Below are positions 1 through 64,000 of a stretch of DNA of 64,000 bases, one piece after another. Location: NCBI GenBank assembly GCA_036229005.1, contig JAZAMN010000003.1:64001-128000 (forward strand), written 5' to 3'. Position numbers and translations under genes: made by a program. Each line of letters opens with the position of its first letter. Positions within the stretch are counted from its first letter, which is position 1. Below the pieces are notes generated by a model that saw only the letters and a list, made by a program, of their open reading frames with translations, did not search any database and was not told where the DNA came from. This stretch comes from Myxococcota bacterium. Lineage in GTDB: Bacteria; Myxococcota_A; UBA796; CAJQPC01.

Positions 1-1884
1 ATAGCTGGCGAGCGCCAGGGCGGCCTCACAGCGCACCTCTCCCAGGCGCAGGCCGCTGACCTTTGCGTAGCGGAGGAGCTGGGTGCGGTCGTCGACCCGG
101 AGCGCGCCCAGGGCCCGCATCGCCGCGCTCAAGAAAGCCTTGTAGTTCAGGGTGGTGTCGAAGCCGTCGTCTGCGGGGAGCTGGGCGACCAGGGCATTCA
201 GGGCCGGCCCCGCGGCCTCCACCGAGAGCGCGCCGGCGAGCGTGGGCAGCACCTGGACCTGCCAGGTGTTCAGGGACTCCCTGGGGTCCAGCGGCTCGAT
301 GCCCGCGACGATGGCCGCGTGTCCGGCCGGGTGGAGCTCCACCGCGCTCAGGGCCAGGATGTCTCGCGCCTTGCGTCCGTCCAGGCCACGCTGTCCCTCG
401 GGCATGGACGAGCCGTGCAGCGCGATCCCGAGCAGCAGGAGCTGTGTGGCGGTGTTCAACGAGAGCGCCGAGCGCCGGACCATGTCCTCCTCCTCCCGGG
501 AGTACTGCTCACACTCCCCCTCAATGAGCAGGGAGAGGGACTGCCGCAGCGTTCGGTGTTCGGGGGCACACCACAGCGCCTGCAGGGCCACCTGGTTCAA
601 CTTGGGGTCCTCAAAGCAAGCGAGGACACGCTGGAGCCTCCCGGTCTCATCCAGCTCGGGCAGCTCGGCGACCAGCTTCTTCCGCTCCAGGCGCTCTCGA
701 AGCGCCCTGGCCTTGGCCTCGGCCTCTCGCTGCTCGGCCCGCGCGGGGTCCAGATCCAGGGCCCGGAAGCGCGCCAGGGAGGCCGGCCAGTCGTGGTGCT
801 TGCCCAGGCTCTGGCGGCCCGCCTGCAGCTCGCGGATCAGCTTGATGGCGTCCTGGACGATGCGGCCCGGGTGCTCGGCGGCGGCCTCCATGAAGGGCTC
901 CAGGTGGGGCTCGTCAAAGAGGTAGGCGCGCCAGATGCTGTAGAGCGCGGTCGGTGTCGCCTTGGTGATCATGTCCAGGCGACCCTGCAGAGCGTCGTCG
1001 GGGACCACCTCGTTGAGGTTCTCGTAGAACACGTCCCCGGCCTCTTCGATGCTCCAGTTGGAGGGGTGGCTGAGCAGGGTGAAGATCCAGCGCGCCCGGT
1101 AGCCAAAGTAGAGCGCCGCGGACTGCCCCGGCTCGGCCTTGAAGGGCTCGAAGTCCTCGTCGTAGTCGTCGATCGAGAAGTGCCAGCTCGGGGCCACCTT
1201 GCCGTGCAGGGCCTCGAACGCGGCGGCCTGGACCTCCTCGGAGAGCTGCTCTTCGCCGGCGGCCTTGCACAGGGCGTTCAGGAACACGCTGTGCTGCAGG
1301 TCCGGGCTGAACACGCCGGCAAAGAAGCCGCGGTTGTGGTCCCAGCGCAGGACCTGGGGCTGGGGGTCCCCCGGGTAGGTGTCCAGGTGGAAGCTGTCGC
1401 CGTCGCCCAGGTCACCCAGGGGCAGGGTGCCCGCGAACACCCCGGCCAGGCCGTTGCCCAGGTAGTTGAGCTGGTCGGCCAGCAGGAGCTGCTCAAAGAG
1501 GTTGATGCCTTCGGGCGGCAGGCGCACCTGGCGGGAGACCAGGCGGAGCTCATCGAAGGTGGAGTAGGGGTTGACCTGGCCCTGGACCGCGCGCTCGAAG
1601 TCGACAAAGCGCTGCGGCGCGGGGATGCCCAGCGTCGGCTCGATGTCGCGGCTGTCACCGGTCCACAGGCCGTGGCTGGCTGCCATGGCCTCGCGCTGCC
1701 ACTGGGGGCCTTCGTGGTGGGCGAAGTCCTCGGCCGAGGCGGTGGGGTAGGGGCCTTGGGGCGGGAGCTGTCCCTCCTCCTCCGGGAGCCCGTTCTGGGC
1801 ACAGACGAAGCGCCGCAGCCGGGAGAGAGGACCGTCCAGGAAGCCCTCGGGGCCGTCCTGGAAGAGGGGGTCGAGCTCAGACAT
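1..1884 (-). CDS. Large hypothetical protein, runs off the left edge; SMI1/KNR4 (SUKH)-like motif followed by a long helical/HEAT-like region
   Basis: Not in the ORF track (no stop inside the window). Manual translation from ATG at 1884 (GGAGG upstream): MSELDPLFQDGPEGFLDG..., open to position 1. Contains LPLGDLGDGDSFHLDTYPGDPQPQVLRWDH at about 1327-1432. Confidence 0.8.
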   Translation of the reverse strand, partial: MSELDPLFQDGPEGFLDGPLSRLRRFVCAQNGLPEEEGQLPPQGPYPTASAEDFAHHEGPQWQREAMAASHGLWTGDSRDIEPTLGIPAPQRFVDFERAVQGQVNPYSTFDELRLVSRQVRLPPEGINLFEQLLLADQLNYLGNGLAGVFAGTLPLGDLGDGDSFHLDTYPGDPQPQVLRWDHNRGFFAGVFSPDLQHSVFLNALCKAAGEEQLSEEVQAAAFEALHGKVAPSWHFSIDDYDEDFEPFKAEPGQSAALYFGYRARWIFTLLSHPSNWSIEEAGDVFYENLNEVVPDDALQGRLDMITKATPTALYSIWRAYLFDEPHLEPFMEAAAEHPGRIVQDAIKLIRELQAGRQSLGKHHDWPASLARFRALDLDPARAEQREAEAKARALRERLERKKLVAELPELDETGRLQRVLACFEDPKLNQVALQALWCAPEHRTLRQSLSLLIEGECEQYSREEEDMVRRSALSLNTATQLLLLGIALHGSSMPEGQRGLDGRKARDILALSAVELHPAGHAAIVAGIEPLDPRESLNTWQVQVLPTLAGALSVEAAGPALNALVAQLPADDGFDTTLNYKAFLSAAMRALGALRVDDRTQLLRYAKVSGLRLGEVRCEAALALASY

Positions 1885-1971
1885 TGGGTGCCTCCGGGGT
1901 CATGCCCAGAGACTACCGGGGCGTCGGCGCTCGCCTCCAGACAGACGCGCTGAGACGCGCTGAGATGCCGC

Positions 1972-3384
1972 TCAGGGGGTGGGCTGCTCGGCCTCGGGGA
2001 CCTGCTCCCCCTTGATCCCCAGGCGGCTGGCCTCCTCCCGGAGCTCCTCCTTGATCTTGCGGCGGTGGGCGTTCAGGTCCCGCACGGTGGCGATCTCCCC
2101 GCGCTTGTCGTAGTCGGCCCGCACCACCGCCATGCGCTCGTTCACCGCCGCCCGCGCGGCCTCGTTGTAGTCGCGCTGCTGCTCCGCCCACTCCATGAAG
2201 CTCAGTCGCTGCTCGCGCTTGGCCGCCAGGAAGGAGTCCAGCTTCTCGCCGGGGGTCATGGGCGCGATGGCCTCGACGCTCTCCTTCCAGCCGGTCATCT
2301 CGCCCACCGGGACCTCGGAGTCCACGATGGTGCCCTTGGCGGAGGCGACCTCCAGGACGCCCTGCCCCCAGCGCTGGTCGATGCGGAAGTCCAGGTTGCC
2401 CGAGAGCTTGAGGCGCATCTCGTAGACCTGGTCACCGTCGCGGCGGCGCAGCATGTAGCGGCCGGGGGGCAGGGCCAGCACGATCTGCTCGTCGGGGGAC
2501 TTGTGGAGCTCGGCCACGAGCTGCTTCCCGGGGTCGGTGAGCACCAGGATGTGGCCGCCAAAGCCCGGCTTGAGGGTCACCCGCGCGTCGTCGTGGGTCA
2601 GGCGGGTCAGCGGCAGCTCGCCCTGGCCCTTGAGGTGCGTCTCGTAGACCGGGTGCTGGGTGCCCGCCAGGGTCCCGTCGGTGCTGGTGACCGTGCGCTC
2701 GTAGGCGTAGCTGTAGGCCTCGTTCAGGGAGACCACGCCATCGCCGTTGTCGGCCGCGCCGCGCAGCCCGGTGACCAGGTGGTGGGTGAAGAAGCTGCCC
2801 GCCAGCCGGTCGGACTCCTGGGCCCGCTCGCTCGCGGAGGAGGCGGTGATCCACACCTCGCCGGTCGACGACAGCGAGGTCCCCAGGAAGGGGTCCACGA
2901 CCTGCGCGCCCTTGGAGCTGGTGATGGCGCCCGACTGGCAGGCGTCCAGCACGCCCAGGCGCACCTCGGCGTCGATGCGCGTGATGTCCTCGCGCAGGGT
3001 CTCGAAGCGGTAACGGCTCTCCCCAAGCCGCAGCCCAGCCGCGTCGGCGTGCCCCGAATAGTAGAAGAAGAACAGCTCCTCCTCCTCCTGCCCCGAGGCC
3101 GTCGCGAAGGCCTCCAGCCATTGGGACAGCTCGCCCACGGTGGGGGAGTCCAGGACCACCACGTCCTCCGGGTTGAAGCCGCCCAGGTCGATCAGGGTCT
3201 CGGCGACCCGGTGGGCGTCCTTCTCGGCGTACTGCAGGGTCTCCAGGTCCAGTCCACCGTCGTTGTGGCCCACAACCAGGGCGCGCCGCACGACCTCGGC
3301 CTGGGCGTCGGACGCGGCGAAGGCCGACACCGCCAGGGCGCCGACCAGGGTGGAGCGGGAGAGGGCTCGGAGCGCGCGGGACAT
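1972..3384 (-). CDS. Secreted caspase-family (peptidase C14) protein with C-terminal beta domain and coiled coil
   Basis: Signal peptide (…AASDAQA); RRALVVG start of domain; catalytic His in FYYSGHAD and Cys in LDACQSG; ESDRLAGSFFTHHL; VSLNEAY…QHP. Confidence 0.9.
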   Translation of the reverse strand: MSRALRALSRSTLVGALAVSAFAASDAQAEVVRRALVVGHNDGGLDLETLQYAEKDAHRVAETLIDLGGFNPEDVVVLDSPTVGELSQWLEAFATASGQEEEELFFFYYSGHADAAGLRLGESRYRFETLREDITRIDAEVRLGVLDACQSGAITSSKGAQVVDPFLGTSLSSTGEVWITASSASERAQESDRLAGSFFTHHLVTGLRGAADNGDGVVSLNEAYSYAYERTVTSTDGTLAGTQHPVYETHLKGQGELPLTRLTHDDARVTLKPGFGGHILVLTDPGKQLVAELHKSPDEQIVLALPPGRYMLRRRDGDQVYEMRLKLSGNLDFRIDQRWGQGVLEVASAKGTIVDSEVPVGEMTGWKESVEAIAPMTPGEKLDSFLAAKREQRLSFMEWAEQQRDYNEAARAAVNERMAVVRADYDKRGEIATVRDLNAHRRKIKEELREEASRLGIKGEQVPEAEQPTP

Positions 3385-3387
3385 CAG

Positions 3388-4110
3388 CTACTCCTTCTCA
3401 AAGTGCAGGGTGCGCAGGACCCCACCGTCCGGGACATCGTGCTTCAAGATTGCCTGACGGATCTGGGCCTCGCTGGGCTGCTCGCGGGTGAACAGGGCGT
3501 AGAAACGCTGCTCCCCCGGCGTTCCATCCATCTGCAGGGCAAAGGGGGCCTGCAGGATCTGCAGCTCGGAGTCGGCCTTGATGGTGCCGTAGAGCTCCAC
3601 GACCCCGTGCCCGTCCACTCCGCCAAAGCTCACGTAGGGCCGCTCCATCGTCGAGAACTTGAGCTGCAGCACGTCCCCGGCGTGGAGCACGTCGTCCGTG
3701 TCCAACAGCACCGGGCCCTCGCGGGTGTCCAGCCAGGCCTCCAGCAGGATGTGCTCGCCCTTGGAGCGGGTCTGCGCGTAGGGGTTGTCCGAGGCAGGCT
3801 CCTTCGGGGAGAGGAGCAGCGGGAAGGCCACCAGCACTGCTGCAGCCACCGCCATCAACACCCAGCGCCAGGCACTGTTGTCATTGGCTGGCATCGGCGA
3901 GGTGCGGCTGCCCGGCTCCCGCTCGGCGGCGCGGCGGATCGCCTCTGGGACGGGCTCAAGCACGAAGGCGTTGCGGTTGGCCTCCTGGGCGCCCAGGCGG
4001 CCCGCGCAGCGCTCACAGTCCTGGATGTGGGCCCGGGCCTGGGCCTCCGCGGCGGGGTCCAGCTCGCCGTAGCGGAGCTGGTTCAGCATCAGGGTGGAGA
4101 GGTGGGACAT
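3388..4110 (-). CDS. Zinc-binding (ZAS) transmembrane anti-sigma factor with extracytoplasmic DUF4384/ActD-like domain
   Basis: HIQDCERC (HxxxCxxC), one TM helix WRWVLMAVAAAVLVAFPLLL, then TRSKG and LHAGDVLQLKF; directly downstream of the ECF sigma gene. Confidence 0.85.
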   Translation of the reverse strand: MSHLSTLMLNQLRYGELDPAAEAQARAHIQDCERCAGRLGAQEANRNAFVLEPVPEAIRRAAEREPGSRTSPMPANDNSAWRWVLMAVAAAVLVAFPLLLSPKEPASDNPYAQTRSKGEHILLEAWLDTREGPVLLDTDDVLHAGDVLQLKFSTMERPYVSFGGVDGHGVVELYGTIKADSELQILQAPFALQMDGTPGEQRFYALFTREQPSEAQIRQAILKHDVPDGGVLRTLHFEKE

Positions 4111-4120
4111 GGTCTGGTCC

Positions 4121-4726
4121 TCAGAGGGCGTTGAGCTCTTGGAGCCACGGGGGAGGGTTCGTCTCGAGCTGGGCCTTGAACTTGGCCACGCGCTTGCGGA
4201 TGGCGGCGGCGCTCAGGCCCAGCAGATCGCCGATCTCGGCGTAGGTCATGCCGTCGACGTAGTGGTACAGCACGCAGTCCTGGGTGCCCTCGTCCGCCTC
4301 GTCCAGCAGACGGGCCACGAGATCGCGCAGGTCCGCGCCGGTGAGAAAGGTGTCTTCGACCGGGACCACGGCCTCCTCTTCCTGGAGGTCCTCGCGGCGC
4401 CGGCCGCGGGAGCGCAGGCGGTTCAGGCAGGTCGTCGTGGTGACCTTGAACAGCCAGGTGCTGGGCCGGGACTCACCCCGGAAGCTGTCGCGGTAGCGGT
4501 GGGCCTTCAAGAAGACCTCCTGGCAGACATCCTGGGCGTCGGCCTCGTTGCGCAGCAGGCTGCGGCAGCGGCCCAGGACCATGTCGCCATAGGCGCGGTA
4601 GAGAGCCTCGACATCGAGTTCCACGGAGGTGCCCGCCTTGCTTTGAGCGTTGCTCTGGCGCTGGGCCCTAACCCGGGGAGAGGCCACGGCGGCCTCCCCC
4701 TGGGCGGAGGGATGTCCTGGGGACAT
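4121..4726 (-). CDS. ECF RNA polymerase sigma factor (start uncertain, about 4626-4756)
   Basis: Region 2: LYRAYG…DAQDVCQEVF…STWLFKVTTTTCLNRLR; region 4: GMTYAEIGDLLGLSAAAIRKRV. Confidence 0.93.
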   Translation of the reverse strand: MSPGHPSAQGEAAVASPRVRAQRQSNAQSKAGTSVELDVEALYRAYGDMVLGRCRSLLRNEADAQDVCQEVFLKAHRYRDSFRGESRPSTWLFKVTTTTCLNRLRSRGRRREDLQEEEAVVPVEDTFLTGADLRDLVARLLDEADEGTQDCVLYHYVDGMTYAEIGDLLGLSAAAIRKRVAKFKAQLETNPPPWLQELNAL

Positions 4727-4746
4727 CGGGATGGCGGCGCTGCGGC

Positions 4747-5235
4747 TCACTCGCACTCGCCGGAGTCGTCGCTGCCCCAGTCCGTGCCGCTGTGGCCGGA
4801 CCCGACGGGGTAGATGGTGAAGGCACCCGGCAGCAGCTCGGCGTCACCGTCGGCGAACTCCAGGATGGCGTCGACCTCACCGAGCTCGGCGTCCTCGTCC
4901 ACCGACAGGATCGTGGTGATCTGGCCGTCCTCGACGACCTGGGCCATCACCTCGACGTCGCCGTAGAACACCATCGTGGCCTCGCTCAGGTCGAGCTCGC
5001 CGCTCTCCAGGCTGAGGATCCCGGCAAAGGTCTCGCCCTGCTCTGCGTGGCCGGGAACGAACTTGAGGACCGCAGGCTCAGCCTCCTCGCCGTCCTCGTC
5101 CACCGCGGTGTCGTCGTCCCACTCGTCCAGCTCGCAGCCCCACTCGTCGTCCGAGCAATCGCCGTCGTAGTAGATGCAGCCAGAGGTGATGGACAGGAAT
5201 CCCAGCAGGGGGAGGGCGCTCAGGTACTTGCTCAT
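4747..5235 (-). CDS. Acidic lipoprotein, hypothetical
   Basis: Signal MSKYLSALPLLGFLSITSGC with lipobox; GAGGAG RBS; very D/E-rich; first gene of the ECF cluster. Confidence 0.8.
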   Translation of the reverse strand: MSKYLSALPLLGFLSITSGCIYYDGDCSDDEWGCELDEWDDDTAVDEDGEEAEPAVLKFVPGHAEQGETFAGILSLESGELDLSEATMVFYGDVEVMAQVVEDGQITTILSVDEDAELGEVDAILEFADGDAELLPGAFTIYPVGSGHSGTDWGSDDSGECE

Positions 5236-5287
5236 GGGGGTGTCTCCTCGAATGTCGACCGCGACGGTTGTTGTCGGTCGGCTCTAT

Positions 5288-5316
5288 GGACACCGCCTCT
5301 GGCTCTGGGCGTTACC
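5288..5316 (-). promoter_or_regulatory. Possible ECF-type promoter for the lipoprotein-ECF operon
   Basis: Minus strand reads GGTAAC-N17-GTGTCC about 50 nt upstream of the 5235 ATG; resembles AAC/GTC ECF promoter elements. Confidence 0.3.
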
Positions 5317-5362
5317 GCTGGATCGGAATAAGGGATCAGCGCTTGTAACAAAGAAGAAACGA

Positions 5363-6178
5363 ATGCCTGAAAAAGCTTATAAGAACCTGGATTTTCTCAA
5401 CTCGCCCGCCGCTCGACTCATCCGGATCCAGTGTGAGTACAGCGAGCCGCAGGCCCGCTTCCGCCGCATGGGCGTCGAAGACACCATCGTGATGTACGGC
5501 TCGGCACGCACGCTGCCGGGCAACGTGGCTCAGCTTCGCCTGCAACACGCCAAGGAGGCCCTGGCCAAGGCCAAGGGCAAGGAGGAGAAGGCCAAGCTCG
5601 AGGCCGAGCTCAAGGTGGCCGAGGGCAAGCTCGCCAACTCCCGCTACTACGACGAGACCCGCGAGCTGGCCCGCCGCCTGACCCGCTGGGGCATGACCCG
5701 CCCCGGTGGCCGCGAGTACCTGATCTGCACGGGCGGTGGCCCCGGCATCATGGAGGCCGGAAACCGCGGCGCCGCCGATGTCGAGGGGGGCCGCAGCGTC
5801 GGCCTGGGCATCAGCCTGCCCTTCGAGGAGCGCCTGAACCAGTACGTCTCCAAGGACCTGGGCTTCGTGTTCCACTACTTCTTCATGCGGAAGTACTGGT
5901 TCATGTACCTGGCCAAGGCCATGGTGGTGCTGCCCGGCGGCTTCGGCACGCTGGACGAGCTCTTCGAGCTGCTGACCCTGCGCCAGACCGGAAAGGTCCG
6001 CAAGCAGCTCCCGATCGTGCTCTTCGGCAAGGCCTACTGGGAGAAGGTGCTCAACCTGCAGGCCATGGTGGACTACGGCACCATCGCGCCGGATGACCTG
6101 GACATGTTCTTCACCACGGACTCCGTGGACGAAGCCTACGAGTTCCTGACCGTCCAGCTCCGCAAGGTCTGGGGTTAG
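5363..6178 (+). CDS. LOG family (TIGR00730-type) nucleotide monophosphate phosphoribohydrolase-like protein
   Basis: YGSART, TGGGPGIMEAGNRGA, FHYFFMRK, PGGFGTLDELFE motifs; likely start MPEKAYKN. Confidence 0.92.
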   Translation: MPEKAYKNLDFLNSPAARLIRIQCEYSEPQARFRRMGVEDTIVMYGSARTLPGNVAQLRLQHAKEALAKAKGKEEKAKLEAELKVAEGKLANSRYYDETRELARRLTRWGMTRPGGREYLICTGGGPGIMEAGNRGAADVEGGRSVGLGISLPFEERLNQYVSKDLGFVFHYFFMRKYWFMYLAKAMVVLPGGFGTLDELFELLTLRQTGKVRKQLPIVLFGKAYWEKVLNLQAMVDYGTIAPDDLDMFFTTDSVDEAYEFLTVQLRKVWG

Positions 6179-6187
6179 TCCAGCTCG

Positions 6188-7243
6188 ATGCAGACCACCC
6201 ACCGCTTGCTCCTTGGCGATGCCCGCGAGCTGGCGGGGGTGGATCCGGGGTCGGTGCAGCTCGTCCTGACCTCGCCGCCCTACCCGATGGTGCAGATGTG
6301 GGATCCGGCCTTCGGGGCCATGGATCCCCGCATCCAGCAGCACCTCGCCGATGCCGACGGGCTCGCTGCCTTTGAGGCCATGCACGCCCAGCTCGATGCG
6401 GTGTGGGCGCGCTGTGTGGACGCCCTGATCCCCGGCGGCTTCTGCTGCATCAACATCGGGGACGCCACCCGGTCGCTGGGGGGGCAGTTCCGCCTCTTCC
6501 ACAACCACGCCCGCATCGTGCAGAGCATGGTGGCGCTGGGCATGAGCGTGCTGCCGGACATCCTCTGGCGAAAGCCCACGAACGCCCCCAGCAAGTTCAT
6601 GGGCTCGGGGATGCTGCCGGCGGGGGCCTACGTCACCTATGAGCACGAATACGTGCTGATCTTCCGCAAGGGCGGCAAGCGCGCGTTCAGCAGCCAGGAG
6701 CAGCGGGCCAGGCGCAGCCGCAGCGCCTACTTCTGGGAGGAGCGCAACCTGTGGTTCTCGGACCTCTGGGAGCTCCATGGCGCGCGTCAGAAGCGGACCA
6801 GCGGGGGCCGGGACCGCAGCGCGGCCTTCCCCTTGGAGCTGCCCTACCGGCTCATCCAGATGTACTCCGTGCAGGGGGACTGCGTGTTGGACCCCTTCGT
6901 GGGGACCGGGACCACCCTCCAGGCCGCGCTGGCGAGCGGACGCAGCAGCGTTGGGGTGGAGATCGACCCCGAGCTGGCCCAGGGCGTGCTCCCCGGGCTG
7001 GAGGCTTCGCAGGGGCTGGGGGAGGCTCTGGGTGCTCGGCGCTTGAGGGCCCACCAGGACTTCGTGCGGGGCCGCCTGGAGGCTGGAAAGGACTTCAAGC
7101 ACGCAAGCGAGGTCTACGCTTTCCCTGTGGTGACCCGGCAGGAGCGCACGCTGGAGCTGCTGGCCTGCGTCGGGGTCGAGCGGGCAGGGGACAGTCTCCG
7201 GGCGGAGCACGCCCGCTGCACCCTGGAGCCCAGCGTGGGATAG
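6188..7243 (+). CDS. Site-specific DNA methyltransferase (N4-C/N6-A, beta-type motif order), orphan
   Basis: Motif IV TSPPY near the N-terminus, motif I DPFVGTGTT near the C-terminus, AAFPLELP; no adjacent endonuclease gene. Confidence 0.9.
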   Translation: MQTTHRLLLGDARELAGVDPGSVQLVLTSPPYPMVQMWDPAFGAMDPRIQQHLADADGLAAFEAMHAQLDAVWARCVDALIPGGFCCINIGDATRSLGGQFRLFHNHARIVQSMVALGMSVLPDILWRKPTNAPSKFMGSGMLPAGAYVTYEHEYVLIFRKGGKRAFSSQEQRARRSRSAYFWEERNLWFSDLWELHGARQKRTSGGRDRSAAFPLELPYRLIQMYSVQGDCVLDPFVGTGTTLQAALASGRSSVGVEIDPELAQGVLPGLEASQGLGEALGARRLRAHQDFVRGRLEAGKDFKHASEVYAFPVVTRQERTLELLACVGVERAGDSLRAEHARCTLEPSVG

Positions 7244-7265
7244 TGGGGCCCCCCTGGAGGTCCCC

Positions 7266-7724
7266 ATGTCCCGCTTTGGAATCCGCAAGCGCCTCAAGTC
7301 CGCCCTGGGGATGGGCAAGGGTCCGCAGATCGTGCGCCACCGGGTGACCTTTGTGCTCCCCGACGGCAGCGAGCAGGTGATCGAGGCAGAAGAGCACTAC
7401 TCGCTGCTCATGGCGGCCGACGCTGCGGGGATCACCATCTCCACCGGGCGCCGCGCGGGCGGCACCTGTCCGGACGGCCTCTGCGGCCTCTGCCGGGTCG
7501 AGGTGCTGGACAGCGCGGGCCTCTCCGCCAAGAAGGACGCCGAGCAGAAGGCGATCGACGATCACGTCGCCGGCACCCCCCACGAGGGCCGGGAGCGAAA
7601 GCCGGGGCCCCCCGCGACCCCCAACAGCCGGCTGGGCTGCCACGCCAAGATCCGCGGGCCCGGAGCCCGGATCCAGGTCCAGGCGCTCTTCGATCCGGAC
7701 AGCATCATGGGAACGGACGAATAG
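7266..7724 (+). CDS. 2Fe-2S ferredoxin-like protein
   Basis: CPDGLCGLC (C-x4-C-x2-C) plus distal RLGC; VTFVLPDG…SLLMAA ferredoxin fold start; GGAGG RBS. Confidence 0.85.
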   Translation: MSRFGIRKRLKSALGMGKGPQIVRHRVTFVLPDGSEQVIEAEEHYSLLMAADAAGITISTGRRAGGTCPDGLCGLCRVEVLDSAGLSAKKDAEQKAIDDHVAGTPHEGRERKPGPPATPNSRLGCHAKIRGPGARIQVQALFDPDSIMGTDE

Positions 7725-7779
7725 CGCTGGATCGCGTGCGGGGCTTGCCGGGCGAGACCCGTCCGGCTTAGTCCACCCA

Positions 7780-8781
7780 ATGCAAACGATTCCAACCAAA
7801 CCTTACTGCGATCTCCACATCCACGTCGGCTCCAGCGTCGCCCCGCACGTGATGTGGTCCATGGCCCACCAGCAGGGCTTCAAGCTCCCCACCCGTGACT
7901 ACTGGGAGTTTGTCGACCTGATCACCGCCAACCCGTCCAAGGTCAAGAGCCTGGACGACTACCTCAAGATCCTCCACGTCTGGACGGAGCGCATCCAGTC
8001 CAGCCCCTTCGCCGTCGAGCGCTCGGTCTACGAGATCATCGGCAAGGAGTACCGCGGCTCCCGCGTGGAGAAGATCGAGCTGCGCTTCAACCCCATGAAG
8101 CGCAACCTGGAGGGCCAGCGCGATCTGGACCACATCATCCACGCCGCCCTGCGCGGCATGGACCGCGCCACCCTGGAGTACGGCGTCGAGGCCGGCCTGA
8201 TCTTCTGCCTGGCCCGCGAGTTCGACCCCGAGCTCAACGAGATCATCCTGGAGAAGGCCATCAAGTACGCCCACCGCGGCGTCGTGGGCATCGACCTGGC
8301 CGGCACCGAGAAGCACAACGTCGAGCTCTCCGACTCCGTGGGCAAGTACGCGGAGATCTTCCAGCGCGCCCGGGACGCCGGGCTGGGCACCACCGTGCAC
8401 ACCGGCGAGACCGCCAACACCGCGGGCGAAGGCGTCATGGCCGTCATCCAGAAGCTCAAGCCGCACCGCATCGGCCACGGCGTGCGCGCCTCCTACAACG
8501 AGGACGCCACCAAGATGCTCGCCGACACCGGCACCGTGCTGGAGATCTGCCCGACCTCCAACCTGAACACCCGCGCCGTCATGCACCTGGAGGAGTTCCG
8601 CTACGTGCTCTCCACCTTCCAGGACGCCGGCGTGCTGTTCACGATCAACACCGACGGCACCTACCTCTGCGAGACCAACATGCACCGGGAGCACCGCCTG
8701 CTCACCGAGTCGGGCATCCTGTCTCCCGAGGCCGCCGACCGCGCGCGCCTGCTGGCCTTCGAGGCGAGCTTCATCCAGTAG
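7780..8781 (+). CDS. Adenosine deaminase family amidohydrolase
   Basis: DLHIHVG, GIDLAG, VHTGE, RIGHG, EICPTSN, INTD motifs. Confidence 0.9.
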   Translation: MQTIPTKPYCDLHIHVGSSVAPHVMWSMAHQQGFKLPTRDYWEFVDLITANPSKVKSLDDYLKILHVWTERIQSSPFAVERSVYEIIGKEYRGSRVEKIELRFNPMKRNLEGQRDLDHIIHAALRGMDRATLEYGVEAGLIFCLAREFDPELNEIILEKAIKYAHRGVVGIDLAGTEKHNVELSDSVGKYAEIFQRARDAGLGTTVHTGETANTAGEGVMAVIQKLKPHRIGHGVRASYNEDATKMLADTGTVLEICPTSNLNTRAVMHLEEFRYVLSTFQDAGVLFTINTDGTYLCETNMHREHRLLTESGILSPEAADRARLLAFEASFIQ

Positions 8782-8788
8782 CGCAGGC

Positions 8789-8822
8789 AGAAGTGGGGGC
8801 TGTTTTGCTCCCACCTTCTTTT
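8789..8822 (+). terminator. Probable intrinsic terminator
   Basis: GAAGTGGGGGC…GCTCCCACCTTC hairpin followed by TTTT, just after the deaminase stop codon. Confidence 0.7.
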
Positions 8823-8847
8823 CGGGAGGAGCGGGCTCGGGGGTCCA

Positions 8848-10209
8848 ATGGGCATGACCGCACACCTTTGGGCCCTCTTGGCCTGCCACAACCCCCCGGA
8901 ACTGACCTGCGCCGTCGAGGCACAACTGCCCGCACCCGAGCCGTGGAGCGAGCAGCCCGGTCACCTGCACCCCTACATCGGCCAGATCGGGAGTTGGGAC
9001 GGCGCGGGCGGCGAACTCGACGGCTCCAGCAAGGTCCCCGCGCTCGACCAGCAGGTCGAAGCGGGCCTGTCCTGGACCTTCATGCCCCTTCACTGGAGCG
9101 AGCTGGAGCCGGACGGCCCGGCGGACCTGAGCGGGCCGCTGCCTCCCGAGTGGGAGGCGCTCGAGGCCTTCGTCCTGGAGGCCCACGCCCGCGGTCTGAA
9201 CGTGCTGGTGCAGGCGCCGGTGGTGGGCGGGAACAACGGGGGGCCGCCCGACTGGGTGGGCGCGGTGGAGAAGGGCCGCTCCGCCCCCGCGGACATGGAG
9301 GCGGCGTTCGACTTCTGCGGGACCCTGGCGCAGCGCTACGCCCCCGGGGGCACCCTCTGGCAGGAGCAGGGCGTGTCCGATTGGGGCGTTCAGGCCTGGG
9401 AGCTCGACAACGAGCCCGGCAGCTACCGCACCCACTGGGAGCAGCAGGAGGAGGACTTTGGCGACTTCTTCGCCGGCTGCGCCCAGGCCATCCGCGGAGT
9501 GGATCCCGACGCGCAGATCGTCGGCCCCGCCCTGGCCGCTGGGCAGGGGAACACCGTCTGGTGGGAGGACGTCCTGGCCAGCGAGGCTGAGCCCGGCCTG
9601 GATCTGAGCGTCTTCTCCTTCCACAGCTACGAGGGCATGGACAGCATCGGCCCCGACCGCCGCAGCGAGTGTGTTCTCTGGGAGCAGTACGGGGCCTACA
9701 GGAGCTGGGCGGAGTCCGCTGGCGTGACGCCGACCACAGCGGCCTGGCATACCGAGGGCGGCTTCGACTTCCTGGGGCGTCTGGGCGGCACCCAGCGGGC
9801 GCGCTGGCGCATGCAGTGGTCCGTCCGCCTACTGGGCCAGGGCGCCCACAAGATCACCTTCAAGGACCCCAAGGACGAAGAGCTGGTCGTCCAGGCCCTG
9901 CTCTCGGAGCACCTGGCGGACCCGTGGCCCCTGGAGGACCGCACCGCGGAGCTGGGACTGGGTGAGTTCGGGGGAGCCTGGGTCCATGAGGAGGAGAATG
10001 GAGGGGCGGTCTGGGTCTTGTGGCCCACCAACGGAGACCCTGCCGACCAGGACATCTGGCTACCCGTGTCCGCCAGCGAGGTGCGGCTGTTCGACTCCTC
10101 CGGAGAGACCTGGACGGAGTCTGCGCAGGACGGGGAGGTGCTCCTGAAGCTCAGAGGGTCCCGCCGATACAGCGAGACCCTCTTGGTTGTCGACCCAGGG
10201 GACGACTAG
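8848..10209 (+). CDS. Lipoprotein glycoside hydrolase, clan GH-A (GH39/GH5-like)
   Basis: LHWSELEP, WELDNEP (acid/base), SFHSY, WHTEGG (nucleophile); lipobox LLAC. Confidence 0.75.
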   Translation: MGMTAHLWALLACHNPPELTCAVEAQLPAPEPWSEQPGHLHPYIGQIGSWDGAGGELDGSSKVPALDQQVEAGLSWTFMPLHWSELEPDGPADLSGPLPPEWEALEAFVLEAHARGLNVLVQAPVVGGNNGGPPDWVGAVEKGRSAPADMEAAFDFCGTLAQRYAPGGTLWQEQGVSDWGVQAWELDNEPGSYRTHWEQQEEDFGDFFAGCAQAIRGVDPDAQIVGPALAAGQGNTVWWEDVLASEAEPGLDLSVFSFHSYEGMDSIGPDRRSECVLWEQYGAYRSWAESAGVTPTTAAWHTEGGFDFLGRLGGTQRARWRMQWSVRLLGQGAHKITFKDPKDEELVVQALLSEHLADPWPLEDRTAELGLGEFGGAWVHEEENGGAVWVLWPTNGDPADQDIWLPVSASEVRLFDSSGETWTESAQDGEVLLKLRGSRRYSETLLVVDPGDD

Positions 10210-10236
10210 CTCCGATCCCCCGGAGGACTAGTCGTC
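10201..10236. terminator. Inverted repeat spanning both stop codons of a convergent gene pair
   Basis: GACGACTAG-CTCCG-ATCCCC-CGGAG-GA-CTAGTCGTC. Confidence 0.45.
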
Positions 10237-11943
10237 GCTGCGCGGGCGACGGCGACGGCGCTTCTTGGCGCCCCCTTCCTTGGCCTTGGCCGCGTCCTTC
10301 GGCTTGGCCGCGTCATTGGGCTTGCTGGGCTTCTTGGCGGCGGGCTTGTCGCCCTTGTCGCCGCGGGGCTTGCGCTCGCCGCGGGGCTTGCGCTCGCCCT
10401 TGTCGTCGTCGCGGCGGCGGCGGCCACGGCCACCCTTGCCACCGCTCTTGCGCTCGGACTTGTCCTCGCGGGCCTCCTTCACGTCGGACACGGAGTCCAG
10501 GCCGCCCTCCTGGGCGCGCTTGTTCCGCTCGGACTCGAAGAAGGTGTAGAGCGCGGTGGCCAGGAGCATGTCGCCCTTGAGGCCGTCCATCTTCTTGAGC
10601 GCCTTGACCAGGCCCAGGTAGCCCTCGAAGGCGGTGGTGCCCATGGCGGACTCGATCGCGGAGACCTGGCGGTCCACGCGGAGCTTGTTGGCTTCTTCTG
10701 CGGTGGGCATGATGCGCTCCTCGAACTGGATGTCGAACTGCCGCTCGAGCACCATGCGGGTGCTCAGGTCGGGGCCGCCGACCAGCGAGATTGCGGTGCC
10801 CTTCTTCCCGATGCGGCCGGTGCGGCCGATGCGGTGCATGTAGACCGCGGGGTCCTGGGGCAGGCTGTAGTTGATGACGTGGGAGAGGTCGGAGATGTCG
10901 ATGCCGCGGGAGGCGACGTCGGTTGCGACCAGGAACTGCACGGCGCCGGACTTGACCCGGGCCATGACCTTCTCGCGCTTGCTCTGGGGCAGCTCACCGC
11001 TGATGAGCTGGGCGTCCAGGCCCTGACGGTCCAGGAAGGTGGCCACGGTGGAGGTGTCTTCGCGCGTGTTGCAGAAGATGATGGTCGAGCCGGGGGTCTC
11101 CTGGTCGATCACCGCGAGCAGGGCCCGCACCTTGTGGAAACCAGGGCTGGTCTCGTACAGGATGTGGTCGATGCCCTCGACCTTGTCCTGGTCGGTGCTC
11201 AGCAGGACCTCGACCGGGTCCTTGAGGTGGCGCTGGATCAGGCGCTTGACCTCGGGGGCCACGGTGGCCGAGAAGAGCAGGGTCTGCGCCTCGGCGGGGC
11301 ACTTCTTGAGGATGCCGGTGACGTCCTTGTAGAAGCCCATCGAGAGCATCTCGTCGGCCTCGTCCAGGCAGTTCACCTTGACCTTGGACAGGTCCAGGTT
11401 GCCGCGGCGGATGTGGTCCGCGACGCGCCCGGGGGTGCCCACCACGATCTCGACGCCCTCCTTGAGGGCCTCTTCCTGGGGGCCCATGGAGACGCCGCCG
11501 TAGATGGCCATCACGCGCACGTCCTTGTGCTTGACGATGGCCCCCAGCTCCTTGGCGATCTGGTTGGCGAGCTCTCGGGTGGGGGAGAGGATGATGCCCT
11601 GGGTCACCCGGGCGCCGCTCTCGACGAGCTCGCAGATGGGGAGGCCGAAGGCGGTGGTCTTTCCGGTGCCGGTCTTGGCCCGGACGAGCATGTCCCGACC
11701 CGCCAGAGCCGGATCGATGCTCTCGGCCTGCACGGGGGTGGCCATGGTGTAGCCCATCTCGTTGAGGCCCTGGAGGAGCTGCTCGGAGATGGGGAAGGAG
11801 TCGAAGCTGCGGCCGGAGTTGTAGTCCTTGCCCTTCCGGCCCGGGGATGCGGGCTGCGCTTCGGCCTGGTTGTCGTTGTTCGCGGCTGTCTCGCCGCTGT
11901 CGGCCGACTGCTCGGCCTCGTTCTCGGAGCGATTCTCGCTCAT
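10228..11943 (-). CDS. DEAD-box ATP-dependent RNA helicase
   Basis: AKTGTGKT, PTRELA, TPGR, LDEAD, SAT, HRIGRTGR; basic low-complexity C-terminal tail. Confidence 0.96.
   Translation of the reverse strand: MSENRSENEAEQSADSGETAANNDNQAEAQPASPGRKGKDYNSGRSFDSFPISEQLLQGLNEMGYTMATPVQAESIDPALAGRDMLVRAKTGTGKTTAFGLPICELVESGARVTQGIILSPTRELANQIAKELGAIVKHKDVRVMAIYGGVSMGPQEEALKEGVEIVVGTPGRVADHIRRGNLDLSKVKVNCLDEADEMLSMGFYKDVTGILKKCPAEAQTLLFSATVAPEVKRLIQRHLKDPVEVLLSTDQDKVEGIDHILYETSPGFHKVRALLAVIDQETPGSTIIFCNTREDTSTVATFLDRQGLDAQLISGELPQSKREKVMARVKSGAVQFLVATDVASRGIDISDLSHVINYSLPQDPAVYMHRIGRTGRIGKKGTAISLVGGPDLSTRMVLERQFDIQFEERIMPTAEEANKLRVDRQVSAIESAMGTTAFEGYLGLVKALKKMDGLKGDMLLATALYTFFESERNKRAQEGGLDSVSDVKEAREDKSERKSGGKGGRGRRRRDDDKGERKPRGERKPRGDKGDKPAAKKPSKPNDAAKPKDAAKAKEGGAKKRRRRRPRSDD
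10358..10398 (-). repeat. 18-bp in-frame tandem repeat (GERKPR x2) in the helicase tail
   Basis: TCGCCGCGGGGCTTGCGC occurs twice in tandem. Confidence 0.7.
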
Positions 11944-12093
11944 TGATTTTTCTCCGCTTTCGCGATGGTGCGCGCTCGGCGCTCTAAACAGGGGCTCTTC
12001 CTATCCCTTGGAGCCCCTGAGCACCACAGGCGGCGGCGGGTGCGGGCCCCTGGACCTCTGGTTAGAGCCGCCACCTTCAGGCAGGAGCCACTG

Positions 12094-13071
12094 GTGGAGC
12101 AGCGCGCGCAAGACCTCGCCCAGATGCTGGAGGGTGCCCAGCGGGTGCTCTTGACCGGCCCCGTCGATCCGGACGGCGACTCCATCGGGGCCTGTCTGGC
12201 CCTGTCCCAGATGGTCCAACAGCGCTTCCCGACGGTGCAGGTCCAGGTCGCTGGAGACCCCGGGTTCCGCTACGCCAGGCTGCCCGGCGCGGACGGCATG
12301 ATCCCTGACGCACAGGTTGGGCTGGACCACGATCTGGTGGTGGTGATGGACGGCGACAAGGATCGCCTGCACCCCCAGGTGGAGGCGGCGTTCAAGGCCG
12401 CTGGGGCTCGCGTGATCGTGGACCACCACCGGACGACGGGCACCGACGGCTACGACCTGGCCATCCTGGAGCCCCAGGCCGAGAGCACCTGCGGCATGGT
12501 CCTGCGCATCCTGGACGCCTGGGGGTTGTCCCTGGACGCCGCGATCGCCGCGAACCTCTACACCGGGCTGATCTTCGACACCGGCGGCTTCCGCTACACC
12601 AACACCAGCGCGCAGACCCTGCGGGACGCCGCCCGGATGCTGGAGACCGGCATCGATCACGCCCAGCTCTCCATCAACACCCTGATGGAGCGTCGGGCGC
12701 AGGGGATGCGGCTGAACGCCCGGGTGCTGGATACCGCGGAGTTCTCGCTGGGCGGGGAGCTGCTCTGCGGGGTTGTGACCCAGGCGCTGCTCAGCGAGCT
12801 CGGGGCCACACGCGCCGACGTGGAGGGCATCGTGGATGCGATGGTCTACGTGGCGGGCGTCCAGGTCGCGGTCCTGTTCATCGAGCGCGGGCCGGGGGCG
12901 ATCAAGCTGTCCTTCCGGAGCCGGGGTCGCGTGGACGTCGCCGCGGTGGCCCGCAGCCTCACCGAGCGGGGAGGGGGGCACGCCAAGGCCGCCGGGGCCT
13001 CGATGGAGGGAGGCATGGACCAGGTGCGGGCGCAGACGGTCGCTGCGCTGGAGGCTGCGCTGCGGGGCTGA
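12094..13071 (+). CDS. nrnA: DHH/DHHA1 phosphoesterase (NrnA-like oligoribonuclease/PAP phosphatase)
   Basis: DPDGDSIG, VDHH, DTGGF, SFRS, GGGHAKAAG; GTG start with CAGGAG RBS. Confidence 0.88.
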   Translation: MEQRAQDLAQMLEGAQRVLLTGPVDPDGDSIGACLALSQMVQQRFPTVQVQVAGDPGFRYARLPGADGMIPDAQVGLDHDLVVVMDGDKDRLHPQVEAAFKAAGARVIVDHHRTTGTDGYDLAILEPQAESTCGMVLRILDAWGLSLDAAIAANLYTGLIFDTGGFRYTNTSAQTLRDAARMLETGIDHAQLSINTLMERRAQGMRLNARVLDTAEFSLGGELLCGVVTQALLSELGATRADVEGIVDAMVYVAGVQVAVLFIERGPGAIKLSFRSRGRVDVAAVARSLTERGGGHAKAAGASMEGGMDQVRAQTVAALEAALRG

Positions 13072-13082
13072 ACCCTTCGCCC

Positions 13083-13955
13083 TCAGTGCTGCTCGTCGAA
13101 GCCCACGCTCCCGCCAACCGGGAGCAGGCAGGGCTCGTGTCCGCAGCTTCGGATCTCGCCCAGGAAGCCGGGCAGATCCACGCCGGGGAGACAGCGGGTG
13201 GGCTTGGACAGGGGGCCAAAGAACCAGTCCCAGTGGCAGGGGACCACCAGCTTGGGCTTGAGTGCCGCCAGGATCTCCTGCGTGTAGCCGGGGCGGTACT
13301 TGCGGCCGATGGCGCAGAGGCACACCACATCGGCCTCCAGGCCCTGCAGCAGCTCGGTGCGGTAGTCGGCGGAGTCCACGTGGACCACCTTGAGGCCGCC
13401 CCAGTTCACCCACCAGGTGTAGACCGCGCCGTGGCGCAGATCCGTGGTCCTGGGCGGCCAGCGGACGGGCTTGGGGATGTCCCCGGCCAGGCTGACCCGG
13501 TTGAAGTAGACCCGCCCGTGCTGGCTGGGGAGCGCCCTGGCGATGCCACCCGACAGCTCGATGTCCTCGTTCTCGGGCACGATGCGGATCTGGTGTTCGG
13601 GCAGCCCATAGCCCCGGGCGATGTTGGCGGTGTCGACGCTGCCCCACAGAGTCGCTCCCGTCTGCTCACAGAGAGCGGGGGCATCCAGGGCGTGATCGTA
13701 GTGGGAGTGGCCCACGAGCACGTCGTCCGCGCGGGGGATCTCGCGGCGCAGGGTCGCCTTGTCCACGGGGAGGGGGAGCAGGGCGGTCCGCAGCAGGCCG
13801 GGACGGCTGATGAAGGGGTCGAACACCAGGGTCTTCTGGCCGGACTCCAGGGTGAACCCCGCCGTGCCCAGCCAACGCAGGGTGTGGTGGCCCTTGAAGG
13901 GGCCCTGCCAGTACCCCTCGGTGGGGGCGGGCCGCGTGGCCAGGCGCCGGATCAT
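13083..13955 (-). CDS. Metallo-beta-lactamase fold hydrolase
   Basis: WLGTAGF, FDPF, GHSHYDHALD, VPCHWD; ATGA overlap with the upstream lipoprotein. Confidence 0.88.
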   Translation of the reverse strand: MIRRLATRPAPTEGYWQGPFKGHHTLRWLGTAGFTLESGQKTLVFDPFISRPGLLRTALLPLPVDKATLRREIPRADDVLVGHSHYDHALDAPALCEQTGATLWGSVDTANIARGYGLPEHQIRIVPENEDIELSGGIARALPSQHGRVYFNRVSLAGDIPKPVRWPPRTTDLRHGAVYTWWVNWGGLKVVHVDSADYRTELLQGLEADVVCLCAIGRKYRPGYTQEILAALKPKLVVPCHWDWFFGPLSKPTRCLPGVDLPGFLGEIRSCGHEPCLLPVGGSVGFDEQH

Positions 13956-14329
13956 TCGGCGTCGGCGGGGGGCTCGACCGTGGCCTGCTCGCCGCCCTTG
14001 GGGGTGATCTCCAGGCCGTCGCCCTCCTGCACCAGGCCCACCTGGGAGAGGTCCAGCACGCAGGCGCGCTCGGCCATGCCGACGACCTTGGTCCCGGGTT
14101 CGATGGCGACCACGCGCTGGCTGACGCCGGCGTCGATGAAGCCGGTGGTGCACTGGGGGGGCGTGCAGCCGGCCACGTACTCTTCGCCCTTGAGGGTCAT
14201 CTTGGCGGAGCAGGCGGTCTCGTACGTGGAGCCGATGCCCTGGGTCATGGACATGGACTCGGCGCAGCCGCTGAGCAGGCCGAGGCCCACCAGGGCGAAC
14301 AGAGCGGACGGGAGGGTGTGTGCACGCAT
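13952..14329 (-). CDS. Small lipoprotein, hypothetical
   Basis: MRAHTLPSALFALVGLGLLSGC lipobox; four further Cys. Confidence 0.75.
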   Translation of the reverse strand: MRAHTLPSALFALVGLGLLSGCAESMSMTQGIGSTYETACSAKMTLKGEEYVAGCTPPQCTTGFIDAGVSQRVVAIEPGTKVVGMAERACVLDLSQVGLVQEGDGLEITPKGGEQATVEPPADAE

Positions 14330-14410
14330 GCCCAGGGTCTAACCAAGGCATCGGAGGCTGGCCCGAGACTCCTCTCCCAGAGGGCGCGAGAGGGGGTTAG
14401 TCGGCGGCCC

Positions 14411-15157
14411 ATGCAGCTCACACCCTCCGAAGACGAGAGCCTCGACCAGCTTGTCGGGGACTGGCGGATCTTCCAACTCCGCCGCGGCCACCGCTTCTCC
14501 ACCGACGACCTGCTGACGGCCTGGAAGGCCTCCCAGGTGCGTCCCCAGGCCAGGCGCTACTGCGATCTGGGCTCGGGCATCGGCTCGGTGGGCCTGATGA
14601 CCCTGTGGAACCTCCCCCGGGACGCCCACATGACCACGGTGGAGGTCCAGGAGGTCTCCTACAAGCTCGCCCAGCGCAGCATGGCCATCAACGGCCTGCA
14701 GGACCGCACGCGGCTGCTGCACGGAGACATGCGCGAGACCGACGCTGGCGGCCCCTACGAGCTGGTCACCGGCTCGCCGCCCTACATCCCCCTGGGCAAG
14801 GGCGTGGTCAGCCCGCACCCCCAGCGCGCTGGCTGCCGCATGGAGCTCAAGGGCAGCGTGTTCGACTACTGCGAGGCCGCCGCCCGCATCCTGGAGCCGG
14901 GCGGGCGCTTCGTGTTCTGCCACAGCGGCGTGGACCCCCGGCCCGAGCAGGCGATCCCCGCGGCGGGGCTGACGCTGCTGGAGCGCCAGGACGTCTACTT
15001 CCGCGTGGGCAAGCCCCCGACCATCGCGCTGTTCGTGTGCGCCTGGGAGGGCGAGCGGCAGGACGCCGAGCCGCTGGTGATCCGGGACGAGGCCGGCCAG
15101 TTCACCGCCGCCTACCGCAAGGCGCAGGCGGAGATGGGGAACGCCGGCAAGGGCTGA
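14411..15157 (+). CDS. SAM-dependent methyltransferase, TrmN6/YfiC (tRNA1Val A37 N6)-like
   Basis: GHRFSTDDLL, DLGSGIG, GSPPY, CRMEL. Confidence 0.82.
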   Translation: MQLTPSEDESLDQLVGDWRIFQLRRGHRFSTDDLLTAWKASQVRPQARRYCDLGSGIGSVGLMTLWNLPRDAHMTTVEVQEVSYKLAQRSMAINGLQDRTRLLHGDMRETDAGGPYELVTGSPPYIPLGKGVVSPHPQRAGCRMELKGSVFDYCEAAARILEPGGRFVFCHSGVDPRPEQAIPAAGLTLLERQDVYFRVGKPPTIALFVCAWEGERQDAEPLVIRDEAGQFTAAYRKAQAEMGNAGKG

Positions 15158-15161
15158 GCGC

Positions 15162-17072
15162 TCAGGCCGCCTGCTTGAGGCTCCGCGCCGGCAGCGTGAA
15201 GGTGAAGCAGGTTCCAGCGCCCGCCGCGCTCCGCACGGTGACCTGGCCCTCCAGGCGCTCCAGCGCGGCCTTGACGGAGGCGGTCCCGACGCCGCGGCCC
15301 GAGAGCTCACTGACCTCCTCGCGGGTGCTCAGGCCGTCGCTGAACATCGCCGCGACCCGATCTGAGTGGGTGGAGAAGGGGAGCCCGGCCGCCCTCGCCT
15401 TCACCTCCAGCTTCTCCCACTGGATGCCCCGGCCATCGTCCTCGACCTCCAGGTGAAGGCCGTCGGGGCGCTGGAGGAGCCGGAGACCCACCCGCGCCGT
15501 AGGGGGCTTGCCCAGGGCGGCGCGCTCCTCGGGCGGCTCGATGCCGTGGTCGACGCTGTTGCGCAGCAGGTGGACCAGGGTGGACAGGAAGCGGCTCCAC
15601 TCCGGGCTGCCCACGCGCACGTCGTCGGCCTCCACCCGGCACTCCAGCGGCTTGCCGACCCGCGCACCCAGGGCCTCGGCGCTGCGGGCCAGTCGCTCCA
15701 GGCTTCGGCTCGCGGGCTCGTGGCGAAGAGATGCCAGGGCCTCGCTGAGGGCGTCGTAGGGTACACGCGCTCGCACCTGGGCCTCGAGCCGCTGCAGATC
15801 CTCCTCCCGGATGTCCAGGCCGTTGTCCCCCAGCCAGCCCTGGATCGGCGCGATGGCCTCGTTCCAGAGGCCCTCCAGGTGCCGGTGCTCCTCTTCGGTG
15901 GGGCAACGATTCAGCTCCAAGCAGAGGTCCTCCAGCCGGTGAGCGGCCTCGGCCACGCGCGTGAGCCCGTAGAGCCCAACGCTCCCCTTGAGGGTGTGGA
16001 GCGCCCGCATGGCCTCGACGCGAGATCCCGGCGCCTTCAGGGCCTGGAGAAGCGCCTCCATCTCCTCGACGAAGGACACGACGCCACCCCGGTCCTGCCG
16101 CAGGTGGTGGATCAGCTCGGCGGTCTGGAGCTGGGCGGCCTCCGCGTCGGCGCGGGCCACCTCGTCGCTGCGGTCGCTCAGGATCGCGAGCCAGCGTCCG
16201 TCCTCCATCGGCTCCAGGGCGAGCCCCAGGGTGCGCTCTCCGCAGCGGATCGCCTTGGGGAGCTGCTGCATGGCGACCTCCTGCGGCAGCAGCCCTTCGG
16301 AGAGGCTCTCAAGCGCGAGGTCCAGCCAGTCTCCGGCCAGAGGATCCTGCTGGGCCACCCAGTCCGCCAGGTGGCCTGACGCCGGGCGCTCCCCCAACCA
16401 GGCCTCGAACTTGGCGGAGGTCTCCCGGCCAACGCGGCCATCCCGGAGCACGGCTGCGAACCCCTGCGAGGCTGCATCCACCAGCATCCGGGTCTCCGCT
16501 CGGCGGGTCTCCAGGGCCTCCAGGGCTCTCAGTCGTGCGGACTCGAAGAGCGCCGCGAGGCCCCAGGCCAGCAGGTTGACGATGACCCGGCTGACCGCGA
16601 ACACCTCGGGGGGATCCAGCTCCGCAGGCCAGCTCGCGGGATCCACCTGGAGGGTGAGGCCGACCACCAGCAGGATGTCGATCAGGAGCCAGGCGAGCGA
16701 CTGCCGGTTGCCCATCAGCAGGACCGCCATGAAGGGCCCCAGCGGGATCCAGCCGGCGGGGGAGGAGAGCAGGCCCCCCTTCTGCTGGCACGCGATCACG
16801 ATGCCCGCAGTGGTCGCCGCCAGCAGCAGGTGTGGGGTGAGCTTCCAGGCCTGGGTCTGGGCCAACAGGGGGATGCCCAGCAGGATCGAGAGGCCAAAGG
16901 CGAGCGACACCAGGCTCGCGGTGGGGTTGCTGCTGAGCCCGACCAGCGCGAACACCGCGGCCATCGCCCCGGTCACCAGCGCGAACCCGATGGTCAGGCT
17001 CACCCGATGGCGGGCGTGACGGGGGAGCCCCGCTGGCAGCAGTCGGGTCCAGAGCGCTTGGAACATATGCAC
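15162..17072 (-). CDS. Membrane-bound CheA-like histidine kinase (multi-TM sensor, Hpt, HATPase; no CheW domain)
   Basis: About 5-6 TM helices; Hpt RALHTLKG; HLLRNSVDHGIE, EDDGRG, DGLST, SGRGVG; ends right after the ATPase domain. Confidence 0.88.
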   Translation of the reverse strand: MHMFQALWTRLLPAGLPRHARHRVSLTIGFALVTGAMAAVFALVGLSSNPTASLVSLAFGLSILLGIPLLAQTQAWKLTPHLLLAATTAGIVIACQQKGGLLSSPAGWIPLGPFMAVLLMGNRQSLAWLLIDILLVVGLTLQVDPASWPAELDPPEVFAVSRVIVNLLAWGLAALFESARLRALEALETRRAETRMLVDAASQGFAAVLRDGRVGRETSAKFEAWLGERPASGHLADWVAQQDPLAGDWLDLALESLSEGLLPQEVAMQQLPKAIRCGERTLGLALEPMEDGRWLAILSDRSDEVARADAEAAQLQTAELIHHLRQDRGGVVSFVEEMEALLQALKAPGSRVEAMRALHTLKGSVGLYGLTRVAEAAHRLEDLCLELNRCPTEEEHRHLEGLWNEAIAPIQGWLGDNGLDIREEDLQRLEAQVRARVPYDALSEALASLRHEPASRSLERLARSAEALGARVGKPLECRVEADDVRVGSPEWSRFLSTLVHLLRNSVDHGIEPPEERAALGKPPTARVGLRLLQRPDGLHLEVEDDGRGIQWEKLEVKARAAGLPFSTHSDRVAAMFSDGLSTREEVSELSGRGVGTASVKAALERLEGQVTVRSAAGAGTCFTFTLPARSLKQAA

Positions 17073-17124
17073 CTTCCAAGCGGCCTATCGGAATCGCCAG
17101 CGGCTACCGTGAGCGCTCAGCCCC

Positions 17125-17970
17125 TCAGGGCGCCCAGTCCACCGGCACCGGCGCGTGCAACAGGCCCGCCGCGAAGGCGCGCTCGTAGAGCACCCGCAGT
17201 CCCTCGCGGGCGCGGTCGGAGTAGCTCAAGGTGTCCGCGTTGGCGTACATGTCCAGATATTGGGACACCCGATCCGCGGTGGGCAGAGCCCCTCCTCGCT
17301 CCAGCAGCCAGTTGATGGCTTCTTCCCGGTTGTCCAGGGCGTGGGCGATGGACTGGCGCATGATCTCGGAGGCCTGCGCGATGCGCTCGGGGCCCAGATC
17401 GCGGCGGATGACGTTCCCGCCCAGAGGCAGGGGCAGGCCGGTCTGCTGCATCCACCACTCCCCGATGTCGGCGACGCGGTGGAACCCCTCGGTCTCGTAG
17501 GTCAGGCGCCCCTCGTGGATGACCAGGCCCGCGTCGATCTCGCCGGAGCGCAGGGCGTCGAAGATGGCCGTGTAGGGTGTGATCGGGACGACGGTGGGGA
17601 CCAGGTCGGGCACCATGAGTCGGAGCACCATCCAGGCCGTTGTCGTCTCTCCAGGGATGGCCACCCGCTTGCCGGCGAGGTCACCAAGGCCCATGGGCTG
17701 GGGTGAGATGACCACCGGGCCGTAGCCGTCACCGACGCTGCCGCCGTGGGGCAGGAGCTGCCACTTGTCCGCGATGCGCGGGTAGTAGCCGATGCTCACT
17801 GCGCTCACGTGGGGCGGGTCGGAGCTGGCGATGCGGTTGAGGGCGTCGGTGTCCCGGGTGTCGATGTCCCACCCAAAGGGCCCGGGGTCGATCAGCCCCA
17901 GCATCAGGGCGCGGAACATGAACAGGTCGTCGGCGTCCGGGCTGCAGAGCACCTTGAGGCGGGTGGTCAT
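17125..17970 (-). CDS. mqnD: MqnD/MqnA-family futalosine-pathway menaquinone biosynthesis protein (MqnD-like)
   Basis: SPDADDLFMF, SVGDGYGP, IPGETTTA, GLVIHEGRLTY, LPLPLGG. Confidence 0.85.
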   Translation of the reverse strand: MTTRLKVLCSPDADDLFMFRALMLGLIDPGPFGWDIDTRDTDALNRIASSDPPHVSAVSIGYYPRIADKWQLLPHGGSVGDGYGPVVISPQPMGLGDLAGKRVAIPGETTTAWMVLRLMVPDLVPTVVPITPYTAIFDALRSGEIDAGLVIHEGRLTYETEGFHRVADIGEWWMQQTGLPLPLGGNVIRRDLGPERIAQASEIMRQSIAHALDNREEAINWLLERGGALPTADRVSQYLDMYANADTLSYSDRAREGLRVLYERAFAAGLLHAPVPVDWAP

Positions 17971-19172
17971 TGGCTGCGCTCCGCGAGCTGGGAGGTGGTC
18001 TCGCGCAGGCGCGTGGACACGGTGCCCAGCAGCTTCCAGAGGATGCGGGTGCCCAGCTCGGGCTCGCGGCGGGTGAAGTCCTCCAGGGCCTGGCGCTCGA
18101 TGGTGATCAGGCTGCCAAAGCCGGTGCTGGTGACCGTGGCGCTGCGGGGCTGGGCGTCAACCAGGGACTGCTCGCCGAAGTGGTCACCGGGCCCCAGGGT
18201 CGCCACCGTGACGCCGTCCACGCTGACCTCCAGGTTGCCCTGTACGACCACGTAGAGCTTGCGGCCCACGTCGCCCTGGGCGACCACGATCTCGTCGGGG
18301 CCGACGAACACCTCGTTGACCATGCGGCCCACGCGGGCGCGGGCGTTGAAGGGCAGGTCCTCGAAGAGGAAGAGGCGGGACATCACGTCCGCCCGGGCGG
18401 CAGCGGCTTCGGCCCGCGGGGAGGCATCGGGGTCCACCACCAGCACGGTCACGTTGTCCGGACCGCCGTTGTCCAGGGCTTGCTGAACGAGGCGCTGTGC
18501 GGCGTTGTCCGGAGCGCCGTCGCCCAGGTGGCGGGCGATCTCCAGGGGGCCCACGGGGTCGCTCAGGCCGTCGGAGCAGAGCAGCAGGCGGTCGCCGGGC
18601 AGCACCTCGATCGCGGCGGTGTCGGGCTGAACGCCGGGCTGCAGGCCGATGGCGCGGGTGATGACGTTCCGGTAGCGGCTTCGGCGGGCCTCCTCGTAGG
18701 TCATCTGGCCAGTGCGCACGAGCTCGTTGACCATGGAGTGGTCGTCGGAGAGCTGCAGCAGCTCACCCTCCCGCAGCAGGTAGGCGCGGGAGTCGCCCAC
18801 GTGGGCCAGGAAGATGGCGCCGCCTCCGACCACGGCCACGACCAGGGTGGTGGTCATGCCGCGGCGGGCCTCGGACTCGGCCTCTTCGTAGACGCGGCGC
18901 GAGGCGGTCTGGCAGGCGTGGTCCAGGGCCTCGAGCACGCCGTTGCGGGTGCGGCGGCCGGGCTGGGCGGTGTAGGCCTGGACCGCAGCGTCGATGCGCG
19001 GGGCCAGCTCACCGAAGGTCTGCACGGTCAGGGCGCTCGCGACCTCGCCGCAGGCGCGCCCACCGACACCATCGGCCACCAGGTAGAGCCCGTGATCCGG
19101 CATCGCCAGCAGGGCGTCTTCGTTGTGGTCGCGCTTGCGACCTTCGTCGGTGATGCCGAAATAGCGCTTCAT
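17967..19172 (-). CDS. PP2C Ser/Thr phosphatase fused to a cyclic nucleotide-binding domain
   Basis: RDHNED, VADGVGG, HVGDSRAY, CSDGL, GGPDNVT; C-terminal GDHFGE…PRSATV. Confidence 0.93.
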   Translation of the reverse strand: MKRYFGITDEGRKRDHNEDALLAMPDHGLYLVADGVGGRACGEVASALTVQTFGELAPRIDAAVQAYTAQPGRRTRNGVLEALDHACQTASRRVYEEAESEARRGMTTTLVVAVVGGGAIFLAHVGDSRAYLLREGELLQLSDDHSMVNELVRTGQMTYEEARRSRYRNVITRAIGLQPGVQPDTAAIEVLPGDRLLLCSDGLSDPVGPLEIARHLGDGAPDNAAQRLVQQALDNGGPDNVTVLVVDPDASPRAEAAAARADVMSRLFLFEDLPFNARARVGRMVNEVFVGPDEIVVAQGDVGRKLYVVVQGNLEVSVDGVTVATLGPGDHFGEQSLVDAQPRSATVTSTGFGSLITIERQALEDFTRREPELGTRILWKLLGTVSTRLRETTSQLAERSQ

Positions 19173-19231
19173 TCCTGCTCCCAGCGGGCGGGTGCTCTAT
19201 CCCCCCGTCCCGCCGAGCGCACGACCCGCCC

Positions 19232-20422
19232 TCAGTGCATGGCCAGGGGGATGCGCTGGGTGTGCAGCAGCGTGCGGTCGCCCTGGGGGCCCTCCTCCAG
19301 CAGGCGGATCTCCAGCGCACCCTGGCCGCCCTCGGCCTTCTGCTCCGGGCTGAGGCTGAACTCCACCGCCCGGGTCTCACCCGCCTTCAGGCGCGTGTCG
19401 GGCCCGGTGGGGGCGAAGGGCGGCTCCGCGGCGATCGGGCGCTCCAGGCGCAGCTCGAAGGGCTCGCCCGTGTCCTGCCCTTCGGCGTCCACGGCGACCA
19501 CCTGGACCACCACCAGGGTGAAGGGCGAGCCCGTGGGGAAGCTGTGTCCGGCGCCCGTGTTCATGAGCGTCAGGGTGCCCGTGAGGGTCTCACCGCGGGT
19601 GAGCCCGCCCGGGGGGATGTCGGCCAGCATCGTCACCGCCCGCGCCGGATCCGCGGTCACGCCGTGGTCCCGGTGAGCGGCGAAGTCCCCGGCGGTGATC
19701 AGGCCAGATCGGGGAGGCATGTGGCAGTCCTGACACTGCACGCCGGCGGCGGGGTAGGGGCTGCGGCTCCACTCGCCGTAGGTGTCATACAGCGGCGCTT
19801 CGGCGCCCTCCCAGTCGAGCTGGTGGCAGCTCGCGCAGAACTCCGAGCTCCCCAGCTCCTCGCTGACGGCGACGGGGTGGGGGGCGCCGCTCGCAGGCCG
19901 GCTCCCGACCACGGTCTCGCCCCGGACGTGACAGGCCGCGCAGGTGACCCCTTCGGCGCTCAGGGAGGCGTCCCAGCTCTCGTTCGGCTCCACCAGCGCG
20001 CTGCCCAGCGGACCCCCGCTGTACTCGCGGACCAGGGCGGGCTGTTGGTTGACCAGCGGGGTGTGGCAGCTCGTGCAGAGCGGGCTGTTGCCCGTGGCCG
20101 CCATGGCCGCCTGGAAGGCCTCGTTGCCCAGGGCGTCGGCGTGGGCCGAGTCCGCCCAGCTATCGTGGATCTCGTAGTGGCAGCCGTTGCAGCTCTGGGC
20201 CGAGAGGCTGGCGACCCCGGGGGGCAGGGCCTGGTGGGCCACGGGCAGGCCCTCGGGGAAGAGCTTGGGGGCCTTGGCGGCCTTGGGCTCGGCCTCGGCG
20301 GGGGTCTCATCGGGCGAGGGGTCCGCGACCGGGGGCGGCGCGGTCTGCTGGCCCTTGTTCTTGCGCGCGGCGAAGGCCAGCGGCAGGGCGAGCAGCAGCA
20401 GCGGGAGCAGGCGGGCGTACAT
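19232..20422 (-). CDS. Exported pentaheme c-type cytochrome (c554-like) with C-terminal beta domain
   Basis: Signal peptide; five CxxCH motifs (CNGCH, CTSCH, CAACH, CASCH, CQDCH); GAGHSFPTG. Confidence 0.9.
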   Translation of the reverse strand: MYARLLPLLLLALPLAFAARKNKGQQTAPPPVADPSPDETPAEAEPKAAKAPKLFPEGLPVAHQALPPGVASLSAQSCNGCHYEIHDSWADSAHADALGNEAFQAAMAATGNSPLCTSCHTPLVNQQPALVREYSGGPLGSALVEPNESWDASLSAEGVTCAACHVRGETVVGSRPASGAPHPVAVSEELGSSEFCASCHQLDWEGAEAPLYDTYGEWSRSPYPAAGVQCQDCHMPPRSGLITAGDFAAHRDHGVTADPARAVTMLADIPPGGLTRGETLTGTLTLMNTGAGHSFPTGSPFTLVVVQVVAVDAEGQDTGEPFELRLERPIAAEPPFAPTGPDTRLKAGETRAVEFSLSPEQKAEGGQGALEIRLLEEGPQGDRTLLHTQRIPLAMH

Positions 20423-22965
20423 CAGAAATCAATGACCTCGGGCTTGTCCTCTCCGCCGCGGCGGGGGACGTGCACCACGGCGCCGTCGGGCGCGTAGAGC
20501 GTTGTGTAGACGGCGTAGTTCTCGCTGACCTTCTTCACGTAGGTGCGCGGCTCCCGCAGCGGGATCTGCTCCACCCAGTCGTCCAGGTCGATCTTGCCCT
20601 TCCAGGGGCGGTACCAGGAGCTCACGTTGACCGGCCCGGCGTTGTAGCTCGCCACCGCCATGGGCCAGCAGCCCTCGAAGCGGTCCAGGAGCTGGCTCAG
20701 GTAGAACACGCCGTACTGGATGTTCGTGGCGGGGTCCTCCAGCACGGCGGGGGTGTAGCTCTCCACGCCCAGCAGCCAGGCGACCTTGGAGCCGGTGTGG
20801 GGCATGATCTGCATGACCCCGATGGCCCCTGCGTGGCTCAGCGCGGTGCTCCGGTACAGGCTCTCGCGCCGCATCAGCCCAAAGGCCAGCAGCGGGTCGA
20901 CGTTGTACTCGCGGGACCAGCGCTCGACGTGCTCGCGGTGGGCGGTGGGGTAGCCCAGCCTCCAGGCGAGCAGCCTGTCCTCGCTGGTGGGCGCAGACTT
21001 CTCCAGGCCCAGGGAGAAGCGGGTGCTGTGGTGGTGGTCCTGCGCATAGACGAACGCCGACCGCCACTCCCCCTTGGTGATCGAGACCGCGCGCACCTGC
21101 TTCTGGCGCTCGCTGCGGCGGGACGCGCTGGCCTCGTACTCGTCGTAGATGTCCGCGAGGATCTCGCCGCTGAGCTCGTAGACGCCCACGCTGGCCAGGT
21201 CGTAGGCGGCCGGGAAGAGGGGCCAGACCTCGGCGTTGCGGTCCGCGATGCGCTTGAAGGTGGGGCCGTAGGAGGCGGGATCGACGTAGCGGCCCTCGAC
21301 ATAGGCGTCGTCCACCGCTGGCAGGGCCGTGGCCTTCGGGAAGCGGATGGGGATCGGCTCCACCGGCGAGGTCACCTCGGCCGGCTCCGACCACTGCGGG
21401 GCGCCCCAGGCCAGCGCGCCCCAGTCGAAGGCCTCCGGCTCGGGATCCTGCGTCTGTCCGGCGACGCGAGCCGGGACCGCGCTCCCCACCGGGCTCGCGG
21501 GCGGCTGCACCACCTGCGCGGCGGGGGGAGGCCCCGGGTTTCGACCCTGGCGGAGCTGCTCGGCGCTCATCTCGGCCAGGCCCGTGCGCCAGCGGGACTC
21601 CAGCATCAGCGCGTACCAGGTGTGCTCGGCGTTCTTGCGGATCCAGTTGTAGTCGGCGGCCGCCTTGCTGCGCTCGCCCAGCTTGGACCAGCTCTTCCCG
21701 CGGTAGTAGCGCGCGCTCAGGCCGGTCTCGCCGCCCTTGGCCACGATGGGGTCCAGCCGCGCGATGGCCTCCTTGTGCTCGCCCATCATGTAGGTGTCGT
21801 AGGCGGCGAACCACTCGGCCGCTCGGGCCAGCCCGCCCCCGCCCTTGGACAGCGCGTCCCAGTGCTCCCGCGCCGCCTCGTAGTTCCCGGCCATCTGCTG
21901 GGTGTGGGCGACCACGTCCCGCGCGTAGCGGAAGCGCCGGCTGCTGCCGTGGTTCTTGAGGCCCAGCTCGCCGTACTTGGCGGACTCCTCGAAGTAGCCG
22001 CCGCGGAAGTAGGCGCGGAACGCGTACCAGCAGTCCTCCGTGTTGGGGGCCTTCTCGTACTGCTGGGCGAAGGAGTCCCCCAGCGCCCGATACTGCTTGG
22101 TCCGCCAGGCGAAGGTGCTCCAGTTGGCCTGCTGCCAGGCCTTGACCGCCTCGTCGTCGGGGTTCTGGGCGCCGATGTCCTGGTACAGCGCCCAGGCCTC
22201 CTCCTTGAGGCCGCAGTCCCGCAGGCTGACGGCGCGGAGCTGGGCCTCGCGGACTGCGCCCATGTCGGGCTCGGCCAGGTCTTCGACCTCCATCAGAGCG
22301 TCCAGCGCGCCCTGCGCGGCCACGGCGGTGCAGGGATACTCGAAGCTGAGGGTCATCCCCTTGAGGAGCTGCGCGCCCTTGGCGGGGCTGGCGTTCGCCT
22401 CCGCCAGCGCCATACCCAGCTTGAGCTCTTCGGCCCGCGGGGTGTTCGGGTGCAGGTCCAGGTACTCCTGGTAGGCGTCGATCGCGGGCTTTCGGCTCCC
22501 GGCGGCCACCAGGGCATCCCCCCGCAACACCAGGCACTCGTCCGCGTGGGGACCATCCGGCCACTTGGTCCGGTAGGTCGCGCACTCGCTGGCGGCGACG
22601 CTGTGGCGCCCGCGCATGTGGTCCGAGAAGGCCTCGTACCAGGCACCGTAGGGGGAGAGCGGGCCGTTGCTCAGGCGCACGGCGGTGAACTGGGCCGAGG
22701 CCAGGTTCCAGCGCCCCTGGTCCATGTAGAGCCAGCCCAGCAGGAAGCGTCCGGCGGCTCGGGGGCGGCCGTAGGGACCCTCACCAGAGGCCAGCCAGGC
22801 CTCCAAGGTCGCGATGGCCTGCGTGTCGTCCCCTCGCTTGTGCGCAGCCACCCCCTCCTCCAGGGTGGAGGCCACGATGGGGACCGAGCCAGGGGCGACC
22901 GGCGGGGCCTCTGGCAGGCGGGCGCCCCCGAGCAGCGCGAGGCCCAGGCAGAGAGAGGTCAGCAT
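20422..22965 (-). CDS. Soluble lytic transglycosylase (SLT) with TPR-like repeats
   Basis: MRRES, GAIGVMQIMP, ASYNAG, EPRTYVKKV; helical repeat N-terminal region. Confidence 0.92.
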   Translation of the reverse strand: MLTSLCLGLALLGGARLPEAPPVAPGSVPIVASTLEEGVAAHKRGDDTQAIATLEAWLASGEGPYGRPRAAGRFLLGWLYMDQGRWNLASAQFTAVRLSNGPLSPYGAWYEAFSDHMRGRHSVAASECATYRTKWPDGPHADECLVLRGDALVAAGSRKPAIDAYQEYLDLHPNTPRAEELKLGMALAEANASPAKGAQLLKGMTLSFEYPCTAVAAQGALDALMEVEDLAEPDMGAVREAQLRAVSLRDCGLKEEAWALYQDIGAQNPDDEAVKAWQQANWSTFAWRTKQYRALGDSFAQQYEKAPNTEDCWYAFRAYFRGGYFEESAKYGELGLKNHGSSRRFRYARDVVAHTQQMAGNYEAAREHWDALSKGGGGLARAAEWFAAYDTYMMGEHKEAIARLDPIVAKGGETGLSARYYRGKSWSKLGERSKAAADYNWIRKNAEHTWYALMLESRWRTGLAEMSAEQLRQGRNPGPPPAAQVVQPPASPVGSAVPARVAGQTQDPEPEAFDWGALAWGAPQWSEPAEVTSPVEPIPIRFPKATALPAVDDAYVEGRYVDPASYGPTFKRIADRNAEVWPLFPAAYDLASVGVYELSGEILADIYDEYEASASRRSERQKQVRAVSITKGEWRSAFVYAQDHHHSTRFSLGLEKSAPTSEDRLLAWRLGYPTAHREHVERWSREYNVDPLLAFGLMRRESLYRSTALSHAGAIGVMQIMPHTGSKVAWLLGVESYTPAVLEDPATNIQYGVFYLSQLLDRFEGCWPMAVASYNAGPVNVSSWYRPWKGKIDLDDWVEQIPLREPRTYVKKVSENYAVYTTLYAPDGAVVHVPRRGGEDKPEVIDF

Positions 22966-23072
22966 GGGGGAAGAAGCTCCGCTGTGCCCAGAGCTTTAGT
23001 GCACAACCCCTTGACCTGCCAAGAGCGCCCCCTGCGGGGGATCCCGCAGCCATCTCCCCCCAAGCGAGGTCA

Positions 23073-23732
23073 TCAGGGCCGAAGCTGGTCCTCGGGCACG
23101 CCCAGCAGGAACTCGCTGCCGTCCTCGCTCATCAGCAGGTCGTAGGTGGGCCCATCGTGTACGGCCTGCACCACGCCTCGCCGCCCGTCGGTCAGCTCGA
23201 TGGGGTCCCCCAGGTGCCGGGCGCCCTCCACAGTGGGGCACGGGACCTGGGGCTCGTCGTACTCCACCCACTCGGCCCAGCCGCCCACCAGCACGCGCGC
23301 GCGGGTCCAGCCCTGCTCGCGCAGCCAGCCCGCCAGGGACTCGGCCTCCTGCTCCATGGTCGCGTCGTAGACGGCGATCCAGTGGTCCTTGGGGGGCAGC
23401 AGATCGGTGCGGTGCTTGAGCTGCACGCCGGGCAGCAGCAGGGCCTTGGGCATGACGCCGACGATCCACTCCGCGGGAGGGCGCACGTCCACCAGGGTCA
23501 CGCCTTCGTCGCCGATCACCTGGGCCGCCAGGTAGGTGCGGCCGATGCGCTCCTTGTGGTTGGGGCCGGGCGTGTCGCCGTCGCCGTCCACCAGCTTGGG
23601 GATCTTCGTGGCGTCGTAGCTGCCCTTGGTGCCCTTGGTCTTGCGGGAGGTGCGGGCCTCGGCGTCGCGCTCCATCCCGAAGGCCTTCAGGGCGATCTTG
23701 CGTGCTGCGTTCTTGAGGCGGTCGCGGATCAT
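23073..23732 (-). CDS. Rhodanese-like domain protein (catalytic Cys absent) with C-terminal small beta-barrel
   Basis: LVDVRPPAEW…GVMPKA, LVGGWAEW; active-site loop reads VYDAT. Confidence 0.78.
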   Translation of the reverse strand: MIRDRLKNAARKIALKAFGMERDAEARTSRKTKGTKGSYDATKIPKLVDGDGDTPGPNHKERIGRTYLAAQVIGDEGVTLVDVRPPAEWIVGVMPKALLLPGVQLKHRTDLLPPKDHWIAVYDATMEQEAESLAGWLREQGWTRARVLVGGWAEWVEYDEPQVPCPTVEGARHLGDPIELTDGRRGVVQAVHDGPTYDLLMSEDGSEFLLGVPEDQLRP

Positions 23733-23842
23733 GTGGTCGGCACTCCAGGCCTCCATGCTGCCACAGGGCGCCGTGGCTTGGGGCTGGGCGGGGGTGACGG
23801 TGGCCGCTGCAGCACGTAGAATCCCAATCCGGAGGTCCCCCC

Positions 23843-25675
23843 ATGCTGCTGGCGCTGCTGCTCGCCTGTCCGCCCCCCATCATCGTGATGGAGGACACCA
23901 CCACGACGGACTCGCCCCAGGACAGCGAACCGCAAGACACCGACCCCGTCGACTTCGACGGAGACGGCTACCCCGAGGGCGTGGACTGCGATGACCTGGA
24001 CAGCTCGGTGAACCCGGGCGCCACAGAGATCTGGTACGACGGCCGGGATCAGGACTGCGACGGGAACGACTGCGACCAGGACAACGACGGGGTCCTGTTC
24101 GACTTCGCGATCTGCGGGGGCACCGACTGCGACGACAAGAACGCCGCCATCCGCCCTGACGCGACCGAAGTCTGGTACGACGGCGTGGACCAGAACTGCG
24201 ATGCCTGGTGTGACTGGGACGCCGACATGGACGGCTTCGCGGTGGACGGCAAGACCGGGACCGACTGCGTCGAGGTGCCGCTGGGGGACTGCGATGACGC
24301 GGTCGCGAGCACCAACCCCGACGCCTTGGAGTACGTCGACGGTCTGGACAGCGACTGCGACGGGGTCGAGGACGACCTGGAGACCCTGGACGCGGTCACC
24401 AGCCTCCAGGGCAACGGCGGCGACTTCGGGCTCTGGATGACCACTGGCGATGCCGACGGCGACGCCTACCCCGAGATCTGGGTCAGCAGCCCCGCTGCCA
24501 ACAGCGGCGCGGGACGGGTCGCCCGCTACAACGGCCTGGAGATCGACGCGGACGTCGGCGGGACCCTGGCCTGGACCCGCGCGGAGACCGCCATCGGCCC
24601 CAACGGCGCGAGCGGCGGGATCGGCGCGCCGATGTGGCGCCTGGACCTGGACGACCCCGGGCAGGGGCGCCTGGCCATCGGGGACCCCGGCTCCGGTCAG
24701 GTGCTGCGCTTCAACGAGCCCACCGCCTTGAGCACCGTGGCCACCTCGGACGCGAGCGTCGCCTACTTCTCGAGCTCCTACACCGTCTCCGGGGGCGCGA
24801 TGGGCGTCGTCCGGGCCGGCGCCGACCAGGACGCGCTGATCTTCCTGGGGACCCCGCTCGGCAGCAGCAGCTCCACCCAGGGCGCGCTGTGGCTCTACCC
24901 CACCGACCAGGCCATGCCGGCCTCCAAGGAGATCAGCAGCCTCCCTGGGACCCGGCTCTACCTGTCCGGCAACGTGTCCGACCAGCTCGGGGCCTCGGCG
25001 GTCGCGGTGGATCTGGATGGGGACGGCAAGCAGGAGCTCCTCGTAGGCATGCCAACCGCAGACAAGTCCGACGGCACCCCGGAGGTCGGCGGTGTGGTCA
25101 TCGTGGACAGCACCACGCTCTCTGACATCATCCTGGGCCACGCGGGCAGCCAGAAGGATCTCAGCGACATGGCCCAGATCAAGGGCGACAAGGCGGGCAA
25201 CCAGTTCGGCCAGCAGCTCTTCGCGGTGGGCGATGTGGACGGGGACGGGGTCGACGACCTGATCGCGAGCTCTCTGGTCTCCGGCAAGGCACGCCTGCAC
25301 CTGGTCTCCGGCGCGACTGCTGGGAGCAAGTCCGCCAGCCTGCTCCCCCGCATCGACGTGGGGCGCAGCTCCGACCTCACCGCCAACTACGTCGCGGCCG
25401 CCGACCTCAACGGCGACGGCGTGAACGACCTGGCCATCGGTGACGGGGACTCCCAGCAGGTCCTGATCTTCCTGGGGCCCCTGAGCGCCGCCAGCTACAC
25501 CGCGGCCGACGCCGATGCGGTCGTGAACAGCAGCGCCGCGGGCTTTGGCAGCTCCCTGATGTTCGTGGACAGCCTGGATGCGGATGGCGTGGTGGAGCTC
25601 TGGGTCTCGGCTCCGGAGGCGGTGGTTGACGGGAGCGTCGAGGGCGCGGTCTACCTGCTCCCGCTCGCGTTCTGA
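23843..25675 (+). CDS. Lipoprotein with DCDD/putative metal-binding repeats and FG-GAP (integrin-like) beta-propeller
   Basis: Three DCDD…NPGATE…DG.D.DCDG-type repeats; GDxDGDG/DLNGDG repeats; GGAGG RBS; MLLALLLAC. Confidence 0.88.
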   Translation: MLLALLLACPPPIIVMEDTTTTDSPQDSEPQDTDPVDFDGDGYPEGVDCDDLDSSVNPGATEIWYDGRDQDCDGNDCDQDNDGVLFDFAICGGTDCDDKNAAIRPDATEVWYDGVDQNCDAWCDWDADMDGFAVDGKTGTDCVEVPLGDCDDAVASTNPDALEYVDGLDSDCDGVEDDLETLDAVTSLQGNGGDFGLWMTTGDADGDAYPEIWVSSPAANSGAGRVARYNGLEIDADVGGTLAWTRAETAIGPNGASGGIGAPMWRLDLDDPGQGRLAIGDPGSGQVLRFNEPTALSTVATSDASVAYFSSSYTVSGGAMGVVRAGADQDALIFLGTPLGSSSSTQGALWLYPTDQAMPASKEISSLPGTRLYLSGNVSDQLGASAVAVDLDGDGKQELLVGMPTADKSDGTPEVGGVVIVDSTTLSDIILGHAGSQKDLSDMAQIKGDKAGNQFGQQLFAVGDVDGDGVDDLIASSLVSGKARLHLVSGATAGSKSASLLPRIDVGRSSDLTANYVAAADLNGDGVNDLAIGDGDSQQVLIFLGPLSAASYTAADADAVVNSSAAGFGSSLMFVDSLDADGVVELWVSAPEAVVDGSVEGAVYLLPLAF

Positions 25676-25801
25676 GCTCCGGGTCGCTGGGGCCCGGCTC
25701 TCGGTGGCCGCGCTCGCTTGGGCCGGCCCTCTGGACGCAGCTTTGGCGCACGCCACCGGCCTCCGTGGGATAGTGGAGCGCGCAGCACGCTGAGGGAGCC
25801 C

Positions 25802-26290
25802 ATGGCACTGTGGAAGGACATCGTCTTTGGCCGACCTGACGGCATCCGCCAGTCCATGTACCGGCGGCTGATGGGCAAGCAGGACCAGGTCGAGTCCGCG
25901 GCAGCCCCCACCCCCGAGCCCGTGGTCGACTCCGCAGAGAAGGCGTTGAACCTGGGGATCGAGGCCCCCAAGGACGTCACCCCACCGGACGGCTACGAGG
26001 TGGTCCTCCACCGCGACGCTCTGCCCGCCGGCGAGGTCATCGAGGTGATCATCGCAGGCAACGCCATCGCGCTCGCCCACGCCGCCGATGGCTGGTTCGC
26101 CCTGGACAACGCCTGCCCCCGCGGCGCCTGCGCCCTGGGCGAGGGGAGCCTGAGCGGCCACGATCTGACCTGCCCCACCCACGGCTGGGTGTTTGACGTC
26201 CGCGACGGGAGCTGCGCGATCAGCCCCAAGGACAAGGTCCAGACCTTCCCCGTCCAGGTGGAGGGCGAGGGCGTCTGCGTCGCCATCTGA
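25802..26290 (+). CDS. Rieske-type ferredoxin with atypical first ligand motif
   Basis: FALDNACPRGACALGEG…LTCPTHGWVFDVRDG. Confidence 0.8.
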   Translation: MALWKDIVFGRPDGIRQSMYRRLMGKQDQVESAAAPTPEPVVDSAEKALNLGIEAPKDVTPPDGYEVVLHRDALPAGEVIEVIIAGNAIALAHAADGWFALDNACPRGACALGEGSLSGHDLTCPTHGWVFDVRDGSCAISPKDKVQTFPVQVEGEGVCVAI

Positions 26291-26362
26291 GGGCGCTGCA
26301 TCCTCAGGGGGCGAATCTGAGCGCGCCGAATCTGGAGGCGCCCTGGAGTCCAGCGCGCGCCG

Positions 26363-27205
26363 CTATTCCCAGGACTCCAGCTCCGGGACAGCCGGCCCCA
26401 GCCCGGGCGGGTCCGGCACGGGCCAGGTGTCGCCCCAGAGGTCCTTCCCGCCCTCGACCGCCCAGGTCTGGCCGGTCACGTAGTCGCCGGCCGGACTGGC
26501 CAGGTAGGCCACCAGCCACGCGATCTCCTCACGCCTGGCCAGGCGCTTGACCGGGACGATGCGGGGCATCTGGTCCAGGACCCCCAGGGACTTGGGGTAG
26601 TTGTTCAGGCCGGCGCTGGCGACCAGCCCGGGGGCCACGCTGTTGATCCGCACGCCACGCTGGGCCCACTCCACCGCGAGGCTGCGGGTCATGGCCTCGA
26701 CCCCGGCGCGCGCGGCGACGCTGTGGGCCATGCCGGGGAAGCCCCTCTGGCTGAGCATGGTGATGTTGATGATGCGGCCGCCGCGCTGGAGCATGCAGGC
26801 CTTGGCGACGGCCTGGGTCACCCGCCAGGTGCCCGACAGGTTGGTGTCCACCACCGCCTGGAAGCCCTTCTCGGTGATGGTCTCCGCCGGCGCCAGGAAC
26901 TGACCGCCCCCGTTGTTGACCAGGATGTCGATGGGGCCGTAGCGCTCGACGATCTGTGCGATCACCGCCTGGACCTGCTCCCCATCCCGGATGTTCATGA
27001 CCACCGGGTGCACCGAGGTCCCCAGCTCGGCCGACAGGGCGCTCGCCGCGGCCTCCAGCCGCTCCTGTTTGCGGGCCGCGATGACCACGGTGGCCCCCAG
27101 GCTGGCGAGCTCGCGGGTGATGGCGGCCCCGATGCCGCTGCCGCCACCGGTCACCAGGGCGAGCTTGCCGTCCAGCAGGCCGTCACGAAAGATGGAGGAG
27201 GCCAT
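26363..27205 (-). CDS. SDR oxidoreductase (trans-2-enoyl-CoA reductase/citronellol dehydrogenase-like)
   Basis: TGGGSGIG, NNGGGQF, MAHSVAARAG, YVTGQ. Confidence 0.9.
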   Translation of the reverse strand: MASSIFRDGLLDGKLALVTGGGSGIGAAITRELASLGATVVIAARKQERLEAAASALSAELGTSVHPVVMNIRDGEQVQAVIAQIVERYGPIDILVNNGGGQFLAPAETITEKGFQAVVDTNLSGTWRVTQAVAKACMLQRGGRIINITMLSQRGFPGMAHSVAARAGVEAMTRSLAVEWAQRGVRINSVAPGLVASAGLNNYPKSLGVLDQMPRIVPVKRLARREEIAWLVAYLASPAGDYVTGQTWAVEGGKDLWGDTWPVPDPPGLGPAVPELESWE

Positions 27206-27208
27206 GGG

Positions 27209-29086
27209 TCAGTCCTTTTCCCTGCCGAGCAGGAAGTTCCAGGTGGGGTCGATCAGGGTGTCCAGCGGGGGCCGGGGGGTGGTCTCCAGCCGGTGCTCGG
27301 TGGCCTTTCGCCAGGCGGGGCCGTCCAGGTTCGGGGTGACGTGGGGCGCCGGGGGGCGCAGCCACCAGATGACGACGGACCCGTGGTCCTCGCCGGCACC
27401 CAGAGCTGCTTCCAGGGCGTTGACCCGCCGGTTGGCGCGGTTGCGGTGCATCACGGATCCGGGGAGCGCATCGAGCGCGATGGCCCCCACCCCCTGAGCG
27501 GCCAGAGCCTCCACGGCGCCTGGGGGGAGGGGACCCGGGTCCTGGCCGCCCTCCAGCACGCGGATCCAGTCCAGCAGGGGCTGGGCCCGCATCCAGTCAT
27601 CCCAGCCTTGGGGCTTGGGGGCGCCCGGCGGCAGCAGCAAGGGGTTCACCACCGGCTTGCGGTGGTAGCGCTGGTGGCGACCGACCTGGGGCATGCTCAG
27701 ACCGTCCCGCTTGAGGGGCAGCTCCAGCACGGCGCCCTGGCTGGCCTCCAGCACGCGCCAGGCCTGCTCGTACTGGAGGTCCTGGGTCTGGACGGGGAGG
27801 TTGGCGGAGAGCAGCAGCGCTTCGGCCAGCAGGGCCGGCACCCAGAGTCCAGGGCGGGGGAGACGCAGCGCAGCGGCCGCCAAGAGCCCCAGGGGGAGGA
27901 CCATGCCCCAGCGCTCCGGCCAGGTCAGGCGGTCCAGGAAGGGGTGGAGCTGGCCGAGCCAGTGGAAGGGCAGGGACAGGGCGCTGCCGCCGACCAGCAC
28001 CAGGTCTTCGCCCCGCTTGAGGAAGGGGCCCAGGACCATGACCGCGCCCAGGGCCGCCATGGCCAGCCAGGGGAGCATCTGGCGGGCTCTCTGGGCGCGC
28101 AGGGAGAGCGCAGCGGAGAGGGCCACGGCCCCCAGAAGCACCCACGAGATGCGGTTGCTGCGGTCCATGTAGCTGGACCACAGAAGCTCCAGCGGGGCGG
28201 CCCCGTGCGCGGCCTCGAAGCGCTGATGGGCTGGCAAGGCGGAGAGGTCCGCCGCGATGTCCAGGGGCATGGGCGCGGACTCTGGCGAGGTCACCGGCAG
28301 GGAGTCCCAGGACAGGGCGAAGGGCAGCAGAGCGGGCAGGGCCCCGAGCAAGGTGACCCCCACCGCCAGACCAAAACGCAGCCAGGCCTGCCTGTCGAGC
28401 TTGCGGGCGCCAGCGAGCAGCAGCGGGAGGCTCCCCAGGGCCGCGAACAGGGCCAGGTACCAGTAGGACAGCGCGGCGCCGAGCATGAACAGGCCGGCGG
28501 CGATGGCGTGTCGGACGCGCCCTTGGGGCTCCAGGGCCTGGGCGAAGGCCGCCAGGTAGAGCGGGATCCAGAAGGCCATGGTCTGGGGGGCGTGGTGGAG
28601 GTTCAGCTCCCGGAGCAGGGGCTCGCTGCAGACCCAGCCCACACCCAGCAGCCAGCCAGCGCCCTCCCGCTCCAGGGGCGCGCGGGAGCGGGTGAGGGTC
28701 CGGCCCAGGTGGTGGGCGGACAGTCCATTGGCCAGCAGGCAGCCCAGCCAGAACACGTTGTCGCTGAGGGGGAAGGGGAGCAGGGCCGCCAGCATCCCGC
28801 CCAGCGCGTGGTCCATCAAGTTGGGGGTGAGCAGCAGCACCGGGTAGCCCTGAGGCCAGAACACCGCGTCGGTGCTGGGCCACTGGCCTGGGGAGGCGAG
28901 CAGCGGTGGGACCAAGCCCCGGAGCCAGAGGGTGTCGGCGGCGTCCACATTGGGGAAGCCGGGGAGGCTGCTGTTCAGGTGCAGGGCCAGAGGCCAGGTC
29001 AGGAGCACGCCGAGCAGCAGGTAGCCCACCACTCGGAGACCCCAGGCCCCCGCGCCCCGCGTCAGGCGCTCAGATGTCGAGGCCAT
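27209..29086 (-). CDS. Polytopic membrane protein, possibly GT-C-type glycosyltransferase
   Basis: LTWPLALHL, VFWPQG, WPERW, AVLELP; many TM segments; start uncertain. Confidence 0.65.
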   Translation of the reverse strand: MASTSERLTRGAGAWGLRVVGYLLLGVLLTWPLALHLNSSLPGFPNVDAADTLWLRGLVPPLLASPGQWPSTDAVFWPQGYPVLLLTPNLMDHALGGMLAALLPFPLSDNVFWLGCLLANGLSAHHLGRTLTRSRAPLEREGAGWLLGVGWVCSEPLLRELNLHHAPQTMAFWIPLYLAAFAQALEPQGRVRHAIAAGLFMLGAALSYWYLALFAALGSLPLLLAGARKLDRQAWLRFGLAVGVTLLGALPALLPFALSWDSLPVTSPESAPMPLDIAADLSALPAHQRFEAAHGAAPLELLWSSYMDRSNRISWVLLGAVALSAALSLRAQRARQMLPWLAMAALGAVMVLGPFLKRGEDLVLVGGSALSLPFHWLGQLHPFLDRLTWPERWGMVLPLGLLAAAALRLPRPGLWVPALLAEALLLSANLPVQTQDLQYEQAWRVLEASQGAVLELPLKRDGLSMPQVGRHQRYHRKPVVNPLLLPPGAPKPQGWDDWMRAQPLLDWIRVLEGGQDPGPLPPGAVEALAAQGVGAIALDALPGSVMHRNRANRRVNALEAALGAGEDHGSVVIWWLRPPAPHVTPNLDGPAWRKATEHRLETTPRPPLDTLIDPTWNFLLGREKD

Positions 29087-30970
29087 CGACCTGGGCTGCG
29101 CGCTCCATGATGAAGCTGTACCGGGGGGCGGCGTCCTTGCCCATCAGGTCGGAGATCACCTGGTCGGTCTGGAGCTGGGCATCGTCTGGGATGGTGACCC
29201 GCAGCAGCCGGCGCCGACGGGGGCACAGGGTGGTCGCATACAGGGTCTTGGGCATCATCTCGCCCAGACCCTTGAAGCGGCTGATCTCCGGCTTGTAGCG
29301 GGCGGGCAGCCTGGACAGGATGCGCTCCTTTTCGTCGTCGTCGGCCGCCCAGTGGCTCTCCTTGCCGACCTCGATCCGGTACAGGGGCGGCTGGGCGATG
29401 TAGACGTGGCCGCCCTGGATCAGCCCGGGCAGGTGCCGGTAGAAGAAGGTGAGCAGCAGAGTGGCGATGTGGTGGCCGTCGACGTCGGCGTCCATGAGCA
29501 GGACGACCCGGTCGTAGCGCAGCGCCGACAGGTTGAAGTCCTTGCCCATCCCGCAGCCCAGCGCCTTGACGATGTCGCCCAGCTCCTGGTTGCGCAGCAC
29601 CTGGCTCATGCTCGCGGACTCGGTGTTCAGGACCTTGCCGCGCAGAGGGAGCACGGCCTGGTTGGCGCGGTCGCGCCCCTGCTTGGCGGAGCCGCCTGCG
29701 GAGTCGCCCTCGACGATGAACAGCTCGCACTCGTTGGGGTCCGAAGAGCTGCAGTCCGCGAGCTTGCCGGGGAGGTTGAGCTTGCGGGAGACCGCGCTCT
29801 TGCGGCGCACCTTCTTGGCGGCCTCGCGGGAGGCCATGCGGGCACGGGCGGCCTGGACAGCGCGGAGCACGATGCCCTCGCCCCAGGCTTTGTGCTCGTG
29901 CAGCCACTGCTCAAAGGCCGGGCGCAGGCTGCTGTCCACCTGGGCGCGGGCGTCGGGGTTGTTGAGCTTGTCCTTGGTCTGGCCCTGGAACTGGGGATCC
30001 ACGTGGTAGAGGCTCACGATGGCGACCACGCCCTCGCGGATGTCCTCGGCCGAGAGCTTGACCCCGCGGGGCTCCAGTTGGTGGGCGTCGATGAAGGCGC
30101 GCAGGCCCTTGACGATGCTCTCCTTGAGCCCCTGGACGTGGGTGCCGCCGTCGCGGGTGGGGATGCCGTTCACGAAGGAGAGCAGCTGCTCCCGGGGGGA
30201 GTCGGTCCAGGTGAACACGACCTCCATCCGGGGGTCCTCGGTCTCCAGGACAAAGGGCTCGGGCGCGGTGGGGCGCTTCTCACCCTTCTTCATCAGGGCG
30301 CCCAGGTAGTCCAGGACGCCGCCGTCGTGCTTGAACTCCAGGCGGGAGCCGGAGCCGCGATCGGTGAAGACGATGCGCAGGCCCTTGTTCAGGTAGCTCT
30401 TGACCTCCAGTCGCTCGCGGATCAGCTCGGGGTCGAAGCGCACCTCGCCGAAGATCTCGGGGTCCGGGGTGAAGGTGATGGTGGTGCCGGTCCCGCGGGC
30501 GGGGCCCACCTCTTCGACCGGCCCCCGGGGCTTGCCGCGGCGGTAGCGCTGGCGATGGAGCTTGCCGTCGCGCTTGACCTCGGCCGTCATGGACGTGCTC
30601 AGGGCGTTGACCGCCTTGGTGCCCACGCCGTGCAGACCGCCCGAGGTGTTGTAGGCCTTGGAGTCGAACTTGCCGCCGGTGTGGAGGTTGCACAGGATGA
30701 GCTCCAGGGCGGAGACCTTGTGCTTTTTGTGGATGTCCACCGGGATGCCGCGGCCGTTGTCCGCCACGCTGATGGTCCGGCCGTCTTCGCTCAGGGTGAC
30801 CTGGATGGTGGTGCAGTAGCCACCGATGGCCTCGTCGACGGAGTTGTCCACCACCTCCCAGATCAGGTGGTGGAGGCCATCCTTGCCGGTGCCTCCGATG
30901 TACATGGCCGGGCGGCGACGGATGCCCTCCAGGCCCTCGAGCATCTGGACGGAAGAGGAGTCGTAGCGGC

Positions 30971-30974
<4 letters not shown>
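29070..30974 (-). CDS. parE: Type IIA topoisomerase B subunit, probably topoisomerase IV ParE
   Basis: [42 protein letters not shown]; 634 aa with no proteobacterial GyrB insertion. Confidence 0.88.
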
Positions 30975-33292
<2,318 letters not shown>

Positions 33293-33369
33293 GTACGTGA
33301 GGGGTGTGGAGGAGGGGGCCGAGGTGGCCGATATGGCGCATGGGGAGGGGATCCCCGCCGAAGGAATGC

Positions 33370-33378
33370 CTTATAACA
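33370..33378 (-). promoter_or_regulatory. Possible extended -10 promoter element for the parC-parE operon
   Basis: Minus strand TG-T-TATAAG in an AT-rich patch about 80 nt upstream of the parC ATG. Confidence 0.4.
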
Positions 33379-33475
33379 CAGCAAGGAGACCAAAAACTGT
33401 CCGGGCAGGCGAGGACAGGCGGGTTGAGGGCGATCCCGTCGCCCAACCCGGCTTGGCGGCCGATGACCGAGGCGT

Positions 33476-35308
33476 TCAGCCCATCCGGCCCGCGGCCTCG
33501 GGGCTGGCGCCCAGGATGCCGGTCTCTCCGAAGGAGATCCACTGCTTCCCGGGGAGGCTGCGCAGCACCCGGATCTCGCGCCCGTCCAGGTCCCGCTCCA
33601 GCAGCCCGCCCGCCTTGGTGGGCTCAAGGAGCAGGCCGGCCTCGACGTCCACCGTGGTCCCGGGGTGCAGGTCGGTCAGTTCGGCGATGACCTGCGCCTC
33701 GGCGGGGTCGACCACCAGGATGGTGCAGCGCTCGCCCTCCGGCATGCGGAGCACGGCCTCGCCGCTGGTCACGCCCCACATGGCGTCGATGGGCTCGTTG
33801 AAGGTGAGCACGTCGCGGCCTTCGGCAGGCTGGCCGCTGCGAGCGGTCTCGGAGAGGTCGTAGTGCCCCAGCACGCCGTCTTCGTCCAGCACGAGCAGCT
33901 CGGGCCGCCGGTTCACGAAGGCCAGCCGGGTGATGGGGACATCGGCCAGGGGCTGGGGCGGGGGCAGGGCGTCCGTGCCGCTGCGCGGGTCCAGGATGCG
34001 GACCGCGCCGCGGGGGGTGACGACCCCCATCCAGGTCCCGCTGCCGGAGAGGGCCAGCGCCTGGGGCCAGGCCAGCTCCAGGGCGATGTTCGCCGCGAGG
34101 TCCCACCAGCGCACGCCGCCGCGGGGCATGCGGAGGGCCACCACCGTGCCGCCCACGTGGACCTCCGGGCTGCCCTGGGTCTCGCGGCCCGCGTCGAAGA
34201 GCTTGCGGCCGTCGCGGGCGGAGTGGATGGCGACCGGGCCGGCCTCGGGGCGCAGAGCGATGAGGCGCCCGTCGCGATCGATCTCGGCCTCGGCGAGGTC
34301 GGCGCCGGCCTTGATGATGCCCACGCGGTCGTCCCCTGCCCAGAGGGCCACGCGGTCGCGGTGCACGGCCAGGCGGAAGTGTCCGGAGCCGCTGGCGGCG
34401 TGAACCGGAGGCAGCCCGGCGCCGCTGCTGCCATCGTGCATCAAGCCGTCGCCGCCGCCGACCCGGACACCGGTGGAGAGCCAGCAGGCCGCGCCCTGGG
34501 TGTCGGGGGCTCCGTGCTGGGTGCTGCCAGCGGGCGTGAGGCTGGGGAGCTCGAAGCGGTGCAGGCTGCGGGCGGTGATGGCGGCGACCTGCCGGCCATC
34601 CGGGCTCACCACCAGGTTCTGGATGCCGCTGCCGCCCCGGGTCGCGAAGCTGTTGCAGAGCACGCCGTCGACCACTCGGAGCAGGGAGATACCGCTGGGG
34701 CCCGCGCACACGATGTAGGTGTTGTCGGGGGTGAACCAGGCCCGCTCCGCCGGCATCTGCAGGCGGTCCATCGGGAGCCCCTCGCGGTTGCGGAGGTCGA
34801 TCAGCCGCACCTGTCCCTCCGCGTCCACGCAGAGCAGGCGCTCCCCGCGCGCGTCGAAGGCGACGGAGAGGCCGCCGAAGCCCTGCCAAGCGACCTCGCG
34901 CTCCCCGCGCTGCAGATCCCAGACGCGGACCAGGCCGTCCTTGGCGATCGCGGCGAGTCGGCGGCCTTCTGGGCTCAGGGCCAGGCCCCGCATGGCCCGG
35001 ACGCGCCCGCGCTGCCCCTGGCGGAGCTCCTTGAAGACCTCGGCGCCGTTGTCGGTGCGGTACACCCCCACGCTGCCAGCCTCGTCGCCGACCGCGACCA
35101 GCTTGCCGCCCTGGATCAAGGCCAGCGCGCCGTTGATGGAGTCGCCCGGCTGGAACACGAGCCCGGGCGCGCGCTCCCGCGATCGGGTCACGGCCACCAC
35201 CCCGCGGGCGTCCGCTGTGGCGTAGACGGCGCTCACCGGATCCGCGCACGCGGCGGTGATCGCGGCCTCATGGGCGTTGGGGCAGAACTGGTCGGCCAGG
35301 GAGGGCAT
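33476..35308 (-). CDS. WD40-like beta-propeller repeat protein
   Basis: Repeats such as [45 protein letters not shown]; no signal peptide. Confidence 0.82.
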
Positions 35309-35382
35309 TCTGGGGCTCTTGCTGGGGTGCGTCCGTCGGGTGACGCATCATCGCACGGGCTTGTATCTGCCCAGGAGGTCTC

Positions 35383-37203
35383 GTGTCGCGCACGGAGTTG
35401 GCGCTGCTCTGGCACATGCACCAGCCGGACTACCGGGATCCCCACAGCGGGGAGCCCACGCTGCCCTTCGTGCGCTTGCACGGCCTGCGGGGCTACCGCG
35501 ATGTCCTCGTGTGGATGGAGGAGCAGGGGCTGCCCTTCTGCATCAACCTGGTCCCCAGCCTGCTGGAGCAGCTTGAGTGGTACGCCCAGGGCGGCGAGGA
35601 TCCCCAGCTCAGGCTCGCCCGCGCCCAGCCCGGGAGCCTCTCGGCGAGCGCTCTGCGCGACCTCATCTCCGGGCACCCGCGGATGTGGACCCACCCCCAC
35701 GCCGCCCAGCTCCGGGCCAAGGTCGAGTCCGGAGCGCCCCTCAGCCACCAGGAGCGCCTGGATCTCCAGGTCTGGAGCGTGCTCGCCTGGGTGGGGTGGA
35801 GCGGGCTGCGCGACCACCCGGAGCTGGCCGGGCTCAAGGCCCGCGGTCGGGACTTCAGTCTCGCGGATCGCGACCAGCTTCACCTCGTCTGCGCCGGGAT
35901 CCTGCGCGAGTTGTTGGTGCGCTACCAAGGCCTGGCGGTGGGGGAGCTGTCCACGACACCCCTGTGCCACCCCATCCTCCCCCTGCTGGTGGACAACCGC
36001 CACGCGAGCCGCTGCCTGCCGGACTTCCCCGAGCAGCAGGTCGACTTCCGCTGGCCCCAGGACGCGCGCGCGCAGCTCACTCTGGGCAAGGCCCGCGCCG
36101 AGGCCATCCTGGGCCGTCCGATCCACGGACTCTGGCCGTCGGAGGGCTCGGTCTCCCCGGAGATCCTCCCCATGGTCCGTGAGGCCGGGTTCACCTGGCT
36201 GGCCACCGATCAGGGCGTGCTGGAGCGCTCGCAGCGGGAGCCCGGGGATCACCACCAGGTCTGGGATCTCGGAGGCGTCCACGGCCTCTTCCGGGACCAC
36301 GGGCTCTCCGATTTTCTGGGCTTCGAGGCCGCCGGCGCGGATCCCAAGGCCGCCGCGGAGCGCTTCGTCGAGGCCTGCGCCCAGCGTTCGGGGCAGCTCC
36401 TGATCGCCCTGGACGGCGAGAACCCCTGGGAGGCCTTCGAGGACGCCGGTCAGGCCTTCCAGCTCGCCCTGGGAGGGGCCCTGAGAGCGCGCTTGAGCCT
36501 CAAGACCCCCTCCGAGCTGGTGCAGGCCGCCCAGCAGCCCCCCAAGGTGCACGCGCTCCACTCCGGGAGCTGGATCCACGCGGACTTCGCCATCTGGATC
36601 GGCGACGAGCAGGACCGGGCCGCCTGGCGCCTGCTGGGCAACGCGCGCGAGGCCGTCCACGCCGCCGGAGACCCGCCCGAGGCCCTGGCCCACATCTACG
36701 CGGCCGAGGGCAGCGACTGGTTCTGGTGGTACGGCCCGGAGTTCTCCACGCCCTTCGCGCCGGCCTTCGATCGCCTCTTCCGCGCCCACCTGCGCGCCGC
36801 CTGGTGCGCCATCGGCCTGCCCGCGCCCGCTGAGCTGGATCACCCCGTCGTGGGGGAGGGGGCCCACCCGCCGTTGGGGCCTCTGGGGGAGCTTCCGGTG
36901 TTCTGGCCACTGCGCGCGGGGCGTCTCTCTCTCGCGGCGGGGGCGGCCATGCACAGCGACACCGCTGGGGTGCGCGGGCTCCGCTATGGGCAGCGGGAGG
37001 CGGGGATCTGGATTCGCCTGGACGGCCGACCCGACCTCCCGGCCCGCGTGGAGCACGACGGCACCTTGTTCGATCTCGACGCCGGCGAGGTCACGCTTCC
37101 GCACGCCAGCCTGCCCGCGCAGATCGCGCTCTTGGTGGGCGACCGGCGCTTTCCGGCTCAGGGTACGCTGACGCTGCAGCCGCCACAGGACTGGTGGCTG
37201 TGA
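35383..37203 (+). CDS. GH57 glycoside hydrolase (amylopullulanase-like)
   Basis: LWHMHQPDY, WPSEGSVS (nucleophile), ALDGENPWE (acid/base), AEGSDWFWW; AGGAGG RBS. Confidence 0.92.
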   Translation: MSRTELALLWHMHQPDYRDPHSGEPTLPFVRLHGLRGYRDVLVWMEEQGLPFCINLVPSLLEQLEWYAQGGEDPQLRLARAQPGSLSASALRDLISGHPRMWTHPHAAQLRAKVESGAPLSHQERLDLQVWSVLAWVGWSGLRDHPELAGLKARGRDFSLADRDQLHLVCAGILRELLVRYQGLAVGELSTTPLCHPILPLLVDNRHASRCLPDFPEQQVDFRWPQDARAQLTLGKARAEAILGRPIHGLWPSEGSVSPEILPMVREAGFTWLATDQGVLERSQREPGDHHQVWDLGGVHGLFRDHGLSDFLGFEAAGADPKAAAERFVEACAQRSGQLLIALDGENPWEAFEDAGQAFQLALGGALRARLSLKTPSELVQAAQQPPKVHALHSGSWIHADFAIWIGDEQDRAAWRLLGNAREAVHAAGDPPEALAHIYAAEGSDWFWWYGPEFSTPFAPAFDRLFRAHLRAAWCAIGLPAPAELDHPVVGEGAHPPLGPLGELPVFWPLRAGRLSLAAGAAMHSDTAGVRGLRYGQREAGIWIRLDGRPDLPARVEHDGTLFDLDAGEVTLPHASLPAQIALLVGDRRFPAQGTLTLQPPQDWWL

Positions 37204-37249
37204 CCGCGACGGGGGGGAGCGTGCGACACTGGAGGGGCCCTGTGTCTGG

Positions 37250-39430
37250 ATGCCTGTGAGTTCCTTGTGGAGCCAGCTTGAGTTTGTGCCCGTGCTGCAC
37301 ATGCACGTGCCCGCGGGGCTGGGGTCGGACGCCCTCAAGCGGGCCTGGTCCCGGCAGCTCCGCCCTCTGCTCAAGGCGCTCTGGGAGCACCAGGACGTCC
37401 AGGTCGGCCTGCACCTGAGCGGCGCGGTCCTGCACGGCATGGCCCGGCATTTGGGAGAGGGCCTGGTGGCCCTGGAGCAGCTCGTGGACGCCGGGCGCAT
37501 CGAACTGCTCGCGGGGGGCTGGTCGCACCCCTTCCTGAGCGGCCTCCCGGAGCAGGACGCCGTCTCGCAGCTCGGCCTGCAGTCGCGGCTCTTGGAGATG
37601 CGCACAGGGCAGCGCCCGCTGGGCTGCTACCTGACTGAGGGCGTCTGGGACCCCGACATCCCGCGGGTGATGGACCGGGCCGGTCTGCGCTACGCGCTGG
37701 TTCGGGGGGAGTTGCTGCTGGCGGCGGGCCTCAAGGTCTCCCAGGTCGCTGGCCTCCACCACACCGAGCGCGGGGGCAAGGTCCTGCAGGTCCTGGCGAC
37801 CGACCCCGCGCTGGACCGCCTGATGGTCCGCCCCATGGGGCCGGAGGCGCTCGGGCTCCTGGAGCAGCGGCGCTCGATGGGGGTGCGCAGTGTGCTGTGG
37901 GTGGGCTCGATGAACCACCTGGACACCCTGCCGGGCGGCTTCTCCCGCTGGCTGGAGCTGTGGCTGGAGGCCCTGGACCAGAACGGCCACTGGATGCGCA
38001 CCGCGCTGCCTCGGGAGGTCGCGGTGCGGGTGGACCAGGGCAAGGGCCTGCTCTACCTGCCGAGCTGGGTGCCCGCGAACATCGCCGAGGCCATGACGGG
38101 GGTGTCTGAAGCCGAGCTCCGCTCACGCGGCGGCCACTACCTGCGGGCGGGGCGCTGGGAAGGGTTGATGGTGCGCTACACGGAGTCCAACCGGCTGCAC
38201 AAGCGCATGCTGCTGGCCTCCGAGCAGCTCCAGCGCCTGCGCAAGAAGATCCAGCGGGGGCAGCGCGTGGAGCTGGATCGCCTGCTGGATGCGGCGGCGC
38301 TGGCGCTCTACCGGGCGCAGGGCTCCGACGTGCTGTGGCCCGCGCCAGGCGGCGGGTTCTACGACCAGAAGCTGCGGATGAGCGCCTGGCGGGACCTGGT
38401 CGAGGTCGAGCAGCTCACCCACCGGGCCTTCGGCGAGCACAAGAAGCTGCGCAGCCTCAAGACGGATCTGCTGTGCAGCGGCCAGGACGAGATCCTGGTG
38501 TTCGGGCCCCACGTCCACGCCGCGCTCCAGCCCTCCGGTGGGGGCGCGCTGACGGAGTTCACGGTGCCTGGGGTCGGGAACATCGTGGACGTGCCCACGC
38601 GGCGCGAGGAGGCCTGGCACCAAGAGCTGCTGGCCCACGCCCGCCTGCCCGCGCTGGTCGACGACGATGGCGTGGTCCACCTGGATGACACGGGGACCGC
38701 ACCCCTGGCGGAGTTCGAGCTGGAGGATGAGGACAGCGTGTCCTCGGAGGTGGATGACAGCGCAGAGATGGAGCGGCTGGCTGGGGTGTTGGCGGTGGAC
38801 CGGGATCGCCGGGCGGCCTTCACCGACCGCTTCCTCGGACCGGGAGTCACCTCCGAGAACCTGCGCCGGGGCCAGTACCCCGAGGTCGGCGATTTCGTCG
38901 GCGCCACCTACAACATGCTGCACGTGGAGCAGGACAGCGAGCGGGGCGTCCTGGAGATCTCCCTGTCCCGGGAGGGCAAGGTCCAGGTGGGGCGGGAGAG
39001 TCGGCTGGTCCAGGTGCGCAAGCACTACAGCTTTCACCGGGGCGATGGCGGCATGCGCGTGCTGCACGAGCTGGTCAACCGCACCTCGGAGCCGGTGGAG
39101 ACCACCTTCGGGCTGGAGCTTCCGCTGGCGCTGGGCCCCCTGGCCACCCTGGATCTGCCAGGGGCGGGCCACCAGCGGCTGGATCAGCTCCGCACCCTGG
39201 AGCACATGGATCAGCTCACGCTGCACGATCCTGTGACGGACGCGCGCATCCACCTGCACTTCTCGCCGGCCTGTAGGGTGGTCTTGTTCCCGGTGGTCTG
39301 CGTGGTGCGCGGGGAGCGCGGCGGGCTCAAGGAAGCGCAGCAGGGCGTGTGCCTGATTCCCCACTGGCCGGTCAAGCTGTGGGGCGAAGAGAAGGTCCGG
39401 ATGGAGAGCCGGCTCGTCGTCGAACGCTGA
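37250..39430 (+). CDS. GH57 4-alpha-glucanotransferase/alpha-amylase-like protein (DUF1925/DUF1926 type), divergent active site
   Basis: LHLSG, ELLAGG, LTEGVWDP, RYTESNRLHKRM, TRREEAWH; the expected DDGEKFG motif is not visible. Confidence 0.8.
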   Translation: MPVSSLWSQLEFVPVLHMHVPAGLGSDALKRAWSRQLRPLLKALWEHQDVQVGLHLSGAVLHGMARHLGEGLVALEQLVDAGRIELLAGGWSHPFLSGLPEQDAVSQLGLQSRLLEMRTGQRPLGCYLTEGVWDPDIPRVMDRAGLRYALVRGELLLAAGLKVSQVAGLHHTERGGKVLQVLATDPALDRLMVRPMGPEALGLLEQRRSMGVRSVLWVGSMNHLDTLPGGFSRWLELWLEALDQNGHWMRTALPREVAVRVDQGKGLLYLPSWVPANIAEAMTGVSEAELRSRGGHYLRAGRWEGLMVRYTESNRLHKRMLLASEQLQRLRKKIQRGQRVELDRLLDAAALALYRAQGSDVLWPAPGGGFYDQKLRMSAWRDLVEVEQLTHRAFGEHKKLRSLKTDLLCSGQDEILVFGPHVHAALQPSGGGALTEFTVPGVGNIVDVPTRREEAWHQELLAHARLPALVDDDGVVHLDDTGTAPLAEFELEDEDSVSSEVDDSAEMERLAGVLAVDRDRRAAFTDRFLGPGVTSENLRRGQYPEVGDFVGATYNMLHVEQDSERGVLEISLSREGKVQVGRESRLVQVRKHYSFHRGDGGMRVLHELVNRTSEPVETTFGLELPLALGPLATLDLPGAGHQRLDQLRTLEHMDQLTLHDPVTDARIHLHFSPACRVVLFPVVCVVRGERGGLKEAQQGVCLIPHWPVKLWGEEKVRMESRLVVER

Positions 39431-39439
39431 GGTGCTTCC

Positions 39440-41131
39440 ATGTCCAAAGGCAGCTTCTGCCTGGTGCTCCACGGGCACCTCCCCTACGTCCTTCACCAGG
39501 GCAACTGGCCTCACGGCGAGGAGTGGCTCTTCGAGGCCGCCGCCGAGACCTGGCTGCCCCTGCTCTCCGCGATCGCCGAGGTCCACGAGCAGGGCGGGCA
39601 CACGGGCCTGAGCCTGGGGCTGACCCCGGTGCTCCTGGAGCAGCTCAGCGCCGACCACTTCAAGCGCCGCTTCCCCCAGTGGCTGGCCGATCGCCGCAAG
39701 CAGGCCGAGGCCGACCGGGCGGAGTTCAAGGCCTGGGGTGACGGACACCTGCAGTACCTGGCCGAGCAGTGGATCCTGCACTTCGGGGGGCTGCTGGAGC
39801 GCTTCGAGGCCATCGGGCGGGACATCCCCGGCGCCTTCGCCGCCCACTGGAAGGCCGAGCGGATCGAGATCCTCAGCAGCAACGCCACCCACGGCTACCT
39901 GCCCCTGCTGCGCAGCGACGACAGCGCCCGCGCCCAGATCCGCACCGGCCTGCGCACCTCCGAGCGCATCCTGGGTCGCCGCCCCACCGGCTTCTGGATG
40001 CCCGAGTGCGCCTACCGACCCGCCGGGAGCTGGTCCGCGCCCGTGCTGGATGGCAGCCCCATCAACCGCCGCGGGGTCGAAGAGCTGCTGGCCGAAGAGG
40101 GCGTTCGCTGGGTCGTCGTGGACGCCCACCTGCTCCGGGGCGCGCGCTCCGAGGGCATCCGCACCCCCCACGGCTACCAGAAGGTGGGCTGGGACCAGGC
40201 GAGCTGGGACAAGGAGCGGCCCTGGCGCAGCGTCCTGGAGCCCCACATCATCGGCAGCACCGGCCAGGACTCCGGCGTCGTGGCCGTGGCCCGGCATCCC
40301 GAGGTCAGCGAGCAGGTGTGGTCCGGCAAGGTCGGCTACCCCGGCGACGGGCGCTACCTGGAGTTCCACAAGAAGCACGGACAGCAGGGCCTGCGCTACT
40401 GGCGGGTGACCTCGCCGCGCACGGATCTCGGCGAGAAGGAGCGCTACCAGCCCGACCAGGTCTCCGGGGCGGTCTACTCCCACGCTCAGCACTTCCAGGC
40501 CGTCCTCAAGGGCATCCTGCAGGGCCAGCTCGACCAGAACCCCCAGCACGGACCGGGCATGGTCTGCGCGCCCTTCGACGCGGAGCTCTTTGGCCACTGG
40601 TGGCACGAAGGCCCCCGCTTCCTGCGGGACCTCTGGCTCACCCTCAGCGCCGACCCGGACATCGAGCTGCAGACCGTCTCCCAGCGCCTGGACGCCCGGC
40701 CGCCCCAGTGTGTGGCCTGGCTCCCCGAGGGGAGCTGGGGCGAGGGCGGCGACCACCGCGTGTGGCTGAACGAGCCCCTGCGCTGGACCTGGGAGGTCGT
40801 GCACCGCGCCGAGTCGCGCATCAAGGAGCTCATCTCCCTGGTCGACCACCAGGGCAACGCCGAGCTGCGCACCGCCCTGAGCGCCGCCGCCCGAGAGGCC
40901 CTGCTCATGCAAGCCAGCGACTGGCAGTTCGTCATCCACACCCAGGGCGCCGTCGACTACGGCATCAAGCGCTTCGCCGGCCACGCCTCGGCCTTCGACC
41001 GCCTCTGTGACCTCACTTGGGCCATCCACACCGGTCAGGACCCCGATCCCGCCCTGCGCAGCGCCCTGGAGCTCCACCAGGCCCAGAACCCCGGGGTCTT
41101 CGAGGACCTGGACCTGCAGGACTGGCAGTGA
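39440..41131 (+). CDS. GH57 1,4-alpha-glucan branching enzyme (DUF1957 type)
   Basis: LHGHLPYV, EEWLFEA, WMPECAY, PFDAELFGHWWHEG, ASDWQF. Confidence 0.93.
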   Translation: MSKGSFCLVLHGHLPYVLHQGNWPHGEEWLFEAAAETWLPLLSAIAEVHEQGGHTGLSLGLTPVLLEQLSADHFKRRFPQWLADRRKQAEADRAEFKAWGDGHLQYLAEQWILHFGGLLERFEAIGRDIPGAFAAHWKAERIEILSSNATHGYLPLLRSDDSARAQIRTGLRTSERILGRRPTGFWMPECAYRPAGSWSAPVLDGSPINRRGVEELLAEEGVRWVVVDAHLLRGARSEGIRTPHGYQKVGWDQASWDKERPWRSVLEPHIIGSTGQDSGVVAVARHPEVSEQVWSGKVGYPGDGRYLEFHKKHGQQGLRYWRVTSPRTDLGEKERYQPDQVSGAVYSHAQHFQAVLKGILQGQLDQNPQHGPGMVCAPFDAELFGHWWHEGPRFLRDLWLTLSADPDIELQTVSQRLDARPPQCVAWLPEGSWGEGGDHRVWLNEPLRWTWEVVHRAESRIKELISLVDHQGNAELRTALSAAAREALLMQASDWQFVIHTQGAVDYGIKRFAGHASAFDRLCDLTWAIHTGQDPDPALRSALELHQAQNPGVFEDLDLQDWQ

Positions 41132-41910
41132 TCGAGCGCCGGATCTGCCCCGTCCGCGGGCGGGAGGTCCTGCTCGACACCAGCCGCGTCCGCCTGCCGC
41201 GCGCGTGGCCGACCCCCGAGCAGCAGCCGCCAGAGTGGGCAGGCCAGCAGCCCATCACGACCATCGGCCCCGTGCAGGTCCACGCCAACGGCCGCCCCCT
41301 GCTCATCCTGGAGGCCAGCGATCCCTCGGGCGGGCTGGGCGCCAACGAGGTCCTCTTCCACGCTGACGCCTCCTGGGCCCAGGTCCTCCGGGCCGTGAAC
41401 AGCCGCGTCCACTCGCTGCGGCGGGATGCCCGTCTCCGCCACTTTGTCTGGGCCTGCGATCTCGGAAGCGCCCGCAGCGAGCAGCCCCACAGCCTGCTCC
41501 TGGCCAGCCCCAGCCCGCTCCCCGCCACCCGCGAGCTCCAGCTCCGCGTGCTCCCCGAGCAGGTGCGTCACGCCCGCAGTGAGGGCCGGGTCTTGTGGGA
41601 GGGGGAGGGGGCTTGTGTGCTGCTCCCACACGCTCCGCTCACCCCCTTTGAGTGCTGGGTGCTCCACATCGACGGCACCGCGCCCGCAGGCGAGGACACC
41701 GGGTCCCTTGGCCAGGCCCTCGCGCGCTGCGTGGCCCTGCTGGGCGGCGCGCTGGCCGCGCCCCTGGCCCTGAGTCTGGCTGTCCGGGACGACGGCTGGC
41801 TCCTTGTCGTGCAGCCCCGCCTGCACCCGCCCACCGCCATGGAGCTCGCGACGGGCATCGCCATGCACGGCGTACCCTCCGAGCGGGCCGCGAGCGTCCT
41901 CCGCGCCTAA
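41128..41910 (+). CDS. Degenerate GalT (hexose-1-phosphate nucleotidyltransferase)-like protein
   Basis: GTGA overlap with the branching enzyme; ERRICPVRGREVLL…R, GANEV, QPHSLLLA (HPHSQ-like), PFECWV, ELATG…SERAA. Confidence 0.65.
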   Translation: MIERRICPVRGREVLLDTSRVRLPRAWPTPEQQPPEWAGQQPITTIGPVQVHANGRPLLILEASDPSGGLGANEVLFHADASWAQVLRAVNSRVHSLRRDARLRHFVWACDLGSARSEQPHSLLLASPSPLPATRELQLRVLPEQVRHARSEGRVLWEGEGACVLLPHAPLTPFECWVLHIDGTAPAGEDTGSLGQALARCVALLGGALAAPLALSLAVRDDGWLLVVQPRLHPPTAMELATGIAMHGVPSERAASVLRA

Positions 41911-43511
41911 AGGCCCAGGCCCATCTGGAGCAGCCCGACCTCGCTGGCGGGATCTGTGGCGAGGAGCTCGTCCACCCCGTCGCCGTCGAGGTCGGCCACG
42001 GACCACGCGGCGCCCACCCCCTCTTCGATCAGCAGCTCCCACTCTCCGGAAGCATGCCTGTAGAGCGCGCCCTGGTGGTGGATCAGCAGCTCCGGGCCCT
42101 CGCCGGCGTCCCAGGCCAGCACGCCGGTCGACGGGGTGCCCAGATCCTGCCAGCTCCCCCCGGCGAACACCCAGGTGCCCCCGTAGGGCTCCGAGGCCGC
42201 CAGGTCGTCCAGCCCGTCGCCGTCCCAGTCGCCCAGGGCCGCGATCTGCCACGCGAAGCGCCCGCCCTCCACCGCGCTGGGCTGGTGCCAACTCTGGGTG
42301 TCTCCCTGAACCCACCAGAGTCCGTCGGCCAGAGGCGCGCCCGCCGCCCACTCCTGCACGCCGTCGCCGTCGCTGTCGCCGATCCAGGCCAGGCTCAGGC
42401 CCGTCGCGGAGCCGGCGCTGCCCACCAGCACCGGGTCGCTCAGGGGCGTGGCCTCCGCCTCCAGATCCAGCAGGTAGACCGCCCCGCGGTTGTCGTCGTG
42501 CCCGTAAGCGCCGACCAGGCCCTCCTGAACGCCGTCGCCGTCCACGTCCGCGGCCAGCAGGGTCGAGCCCGCCCAGGCCTTGAGCTCCTGGCCGATCCAC
42601 AAGGACGTGGCCTCGCCGGTGAGCAGGCGTCCCTGGGCCAGGTCCTGCGCGGTGAACAGCGCGACCGCCCCCGCAGCGTAGGCGCCCCGCTCGTCTCCGG
42701 GGACACCCACGAGCAGGTCCGCCAGGCCGTCTCCGTCCACGTCTCCCGGGGCCGCGAGCGCCCAGCCGCCCAGGTCCGCGCTGCCCTCCGCCGTGAAGGT
42801 CGCCGCCAGACTGTGCGCGTCGGCGCTGCCCAGGGTGTCGGAGTACAGCAGCGCGACCCCGCCGGCCTTGGGGCGAGGCGTCCCCCAGTAGGGCAGCCCG
42901 ATCGCGAGCTCAGCCCCACCATCACCGTCCATGTCGCCCACCCAGGCGGCCCCCTGACCCAGGTAGGCCTCCTCCTTGGCGTCCAGGGCGATCTGCGCCC
43001 GGGGCTCGCTGGGCTCGGTCTCCAGCTCCAGCGCCGCGTCCGACACCACGCAGCTCCGGAGCCCATCGCGGGACTGGGGCCAGAGCAGGGGACCTTCGCT
43101 GCGGAAGTCCGCGCCCTCCCAGTGGAAGGAGCCAGGGTCCTGGGCCTGCACGCCGCAGGTGGCTCGGCACAGCAGCGCCCCCCCGATGTCCTCGACGGCG
43201 AGGTCCAGCGTCCGAGCCTGCGCGGGGGACCGGGTCCCCGAAGAGTGGGCCACCCCGTTCAGGGTCACCGTACAAGCCACCTCGTCCGCGCACTGCAGCG
43301 CCGTGGGGGCCGCATCGACCAGCGCACCGTTCACCGTCCAGGTCACCGGCAGGTCCAACGCCGGGGTCTGGATGCACGCCGCCGAGTAGGGGCCGGGAGA
43401 GGTGCTCGGGGTGATCTCCAGGCTCAGGCTCACCGTCTCCACACCTGTATCGCCCGTCTCCTCGACACTGTCAGGCATCGGCGAGGTGCAGCTCAGCCAA
43501 AGCAGGATCAT
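41907..43511 (-). CDS. FG-GAP repeat lipoprotein
   Basis: Start MILLWLSC (ATGA overlap, GGAGG RBS); repeated GDxDGDG..DLxxG motifs. Confidence 0.82.
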   Translation of the reverse strand: MILLWLSCTSPMPDSVEETGDTGVETVSLSLEITPSTSPGPYSAACIQTPALDLPVTWTVNGALVDAAPTALQCADEVACTVTLNGVAHSSGTRSPAQARTLDLAVEDIGGALLCRATCGVQAQDPGSFHWEGADFRSEGPLLWPQSRDGLRSCVVSDAALELETEPSEPRAQIALDAKEEAYLGQGAAWVGDMDGDGGAELAIGLPYWGTPRPKAGGVALLYSDTLGSADAHSLAATFTAEGSADLGGWALAAPGDVDGDGLADLLVGVPGDERGAYAAGAVALFTAQDLAQGRLLTGEATSLWIGQELKAWAGSTLLAADVDGDGVQEGLVGAYGHDDNRGAVYLLDLEAEATPLSDPVLVGSAGSATGLSLAWIGDSDGDGVQEWAAGAPLADGLWWVQGDTQSWHQPSAVEGGRFAWQIAALGDWDGDGLDDLAASEPYGGTWVFAGGSWQDLGTPSTGVLAWDAGEGPELLIHHQGALYRHASGEWELLIEEGVGAAWSVADLDGDGVDELLATDPASEVGLLQMGLGL

Positions 43512-44512
43512 CGGGCCTCCACGCTCAGTCCCTTCTCCTCCAAGGCTGCCTGGAAGGCGGCGGGGTCTGTGGTGGCGAAGAGCTGGTAGGTGGCGGCGGG
43601 GGTCTCCAGGGGCGCCAGCCCGACGCGCAGCAGCCACTGGCCCTGGTCCAGGGGCAGATTCAGCGTGCGCAGGCTGTGGAGGGGGTCTTCAGAGCCGGCG
43701 TGGGGCGCGCCGTCGCAGCGGTGCAGGTCCAGCGTGGTGCCGCCCTCGGGGGAGAAGAGCGCGACCTTGAGGGTGCCCGCCCGGGGGAGCTCCACCAGCC
43801 AGGCGTCCGGGTAGGGGCCGTCAAAGCGCACGCGGGAGCGCGTCCAGGTGTCCAGGGGCAGGGGGCTGGGGGCGTCCGGGACGGCGCTGAACTCCTGGAT
43901 CTGCAGGCGCAGCTCGCTGTCGTCCACGTTCAGGGTGCGCGCCCCGGGGCCCAGCGCGACGTCGGTCTTGGAGGTGAGCTTCTGGCGGACCACCAGATCC
44001 TGGTCCCGCAGGCGCACGCTGCTGTCCTGGGCCAGGGGGCGGGGGGCCCAGGCGGCGCTTCCGGTCGGCATCTGGGTGCACACGCCGGCCTGCACGCACA
44101 GCTCCAGCCGCAGCTCGATCTCGCCCTCGAAGCCAAGGACGTTCGCCCGCTTCCGCGCCTGGGGGCTCAGGCTCGCGTCGGTGAACAGGATGCGCCAGTT
44201 GGGGGCCTCGGCGGCCAGCTCCACGGGGGCGTCGCTGCGGGGAACGCTCACCCGCATGCGCTGCCAGATCCCCAGGGGGCCGGCGCGGTAGCGGACCAGC
44301 ACAGACGACAGGCCGGGCTCTTGCGCGGGGAGCCGGAGCTGGAGCTCGCGCCCCTGATGCCGGGCGGGGATGTCGCCCTCCAGCACCTCCAGCTCGCGGA
44401 CGTCCAGGTCGGGGAGGGTGGCGCTGACCTGGGTGTTCAGGCACGCCGGGGTGCTGGGCAGGGTCAGCTCTCCCTGGCGCTGCAGCGCACACCCCAGCAG
44501 CAGGAGCAGCAC
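43508..44512 (-). CDS. Hypothetical lipoprotein
   Basis: GTG start MLLLLLGC directly after the sulfatase-like gene's stop; stop overlaps the next gene. Confidence 0.7.
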   Translation of the reverse strand: MLLLLLGCALQRQGELTLPSTPACLNTQVSATLPDLDVRELEVLEGDIPARHQGRELQLRLPAQEPGLSSVLVRYRAGPLGIWQRMRVSVPRSDAPVELAAEAPNWRILFTDASLSPQARKRANVLGFEGEIELRLELCVQAGVCTQMPTGSAAWAPRPLAQDSSVRLRDQDLVVRQKLTSKTDVALGPGARTLNVDDSELRLQIQEFSAVPDAPSPLPLDTWTRSRVRFDGPYPDAWLVELPRAGTLKVALFSPEGGTTLDLHRCDGAPHAGSEDPLHSLRTLNLPLDQGQWLLRVGLAPLETPAATYQLFATTDPAAFQAALEEKGLSVEAR

Positions 44513-46318
44513 TCAGCCGCCGTTCGCGGGGGTCTCGGGGGCGCCATCTGCGGCGGGCTCGGCCGGCTCGACGGGCTCTGGGGGCGCAGGCCAGTCCACC
44601 AGGCGCATGTGCTGGGCGATCTCGGCGGCGATGCGGGGCTGCTCGCCGGCGAAGTCCTGGGTCTCGCCGGGGTCCAGGGCGATGTTGTAGAGGTGCAGGC
44701 TGTCGCTGTCCGCGCGCCACACCGCCTTCCACTCCAGGCGCTGGACGCTGGTGCCGCTCAGGTCGGGCATCTCCGCGAGCGCGATGGAGGGCTCCGCGGG
44801 GGCCGGCCGGTGGAAGACCTCGAACAGGACCTCGCCGTCGGTGCCGGTGAGCATGTTGGTCTCCAGGACGTCCAGCATGGTGGGGAGCAGGTCCGCGGTC
44901 TGCACCCGACGTACGACGGTCGCGGGGTGGTTGTTTCGGGGGCGCCGGATGATCAGCGGCACCGCCAGATCCTCCTCCCAGAGGCCCTTCCCGGCCACGC
45001 GCTGCCCGCCGCCGGGGTGCTCACCCAGGGAGAGGCCGTGGCTCCCGGCGACGACGATCCACGCGTCCTGGGGCGCGGCCTCCACCAGCCGGCCGAGCTG
45101 TCGGTCCAGCTCCTGCAGGTCCTCCTGGTAGCTGCGGGGAGACGGGCCGAGCAGGTCGCTGTAGTGGACCATCAGCAGCCAGCCTTCGGGGCCTCGCTGG
45201 GCGATGAACTCCTGGGCGCGGTCGGTGATGCGCTCGGAGCCGGCCTGGTGGCGGTCCCGGATCAGCGGCAGGCGCAGCAGGTCCAGCGTGGGCAGCAGCA
45301 CCGGCGTGTGGCCCATCCCCACAAAGAGCTCGTAGTAGCCAAAGCCCTGCTCCAGCCCGCGCCCGGGACCATAGGCGGCCTTGGAGATGACCGCGCCGGT
45401 GACGTAGCCCAGGTCCTGCGCGTAGTCCGCCAGGGTGCGGTGGTCGTTGGTCAGGCGCCTCAGGTCCACGCCGGCCCGGTGGGTGCTGGGGTACTGGCCG
45501 GTCAGCAGGGTGCCCAGGGCGGACATGCCCCCGGGAGCGCCCGCGGTCGCGGTGTAGGCGAAGCTCTCCACGGCCAGGGCGTCCAGCTCGGGGGTGAGGC
45601 TGGGCTGCGCGCCGGAGAGGTGGGAGACGTGGTCCGCCCGCAGGCCATCGACCACAACGAGCAACACCGCGGGCCCCTGGCCATCCTTGCCCTTGGGCAG
45701 GTTCCGCGAGGTCGGGCTGGGCAGGAAGGCCCGCAGCGGCCAGACGAGTGCGGCCAGCAGCAGCGCCATCGCGGCGACGCGGGGGCTGCGGTCCCCCAGG
45801 GCCTTTCCGACCGCGCCCACCAGGGCGCCCGCCATCACCAACAACGCGAGGTTCACGCCGACGCCCAGCCCGCTGGCCACCGGGAAGATGCCCGAGCTGT
45901 TCAGCACCGACGAGAACAGCAGCCACGCATTGCCCGCCGCGACCGCCGCCCAGCGGTAGGCGTCCGGTTGGTTTCGCGTGATGTAGAGCACGCCGATGAC
46001 GACCACGGGCGGCAGGATCACCCCCAGCACGCCACCCACGATGCCCGCGCCCGCGGCGCCCACGCCCAGCATCACGGCCATGCTCAACGCGGCCGTCAGC
46101 CACAGCGCGCCCGCGACCCCGCGGAAGCCGATGGCGCCCAAGACCAGACCCGCGAGCCCAGGCAGCAGCAGGTAGAAGGGGAGCACCTGGAGGATTTGCA
46201 GCGGCTGCAGGTGGGGCTGGCCCAGGGCCAGGTGCAGCAGCTCCTCTGCCCCGAAGAAGGCCAGACCCATGGCTGCGCCGGTCCCCGCGAGAGGTAGTGC
46301 GTCTTTCAGGCGCGACAT
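44513..46318 (-). CDS. Membrane-anchored sulfatase/alkaline-phosphatase superfamily protein
   Basis: About 7 N-terminal TM helices; VVDGLRADH, TPELDALA, LLTGQYP, GSHG, VPLII, LYNIALDPGE; no CxPxR motif. Confidence 0.8.
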   Translation of the reverse strand: MSRLKDALPLAGTGAAMGLAFFGAEELLHLALGQPHLQPLQILQVLPFYLLLPGLAGLVLGAIGFRGVAGALWLTAALSMAVMLGVGAAGAGIVGGVLGVILPPVVVIGVLYITRNQPDAYRWAAVAAGNAWLLFSSVLNSSGIFPVASGLGVGVNLALLVMAGALVGAVGKALGDRSPRVAAMALLLAALVWPLRAFLPSPTSRNLPKGKDGQGPAVLLVVVDGLRADHVSHLSGAQPSLTPELDALAVESFAYTATAGAPGGMSALGTLLTGQYPSTHRAGVDLRRLTNDHRTLADYAQDLGYVTGAVISKAAYGPGRGLEQGFGYYELFVGMGHTPVLLPTLDLLRLPLIRDRHQAGSERITDRAQEFIAQRGPEGWLLMVHYSDLLGPSPRSYQEDLQELDRQLGRLVEAAPQDAWIVVAGSHGLSLGEHPGGGQRVAGKGLWEEDLAVPLIIRRPRNNHPATVVRRVQTADLLPTMLDVLETNMLTGTDGEVLFEVFHRPAPAEPSIALAEMPDLSGTSVQRLEWKAVWRADSDSLHLYNIALDPGETQDFAGEQPRIAAEIAQHMRLVDWPAPPEPVEPAEPAADGAPETPANGG

Positions 46319-46402
46319 CGCGACTCGCTCCAAGCTCCAGGTCCTCTATCGTCCCGATGTCCTGGGGTCGAACATCGCCAGGGTGGGCTACGTACAAGGA
46401 GC

Positions 46403-47059
46403 ATGCTTTCCCTCCTGCTTCTCGCGCTGAGCCCTTGGTGGCAGAGCCCCCCCGTCGCTCCCGGCACCCAGCAGGCGCGCGGGGTGCCCTACGCGTTCAC
46501 CCGCACCGGGGACTGCACCCAGCACAAGCAGACCGTGGCGTGCTTTCAGGACCAGGGCCTCCGCCTGTTGGCCCGCCCCCACAGCGACCCCGTCCCGGAG
46601 AGCGCTCCCCGGGTCTGGCTGCGGGTCTCTGGCCTTGAGTGGCAGGCCTTCCACGCCCAGCCCATCGGGGAGGCGGATCTGGGCGGTCAGCGCGTCCCGG
46701 TACACCGCCTGGGACACCCCCACGCACCCCACGCCGGCTGGGAGCTCGCCCGCATCGACGAGGACACCGGTCCCCAGGGCGAGCGCGTGAAGGCGGTCTC
46801 GCTGGAGCACGCCGCGGGCTTGGTGCAGCCCAAGCTGGCCGGCCAGGCGGCGCTGGGCTGCCCGCTGGTCCCCCTGGAGGACGCGCCCATCGCCCTGCTC
46901 TACGACGACAGCGGCGCCCTCCGGATGCTGCGCCTGCAGGGCCTCCCGTCCGCGGGCCTGGGCGCCCTCGATGACCTCGCTTGTGTCGCAGAGGCCCTCT
47001 CGGGGGCGAAGGTCAAGCCGGGTGTGAAGGTGGTGGAGGCCGCATTGACGCTGCGCTGA
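46403..47059 (+). CDS. Hypothetical exported protein
   Basis: Hydrophobic N-terminus MLSLLLLALS; fills the gap between neighbouring genes. Confidence 0.6.
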   Translation: MLSLLLLALSPWWQSPPVAPGTQQARGVPYAFTRTGDCTQHKQTVACFQDQGLRLLARPHSDPVPESAPRVWLRVSGLEWQAFHAQPIGEADLGGQRVPVHRLGHPHAPHAGWELARIDEDTGPQGERVKAVSLEHAAGLVQPKLAGQAALGCPLVPLEDAPIALLYDDSGALRMLRLQGLPSAGLGALDDLACVAEALSGAKVKPGVKVVEAALTLR

Positions 47060-47072
47060 TCCGCCCCTCCTT

Positions 47073-49580
47073 TCAGCGCCAGAGCCGCCTCCAGGGGCGC
47101 TCCTTCTGGGGTTCGGGGCTCTCGTCTCCAGGGGCGCCGGGGGTCTGGGGGCCGGAGGCGTTCGGGTTGCGGCGGGACTCGATGAGGGCCTCGATGGCGT
47201 CCAGAGGGGCCGTCAGGGGCTGCGCGCAGCCGAACACCGGGGCCTGTCCCTTGGTGAACAGCTCGGTGCCGCACTCGGTGCAGCCGGAGAGGTCCCACTC
47301 CTGGGACACGCAGAAGGCGGCCTCGACGACCTGGCGTGAGCTGGGGAAGCTGCCCCCGCCCGTCCCCGAGCCACCCATGAAACGGGACCAGCTCGGGAGC
47401 GCCGCCTTGGACCCGGAGAGCCCCGCGCTGCCGCCCGCGTCGAAGCCGACCCAGACGGCCACGGACAGCTCGGAGGAGAAGCCCACGAACCACGCGTCGC
47501 GGTAGCCATCGGTCGTGCCGGTCTTGCCGCCCAGCTTGCCCTTGGCCCCGAAGCGGCTGGCCCGCGCGCCCGTGCCCTCGGAGACCACGGACTCCAGGAC
47601 CGAGGTGGCCAGCACCGCGGCCCGCTCGCTCGCGACCCGCTTGGAGCGCTCGGGGCGGCTCAGCAGGGTGGCGCCGGTCTCGTCCCGGACCTCGACCAGC
47701 AGGCGAGGGGAGTGGTACACGCCGCCGGCCGGGAAGGTGGTGTACGCGCCCGCGAGCTGCAGCGGGGTGCCCTCGAAGCCGCCCAGGCTCACGGAGGGGA
47801 GGTCGGTGGCGTCCTCGAGCCCCACGCTCACCAGGGAGGCCTTGAGCTCGCGGTAGCCCAGCTCTTCGGCCAGCAGCACGGCGGGGATGTTGCGGCTGTC
47901 GGAGATCGCCTCGCGCAGGGTGATCTCGCCGCGGTAGCTGCCGTCGTAGTTCTGCGGGCGCCAGACCTTGCCGTCCACGCGGCGCTCGATCTCCTCGTCC
48001 AGCAGCAGCGTCGCCGGCCCCAGCGCGGGGTCCTGGTCGAAGGCCGCCAGCATGGTCAGGGGCTTCACGGTGCTGCCCACCTGCCGCTCGGCCAGCAGCG
48101 CCCGGTTGTACTGGCTCTCGCCGTAGTCCCGCCCGCCGACCATCGCGACCACCGCGCCATCCGAGACCCGCACCGCGACCATCGCGGCCTGCACGCCGGT
48201 CGCCTTGGGGTAGGCCGCCTCCAGCTTGTCCATGGACAGGGCCAGCATCTCTTCGGCCAGGCGCTGCAGCGGGGGGTGGATGGTGCTGTGGACCTGCAGG
48301 CCCTGCGCAGCGATGGCGCCCTGACCCAGTGCGGTCTCGACCTCATCGACCAGCGCGTCCACGGCGTAGGGGGCCCGGCGCCCGCGCACGCCCGGCTGGA
48401 TCTTGAGCTCCTTGGCCTTGGCCCCGTCGGCCTGGGCCTGCTCCAGCCAGAACTCGTCGACCATGCGCTGCAGGGCCAGATCCCGCCGCTCCTGGGCCCG
48501 CTCGGGGTGTCGCAGCGGCGAGTAGGTGTTGGGGCTGGAGATGATGCCCGCCAGGGTCGCGGACTCCCCCAGGCTCAGGCGGTCCACGGGCTTGCCGAAG
48601 TAGGCCTGAGCCGCCGCGTCCGCGCCACAGATCGCCGCGCCGCCGGCCTGGCCCCAGTAGATCTCGTTGAGGTAGAGCGCCAGGATCTCGTCCTTGGACA
48701 GGCTGCGCTCCAGCGCCAGGGCCAACAGCAGCTCGTGCCCCTTGCGGGAGAGCGTGCGCTCCTGGGTCAGGAAGAGGTTCTTGGCGAGCTGCTGGGTGAG
48801 TGTGGAGCCGCCCTGCCGGGTCTCGCCGGAGATCAGGTTGACCACCAGCGCCCGAGCGATGCCCAGCACCGAGACACCGGGGTGCTCGTAGAAGCGCGCG
48901 TCCTCCATGGCCAGCACCGCGTGGCGCAGGTCCTCGGGGAAGTCCTCCAGCTTGCGCGGCGTGCGCTGCTCGTTGTCCGCGCCTCGCACTCCCGCCAGCA
49001 CCGTGGGGGGCAGGACGGCTGTCTTTGGGGAGAGGGAGGAGATCCGCCCGTCCGAGAACTTGACCCGCACCTCCTGCGCCGGGATGGAGTAGCCGGGCCC
49101 CTCTTCGGCCCGCAGCCTGACGACGAGGGACTGCGATCCGACCTCAAAGTCGCCGGGCTCGGAGGCTCGCTCCACCCGGGCGTAGCCTGCCCCCTGCAGA
49201 TCGAGCGCCAGGTCTTCGGGGCTGGTCTCCAGGCCTCGCCACAGGGGGATCGGACCGGAGAGCACCTCGCCGGGGAGCTCCCAGAGCTGGGACTCCAGCT
49301 TGGCCTCCACCTGCTTTGCGGCCTGTCGATAGAGCGCGCCGGTGACCACGGCGACACCCAGTCCGAGCGCGCCCACGGCGGCCGCGCTGCTCCACAACAG
49401 CCGGCGGAGGATGCCGCGCCAGTCGACCCCGCCCTTGCCCTTGGCCTTGCTTGGGCCCTTGGACGCCCGGGGCGCCTTGGGCTTGGTGGCCCGCTTGGTG
49501 CCCTTGCTCCGGGGGCTGCCCTTGCTCCCTGAGCGGCCCTTCCTGGGGCCGCCTCCGCGCTTGTCTCCTCTGCTGGCCAC
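47073..49580 (-). CDS. mrcB: Class A penicillin-binding protein, PBP1b-like (TG + TP, UB2H-like region)
   Basis: EDARFYEH, GGSTLTQQLAKN, LYLNEIY; STVK, SRN, KTGT; basic cytoplasmic N-terminus then a TM helix. Confidence 0.9.
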   Translation of the reverse strand: MASRGDKRGGGPRKGRSGSKGSPRSKGTKRATKPKAPRASKGPSKAKGKGGVDWRGILRRLLWSSAAAVGALGLGVAVVTGALYRQAAKQVEAKLESQLWELPGEVLSGPIPLWRGLETSPEDLALDLQGAGYARVERASEPGDFEVGSQSLVVRLRAEEGPGYSIPAQEVRVKFSDGRISSLSPKTAVLPPTVLAGVRGADNEQRTPRKLEDFPEDLRHAVLAMEDARFYEHPGVSVLGIARALVVNLISGETRQGGSTLTQQLAKNLFLTQERTLSRKGHELLLALALERSLSKDEILALYLNEIYWGQAGGAAICGADAAAQAYFGKPVDRLSLGESATLAGIISSPNTYSPLRHPERAQERRDLALQRMVDEFWLEQAQADGAKAKELKIQPGVRGRRAPYAVDALVDEVETALGQGAIAAQGLQVHSTIHPPLQRLAEEMLALSMDKLEAAYPKATGVQAAMVAVRVSDGAVVAMVGGRDYGESQYNRALLAERQVGSTVKPLTMLAAFDQDPALGPATLLLDEEIERRVDGKVWRPQNYDGSYRGEITLREAISDSRNIPAVLLAEELGYRELKASLVSVGLEDATDLPSVSLGGFEGTPLQLAGAYTTFPAGGVYHSPRLLVEVRDETGATLLSRPERSKRVASERAAVLATSVLESVVSEGTGARASRFGAKGKLGGKTGTTDGYRDAWFVGFSSELSVAVWVGFDAGGSAGLSGSKAALPSWSRFMGGSGTGGGSFPSSRQVVEAAFCVSQEWDLSGCTECGTELFTKGQAPVFGCAQPLTAPLDAIEALIESRRNPNASGPQTPGAPGDESPEPQKERPWRRLWR

Positions 49581-49635
49581 GGTCGTCCTGGGTGGTGGGG
49601 GTGCACTGCGATATACCCCGCAGCCGGAGAAAGTC

Positions 49636-50454
49636 ATGCCCCTGGACCCCGACGCCATCAGCGCCTCCCTCGCCTCCATGGCCCAGAGCGATGTCGCCCG
49701 CAAGCGCGGCAAGCACCTCAAGCCCTTCCGAGGCCTGCGCGGCACCCCGATCCCCGCCACCACGCGCCTTCTGGCCAGCCTGTGGCGCAAGGACCTCAGC
49801 TTCGAGCAGGACGGAGAGGCCCTCCACGCCCTCTTCTGCACCGCCCACGAGGACGGCCTGGTCGCCATCGGCCTCACCGCCGCCCTGGTCCCGGACGACG
49901 CCATGGGCGCGCTGGAGATGGTGGACCGCTGGCAGGAGATGATCGACGACACCGAGACGGCGGACTTCCTGGGCTGGATGGTCCTGGGCCCTGCCCTGAT
50001 GGCCTCCGGTGAGCCCGTGGCCCAGAGCCTCGCCGCCTACCGGGACGACGAGAACTGGGGCGCCCGCCGCATGGCCCTGATGGCCGGCCTGGCCCTGATG
50101 CCCATCGCGCTCCAGGGGGCCTGCGCCGCCGCGCTCCGTCAGCGCATGGGGATCCCCCGCCTGCAGTTCGTGGCGGAGCCCCAGGGCCCGGCCATCGAGG
50201 GCCTCCTGGACGCCTACGTGCGCGACGACAACCCCCGGGTCCGCAAGGCCTTCATCCGGGTCGCCCGGAGCTGGGCCGAGTACGAGCCCCTGGCCTGCGA
50301 GGCCTGGATCGGCACGGTCAAGGGGGGCATGCCCAAGCGCCTGCGCGAAGAGCTGGAGCGGGGCATCCGAAAGGGCAAGCGAAACGCCCGTCGGGCGGCC
50401 GAGGCTGCGCTGCTGGAGCAGGCCGAGAGCGCCCAGGACGAGGCCTCGAGCTGA
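49636..50454 (+). CDS. HEAT-repeat protein, DNA alkylation repair (AlkD)-like
   Basis: LRGTPIPA, DDTETADFL, ENWGARR, VRKA, RLREELE resemble the AlkD-like pattern. Confidence 0.6.
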   Translation: MPLDPDAISASLASMAQSDVARKRGKHLKPFRGLRGTPIPATTRLLASLWRKDLSFEQDGEALHALFCTAHEDGLVAIGLTAALVPDDAMGALEMVDRWQEMIDDTETADFLGWMVLGPALMASGEPVAQSLAAYRDDENWGARRMALMAGLALMPIALQGACAAALRQRMGIPRLQFVAEPQGPAIEGLLDAYVRDDNPRVRKAFIRVARSWAEYEPLACEAWIGTVKGGMPKRLREELERGIRKGKRNARRAAEAALLEQAESAQDEASS

Positions 50455-50588
50455 GTCCAGGGCTGGCCTCTGGGGCCTTCGCCTCAAGGCCTGATCAAAA
50501 ACAATGTGTGACATCGCACGCCGCTTGCCGGGGGGCGATAGGGGCACATGTCAATCCTGAAAAGGCCACATCCAAGCTGGAGCGCAGC

Positions 50589-51074
50589 ATGTACGCCGTG
50601 AAGAAGATCCTGGTTCCCATTGATTTCTCGGACACCTCCCGCGCCGCCCTCTCCGCGGCCCTGCAGATCGCTTCCCTGAACGAGGGCGCTGAGCTCTTCG
50701 TGCTCCACGTCGAGGGTGGCATGGAGGACGACGTCGACCAGGGCTCCTCCGAGGCCGCCGACGCCCTCCAGCAGATCGAGACCGACGAGGCCGCCATCCT
50801 GGAGGCCGTTGAGCTCGAGCGCTCCCGCTGCGCCGAAGGTGGCCGCACCCTGCCCAAGATCTCCGTGACCCCCCGCGTCGCCGGCGGTGAGTGGAAGGAG
50901 GTCGCCACCCAGATGGTGGACGAGCTCCAGATCGACCTCATCGTGACCGCCACCCACGGACCCAAGGGCCTCAAGGAGCGCATCCTGGGCGCCGACTCCC
51001 AGCGCCTGCTGGGCATGGTCACCTGCTCCGTGATGGTCGTGAAGCCCAAGGGCTACCCCTACCTGCGCGACTGA
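50589..51074 (+). CDS. Universal stress protein (UspA family)
   Basis: KKILVPIDFS, DLIVTATHG, ILG, CSVMVVK. Confidence 0.92.
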   Translation: MYAVKKILVPIDFSDTSRAALSAALQIASLNEGAELFVLHVEGGMEDDVDQGSSEAADALQQIETDEAAILEAVELERSRCAEGGRTLPKISVTPRVAGGEWKEVATQMVDELQIDLIVTATHGPKGLKERILGADSQRLLGMVTCSVMVVKPKGYPYLRD

Positions 51075-51077
51075 TCG

Positions 51078-51965
51078 GTGGCCCTCGGAGCGCGTCGACT
51101 GCGCGCGGTCCAGGCTGGCCTGGAGCAGCTCTACGCCCAGACCGACTTCGGCGCGCGGCTGCTCCAGGACCCCGTCGCGGCGGTACACCGCTACCAGGAT
51201 CCCCTGGACCAGGAGCTGGCCGGGTTCATCTCGGCCTGCTTTGCCTACGGGCGCGTGAGCGCCTTCCAGCCCGTGGTCGCCCGGATCCTGGACTGGCTGG
51301 ACACCCAAGGGGGACCTCGCCTGGCCCTGGAGCGGCTGGATCTGGAGCAGGCCCATCAAGCCCTGGGCGGTGTGGGCTATCGCTTCTCGAAGGGGCCAGA
51401 TCTGATCCTCCTCCTCTTGGCTCTGCACCGCACGCTCGATCGGTGGGGGAGCCTCTGTGCACTCGCTGGCGCCGGCGAGGCCAGGCTGGTGCTGTCCAAG
51501 CTGGTCGACGGGCTGCGCTGGGCAGCCCTGGATCAGGCCCCCAGGCTGCACATCCAGGCGCAGGCCGCCGCGGAGCTCCCTGCTGGCTTACGCTACTGGA
51601 TGAACCACCCGGAGAGCGGGTCGGCCTGCAAGCGCTTGAACATGTTCCTGCGCTGGATGGTGCGGCCTCCCACCGAGGGGCTGGACCTGGGCATCTGGAC
51701 CCAGGTGGACCCGGCCGCGCTGGTCATCCCCGTGGACACCCACGTGCTGCGCACCGCGCGCTTTCTGGGCCTGCACAGCGGCAAGAGCGGGAACTGGCGG
51801 GCGGCCGAGAGCATCACGGCGCAGCTCCGCCGCATGGACCCGGTGGACCCCGTCCGCTATGACTTTGCCATCGCGCACCTGGGGATCTCGGGCGCCTGCA
51901 AGGGCAAGCGAGACCCGGAGCTCTGCCCCGTCTGCCCCCTGAACCGAGTCTGCAAGCCCCAATGA
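51078..51965 (+). CDS. TIGR02757/DUF2400 family (HhH-GPD-like) protein with C-terminal Cys cluster
   Basis: DPV, FAYGRV, SACKRLNMFLRWMVR, IPVDTHV, DPVRYDFAI; C-x8-C-x2-C-x5-C tail. Confidence 0.9.
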   Translation: MALGARRLRAVQAGLEQLYAQTDFGARLLQDPVAAVHRYQDPLDQELAGFISACFAYGRVSAFQPVVARILDWLDTQGGPRLALERLDLEQAHQALGGVGYRFSKGPDLILLLLALHRTLDRWGSLCALAGAGEARLVLSKLVDGLRWAALDQAPRLHIQAQAAAELPAGLRYWMNHPESGSACKRLNMFLRWMVRPPTEGLDLGIWTQVDPAALVIPVDTHVLRTARFLGLHSGKSGNWRAAESITAQLRRMDPVDPVRYDFAIAHLGISGACKGKRDPELCPVCPLNRVCKPQ

Positions 51966-52624
51966 AGAAGCGCATCCTGGACCGCCTCCGCAAGCTCTCC
52001 GGCGCACCGGAGGCAGCGGGCGGCGCCTGGACGCCGCGGCTGCAGGAGCTCTGGCCCGAGCTGGAACCCCAGGCAGGGGGCCAGGGCGAGCTGCTGGCCG
52101 CGGCAGTCACCGCCACCTGGGAGGTGGGGCTGGCCGACCTGGGCCGCGCACTGCGCGCCAAGCACCCGGACCACGCCAAGGCCGTGGTGGAGCGCACCAG
52201 CGACGCGCTGGTCCCGCTGCTCACCCCCGTCCAGGCTCTGAGCACGGAGCTGGAGGCGTGCATCCGCCAAGGCGGGACCCAGGCGCAGCAGAGCGGCCAG
52301 CTCCTGGACGCCGCAGCGCCGACGGTGGCGCTGCTGCGGGACATTGGACCTCGCCTGCACCAAGGGTGGACGCAGTTGGTGGACTACCTGGAGTTGCCAG
52401 TGGGTGAGAGCGCCCGGTCCGGACTCCACGCCATCGGTCCTCTCCTGGAGCAGGAGGCCGACGCGTTGGCGGTGGCCTTTCACCGGGACTGCGCCCGGCT
52501 CCCCCAGGAGGAGCTCCCGGAGCTGGCGCTGATGGGCGCTCTGGACACCTGGCGGCGGGCTCAGGCACGCTCGCTGGAGATGAACCTCTACCAGGCCCGG
52601 ACGCTGCTGCTCGCGGCGCTCTGA
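51962..52624 (+). CDS. Hypothetical helical protein
   Basis: ATGA overlap with the TIGR02757 gene; helix-rich composition. Confidence 0.7.
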   Translation: MKKRILDRLRKLSGAPEAAGGAWTPRLQELWPELEPQAGGQGELLAAAVTATWEVGLADLGRALRAKHPDHAKAVVERTSDALVPLLTPVQALSTELEACIRQGGTQAQQSGQLLDAAAPTVALLRDIGPRLHQGWTQLVDYLELPVGESARSGLHAIGPLLEQEADALAVAFHRDCARLPQEELPELALMGALDTWRRAQARSLEMNLYQARTLLLAAL

Positions 52625-52649
52625 GCGCGACATTGTGCTCGGCGCTCAG
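52621..52649. terminator. Hairpin between convergent stop codons
   Basis: CTGAGCGCGA…TCGGCGCTCAG inverted repeat. Confidence 0.4.
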
Positions 52650-53164
52650 GTCGGGGGCTGGAGGCTGAGCAGGTAGTCGAGCAGGGCCTCTCGCTGCTCG
52701 GGGGCCAGCAGCTCGTCAAAGGGCAGGTCGTGGCGCGTGCCGATGGCCGCGTCCAGCTCAGCTCGCGTACCGCCGCCGACAAGCCACTCTCCATCATCCA
52801 GCGCGGGGGCCATCCCGCCGCTGCCCAGGGGACCATGGCAGTCCGCGCAGAGCTGCTGGTAGCTGCCCTCGCCCAGGGGCATGGCCTGGAGCTGCACCTG
52901 GGGCAGGGGAGGGCGAAGCGCCACGATGACCACCGTGGCCAACACCGCAGCGGGCAGGCCGACCATCAAGACCCGGGGGACCTTGAGGCCGGCCCACTGG
53001 GCCATCAACACGATGAGGCCCACGCCCAGGCCCAGCCGTCCCGCGCCCAGGGCAGCGCGGGTCTGCTGCCGCAGGTCGAAGAGCCCCAGCTCGGGCGCGG
53101 CCTGCAGGACGCTGAGGGCCAGGATGCCAGACACCAGGGCCAGCGCTGGCCAGAAGCGCTTCAA
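52646..53164 (-). CDS. Membrane-anchored monoheme cytochrome c
   Basis: TTG start overlapping the upstream TGA; three hydrophobic segments; YQQLCADCHG…APAL. Confidence 0.75.
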   Translation of the reverse strand: MKRFWPALALVSGILALSVLQAAPELGLFDLRQQTRAALGAGRLGLGVGLIVLMAQWAGLKVPRVLMVGLPAAVLATVVIVALRPPLPQVQLQAMPLGEGSYQQLCADCHGPLGSGGMAPALDDGEWLVGGGTRAELDAAIGTRHDLPFDELLAPEQREALLDYLLSLQPPT

Positions 53165-53385
53165 ATGAAGCTCTCCAGGACGGTGGGGTCCCGGGTCACG
53201 AGCAGCACCCCCTTGCAGACGCGGCAAGAGAAGGTGAGCTTGATGGGCGCGGTGCTGACCCCCATGAAGAGGGACCAGAAGGTGCCCCACCCGTTGTAGG
53301 TGGGCTCTGGGCTGACCATGACGTGGTCTACAGAGTGACCACAGCGGCAGGTTTTGCCTGCCGCTGCGTCGATGACCTTCGCCAT
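53161..53385 (-). CDS. Small Cys-rich protein (CxCxH…hydrophobic stretch…CxxC)
   Basis: TCRCGH…WGTFWSLFMGVS…FSCRVC; downstream of the oxidase genes on the same strand. Confidence 0.7.
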   Translation of the reverse strand: MAKVIDAAAGKTCRCGHSVDHVMVSPEPTYNGWGTFWSLFMGVSTAPIKLTFSCRVCKGVLLVTRDPTVLESFI

Positions 53386-53419
53386 GGCGTCCTTTCTGAG
53401 GGAAGCCATGTGGGGGACT

Positions 53420-54082
53420 CTACTTGACGGTCTTGATGTACTCGATGAGGGCGTCAGCGTCCTCTTCGGTCACACCAGCGACGACCATGGAGGGCGGGTA
53501 GTCCTTCACGATCTTGGCCATGGGCTCCAGGATGGACTCCTTGAGGTACTCCTCGTTGACCTCGACGGTGGAACCGTCTTCCAGGTTCTCCGTCTTGCCG
53601 TACAGACCCTGGAAGGTGGGCCCGACGAGCTTGGAGCCGTCCAGGCTGTGGCAGCCCGCGCAGCCCTTGGAGGTGTAGAGGGCCGCGCCGAGCTCGGCTC
53701 CGGACAGGTTGGCCTGCTCCTCTTCGGTGGCCATCTGGGCGATGGCCGCGTCCATGCGCTGCTCGAAGTTGCCCGTCACGCCCAGCACCCGGTCGCGGGA
53801 GCTCAGGTCCACCATCGTGAAGATGAAGAACACGGCCATGAACCAGAAGCTGGCGCCGAACATGAAGATGTTGAACTTGCGGTCATACTTGAGGTGCATG
53901 AACCAGGTGGCGACCAGGGTGGCCTTGACCAAGGCCACGGCCATGGCGGCCACGATGGAGAGGACAGGGGGCAGGCCCAGCTGGGACACCGCCACGGTCA
54001 CCACCGTCAGGACCAAGAGGCTGCCGTAGACAGCGAAGTAGGTCTTGAGGGGCATGATGTGATGCTCGTGCGCGCTCATCAC
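53420..54082 (-). CDS. ctaF: Cytochrome c oxidase subunit IV fused to a cytochrome c domain
   Basis: YFAVYGSLLVLT…KATLVATWFMHLKYD; C-terminal GCAGCHSLDG…PSM. Confidence 0.88.
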   Translation of the reverse strand: MMSAHEHHIMPLKTYFAVYGSLLVLTVVTVAVSQLGLPPVLSIVAAMAVALVKATLVATWFMHLKYDRKFNIFMFGASFWFMAVFFIFTMVDLSSRDRVLGVTGNFEQRMDAAIAQMATEEEQANLSGAELGAALYTSKGCAGCHSLDGSKLVGPTFQGLYGKTENLEDGSTVEVNEEYLKESILEPMAKIVKDYPPSMVVAGVTEEDADALIEYIKTVK

Positions 54083-54762
54083 TTCACCAGGTAGAGGAGG
54101 GGGAAGAGGACGATCCAGATGAGATCGACGAGGTGCCAGTAGAGGCCGACGTTCTCAACGAAGCCGTAGTTCTGCTCGTTGAAGTCGTCCTTCATGGCGC
54201 GCCAGGTGAGGTAGCCGATGAGCCCCACACCGATGAGCACGTGCAGTCCGTGGACGCCGGTCATCATGAAGTAGACCGAGAAGAAGACCTGGGGCGCGTT
54301 GTGCACGGCCTCGATGGGGTCCAGGGTCTGGTAGCTGTACAGCGCACCAGGCACCAGGCCCTCGTGGATCTTGTGGTTGTACTCGGTGAACTTGATGGCC
54401 ATGAACACCAGCGCGAGCACGTTGGTGATGACCAGCATCTGGATGAGCAGCTTCTTGTTGCTGGTCTGCGCAGCCCGCACGGCCAGGGCCATGGTGAGGC
54501 TGGAGGTCAGCAGCGCCACGGTGTTCACCGCGCCCAGCTTCCAGTCCAGGTGGAGGTAGGCCTCCTGGAAGGTGTCCGGGTAGAAGAAGCGCATGGAGAT
54601 GTAGGCCATGAACAGGCCGCCGAAGAACAGGAGCTCCTGAACCAGGAAGAGCCACATGCCCATCTTGACGGCGTCATCCTGCTGGAACTTGTCCAGGAAG
54701 TGATGGGCCAGGTAGGGATTGCGCTCAGCGTGTGCTGCAGCGCCACCTTCGTTCTGATGCAT
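54079..54762 (-). CDS. ctaE: Cytochrome c oxidase subunit III
   Basis: GMWLFLVQE, NTVALLTSS, TGVHGLHV, GLYWHLVDLIW. Confidence 0.95.
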   Translation of the reverse strand: MHQNEGGAAAHAERNPYLAHHFLDKFQQDDAVKMGMWLFLVQELLFFGGLFMAYISMRFFYPDTFQEAYLHLDWKLGAVNTVALLTSSLTMALAVRAAQTSNKKLLIQMLVITNVLALVFMAIKFTEYNHKIHEGLVPGALYSYQTLDPIEAVHNAPQVFFSVYFMMTGVHGLHVLIGVGLIGYLTWRAMKDDFNEQNYGFVENVGLYWHLVDLIWIVLFPLLYLVK

Positions 54763-54816
54763 TTGTTGTCTGCCTCTAGAGGGCGATGAGAGGGGAGGGG
54801 GGCTCAGGCCGAAGCC

Positions 54817-56460
54817 TCAAGCCTCCACATCGATCTCGTCGAAGTCGTAGGGGCCACGCTCGCAGACGGGCAGGCCGTGGAAGTTGTGCTCGATGGGCGG
54901 AGTGGCCGCCTCCCACTCGAGGCTCACAGCGTTCCAAGGGTTGTGCGGGGCCTTCTCGCCCTTCACGAGGCTGTGAATCAAGTAGAAGAGGATGATGAAC
55001 AGGGCCAGGCCGAAGATGAACGAGCCGATGGTGGAGGCCTGCATCCAGACCTCGAACTCGGGCACGTACTGGTGGTAGCGGCGGGGCATGCCCTGGGTAC
55101 CGGCGACGAACTGGGGGAAGAAGGTCAGGTTGTAGCCGATGAAGGCCAGCCAGAAGGTGGCCTTGCCGATGGTCTCGTTGAACATCTTGCCGGTCATCTT
55201 GGGCCACCAGTGGTGCATGGCCGTGATGAGGGCGAAGAGGGTTCCACCCATCATGACGTAGTGGAAGTGAGCGACCACGAAGTAGGTGTCGTGGAGGTGC
55301 ACGTCCGTCGCCATGGTGGCCAGGAACAGACCCGTGAGGCCGCCGATCAGGAAGATCCAGATGAAGCCCAGGGTGTACATCATGACCGTGTTCCACCGGA
55401 TGGAGCCCTTCCAGAGGGTCGCGATCCAGGAGAAGTTCTTGATGGCGGTGGGGATGGCCACGCCGAAGGTCAGGAAGGAGAAGATCGCGCCCTGCAGCTC
55501 AGACTGGCCGGACACGAACATGTGGTGGCCCCAGATGAGGAAGCCGACGGCCGCGATGGCGACCGAGGAGCCCGCGATGGCCATGTAGCCAAAGATGTGC
55601 TTGCGGCTGTGCACCGAGACGGTCTCGGAGATGACGCCGAAGGCGGGGAGCACCATCACGTACACGACGGGGTGGCTGTAGAACCAGAAGAAGTGCTGGA
55701 AGAGCACGGGGTCGCCGCCCAGGGCGGGGTCGAAGATGCCGATGCCCAGAGCCTTCTCGAACATGAGGAGGAAGAGGGTGATGGCGATGACCGGGGTGGC
55801 GAGGACCTGGATGACCGAGGTCGCGTAGAGCGCCCACAGCATCAGGGGCATCTTCCGCCAGGTCTGACCGGGGGCACGCATCTTGTGGATGGTGACGATG
55901 AAGTTCAGGCCGGTCAGGATGGAGGAGAAGCCCAGGATGAACGCACCCGTGAGGGTGGTCACCACGGAGCCGCTGGCGTGGTCGCTGGAGTAGGGGGTGT
56001 AGAAGGTCCAGCCGGTGTCCACGCCGCCCGTGATGAGGGTGAAGACCAGGAAGGCTGCGCCCAGCACGTAGATCCAGAAGCTCGCGAGGTTGAGCTTGGG
56101 GAAGGCCACGTCCTTCTGTCCCAGCATCAGCGGCAACACGAAGTTGCCGATGGAGGCGGGGATGGCGGGCACCAGCACGAGGAAGACCATGATGGCCCCG
56201 TGCAGGGTGAACAGCTTGTTGTAGGTGTTGGCGGTGAACAGGTCACCCGCGGGGGTGAACAGCTCGGCGCGGATCATGAGGGCGATGATGCCGCCCGCCA
56301 TGAAGAACGTCAGGATGGTGCCCAGGTACATCACCCCGATCCGCTTGTGATCGAGGGTGAGCAGCCAACTCTTGAGGCCCTTGGTGGCGTTCAGGTAGTT
56401 GACCTCTGGGGTGAGATCGTTCTCAGGATGCGCGTAGGTGTTTGCGGTCTGGGGCTTCAC
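54817..56460 (-). CDS. ctaD: Cytochrome c oxidase subunit I, type A2
   Basis: [25 protein letters not shown] (YS motif of A2), [19 protein letters not shown]. Confidence 0.97.
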
Positions 56461-56469
56461 AATCAAACC

Positions 56470-57465
56470 TCAGTTCAGGGTCTTGAGGTAGTCGATGAGG
56501 GCGTTGACTTCTTCGTCGCTGAGCTGCCCCTCGAAGGGAGGCATGGAGGGCGCGAAGCCGTCGACGACCTTGGTCGCCGGAGCGAGGATGGACTCCCGCA
56601 GGTAGTTCTCGTCGACCGTGATGGTCTCACCGGTGCTGAGCTTCTCCTCGCGGCCCATGACACCCTTGAGGGTGGGGCCGACCAGGGGGGAGCCGTCGAC
56701 GCTGTGGCAGCCGTTGCAGGCCTTCTTCTCGAAGAGGTGCTCGCCCAGGGCCACGCCGGTCAGGCTGCCGGCGGCCTCGGCCTCGGCCTTCTGGCCATCG
56801 ACCCAGGCGTCGAACTCGGCGGGGGGGACCACCTTGACGGTGTTCAGCATCACGCTGTGGCCGTCACCGCAGTACTCGGTGCAGAAGATGTGGTGCTCGC
56901 CGGGCTCGGGAGCGTTGAACCACACCACGGAGTAGCGGCCGGGGATGACGTCCTTCTTGACCCGGAAGTCGGGCACGTAGAAGGAGTGCAGCACGTCCTT
57001 GGAGTTCATGGTCAGCCGGACGTTGGTGCCGGCGGGGACCACGAGCTCGGAGCCGGTGATGCCCTCGTGGGGGTACTCGAAGTTCCACTTCCACTTCTCG
57101 CCGACGACGCGGATGTCGTAGCTGTCAGCGGGGGGGATGGCGCCCTCAACATACACCCGGAAGCCGGTCACGAAGATCGCGACGGCCAGGATGGTGGGGA
57201 CGACGGCCCAGACCAGCTCGAGGCTGTGGCTGCCCCGGGAGGGGTGGGTCTTCTCGCCTTCCTGCTTCTGCTTGTACTTGAAGGCGAAGAAGATGACCGC
57301 GCCCATCATCAACACGAAGAAGACGATGTCGATGTAGTAGATGAAGTAGAAGACCTTGTCCACGTCTGCGGCGACGGTGGAGGCCTGAGGGGGCATCCAG
57401 AAGGTGCCCCCTTCGGCTGCAGCGGCCATGCCTGCGCCCAGGAGTGGGAGGAGGAGGGAGTTCAT
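56470..57465 (-). CDS. ctaC: Cytochrome c oxidase subunit II with C-terminal cytochrome c (caa3-type)
   Basis: DVLHSF, CuA motif CTEYCGDGHSVM, heme motif CNGCH. Confidence 0.96.
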   Translation of the reverse strand: MNSLLLPLLGAGMAAAAEGGTFWMPPQASTVAADVDKVFYFIYYIDIVFFVLMMGAVIFFAFKYKQKQEGEKTHPSRGSHSLELVWAVVPTILAVAIFVTGFRVYVEGAIPPADSYDIRVVGEKWKWNFEYPHEGITGSELVVPAGTNVRLTMNSKDVLHSFYVPDFRVKKDVIPGRYSVVWFNAPEPGEHHIFCTEYCGDGHSVMLNTVKVVPPAEFDAWVDGQKAEAEAAGSLTGVALGEHLFEKKACNGCHSVDGSPLVGPTLKGVMGREEKLSTGETITVDENYLRESILAPATKVVDGFAPSMPPFEGQLSDEEVNALIDYLKTLN

Positions 57466-58301
57466 GCGCGTGCGCTCCGAGATTCGTCTTGACGGCTGTC
57501 TCGCCGCTTCCGCTCGCGACGCCAGAGCACCGCTCCCAGACTGCCCATCGCAATCAGGGTGGCGACGCCCCCCAGGCGCATCACGCCCAGGGCTGCCGGG
57601 GTGTACTCGCCGGTGCTGTCGTCGTAGCGGAAGCAGCTCAAGATGAGCTTGTCCACTGGTGAACCCGTGCGTCCCTGGCTCGCCTCCATGAGGGCGAACT
57701 TGAGGTCACGGGAGGGGTAGGTGATTCCGTAGAGGTAGCGGGCCACGTAGCCCTCGGGGGCCAGGAAGGTCAGCACCGCAGGGTGCGCCCACTGTCCCGA
57801 GGTCTCGTCGTAGGCGTAGGAGAAGCCCACGGAGCTGGCCAGCGCCTGGATCTGGTCCTCTTCCCCGGTGAGGAAGTGCCACTCGATGTCGCCCTTACCG
57901 AGGCTGGACAGGTAGCTGGCGCGCTTGTTGGCGGCCAGCTCCGGTCCCTCCGAGGGGTCGATGGAGACGGTGACGATGCGGAACTCCTGTCCCGCGGTCC
58001 AGTCCAGATCCCGCAGACCCGCCAGCAGCCCGTTGAGTTGGGTGCTGCAGAGGGTCTCGCAGGTGTAGTAGTTCAGGGTCAGCAGGACGGGCTTGCCGTC
58101 CGCGAAGTAGTCCCCCATGGTCACAGCCTTGCCGGTGTGGTCCATGAAGCGGAGCTCCGGATCCACGCTCTGGCTGAGCTGCTCCACCACCGTGGAGGCG
58201 GCGTAGCCGTCGGGGACGTTTGCGTTTTCAGCGCGCGCACCACCAGACATCCCGGCCACGGCCAGGGTGCTGAAGAGGAGTGCGGGCAGAAGACGCATCA
58301 T
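57462..58301 (-). CDS. SCO1/SenC copper chaperone
   Basis: YYTCETLC (CxxxC), VSIDP, WHFLTG, WAHP; C-terminal TM helix. Confidence 0.92.
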   Translation of the reverse strand: MMRLLPALLFSTLAVAGMSGGARAENANVPDGYAASTVVEQLSQSVDPELRFMDHTGKAVTMGDYFADGKPVLLTLNYYTCETLCSTQLNGLLAGLRDLDWTAGQEFRIVTVSIDPSEGPELAANKRASYLSSLGKGDIEWHFLTGEEDQIQALASSVGFSYAYDETSGQWAHPAVLTFLAPEGYVARYLYGITYPSRDLKFALMEASQGRTGSPVDKLILSCFRYDDSTGEYTPAALGVMRLGGVATLIAMGSLGAVLWRRERKRRDSRQDESRSARA

Positions 58302-58510
58302 CGGGGGACTGCACCCTCGATGCGCTCGCTGTAGCCCTTGGAGATCATCTCCTGGTCGACGATGTGGTCGAAGTAGAAGACGGTGAAGCCGACCATGTGG
58401 ATGACCACGAAGGTCAACGCGGCGGCCAGGCCGACCAGCATCTTCACGGGCACGTCGTCCGGCTCGTAGCCCTGACCGACGTCCGCAGAGGGGGCGTGGT
58501 TGTCACTCAT
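58298..58510 (-). CDS. Small single-TM protein, ActG-like by position
   Basis: GYEPDD followed by a TM helix; ATGA overlap with sco. Confidence 0.7.
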   Translation of the reverse strand: MSDNHAPSADVGQGYEPDDVPVKMLVGLAAALTFVVIHMVGFTVFYFDHIVDQEMISKGYSERIEGAVPR

Positions 58511-58540
58511 GTCCGGGAATCCTGGGCTGGGTCAGCCGCG

Positions 58541-58557
58541 TGCGACGAATCGTCGCA
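58541..58557. promoter_or_regulatory. Perfect palindrome, candidate RegA/RegR-type box or RNA hairpin
   Basis: TGCGACGA-A-TCGTCGCA (GCGAC-N5-GTCGC), 30 nt upstream of the first gene of the oxidase operon. Confidence 0.5.
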
Positions 58558-58629
58558 TCCACGGCTGGCGGGGAGTGTAGCTAATGAAGTGGGAAGGGGG
58601 GTTCAACGCTGCCAAGCCGGGCGCTGGGC

Positions 58630-59520
58630 TCAGATCAGGGCAACGTCGAGGAGCATCAGGCCAAACAGGCCCATCAGGTACAGGTTCGACGCCATGAAGA
58701 AGCGACGATCCACCGCGTAGTCCTGGGCACGCAGGACGCCGACGCAGCGGTAGAGGAACCACAGCCCGAAGGCCAGGGCGCCCACCCCGTAGATCCAGCC
58801 CAGGTAGCCGATGGCGACCGGCGCGAGGCTGATTGGGAGCAGCGCGATGGTGTAGCCGAGCATGCGCCAGCGGGTGGGCTGGTCGCCGACGACGTTGGGC
58901 ATCATGGGGATGCCGGCGGCGGCGTACTCGTCCTTCCGGAACAGCGCGATGGCCCAGAAGTGCGGGGGCGTCCAGAAGAAGATGATGGCGAAGAGCATCA
59001 GGCTGCCCCACCCGATGCTCCCCGTGAGGGCGGCGTCGGCGATGAGGGGCGTGGTCGCGCCGGCGGCGCCACCGATCACGATGTTCTGCGGGGTGCGGGG
59101 CTTGAGCCAGAGGGTGTAGACCAGGACGTAGAACGCAATGCTGCCCGCGCCGACGGCGGCAGCGACCCAGCCACCGGTGAGCCAGAGCACGAGGGTGGAG
59201 GCCACGGAGAGCAGCAGCCCGTAGAAGACCGCGTGGCCGGGGGCCACCTGGGCGACAGGGATGGGGCGGGCCATGGTCCTGGCCATCCGGGCGTCCGTCT
59301 CCCGCTCGACGTAGGCGTTGAGCACGGAGCAAGCAGCGCCCGCCAGGGCCGTTCCAAAGAGCACCCACATGCTCTTGGAGAGGGTGGGCAGGCCCGTCTG
59401 GTTCATCGCGAAGACGGGGAGCCCGGTGAACAGCACGAGCGCGAGCACGCGCGGACGCGTCATCGCGACGTAGAGGTCCAGGACCTGCCGGGTGTTGCGC
59501 TTTGGTGGGGTGGCGTTCAT
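58630..59520 (-). CDS. ctaB: Protoheme IX farnesyltransferase (heme O synthase)
   Basis: TRPRV, ERETDARMARTMARP, LKPRTPQNIVIGG, FWTPPHFWAIA. Confidence 0.95.
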   Translation of the reverse strand: MNATPPKRNTRQVLDLYVAMTRPRVLALVLFTGLPVFAMNQTGLPTLSKSMWVLFGTALAGAACSVLNAYVERETDARMARTMARPIPVAQVAPGHAVFYGLLLSVASTLVLWLTGGWVAAAVGAGSIAFYVLVYTLWLKPRTPQNIVIGGAAGATTPLIADAALTGSIGWGSLMLFAIIFFWTPPHFWAIALFRKDEYAAAGIPMMPNVVGDQPTRWRMLGYTIALLPISLAPVAIGYLGWIYGVGALAFGLWFLYRCVGVLRAQDYAVDRRFFMASNLYLMGLFGLMLLDVALI

Positions 59521-60446
59521 GCGGAGGTGGCTGCCTCTGGGGCGGCGGTGGGGGAGTGTACACCCGGTCGGCGCGAAAAGATGTCCTGGATCATCAAGCC
59601 TGTGACAAGACACAGGCTGGCCGCCACCGCGGAGTGCCCCGCAGTGACCTCGACGGGGAGCTGCCAGAGGACGTTGGCCACGCCCAGGGCGACCTGGACC
59701 AAGACCAGGCCCAGCAGGATCCGGGCCTTGGTGCCCAGGCTGTCCTGATCCCAGGCCAGCGCGGCGATGATCGTGTAGAGCACGGCCAGCGCATACGCGG
59801 TGCTGCGGTGCATGAGGTGCAGGCCGACCGGGCCTTCCCAGGTGGGGAACCACAGGGTGCCGACGCACTGGGGCCAGGTGACGCAGGCCAGGCCGGCGTG
59901 GCCCGAGGAGACCAGTCCGCCCAGGGCCATCTGGGCGACCAGGAGCACGCCGGCGAGGGGCGCGAGCAGCCGCAGCACACCGCGCTGCAGGGCGGGCCGA
60001 GGGGCTGGGTCGTGGCCGCGCCAGAGCAGCGCGGCGAGGAGGCCCAGGCTCAAGGCGAAGGTGTTCCCGACCAGCAGGTGGGAGGTGACGGTCCACTGCG
60101 CGAGCAGCTCGAGGACGGTCAGGCCTCCGAGGATGATCTGAACCAGAAGGATGATCCAGGTCACGATCAGCCACTTGCCGATGAGCTGGCGCTCCGGCTT
60201 CTCCTTGAGCGCCCAGACGCTGACCCCCAGCAGCAGCAGGCTGATGCTGCCGGCGAGTGCTCGGTGGCCCCACTCGAAGAACACCCCGAAGTCCAGAGCG
60301 GGGACGAGCTGGCCGAAACACAGGGGCCAATCCGGGCATGCAAGCCCGGCGCCCTGGGCGCGCACGATCGCGCCGAAGACCACCAGGAGGTAGGTCAGGA
60401 CGCTGAGGACGATGAAGGCCCGGGCCAGTCGGCGGGTGCGAGGCAA
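59517..60446 (-). CDS. ctaA: Heme A synthase (CtaA/COX15)
   Basis: GAGLACPDWPLC, EWGHR, second ACVTWPQC, HLMHR; TTG start with GGAG RBS. Confidence 0.92.
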   Translation of the reverse strand: MPRTRRLARAFIVLSVLTYLLVVFGAIVRAQGAGLACPDWPLCFGQLVPALDFGVFFEWGHRALAGSISLLLLGVSVWALKEKPERQLIGKWLIVTWIILLVQIILGGLTVLELLAQWTVTSHLLVGNTFALSLGLLAALLWRGHDPAPRPALQRGVLRLLAPLAGVLLVAQMALGGLVSSGHAGLACVTWPQCVGTLWFPTWEGPVGLHLMHRSTAYALAVLYTIIAALAWDQDSLGTKARILLGLVLVQVALGVANVLWQLPVEVTAGHSAVAASLCLVTGLMIQDIFSRRPGVHSPTAAPEAATSA

Positions 60447-60504
60447 GCTCTCTCCGAAGGGGCGCGCATTTATGGCTTCGAGGGGTCCCGGGCAAGCCCT
60501 GTGC

Positions 60505-61146
60505 TCAGGAGTGACCCCAGAGGAGCAGGGACTCGCCGGGTTGCAACTGAACTGTGACCTTACGGCCGACCACTTGCAGGCGGCCCTCCGCAGCCATGCG
60601 CAGGCACATGGGGTAGAGCGCGTGCTCCATGGCCAGGATCCGGGCCTGGAGTGTGTCGCGGTCGTCCCCAGGCAGGACGGGGACCGCGGCCTGCGCGATG
60701 ATGGGGCCGGTGTCGGTCCCAGAATCGACGAAATGCACGGTGGCACCGGCGATCCGGACGCCGTAATCCATGGCCTGTCCCTGCCCATCGACGCCGGGGA
60801 AGGCGGGCAACAGCGCGGGGTGGATGTTCAACACCCGCTGGGGCCAGGCGTCCAGAAAGGTGGGGGAGAGGATGCGCATGAACCCAGCGCACAGGACCCA
60901 GTCCACGGCGGCTTCGCGCAAGGCCTGGCTCAGCCTGTCCTCGTAGGCGGACCGAGAGCCCCAGCCGCGGTGAGGGATATGCATGGCCGGGAGGTTGGCC
61001 ATCCGTGCCCGCTCCAGCCCATAAGCCTCCTCCTTGTTGGAGATGACCAGGGCGATCTCGGCCGGGAAGTCGGGCTCCGCGCAGGCGTCGATGAGGGCCT
61101 GCAGGTTGGTCCCGGACCCGGAGAGCAGGACCCCGATGCGGGTCAC
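60505..61146 (-). CDS. purN: Phosphoribosylglycinamide formyltransferase
   Basis: [37 protein letters not shown]…DTGPII. Confidence 0.96.
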
Positions 61147-62117
61147 TTGAGCACCACGCCTTCGCTCTCGGTCACGCGGCCGATGGGCACCGCGCCGGGG
61201 AGCTCGACGCCGGGGGAGGTCACGCCGATGAGGCCCACGCCCATGTTGAAGGTGCGGTAGAGGTCGCGGGTCGAGAGCCCACCCAGCCGCTCCAGCAGGC
61301 CGAAGATGGGGGGGATCTCCCAGCTCCCCAGGCGGATCTCGGCGCCGAGGCCCTGGGGGAGGATGCGGGGGATGTTCTCGTAGAAGCCGCCGCCGGTGAC
61401 GTGGACCCAGCCCTTGACCTGTGCGCGCAGGGCCAGCATCTCGCGGACGTAGATGCGGGTGGGGGCGAGCAGCACGTCGGCCAGCGGGGCGCCCAGGCCG
61501 TGCTCCTGATCCCAGTCCAGGTCGTCGACGAGGCGGCGCACGAGGGAGTAGCCGTTGGAGTGGATGCCGGAGGAGGAGAAGCCCCACAGGATGTCCCCGG
61601 CTTGGATGCTGTCACCGCTGAGGATCTGGGCCTTCTCCACGACCCCCACCGCGAACCCAGCGAGGTCATAGTGGCCCGGACCGTACATGCCCGGCATCTC
61701 GGCGGTCTCGCCACCGATGAGCGCGCAGCCCGCCTGGCGGCAGCCCTCGGCGATGCCCTCCACCACCTGGACGGTGGTCTCGGGGGTGAGCTTGCCGGTG
61801 GCGAAGTAGTCCAGGAAGAAGAGGGGCTCGGCGCCGCAGACGGCGATGTCGTTGACGCACATGGCGACCAGGTCGACGCCGATGGTCTGGTGCTTGCCGA
61901 CGCGCTGAGCGACCAGCAGCTTGGTCCCGACGCCGTCGGTCCCGCTGACGAGCACGGGCTCGCTGTAGTCCCCCTTGAGGGCGAAGAGCCCACCGAAGCC
62001 ACCCAGGCCGGTCAGGACCTCGGGGCGGCGCGTGCTGGCGACGGCGGGGCCGATGCCTCGGACCACCTCCTCTCCAGCGTCGATGTCGACTCCAGCCTGC
62101 TTGTACGCGTCGGACAC
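61143..62117 (-). CDS. purM: Phosphoribosylformylglycinamidine cyclo-ligase
   Basis: [39 protein letters not shown]. Confidence 0.96.
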
Positions 62118-62181
62118 GGGGACCTCCAGGGCCCCAGCAGTATCGCTCCCACCTCAGCGCGCCCGAAACGGTCCGGCGACA

Positions 62182-62697
62182 CTACTCGCTGTCGCCGTCG
62201 CTGCCGTCGGACTTGGGGGTCACGCCGGTGGCGGTGAGGACGTTGGAGACCTCGCCCTCGGAGTCCGTGATGCGGATGGCGAAGTCGTAGGGGGTGTTGG
62301 TGGGGATGGCGCCGCCCACCTGCAGGTTCAGGGCGATGGTGGCCGGGCTGTCCGCGGTGTCGAACACGGAGCACTCCGAGTCGCTCATCAGGGTCCAGGT
62401 CTTCTCGGAGTCCGGCGCGCCGCTGGTGTCCACGCTGCCGTCCGCGTCGCCCTCCCACCAGATCTCGAGGGTGATGGCGTCCAGGTTGCCGTCCTCGTCG
62501 GTGGCGTCGGCCTGGAGCTGGATGGTGGGGGCCTCGGTGCCGTCGAAGTCCACCATGCCGCCGTTGGCCAGCTCGAAGCGGGTCAGGACAGGGTCGTGGC
62601 CCTTGCAGACCGCGGTGTCCTCGGAGCGGATGGGCGGGGTCTCGCCGGTGTCTTCGCCGTTGTCCTTGCAGGCCAGGGTCGCGAGCAGCCAGAGCAT
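62182..62697 (-). CDS. Acidic lipoprotein, hypothetical
   Basis: AAGGAG RBS; MLWLLATLAC; Ig-like D/T-rich mature part. Confidence 0.75.
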   Translation of the reverse strand: MLWLLATLACKDNGEDTGETPPIRSEDTAVCKGHDPVLTRFELANGGMVDFDGTEAPTIQLQADATDEDGNLDAITLEIWWEGDADGSVDTSGAPDSEKTWTLMSDSECSVFDTADSPATIALNLQVGGAIPTNTPYDFAIRITDSEGEVSNVLTATGVTPKSDGSDGDSE

Positions 62698-62762
62698 GGG
62701 GGTCTCCTTGTGCGGGCAAGGTAGCACCGCGATGGATAGAGTGGCGCACCGGAGGGCCAGTG

Positions 62763-63539
62763 ATGTCCAGCTCAGGCGCGCCCACCCGCTTCTACCGATA
62801 CCTGCGCGGACAGCTCGGCTCTCTGCGCGAGGTCTACGGCCAAGGCAACCAGATCGTCCGTCGCGGCGACCTGGGGAGCAAGGAGGACACGGTCCTGCTG
62901 CTGCACGGCTTCATGCAGACCCGGGCGGTCTGGCAGGTGATGGAGGACCGGCTGCGCTACGACGGCTTCGGGGTGTTCTCCTTTGACCTGGGCGGGCTGC
63001 TCTATCGCTTCAACACCAAGCCCATCCCCGAGCTGGCGGCGCACATCCACGACAAGCTGGAGCGCATCTGTGACCGCTATGGCCTGGAGAGCTTCCACGT
63101 CGTGGGGCACTCCAAGGGGGGGCTGATCGCTCGGCACTACATCCAGCACCTGGAGGGTCACCGCCGGGTGCGCTCGCTGGTGACGCTGGGCACGCCCCAC
63201 CACGGGACCCCCACGGCGGTGCTGGGCGTGGCGCTGTTCGGGGGCGGCCTGCTCTCCCGCAGCCCCTGGCAGATGCTCCCGGGCTCCGAGACGGTGAAGC
63301 GGCTGGCTGAAGACACCTTCCCCGGGCACGTGCCCTTCACGTCGATCTACTCGCGCTCGGATCTGGTGTGCCCCTACTGGTCCTCGCACCTGAACCCCAG
63401 GGCGGGGGAGACCTCGATGCGGAACGTCGAGCTGTCCGGGGTGGGGCACACGGCGCTCTGCTACGACCCGGGGGTGTACCGGCATGTAAAAAGCGCGCTC
63501 CTGGAGGGGAGCGCGCTCTGGAAGGAGAGGCGGGGCTGA
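62763..63539 (+). CDS. Alpha/beta hydrolase (lipase/esterase)
   Basis: LLHGF, GHSKGG nucleophile elbow, LGTPHHGT, SDLV, VGH. Confidence 0.9.
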   Translation: MSSSGAPTRFYRYLRGQLGSLREVYGQGNQIVRRGDLGSKEDTVLLLHGFMQTRAVWQVMEDRLRYDGFGVFSFDLGGLLYRFNTKPIPELAAHIHDKLERICDRYGLESFHVVGHSKGGLIARHYIQHLEGHRRVRSLVTLGTPHHGTPTAVLGVALFGGGLLSRSPWQMLPGSETVKRLAEDTFPGHVPFTSIYSRSDLVCPYWSSHLNPRAGETSMRNVELSGVGHTALCYDPGVYRHVKSALLEGSALWKERRG

Positions 63540-63574
63540 GGGGCCAATCAGGACTCAGCCAAGCGGCCGAGGAC

Positions 63575-64000
63575 TCAAGGGTCCTTGCAACACCGGAAGG
63601 TCATCGTGGCCTCGGCGTAGCCCTTGTCCTCGTCGACGCCGAAGGCGCAGCGGGTGCCGCGCTCGTAGTTGCCGCGCTGACCGCCCTTGACGACCTTGCG
63701 GGAGTCGTTGGACTCCTTGGCGGTGCCGGTCCACTCGCGGAAGCCACCGCTCATGTCGTACACGCCGTAGCCGCTCAGGCAGTTCTCGCGGTCCCCCACG
63801 CGGTAGGGCTCGTCCATGGCCTCGCCGCAGAAGCTGGGGTCGGGGGTGTCGCCGTAGGAGTAGATGAAGTTCTCGGGGCCCTTGCAGGCCTTCTCCCACT
63901 CATCCGAGGTGCACAGGCGCTTGCCGACCTCCTCGCAGGCGCGGGTGGCGTCCGCCCAGCTCACGTTCCCCACGGGCTGCTCGCCCTTGCGGTTGGGGAA
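63575..64000 (-). CDS. FGE-sulfatase (SUMF1/EgtB-like) domain protein, 5' end outside the window
   Basis: NVSWADA…C…GKRLCTSDEWEKAC, GVYDMSG…EW, TFRCC. Confidence 0.88.
   Translation of the reverse strand, partial: FPNRKGEQPVGNVSWADATRACEEVGKRLCTSDEWEKACKGPENFIYSYGDTPDPSFCGEAMDEPYRVGDRENCLSGYGVYDMSGGFREWTGTAKESNDSRKVVKGGQRGNYERGTRCAFGVDEDKGYAEATMTFRCCKDP

Follow-up and report, generated by a model that had tools for sequence, protein, structure and literature searches.

A candidate operon-encoded caspase that may act as site-1 protease of an ECF anti-sigma factor in a Myxococcota bacterium

A minus-strand operon of four ORFs in a 64,000-nucleotide stretch of Myxococcota DNA (the window) encodes, in order, a lipoprotein, an ECF sigma factor, a ZAS anti-sigma factor and an exported C14 caspase. 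Judging from the sequences, we propose, at a probability of roughly 0.6, that the caspase would mature by cleavage between a lysine or arginine and a glycine and would serve as site-1 protease of the anti-sigma factor. The computational support comprises the linkage of the genes, an intact catalytic dyad, invariant acidic residues, the conservation and linker position of the sites, the absence of the anti-sigma site where no caspase is present, a promoter and an M50 protease gene.

The operon and its products

The tight packing of the genes that had been noted earlier is borne out by the ORF coordinates (Table 1), with successive gaps of 20 nt (counting the sigma factor from its ATG at 4726, which gives 201 aa; an alternative GTG at 4756 gives 211 aa), 10 nt and 3 nt. 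Among the Pfam matches in the operon, Sigma70_r2/r4 and Peptidase_C14 lie above cut-off and zf-HC2 and DUF4384 below it. Six short near-identical contigs match the stretch (three RNA-type runs, two studies), one contig from an RNA-type run spanning the anti-sigma/caspase junction, and such contigs carry no information on transcription, strand or level. The same genome holds three triads of sigma factor, anti-sigma factor and caspase, three further C14 genes and an M50 gene (E 4e-61) that is a candidate RseP-type protease.

Table 1. Positions of the operon features within the window
Feature	Position	Strand	Basis or remark
Exported caspase-fold protease (C14)	1972..3384	-	PF00656, 5e-14, 53 bits against a cut-off of 21.4
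Helical/coiled-coil tail, 119 aa	1975..2331	-	replaces the usual barrel-like tail of the family
Caspase K350-G351, candidate cut between protease plus Ig and tail	2332..2337 (K codon 2335-2337)	-	low-confidence linker in the model
Caspase K158-G159, candidate activating cut in the loop after Cys	2908..2913 (K codon 2911-2913)	-	Cys+9/+10
Catalytic dyad His112 (3049-3051) and Cys149 (2938-2940)	2938..3051	-	with Asp147
Asp56, other candidate S1 residue	3217-3219	-	invariant, alignment
Anti-sigma factor	3388..4110	-	ZAS domain, TM helix, flexible linker, periplasmic Ig-like (DUF4384-like) domain
Anti-sigma K117-G118, candidate site-1 cleavage site	3757..3762 (K codon 3760-3762)	-	conservation, linker position
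ECF sigma factor	4121..4726	-	PF04542 7e-18, PF08281 1e-8, TIGR02937 3e-25
Acidic lipoprotein, 162 aa, lipobox TSG-C20	4747..5235	-	ORF and lipobox Cys20
Candidate ECF promoter, -35 GGTAAC, 16-nt spacer, -10 GGTGTC	5289..5316	-	81 nt upstream of the lipoprotein ATG

The caspase consists of a signal peptide (residues 1-29, ending AQA before E), a caspase domain (~33-262), an Ig-like domain (~265-335), a linker and a helical tail. Both the signal peptide and the intact His/Cys dyad of the preliminary description hold up: similar N-termini recur across the homologs, as judged by eye, and the catalytic His and Cys, D56, D147, E186 and E190 are each present in 98 of 98 aligned caspases. The AF2 model (pLDDT 90) finds the caspase and Ig domains of MALT1 as its top fold match (E 1e-9), and a PDB sequence search with the single sequence returned nothing significant. 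D56 and D147 align with the aspartates of the metacaspase N-D-A/V and D-S-C-H motifs and are, partly from general knowledge of the fold, what we take to be S1 residues; both are invariant and would fit a pocket for a basic residue. The other basis for this naming is the metacaspase S1 aspartates (PMC8283722). Caspases of this family have an EF-hand-like loop, and most relatives of the caspase end in a tail resembling an outer-membrane barrel. The coiled-coil tail reported after K350 is indeed present here, but it is peculiar to this genus: among 180 locus caspases and 120 database caspases it matches only the ortholog from the same genus, an Atlas search with it gave no usable match, and the barrel-like tail of a congener has no match in this genome.

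ZAS proteins carry H-x(23-26)-HxxxCxxC at the N-terminus, and the anti-sigma factor has H3 and H28-x3-C32-x2-C35 there, one TM helix (~83-101, by hydropathy) and a gene placed directly after that of the ECF sigma factor; its zf-HC2 match (5e-4, 20.5 bits) falls short of the cut-off of 22.2. Gene order and domain type suggest that it would bind and inhibit the sigma factor. The CxxC is kept in none of its 149 long-clade relatives. The ectodomain (~123-240) is modelled by AF2 as a beta-sandwich (pLDDT 87), a 118-aa Ig fold whose best match is 9ard_B (Z 10.1, rmsd 2.6, 102 aligned); the fold search retrieved general Ig-like matches and no close relative, and a PDB sequence search with the anti-sigma profile found nothing significant. 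DUF4384 (PF14326) scores 0.13 and 12.8 bits against a cut-off of 27, with relatives at 21-60 bits; in NCBI, relatives of the anti-sigma factor bear the name 'ActD-like protein'. The anti-sigma domain family comprises 6,758 clusters at 50% identity (E<=1e-10), a number that does not imply triad membership for all. Fused forms of 306-2000 aa were absent at E<=1e-10 among 8000 candidates, which is weak evidence.

The lipoprotein has no Pfam or NCBIfam match and is probably Ig/TIG-like, its Atlas look-alikes being of TIG type (scores 0.82-0.84, a lead only). It is likely to be a regulated output gene. Of 12 close loci, 10 have an exact GGTA(A/G)C-N16-GGTGTC ahead of the lipoprotein homolog, and the other two have a single mismatch and the -10 element only, respectively. 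A looser form precedes 36 of 87 KG-clade sigma genes, compared with 3 of 87 when the opposite strand is read; the promoter may permit autoregulation of the operon by its own sigma factor. Twelve lipoprotein homologs occur among the neighbour genes, nine upstream and three downstream of the triad, and in one locus (L102) the gene lies apart from the triad with its own copy of the promoter. Since a genome scan yields 16 strict matches compared with 3-13 for wrong spacings, regulon targets are indistinguishable from chance. One strict match precedes the gene of a secreted protein whose N-terminal region contains S-A-K-G, which may be a coincidence.

A basic residue and glycine at three sites

K158 and K350 of the caspase and K117 of the anti-sigma factor had been described as sharing an x-x-K-G motif. 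All three lie at the codons given for them, and alignment keeps a basic residue and a glycine at each site; the conserved part is, however, [K/R]-G, as the serine before the lysine is not conserved, so that the (R/S)xKG form put forward for alignment survives as a final basic residue and glycine and a strict x-S-K-G motif was rejected. An arginine two residues before the lysine occurs in 93 of 117 caspases and 62 of 94 anti-sigma factors and is absent at both caspase sites here. Inside the window alone the motif is weak (four KG dipeptides in the caspase against 1.3 expected from composition, and one in the anti-sigma factor against 0.4), but set against the aligned homologs it is far beyond chance.

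At Cys+9 the window's clade (the KG clade) has lysine in 116 and arginine in 1 of 117 caspases, with the glycine in all 117 and K-G in 116; K-G also recurs in 118 of 119 readable independent homologs. The residue is arginine in 56 of 60 caspases of the sister (RG) clade, and the motif is absent from all three non-triad caspases of this genome. The K350 site is looser in the choice of basic residue (K 67, R 47 and G 112 of 117 in the window's clade; R 53 and K 7 of 60 in the sister clade; R in 102 of 120 long homologs) and varies independently of the other two, 41 of 98 KG triads being K/R/K. The sister clade has mostly arginine at all three sites; this and the K350 site led us to reject a specificity for lysine only. 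K117 is the most conserved column of the anti-sigma factor (K in 91 and G in 82 of 94 aligned homologs of the window's clade), and K117-G118 lies in a segment of pLDDT<50 before the first strand, outside the folded domain.

The anti-sigma residue is K in 93, R in 3 and unreadable in 2 of 98 cases beside KG caspases, and R in 49, K in 6 and unreadable in 1 of 56 beside RG caspases, with eight rows corrected by eye; one RG-clade locus (L186) has no basic residue there. The switch from K to R between the clades amounts to about one event, one or two being independent, and is not statistically significant. Statistical co-evolution of K and R on the caspase tree was rejected for too few independent changes (two independent pairs for Cys+9 against the anti-sigma site, and nine with p 0.25 for the K350 site). 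Five triads with more distant caspases keep the anti-sigma motif, and the four of them read by script have no [KR]G at Cys+9.

Caspase matches occur in 116 of 301 genomes of the phylum and anti-sigma matches in 131, largely the same genomes. Where 2.5 kb or more is available upstream of the caspase, sigma and anti-sigma genes both lie within ~3.5 kb of it in 82 of 93 KG-clade and 33 of 41 RG-clade cases. The 33 residues that precede the Ig core contain [KR]G in 130 of 154 triad anti-sigma factors (31% in shuffles), as opposed to none of 16 related Ig domains without a caspase neighbour (13% in shuffles, or about two of 16 by chance); these 16 domains come from 15 genomes and are mostly not anti-sigma factors, two having a sigma neighbour. 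One of the 16 (L146) is nested in the KG clade, and sigma and anti-sigma genes without KG stand beside a barrel protein lacking a caspase domain in L148 and beside a TPR-CHAT protein in L190. Two loci depart from this picture or are cut short: L183 has KG and a sigma factor with no caspase in 6.3 kb and falls under the E-value limit of the control set, and L174 has RG at a contig end. RG also occurs in three of five short-contig rows.

A search for related loci returned five. The neighbour genes of the triads include no single conserved partner; those families that recur downstream are for the most part uncharacterised, and many look like lipoproteins (a loose lipobox pattern matches 42 of 124). 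The 91 immediate neighbour proteins scanned include no cas, CD-NTase or SAVED family, and PADLOC gave only a weak generic caspase match (1e-6). A CRISPR- or CBASS-linked protease-sigma system was rejected on these neighbours and on the signal peptide of the caspase, and a role in a defence island on the neighbours.

A pathway and its alternatives

In the pathway that we propose, the ECF sigma factor would be held by the cytoplasmic ZAS domain of the single-pass anti-sigma factor, and the exported caspase would be a Lys/Arg-specific zymogen that responds to an envelope signal. A cut after K158, in the loop that follows the catalytic Cys, would activate it, and a cut after K350 would free the protease from its C-terminal tail, a barrel-like outer-membrane anchor in most relatives and a helical one here. 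The activated caspase would then cut the anti-sigma factor after K117 and remove the bulky Ig domain, an RseP-type protease would cut the remaining stub, and the freed sigma factor would drive transcription from GGTAAC-N16-GGTGTC, both of its own operon and of the lipoprotein gene. We infer each of the cleavages and the sequence in which they occur, as well as the envelope signal, the part played by RseP and the autoregulation. Orthocaspases and metacaspases have basic-residue specificity (PMC8283722), and RseP acts on a myxobacterial anti-sigma factor stripped of its periplasmic domain (PMC11506125). Co-folding of caspase residues 30-355 with anti-sigma residues 103-240, both as alignments, gave a score of 0.01 (mark 0.32) and is evidence in neither direction.

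It is conceivable, if unlikely, that the K/R-G linker is a pseudo-substrate that binds and restrains the caspase or lets the anti-sigma factor sense caspase activity, with the caspase acting mainly as an effector on other envelope proteins and the sigma factor freed by another route. This would account equally well for the conserved motif, for its disappearance where no caspase is present and for the agreement in K or R. The S-A-K-G protein (perhaps by chance) would fit, and there is a precedent in the Haliangium sigma-PCi-PCaspase locus, where PCi inhibits PCaspase and is cut by it (bioRxiv 2023.06.23.546230). Yet the same motif stands at zymogen-like positions of the caspase itself, and the anti-sigma site is predicted to lie in an unstructured linker immediately beyond the membrane; cleavage there would release the entire ectodomain. 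Canonical protease inhibitors usually offer a rigid loop, which also counts against a bait. Perhaps, though this too seems rather improbable, the caspase cuts all three sites constitutively as it is exported and the fragments remain associated; the signal would then be their physical separation, for example through the barrel or tail, and not activation of the protease. Self-cleaved anti-sigma factors with fragments bound until a signal arrives are described (PMC11506125, discussion), MaOC1 autoprocesses without Ca2+ (PMC8283722), and no dedicated activator gene is conserved among the genes adjoining the triads; against this, the linker is predicted to be unstructured on the membrane side of K117, and cohesion of the fragments is only assumed.

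That a third-party protease, trypsin-like or caspase-like and from host, prey or a paralog, cuts the sites, activating the caspase and removing the anti-sigma factor, is a poor prospect. PCaspase does require cleavage by SAVED-CHAT (bioRxiv 2023.06.23.546230), and the genome offers paralogs in its three triads and three other C14 genes; the motif nonetheless depends on whether a caspase is adjacent and on the clade to which that caspase belongs, and the caspase's own pocket appears suited to basic residues. Hardly credible is a K/R-G that is a structural or docking turn with no proteolysis and three independently conserved occurrences. A basic-Gly pair, R208-G209, is conserved within the caspase fold, and low pLDDT in single-chain models is compatible with ordering in a complex, but all three sites fall in linkers modelled with low confidence, in proteins of two unrelated folds. 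The anti-sigma site is also lacking without an adjacent caspase and changes from K to R with the caspase clade.

Known systems and implications

Several known systems resemble this operon in part. DdvS/DdvA of Myxococcus xanthus likewise pairs an ECF sigma factor with a single-pass ZAS anti-sigma factor, a caspase-clan protease is proposed for the site-1 linker cut outside the membrane, and RseP performs the second step, shown for truncated DdvA (PMC11506125). In DdvA, a TPR-CHAT domain whose active site is incomplete forms part of the anti-sigma factor itself, and self-cleavage is only proposed (PMC11506125). The window's operon instead encodes its protease separately, as an exported C14 protein whose dyad is intact; the ectodomain of its anti-sigma factor is a small Ig domain and there is no attached defence island; a DdvA-type assignment was rejected because the ectodomain has no CHAT or TPR match. 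In type III-E Csx29/Csx30/RpoE, too, a caspase-clan protease cuts an anti-sigma linker between a sigma-binding and a C-terminal domain, DUF4384 in one group, but Csx29 is a cytoplasmic CHAT-family enzyme, triggered by CRISPR RNA, that cuts after Met427, with no TM helix or export (bioRxiv 2022.08.17.504292). The type III-B PCaspase/PCi/PCc-sigma system of Haliangium ochraceum shares a myxobacterial C14 caspase whose gene accompanies that of a sigma factor and which, once activated by cleavage, cuts sigma-associated proteins. It differs in that SAVED-CHAT and cA3 activate the caspase, its specificity is broad, the outcome is abortive infection and the sigma factor itself is cut, and the accessible account of the locus describes no membrane anti-sigma (bioRxiv 2023.06.23.546230). 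DegS/RseA/RseP has the periplasmic site-1 cut of a single-pass anti-sigma factor followed by an M50 protease, a step inferred here (PMC7826278 supplement), whereas the role of site-1 enzyme would here fall to a Cys protease of caspase fold, encoded in the same operon, that itself carries the substrate motif and usually has an outer-membrane barrel-like tail.

From text descriptions, ECF216 (Myxococcales, zinc-finger single-TM anti-sigma at +1, carboxypeptidase-regulatory-like and EF-hand domains in its context, compared with the EF-hand-like loop here) and ECF25 (anti-sigma factors with a zinc domain and/or DUF4384) are alike, but the available part of the supplement mentions no caspase for either and no conserved promoter for ECF216 (PMC7826278). 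M. xanthus MXAN_4949-4952 and MXAN_7214-7217 encode a sigma factor, a hypothetical protein, a caspase and a secreted-type protein and are up in a csgA mutant (PMC11980068), and MXAN0233-0235 are a sigma factor, a degenerate actD and a lipoprotein (PMC2875238). The M. xanthus and ActD likeness is one of names and gene order, and the act operon has an acetyltransferase, not a sigma factor, at the ActC position. A search of the openly available literature and of the accessible portion of the ECF supplement turned up no paper on the triad or on the motif.

There is about an even chance that these loci belong to a large and so far undescribed class of trans-envelope signalling systems whose dedicated site-1 protease is a caspase from the same operon, usually held by an outer-membrane barrel, and that a single [K/R]-G code governs zymogen activation, anchor release and substrate cleavage. 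The form in this genus would then be a derived one that lacks the barrel and senses through another kind of tail, and the division into Lys- and Arg-type clades may keep paralogous systems within one cell apart. Going by annotation and gene order, M. xanthus appears to have two loci of this type, with expression altered in C-signal mutants. Since the family points to an exact candidate bond in the anti-sigma factor (K117-G118), two self-cleavage sites and a reporter promoter, the hypothesis is testable with few point mutants. If true, caspase-fold enzymes would join DegS-type proteases as site-1 proteases, and a pathway from the outer membrane to a sigma factor that needs no TonB receptor would be added. 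To our knowledge, no substrate has been assigned to most bacterial caspases, and those that have been characterised function in phage defence or cell death; the pathway proposed here would give thousands of them a native substrate and a signalling role other than death.

Conserved basic-small sites in the caspase and the anti-sigma factor

The four minus-strand genes proposed in the preliminary description are present as open reading frames, separated by 20, 10 and 3 nt, and the lysine codons of its three K-G sites lie where it put them: K158-G159 in the caspase (nine and ten residues past the catalytic cysteine, Cys+9/+10), K350-G351 further along the caspase (site 3) and K117-G118 in the anti-sigma factor. 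The catalytic dyad (His112, Cys149) is likewise intact, Cys149 being the only cysteine. Judged from the window alone the K-G motif means little; the caspase holds four KG dipeptides versus 1.3 expected. The 895-aa ORF that begins 87 nt downstream of the caspase gene runs on 803 nt past the window start, gave no Pfam match over its 628 aa inside the window, and sits where a same-genus relative (the congener) carries other genes along with a further caspase that is barrel-tailed. The divergent LOG/lysine-decarboxylase-family gene adjoins the operon in several related loci, which is probably synteny.

Features of the operon and its surroundings (window positions)
Feature	Positions	Strand	Basis
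895-aa ORF	1-1884	minus	ORF
C14 caspase gene	1972-3384	minus	Pfam match over cut-off
EF-hand-like loop, caspase residues 212-222	~2719-2751	minus	
Anti-sigma gene	3388-4110	minus	Pfam zf-HC2 and DUF4384, both under cut-off
K239 of the anti-sigma factor	3394-3396	minus	
ECF sigma gene	4121-4726 (or to 4756)	minus	Pfam match over cut-off
Lipoprotein gene	4747-5235	minus	ORF
Candidate promoter, GGTAAC-N16-GGTGTC	5289-5316		Sequence motif upstream of lipoprotein gene
LOG/lysine-decarboxylase-family gene	5363-6178	plus	PF03641

Among 117 de-duplicated caspases of the window's own clade, Cys+9 is Lys in 116 and Arg in one, always followed by Gly, and an independent database set of 120 proteins has KG there in 118 of the 119 that are readable. 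The motif is absent from the three non-triad caspases of this genome and from three such caspases of another genome. At site 3, some 200 residues past the cysteine and directly behind an Ig-like domain, Lys (67) alternates with Arg (47), with Gly in 112 of 117; the motif claimed to be common to the three positions thus stands as a conserved basic-small site in which Lys is not obligatory. The AF2 model of the caspase has a pLDDT of 90, K158 abutting a segment under 50 and K350 lying inside a low-confidence linker, and its caspase plus Ig arrangement best matches MALT1. D56, D147, E186 and E190 are each invariant (98/98 caspases), and the first two align with metacaspase aspartates that published work ties to Arg/Lys specificity (PMC8283722). 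Residues 212-222, a conserved stretch reading D-x-x-D-G-x-V-S/T-L-x-E in which D212 and E222 never vary, resemble an EF-hand loop and may be a Ca2+ site; two relatives give weak EF-hand matches.

K117 is the best-conserved column of the anti-sigma factor (K 91, R 2, gap 1; n=94), followed by Gly in 82 of the 94 and mostly by Ala, Ser or Thr in the others. In the predicted model it falls in a disordered stretch that leads into an Ig-like sandwich and ends ahead of its first strand, so its conservation is not accounted for by the fold. KG also occurs in 145 of 149 database relatives, a set retrieved with a profile that includes the motif. A second lysine, K239 at the C-terminus of the Ig domain, is kept in 83 of 94. 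P0005, a 758-aa anti-sigma-like protein with four tandem Ig/DUF4384 domains, has no K-G after its TM helix.

Distribution of the triad and its lysine and arginine clades

Caspase matches (E<=1e-20) occur in 116 of 301 sampled genomes of the phylum and anti-sigma profile matches (E<=1e-4) in 131; at E<=1e-10 the same profile finds 6,758 clusters (50% identity), and relatives of the anti-sigma factor carry the database name 'ActD-like protein'. Where a fetched locus extends 2.5 kb or more upstream, 82 of 93 caspases of the window's clade have both a sigma and an anti-sigma gene within ~3.5 kb; some of the misses are rearranged loci in which the anti-sigma factor scored below the limit applied. 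Rearranged loci (L049, L056, L058, L064, L069, L076, L079) retain the motifs where readable and have either the caspase first with sigma/anti-sigma ~1-2 kb downstream, or the caspase divergent from that pair. The window's genome (G000) holds two further triads. In one (G000:C46:20048-23001, L096) all three sites read K-G and the tail is barrel-like; the other (G000:C74, L150) belongs to a distant type whose anti-sigma factor carries R-G and which reads R-S at Cys+10.

A sister clade with Arg at Cys+9 (the RG clade, versus the window's KG clade) surfaced through the Ig-core control described below and is present in 47 of the 301 genomes. Its 60 caspases have Arg at Cys+9 in 56, and Arg (53) or Lys (7) at site 3. 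Beside 98 KG-clade caspases the anti-sigma residue is Lys in 93, Arg in 3 and unreadable in 2, whereas beside 56 RG-clade caspases it is Arg in 49, Lys in 6 and unreadable in 1 (8 rows corrected by eye). The RG clade occupies one branch in both the caspase tree (motif columns removed) and the Ig-core tree, the difference amounts to about one evolutionary event, and independent-pair tests of the switch were not significant. Site 3 varies independently, 41 of 98 KG triads reading K/R/K. The data thus point to a basic-small site held in common, at which each clade has its preferred residue, rather than to a strict code.

Association with a caspase neighbour and the proposed cleavage

For a control, 183 distinct domains found with a profile of the Ig core minus the motif were sorted by neighbouring genes. 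Of 154 caspase-linked domains, 130 carry K/R-G in the 33-residue stretch ahead of the core, where shuffled sequences give 31%; of the 16 without a caspase within ~3 kb none does, the shuffles giving 13%. On the FastTree tree the caspase-less rows require 9 changes, 2 of them forced by starred branches, and one such row, L146, is nested within the starred KG clade. Five short-contig rows, three with RG, were excluded; L183, which has KG but no caspase over 6.3 kb, did not reach the control's E-value limit. Only L148 and L190 among the caspase-less rows have a sigma neighbour; the other 14 domains may not be anti-sigma factors. Both encode sigma and a related anti-sigma factor without the motif, followed in L148 (3460-5964) by an OMP barrel without a caspase domain and in L190 (2781-6898) by a TPR-CHAT protease. 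They are natural variants in which the caspase has been lost or replaced.

One basic-small site recurs in three flexible linkers, and it follows whether a caspase adjoins and of which type that caspase is; the simplest account is that the caspase cuts all three linkers. We put a probability of roughly 0.6 on cleavage of all three, followed by RseP action and sigma release; the cleavage steps and the signal are ones we infer. The caspase would be cleaved in its activation loop at K158, a second cut at K350 would free the protease from its tail, and a cut in the anti-sigma linker would shed the ectodomain, upon which RseP would act and sigma would be set free; an M50/RseP-type gene is found in the genome. 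It is conceivable, if unlikely, that the K/R-G site is instead a bait or serves an inhibitory role, and slightly less plausible that cutting is constitutive and only the separation of the pieces depends on a signal. That an outside protease makes the cuts, at sites whose occurrence follows the neighbouring caspase, is improbable, and a purely structural role for K/R-G slightly more so.

Probable cell-envelope location, possible output and related systems

Most caspase relatives end in a tail of 150-480 residues whose last segment has alternating hydrophobics and, by eye, resembles the last strand of a barrel. Only a single scanned protein passed the OMP barrel Pfam cut-off, and 43 of 120 proteins end in Phe, Trp or Tyr, so this tail is a putative outer-membrane anchor. 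The window's caspase has a helical 119-aa tail that, among the caspases searched, matches its same-genus ortholog only, the congener's barrel-tailed caspase lies directly downstream of that ortholog, and its barrel-like tail found no match in this genome (94% complete), so that the window's system is a derived and probably soluble periplasmic form.

In 10 of 12 close loci the lipoprotein homolog has the exact promoter pattern upstream. A looser form stands ahead of 36 of 87 sigma genes in the KG clade, compared with 3 when the opposite strand is scored, and ahead of none of 36 in the RG clade. Within the close clade the lipoprotein gene accompanies the triad, and where the two are apart, in L102, it still has the promoter, as would suit a regulated output. 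A genome-wide promoter search gave targets indistinguishable from chance. Strict matches lie ~50 nt ahead of secreted-type ORFs at G000:C54:41514 (minus) and G000:C16:75807 (plus), possible regulon members though not above chance genome-wide; the C54 product has S-A-K-G directly behind its signal peptide.

The proposed system would work like DegS/RseA/RseP. Its cut would parallel the proposed self-cleavage of DdvA (PMC11506125), and there are parallels with Csx29/Csx30, DUF4384 being one Csx30 C-terminal domain group (bioRxiv 2022.08.17.504292), and with PCaspase/PCi (bioRxiv 2023.06.23.546230), although the features defining the DdvA family and the CRISPR-linked protease families are absent here. 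The portion of the ECF re-classification text and supplement examined does not mention caspases, and its ECF216, compared by description, is alike in gene context only (PMC7826278). In M. xanthus, annotation rows in PMC11980068 give two sigma-hypothetical-caspase runs (MXAN_4949-4951, MXAN_7214-7216), both up in a csgA mutant, whose likeness to the triad is one of annotation and gene order. A search of the open literature yielded no account of the triad or its motif. The triad is a widespread and apparently uncharacterised signalling module, which would be a variant of regulated anti-sigma proteolysis and gives a precise cleavage hypothesis open to testing.

Follow-up and report, generated by a model that had tools for sequence, protein, structure and literature searches.

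Short uncharged signals in the window

The stretch of DNA analysed here (64,000 nt of contig JAZAMN010000003.1, assembly GCA_036229005.1, from a Myxococcota bacterium; referred to below as the window) raises the question of whether proteins can be exported and lipidated with signals reduced to a few uncharged residues and, if so, by which route. Few rules of protein export are as general as the three-part signal with a basic n-region, which motif-based predictors build in. A preliminary description of the window pointed to five exported-type proteins that begin with a short hydrophobic run lacking K/R and ending at a lipobox-like Cys, and ascribed them either to a non-canonical lipoprotein route or to an unusually permissive Sec/Lgt/LspA system. 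All five starts are present, and the two lipoproteins mentioned there as normal do carry canonical signals and serve as internal controls:

8848..10209, + strand: 453-aa putative lipoprotein with weak glycoside-hydrolase matches; uncharged signal 8848-8886, Cys13
23843..25675, + strand: 610-aa putative lipoprotein with MopE-type repeats and FG-GAP; uncharged signal 23843-23869, Cys9
41907..43511, - strand: 534-aa FG-GAP putative lipoprotein; uncharged signal 43511-43488, Cys8
43508..44512, - strand: 334-aa putative lipoprotein without Pfam match; GTG start, Cys8 (44512-44489)
62182..62697, - strand: 171-aa putative lipoprotein without Pfam match; uncharged signal 62697-62668, Cys10
4747..5235, - strand: internal control, canonical lipoprotein signal with K, Cys20
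13952..14329, - strand: internal control, canonical lipoprotein signal with R, Cys22

Genome-wide counts refer to 5,357 genes, whose starts were set computationally by our own gene caller, and the short class is defined by a start of the form Met-(Leu-rich, uncharged)-[AGS]-Cys with the Cys at position 6-14, the filter at -1 also allowing T and N. The genome-wide count that had been proposed was run and returned 691 short K/R-free lipobox starts (~13%, about one in eight genes), next to 216 long canonical K/R lipobox signals (the long class) in the same genome. Of 26,612 internal Met residues, 58 (0.22%) are followed by the short motif, so that ~12 cases would be expected by chance in the genome and ~0.1 among the 56 genes of the window, as against the 691 and 5 seen; the recurrence is thus borne out on a scale far larger than the window. 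The short-class proteins are mostly unrelated, falling into 544 sequence clusters, and include at least one false positive, a cytoplasmic-type enzyme. When no filter is applied, the position of the first Cys over all genes still peaks at 8-12.

The window also holds short uncharged signals without a lipobox, which the preliminary description had overlooked:

46403..47059, + strand: 218-aa protein, short uncharged signal without lipobox (SPase I-type class)
20422..22965, - strand: TPR and SLT lytic transglycosylase, from an enzyme family of the periplasm; uncharged hydrophobic N-terminus
56470..57465, - strand: cytochrome c oxidase subunit II carrying a cytochrome c domain; N-terminal signal of ~17 residues without K/R

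Validity of the starts

The start at 23843 (+) is preceded by GGAGG at a spacing of 7, with zero in-frame starts in the 15 codons since the previous stop. That at 43511 (-), whose protein gave one distant match in a search for related loci, has GGAGG at 4 nt and an ATGA overlap, and the single GTG, 42 codons upstream, lies within the upstream gene; that at 62697 (-) has AAGGAG at 6 nt, and the GTG 10 codons upstream of it is without an SD sequence. The GTG (not ATG) start at 44512 (-) is without an SD sequence and comes directly after the upstream gene's in-frame TGA, and a longer signal is impossible there because this stop directly precedes the start. At 8848 (+), where the Cys is at 13, or at 11 if counted from the second ATG, no SD sequence lies at 3-13 nt and the 22 codons since the stop hold no in-frame ATG, GTG or TTG. 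The earlier statement that ribosome-binding sites or stop codons back most of these starts holds for 23843, 43511 and 62697 (SD) and for 44512 (abutting stop), whereas 44512 and 8848 lack an SD sequence.

An upstream ATG, GTG or TTG is absent in 350 of the 691 short-class genes; in 115, an in-frame stop excludes a Cys at position 15 or later with any start codon; and 144 have no in-frame upstream K/R codon. An SD sequence is present for 461 starts, and 156 overlap a stop codon. In 61 short-class genes a TANNNT box precedes the start by 6-7 nt; every other spacing between 0 and 16 accounts for 4 at most, a pattern suggestive of leaderless mRNAs. A search for transcript data gave no usable RNA run, the best having a share of 0.06. 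Among same-genus homologues, 23 of 24 match the short-class proteins with a start codon placing the Cys at 15 or earlier (read by eye). The starts are therefore mostly right, as had been assumed.

That the true starts lie upstream and would add a basic n-region is hardly credible in the light of these counts: this explanation is refuted for the 115 stop-bounded genes and argued against by the 144 without K/R codons. Speaking for it are the 167 of 691 starts that are formally extendable (a rate equal to that in non-signal genes, 26.6%), of which 27 have an SD sequence at the upstream alternative start; the upstream SD sequence is better, and overlap support lacking, in only 7 short-class genes. 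Moreover, a caller of the same design yields canonical signals in seven outgroup samples, in which 7 of 90 sampled lipobox starts are short, and caller-free DNA patterns show the same restriction to one order, so that an artefact of our own gene caller was rejected. Stop-codon read-through supplying an n-region was likewise rejected, since only 11 of the 691 starts abut an in-frame stop.

Composition of the short signals

Canonical SPase II signals average 16-26 residues and consist of a basic n-region, an h-region and a lipobox [LV][ASTVI][GAS]C (PMC8689077). In contrast to these, the short class lacks the n-region and places the Cys at 6-14 (mode 8-10), i.e. after 5-13 residues (mode 7-9; n = 691), about half the textbook length. 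The residue at -1 is Ala in 527, Gly in 129, Ser in 34 and Thr in 1, although the share of A/G/S (690 of 691) arises partly by construction, as the filter allowed A/G/S/T/N. The textbook lipobox is matched by 125 of 691 short signals versus 108 of 216 long ones, the low match in the short class being due to Leu at -2, which occurs in 461 of the 691.

With a relaxed filter, K/R is found in 12 of 695 signals with the Cys at 14 or earlier versus 25 of 28 at Cys17, and in residues 2-5 of 41% of non-signal proteins; charge is thus excluded up to Cys14 and near-universal from Cys17 on. The mean number of bulky residues per short signal stays at 4.5-6.1, the bulky fraction rising from 0.40 to 0.93 as the signals shorten. 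In 21 paralogue clusters short and long signals are mixed, and MbnH homologues outside the order have K/R signals with the lipobox at the same place.

Cargo of the short signals

The short class includes an MbnH di-haem enzyme (over the cut-off), a di-haem peroxidase, RND adaptors and a NodT outer-membrane-factor lipoprotein (over the cut-off) with Cys10, a GGAGG SD sequence and no upstream start; of the 84 CxxCH proteins, 34 fall in this class. Cysteines following the lipobox are even/odd in number in 468/132 short-class and 141/42 long-class proteins versus 1475/1654 proteins without signal. From knowledge of the protein families and the even-Cys bias we infer that the mature domains are extracytoplasmic, in agreement with the exported-type character proposed for the products. 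Because di-haem cytochromes and the NodT outer-membrane factor use them, the short signals are most likely Sec signals. Export by the Tat route was rejected, the short class lacking Arg; a Tat-like pattern occurs in 14 other proteins.

Soluble proteins are affected as well. Canonical SPase I signals have an n-h-c structure (PMC9360617); 283 soluble proteins of this genome share with them the Leu-rich core and an Ala-x-Ala-like site and begin directly with the core, the first [AV]xA site clustering at residues 11-15 and K/R being absent from residues 2-8. Since the shortening extends to these SPase I-type signals, the trait is one of export in general, which speaks against the separate, lipoprotein-specific route that had been considered; the permissive-Sec branch of that earlier proposal fits best.

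Export machinery and SecY

The suggestion that paralogues of secY or of the SRP genes might underlie the trait was not substantiated: the core machinery is conserved, with one copy each of SecA, SecY, Ffh, FtsY, SRP RNA, YidC, SecDF and Lnt in the genome search. Loss of SRP was rejected, with Ffh and FtsY over the cut-off, SRP RNA present and Ffh in 30 of 30 relatives. A second SecA was not found in this genome; two SecA matches occur in the genomes G292 (a single gene split in two), G248 and G058. When the signal groove of SecA was aligned with that of E. coli, part of the acidic stretch around E. coli 287-295 fell in a gap, which limits this comparison. Three signal peptidase I genes exceed the TIGR02227 cut-off, and LolA and LolC/D-like transporter genes are encoded.

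For lgt and lspA, paralogues do exist (four Lgt and two LspA), but the Lgt number is normal for the phylum, genomes outside the order having 1-7 matches each, and Lgt expansion as an order-specific adaptation was rejected. Two Lgt paralogues score under the TIGR00544 cut-off, and close relatives of one are found in 27 of 30 genomes within the order as against 8 of 26 beyond it, a pattern confounded by sequence distance. The LspA proteins have both catalytic Asp motifs and Lnt has its catalytic motifs. The lspA-X-lspA-lgt cluster encodes, as X, a 495-aa membrane protein without family match.

In SecY, I187, a member of the pore ring (PMC2171872), is replaced by Ala/Ser in 30 of 30 sequences of the order and in 0 of 27 outgroups, while I86, I191, I278 and I408 are unchanged, I82 is kept in 29 of 30 and the plug looks normal. 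Three other SecY columns separate the order equally well. Ala/Ser at this position also occurs in 20 of 150 diverse other SecY representatives (~13%), and the same change is carried by two order members that have almost no short lipoprotein signals (G187, 0 of 15; G136, 2 of 8); the change would therefore be permissive for short signals at most.

Distribution

The trait is enriched in a single order, with gradation among its members; outside this order it is close to background, and the Cys-8 DNA pattern gives 4 matches at most in 257 genomes. Intermediates are seen in G169, in which 8 of 21 short signals have one K/R at Cys11-14.

Explanations considered

The reading that on balance appears probable is that these are Sec signals cut down to a Leu-rich core and lipobox, which Lgt would lipidate and LspA cleave as they do ordinary substrates, and that the order-wide loss of I187 from SecY may lower the threshold for their acceptance. 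Translation beginning at the short Met is well supported. SRP or SecA would then recognise the 4-6 bulky residues, and the segment, too short for the bilayer, would slide into the lateral gate, its N-terminus being released from the cytoplasmic face; the exclusion of charge up to Cys14 and the K/R from Cys17 on may arise because a short segment enters the gate without spanning the membrane. The mature chain would pass to the periplasm, as the c-type cytochromes, the outer-membrane factor and the paired cysteines suggest, and Lgt, LspA and Lnt would process the lipobox. In vitro, the lipobox suffices for LspA, which cleaves the short lipopeptide Abz-LALAGC*SS-nY, with about five residues before the Cys (PMC6952399); such pre-lipidated peptides in detergent are silent on targeting and translocation. 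The SecY change being permissive at most, signals would have shortened gene by gene and very unequally across the order.

Export reportedly continues, if slowly, in E. coli Lpp mutants that lack the n-region charge, and this speaks for a possible but rather unlikely alternative, in which the short signals are truly processed Sec/SPase II signals that any translocon tolerates, having arisen by drift, with the SecY change as a neutral lineage marker. The single-copy, conserved core machinery, the graded trait with its charged intermediates, and the fact that the SecY change is neither unique nor tracks the strength of the trait all agree with such drift; universal tolerance, however, should have led other lipoprotein-rich, GC-rich relatives to drift likewise, and outside the order the trait is at background. 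It is less probable still that the short class has a factor of its own, be it a divergent Lgt, the second LspA, the membrane protein encoded between the two lspA copies or some chaperone for targeting that escaped recognition. The two divergent Lgt paralogues, the preference for Leu at -2 and the family-less protein of the lspA cluster favour it, but Lgt is equally numerous outside the order, the paralogue pattern is confounded as noted, and the shortening of SPase I-type signals points to a cause upstream of Lgt/LspA. That the proteins are exported with the short segment as an uncleaved anchor, or with the Cys acylated by other chemistry, might explain why most lipoboxes are off-consensus at -2, and is quite improbable in view of the small residue at -1 (in part a product of the filter), the retention of the Cys at the same place in homologues and paralogues with canonical signals, and the presence of LspA and Lnt with their catalytic motifs.

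Comparison with known systems and implications

Like E. coli Lpp-type signals, those of the short class run from a hydrophobic stretch to a small residue and Cys and on to a Pro/Asp/Thr-rich tether, and, as for canonical SPase II substrates, known lipoprotein families (NodT, RND adaptors, MbnH) are represented and Lgt, LspA, Lnt and LolA are encoded. The reading of Sec signals cut to their core and passed by a more permissive SecY would resemble prlA-type translocons, in that a bulky isoleucine of the ring, I187, beside I191, is replaced by Ala/Ser; it differs in that the change is natural and fixed order-wide, that any prl-like activity is putative, and that ~13% of diverse SecY share the residue. 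A literature search found no paper giving a prl phenotype for a change of I187 alone. More tentatively, and at somewhat less than even chances, a whole uncultured order of myxobacteria-like organisms may use a second export grammar, in which 5-13 uncharged residues serve as many as three quarters of the lipoproteins as well as many secreted proteins, made possible by a naturally prl-like SecY without Ile187. No description of such signals was found in the literature searched, most subscription journals lying outside the reach of that search.

Hundreds of natural proteins break the n-region rule in the same manner, canonical signals of the very same cell providing the internal controls, and they form a natural library for questions on the minimal signal, the need for charge and the SecY ring residue as a threshold. 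If the proposal is correct, the natural lower limit for a signal peptide would have to be redrawn, and an n-region would be needed only by signals long enough to anchor across the bilayer. Provided that they function in laboratory hosts, tags of 7 residues for export and lipidation could also serve protein engineering. The G+LPPv3 motif requires K/R (PMC13068155), and motifs of this kind cannot match the short class because the charge is absent. The lipoproteins and secreted proteins of the order are probably under-predicted in annotations. BamD of this genome has an Arg-bearing signal with no clear lipobox.

Short Uncharged Signals across the Genome

The five short lipobox N-termini of the preliminary description (window positions 8848, 23843, 43511, 44512 and 62697) all lie where it placed them, and its two canonical control signals (5235 and 14329) were correctly noted. 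The start at 44512 abuts the upstream stop, as claimed, and this stop is in frame, but the start codon is GTG, and 8848 has no Shine–Dalgarno (SD) sequence at normal spacing, although no start codon is found upstream of it. In the 6.4-Mb genome (70% GC, 94% complete), of which the window is C3:64001-128000, a gene caller built on dicodon scores, SD and overlap evidence returned 5,357 genes. Before any filtering, their first Cys falls most often at residues 8–12. The lipobox filter yields two classes, a short one of 691 genes (Cys at 6–14, no K/R) and a long one of 216 genes (Cys at 15–35, with K/R), with 73 filtered genes outside both. The genome-wide count proposed as a check thus stands at 691, against approximately 12 expected by chance, the motif following 58 of 26,612 internal Met residues. 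The 907 proteins of both classes form 715 clusters, with short signals in 544 and both classes mixed in 21, and the trait is therefore not that of one expanded family.

As the first filter barred K/R by construction for Cys at or before residue 8, the count was redone with a relaxed filter, in which K/R is present in 12/695 signals with Cys at or before residue 14, 12/28 at 15, 16/28 at 16 and 25/28 at 17. The fraction of bulky residues rises from 0.40 in the longest signals to 0.93 in the shortest, and only 125 of the 691 short signals match the textbook consensus lipobox because Leu occupies position −2. Lipoprotein-type genes make up approximately 17–18% of called genes (907–980 of 5,357); their products are very acidic (Asp+Glu 17%), with many DxDxDG repeats. 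The genome is Myxococcota-like, as it holds 32 matches to MYXO-CTERM, a tag said to occur universally in Myxococcota (PMC11980579).

Start Codons

That the start codons were called wrongly is hardly credible. No ATG, GTG or TTG lies between the start and the previous upstream stop in 350/691 short-class genes, the upstream stop is too close for any start codon to place the Cys at residue 15 or later in 115/691, and 144/691 have no in-frame K/R codon upstream. An SD accompanies 461/691 starts and 156/691 overlap an upstream stop, while 61 genes carry a TANNNT box 6–7 nt before the start, a signature to be expected of leaderless mRNA. In favor of miscalling, 167/691 are formally extendable to a canonical signal; the same test is passed by 26.6% of non-signal genes, and only 7 of the 167 combine a better upstream SD with no overlap support. 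Of 24 homologues in a 200-kb stretch from another genome of the genus, 23 correspond to short-class proteins, and by eye their start codon stands just before the hydrophobic run; this comparison also turned up a single false positive, an enzyme of cytoplasmic type. Genome-wide, the TANNNT −10-like box stands 6–7 nt upstream of 325/5,357 starts, often without an SD (e.g. window 14329, minus strand), which suggests that leaderless mRNAs are widespread.

Evidence for Export

Haem c attachment takes place outside the cytoplasm, and 34 of the 84 CxxCH-motif proteins belong to the short class, among them multihaem cytochromes, a di-haem peroxidase and an MbnH di-haem enzyme over cut-off. In a NodT-family outer-membrane factor, also over cut-off, the Cys10 signal comes with a GGAGG SD and without any start codon farther upstream, two paralogues bearing canonical signals, and two RND adaptors likewise show short signals. 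Cysteines following the lipobox Cys are even/odd in number in 468/132 short-class and 141/42 long-class proteins, against 1475/1654 in non-signal proteins, which leaves the lipobox Cys as the one without a partner. No later transmembrane segment is present in 679/691 of the short-class proteins. Uncleaved anchors are a very improbable reading of the short segments.

Across 30 loci of the MbnH family the lipobox position is constant. Outside the order, a start is readable at 6/10 loci, all six with a K/R signal and Cys at residue 15 or later (one also with an internal Met); of the other four, three lack a clear start and one a lipobox. Loci inside the order include canonical signals as well as short uncharged ones and intermediates with one Arg.

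Distribution

The trait is order-restricted and graded. A Cys-8 DNA pattern, with 64 matches in the own genome, is present in 35/43 other genomes of the order (19 with at least 5 matches, up to 110) and in 49/257 outside it, with a maximum of 4 each, and at least 10 matches to a Cys-10 pattern occur in 35/54 order genomes vs 0/26 outside (maximum 6). By gene calling on samples of 80–200 kb per genome, the short uncharged fraction is 30/37 in the own genome, 34/42 in the genus, 15/23 in the family, 13/37, 10/28, 2/8 and 0/15 in other families of the order, and 7/90 in seven pooled genomes outside it; kin not being independent, these figures are descriptions rather than tests. Judged from sequence, the trait is real, genome-wide and order-restricted.

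Export and Processing Machinery

Paralogs or oddities in lgt, lspA, secY and SRP had been proposed for inspection. Four Lgt copies (two over the TIGR00544 cut-off), two LspA copies (both Asp motifs present) and SecY changes were found, and SecY and SRP are single-copy. SecA, SecE, SecDF-YajC, YidC, Ffh, FtsY and the SRP RNA also occur once each, alongside one Lnt, LolA and LolC/D-like genes, and Ffh was found in 30/30 relatives. Lgt matches number 2–6 per genome in the order vs 1–7 outside. For one divergent Lgt, 27/30 order genomes hold close relatives vs 8/26 others, a pattern that sequence distance alone could cause. The less usual loci are as follows.

C21:84375-85220 and C52:307944-308822 (L030, L031), divergent Lgt paralogues below the TIGR00544 cut-off
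G000:C8:68311-71829 (L025-L028), own-genome cluster of lspA, a 495-aa membrane protein gene, lspA and lgt
C52:286927-287505, C47:53477-54106 and C73:2629-3498, three divergent paralogues of signal peptidase I, in addition to LepB at C25

In both Lgt paralogues the conserved Gly-Arg is followed by a common altered motif, and the His/Tyr that usually precedes Gly-Gly is missing. The 495-aa protein has no match in Pfam or NCBIfam and may represent an overlooked enzyme of lipoprotein maturation or lipid modification. The signal peptidase I paralogue adjoining lepA is a short divergent form.

The SecY Pore Ring

SecY residue 187 (E. coli numbering), Ile in E. coli and a member of the isoleucine ring (PMC2171872), is Ala in 21/30 and Ser in 9/30 order sequences (Ala185 in the own genome), against Ile, Met or Thr in 27/27 outgroups; the comparison excludes three genomes without a match (G267, G037 and G109) and one, G192, in which the gene is split in two. 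F192 is Thr in 28/30 order sequences, a change adjoining ring residue Ile191. Mutations of the prl type are reported to make export less dependent on a signal (PMC2585858, PMC3518225). A loosened pore ring may have allowed signal shortening, without being sufficient to predict it. A causal reading is weakened because Ala/Ser at 187 also occurs in 20/150 diverse SecY representatives, three other columns (41, 110 and 192 in E. coli numbering) separate the order equally, with residue class changed order-wide, and order members with a weak trait carry the same 187 change.

Mechanism and Alternatives

The trait is not lipoprotein-specific, and the separate lipoprotein route, one of the two possibilities raised in the preliminary description, is not supported: 283 soluble proteins without a lipobox also start straight at the hydrophobic run (null rate 1.0%), their first [AV]xA site lying mostly at residues 11–15; the canonical SPase I-type count of 135 comes from a stricter filter and is not directly comparable. 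BamD is normally a lipoprotein, and its homologue here (G000:C7:59545-60351) seems to carry an SPase I-type signal with no clear lipobox.

The best reading is that a stripped signal, a bare Leu-rich uncharged run, is handled by the usual pathway of Sec, Lgt, LspA and Lnt. Processing would be the easy part, LspA being reported to cut in vitro a lipopeptide with five residues ahead of the Cys (PMC6952399) and to hold its catalytic dyad within the membrane (PMC9360617); targeting and gating would be the hard part. A segment of 5–13 residues should be too short to cross the bilayer as a helix, and therefore a charged N-terminus at the cytoplasmic face would hold the Cys off the outer leaflet. Segments of at least 16 residues could span the bilayer and would then need K/R to set orientation, which would account for the K/R switch at residues 15–17. 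That any translocon tolerates short uncharged signals is rather unlikely; a dedicated factor handling them is less probable still.

Canonical lipoprotein signals are given as averaging 16–26 residues with a basic n-region (PMC8689077), and a recent genome survey, whose motif demands K/R, reports a mean Cys position of 21.4 (PMC13068155). The short signals putatively function as Sec/SPase II signals do, but by length, n-region and consensus lipobox they do not qualify as such, and are therefore a variant of that type rather than a member. A literature search, with subscription journals mostly outside its coverage and supplements not included, found no description of such short signals.

Other Features of the Window

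Two further stretches were noted, both on the minus strand. At 29070-33292, gyrB/parE-like and gyrA/parC-like genes adjoin, as judged from N-terminal sequences alone. A cytochrome c oxidase cluster at 52646-60446 includes a subunit II with a cytochrome c domain and SCO1, together with, judging from N-termini, more subunits and haem-synthesis genes.
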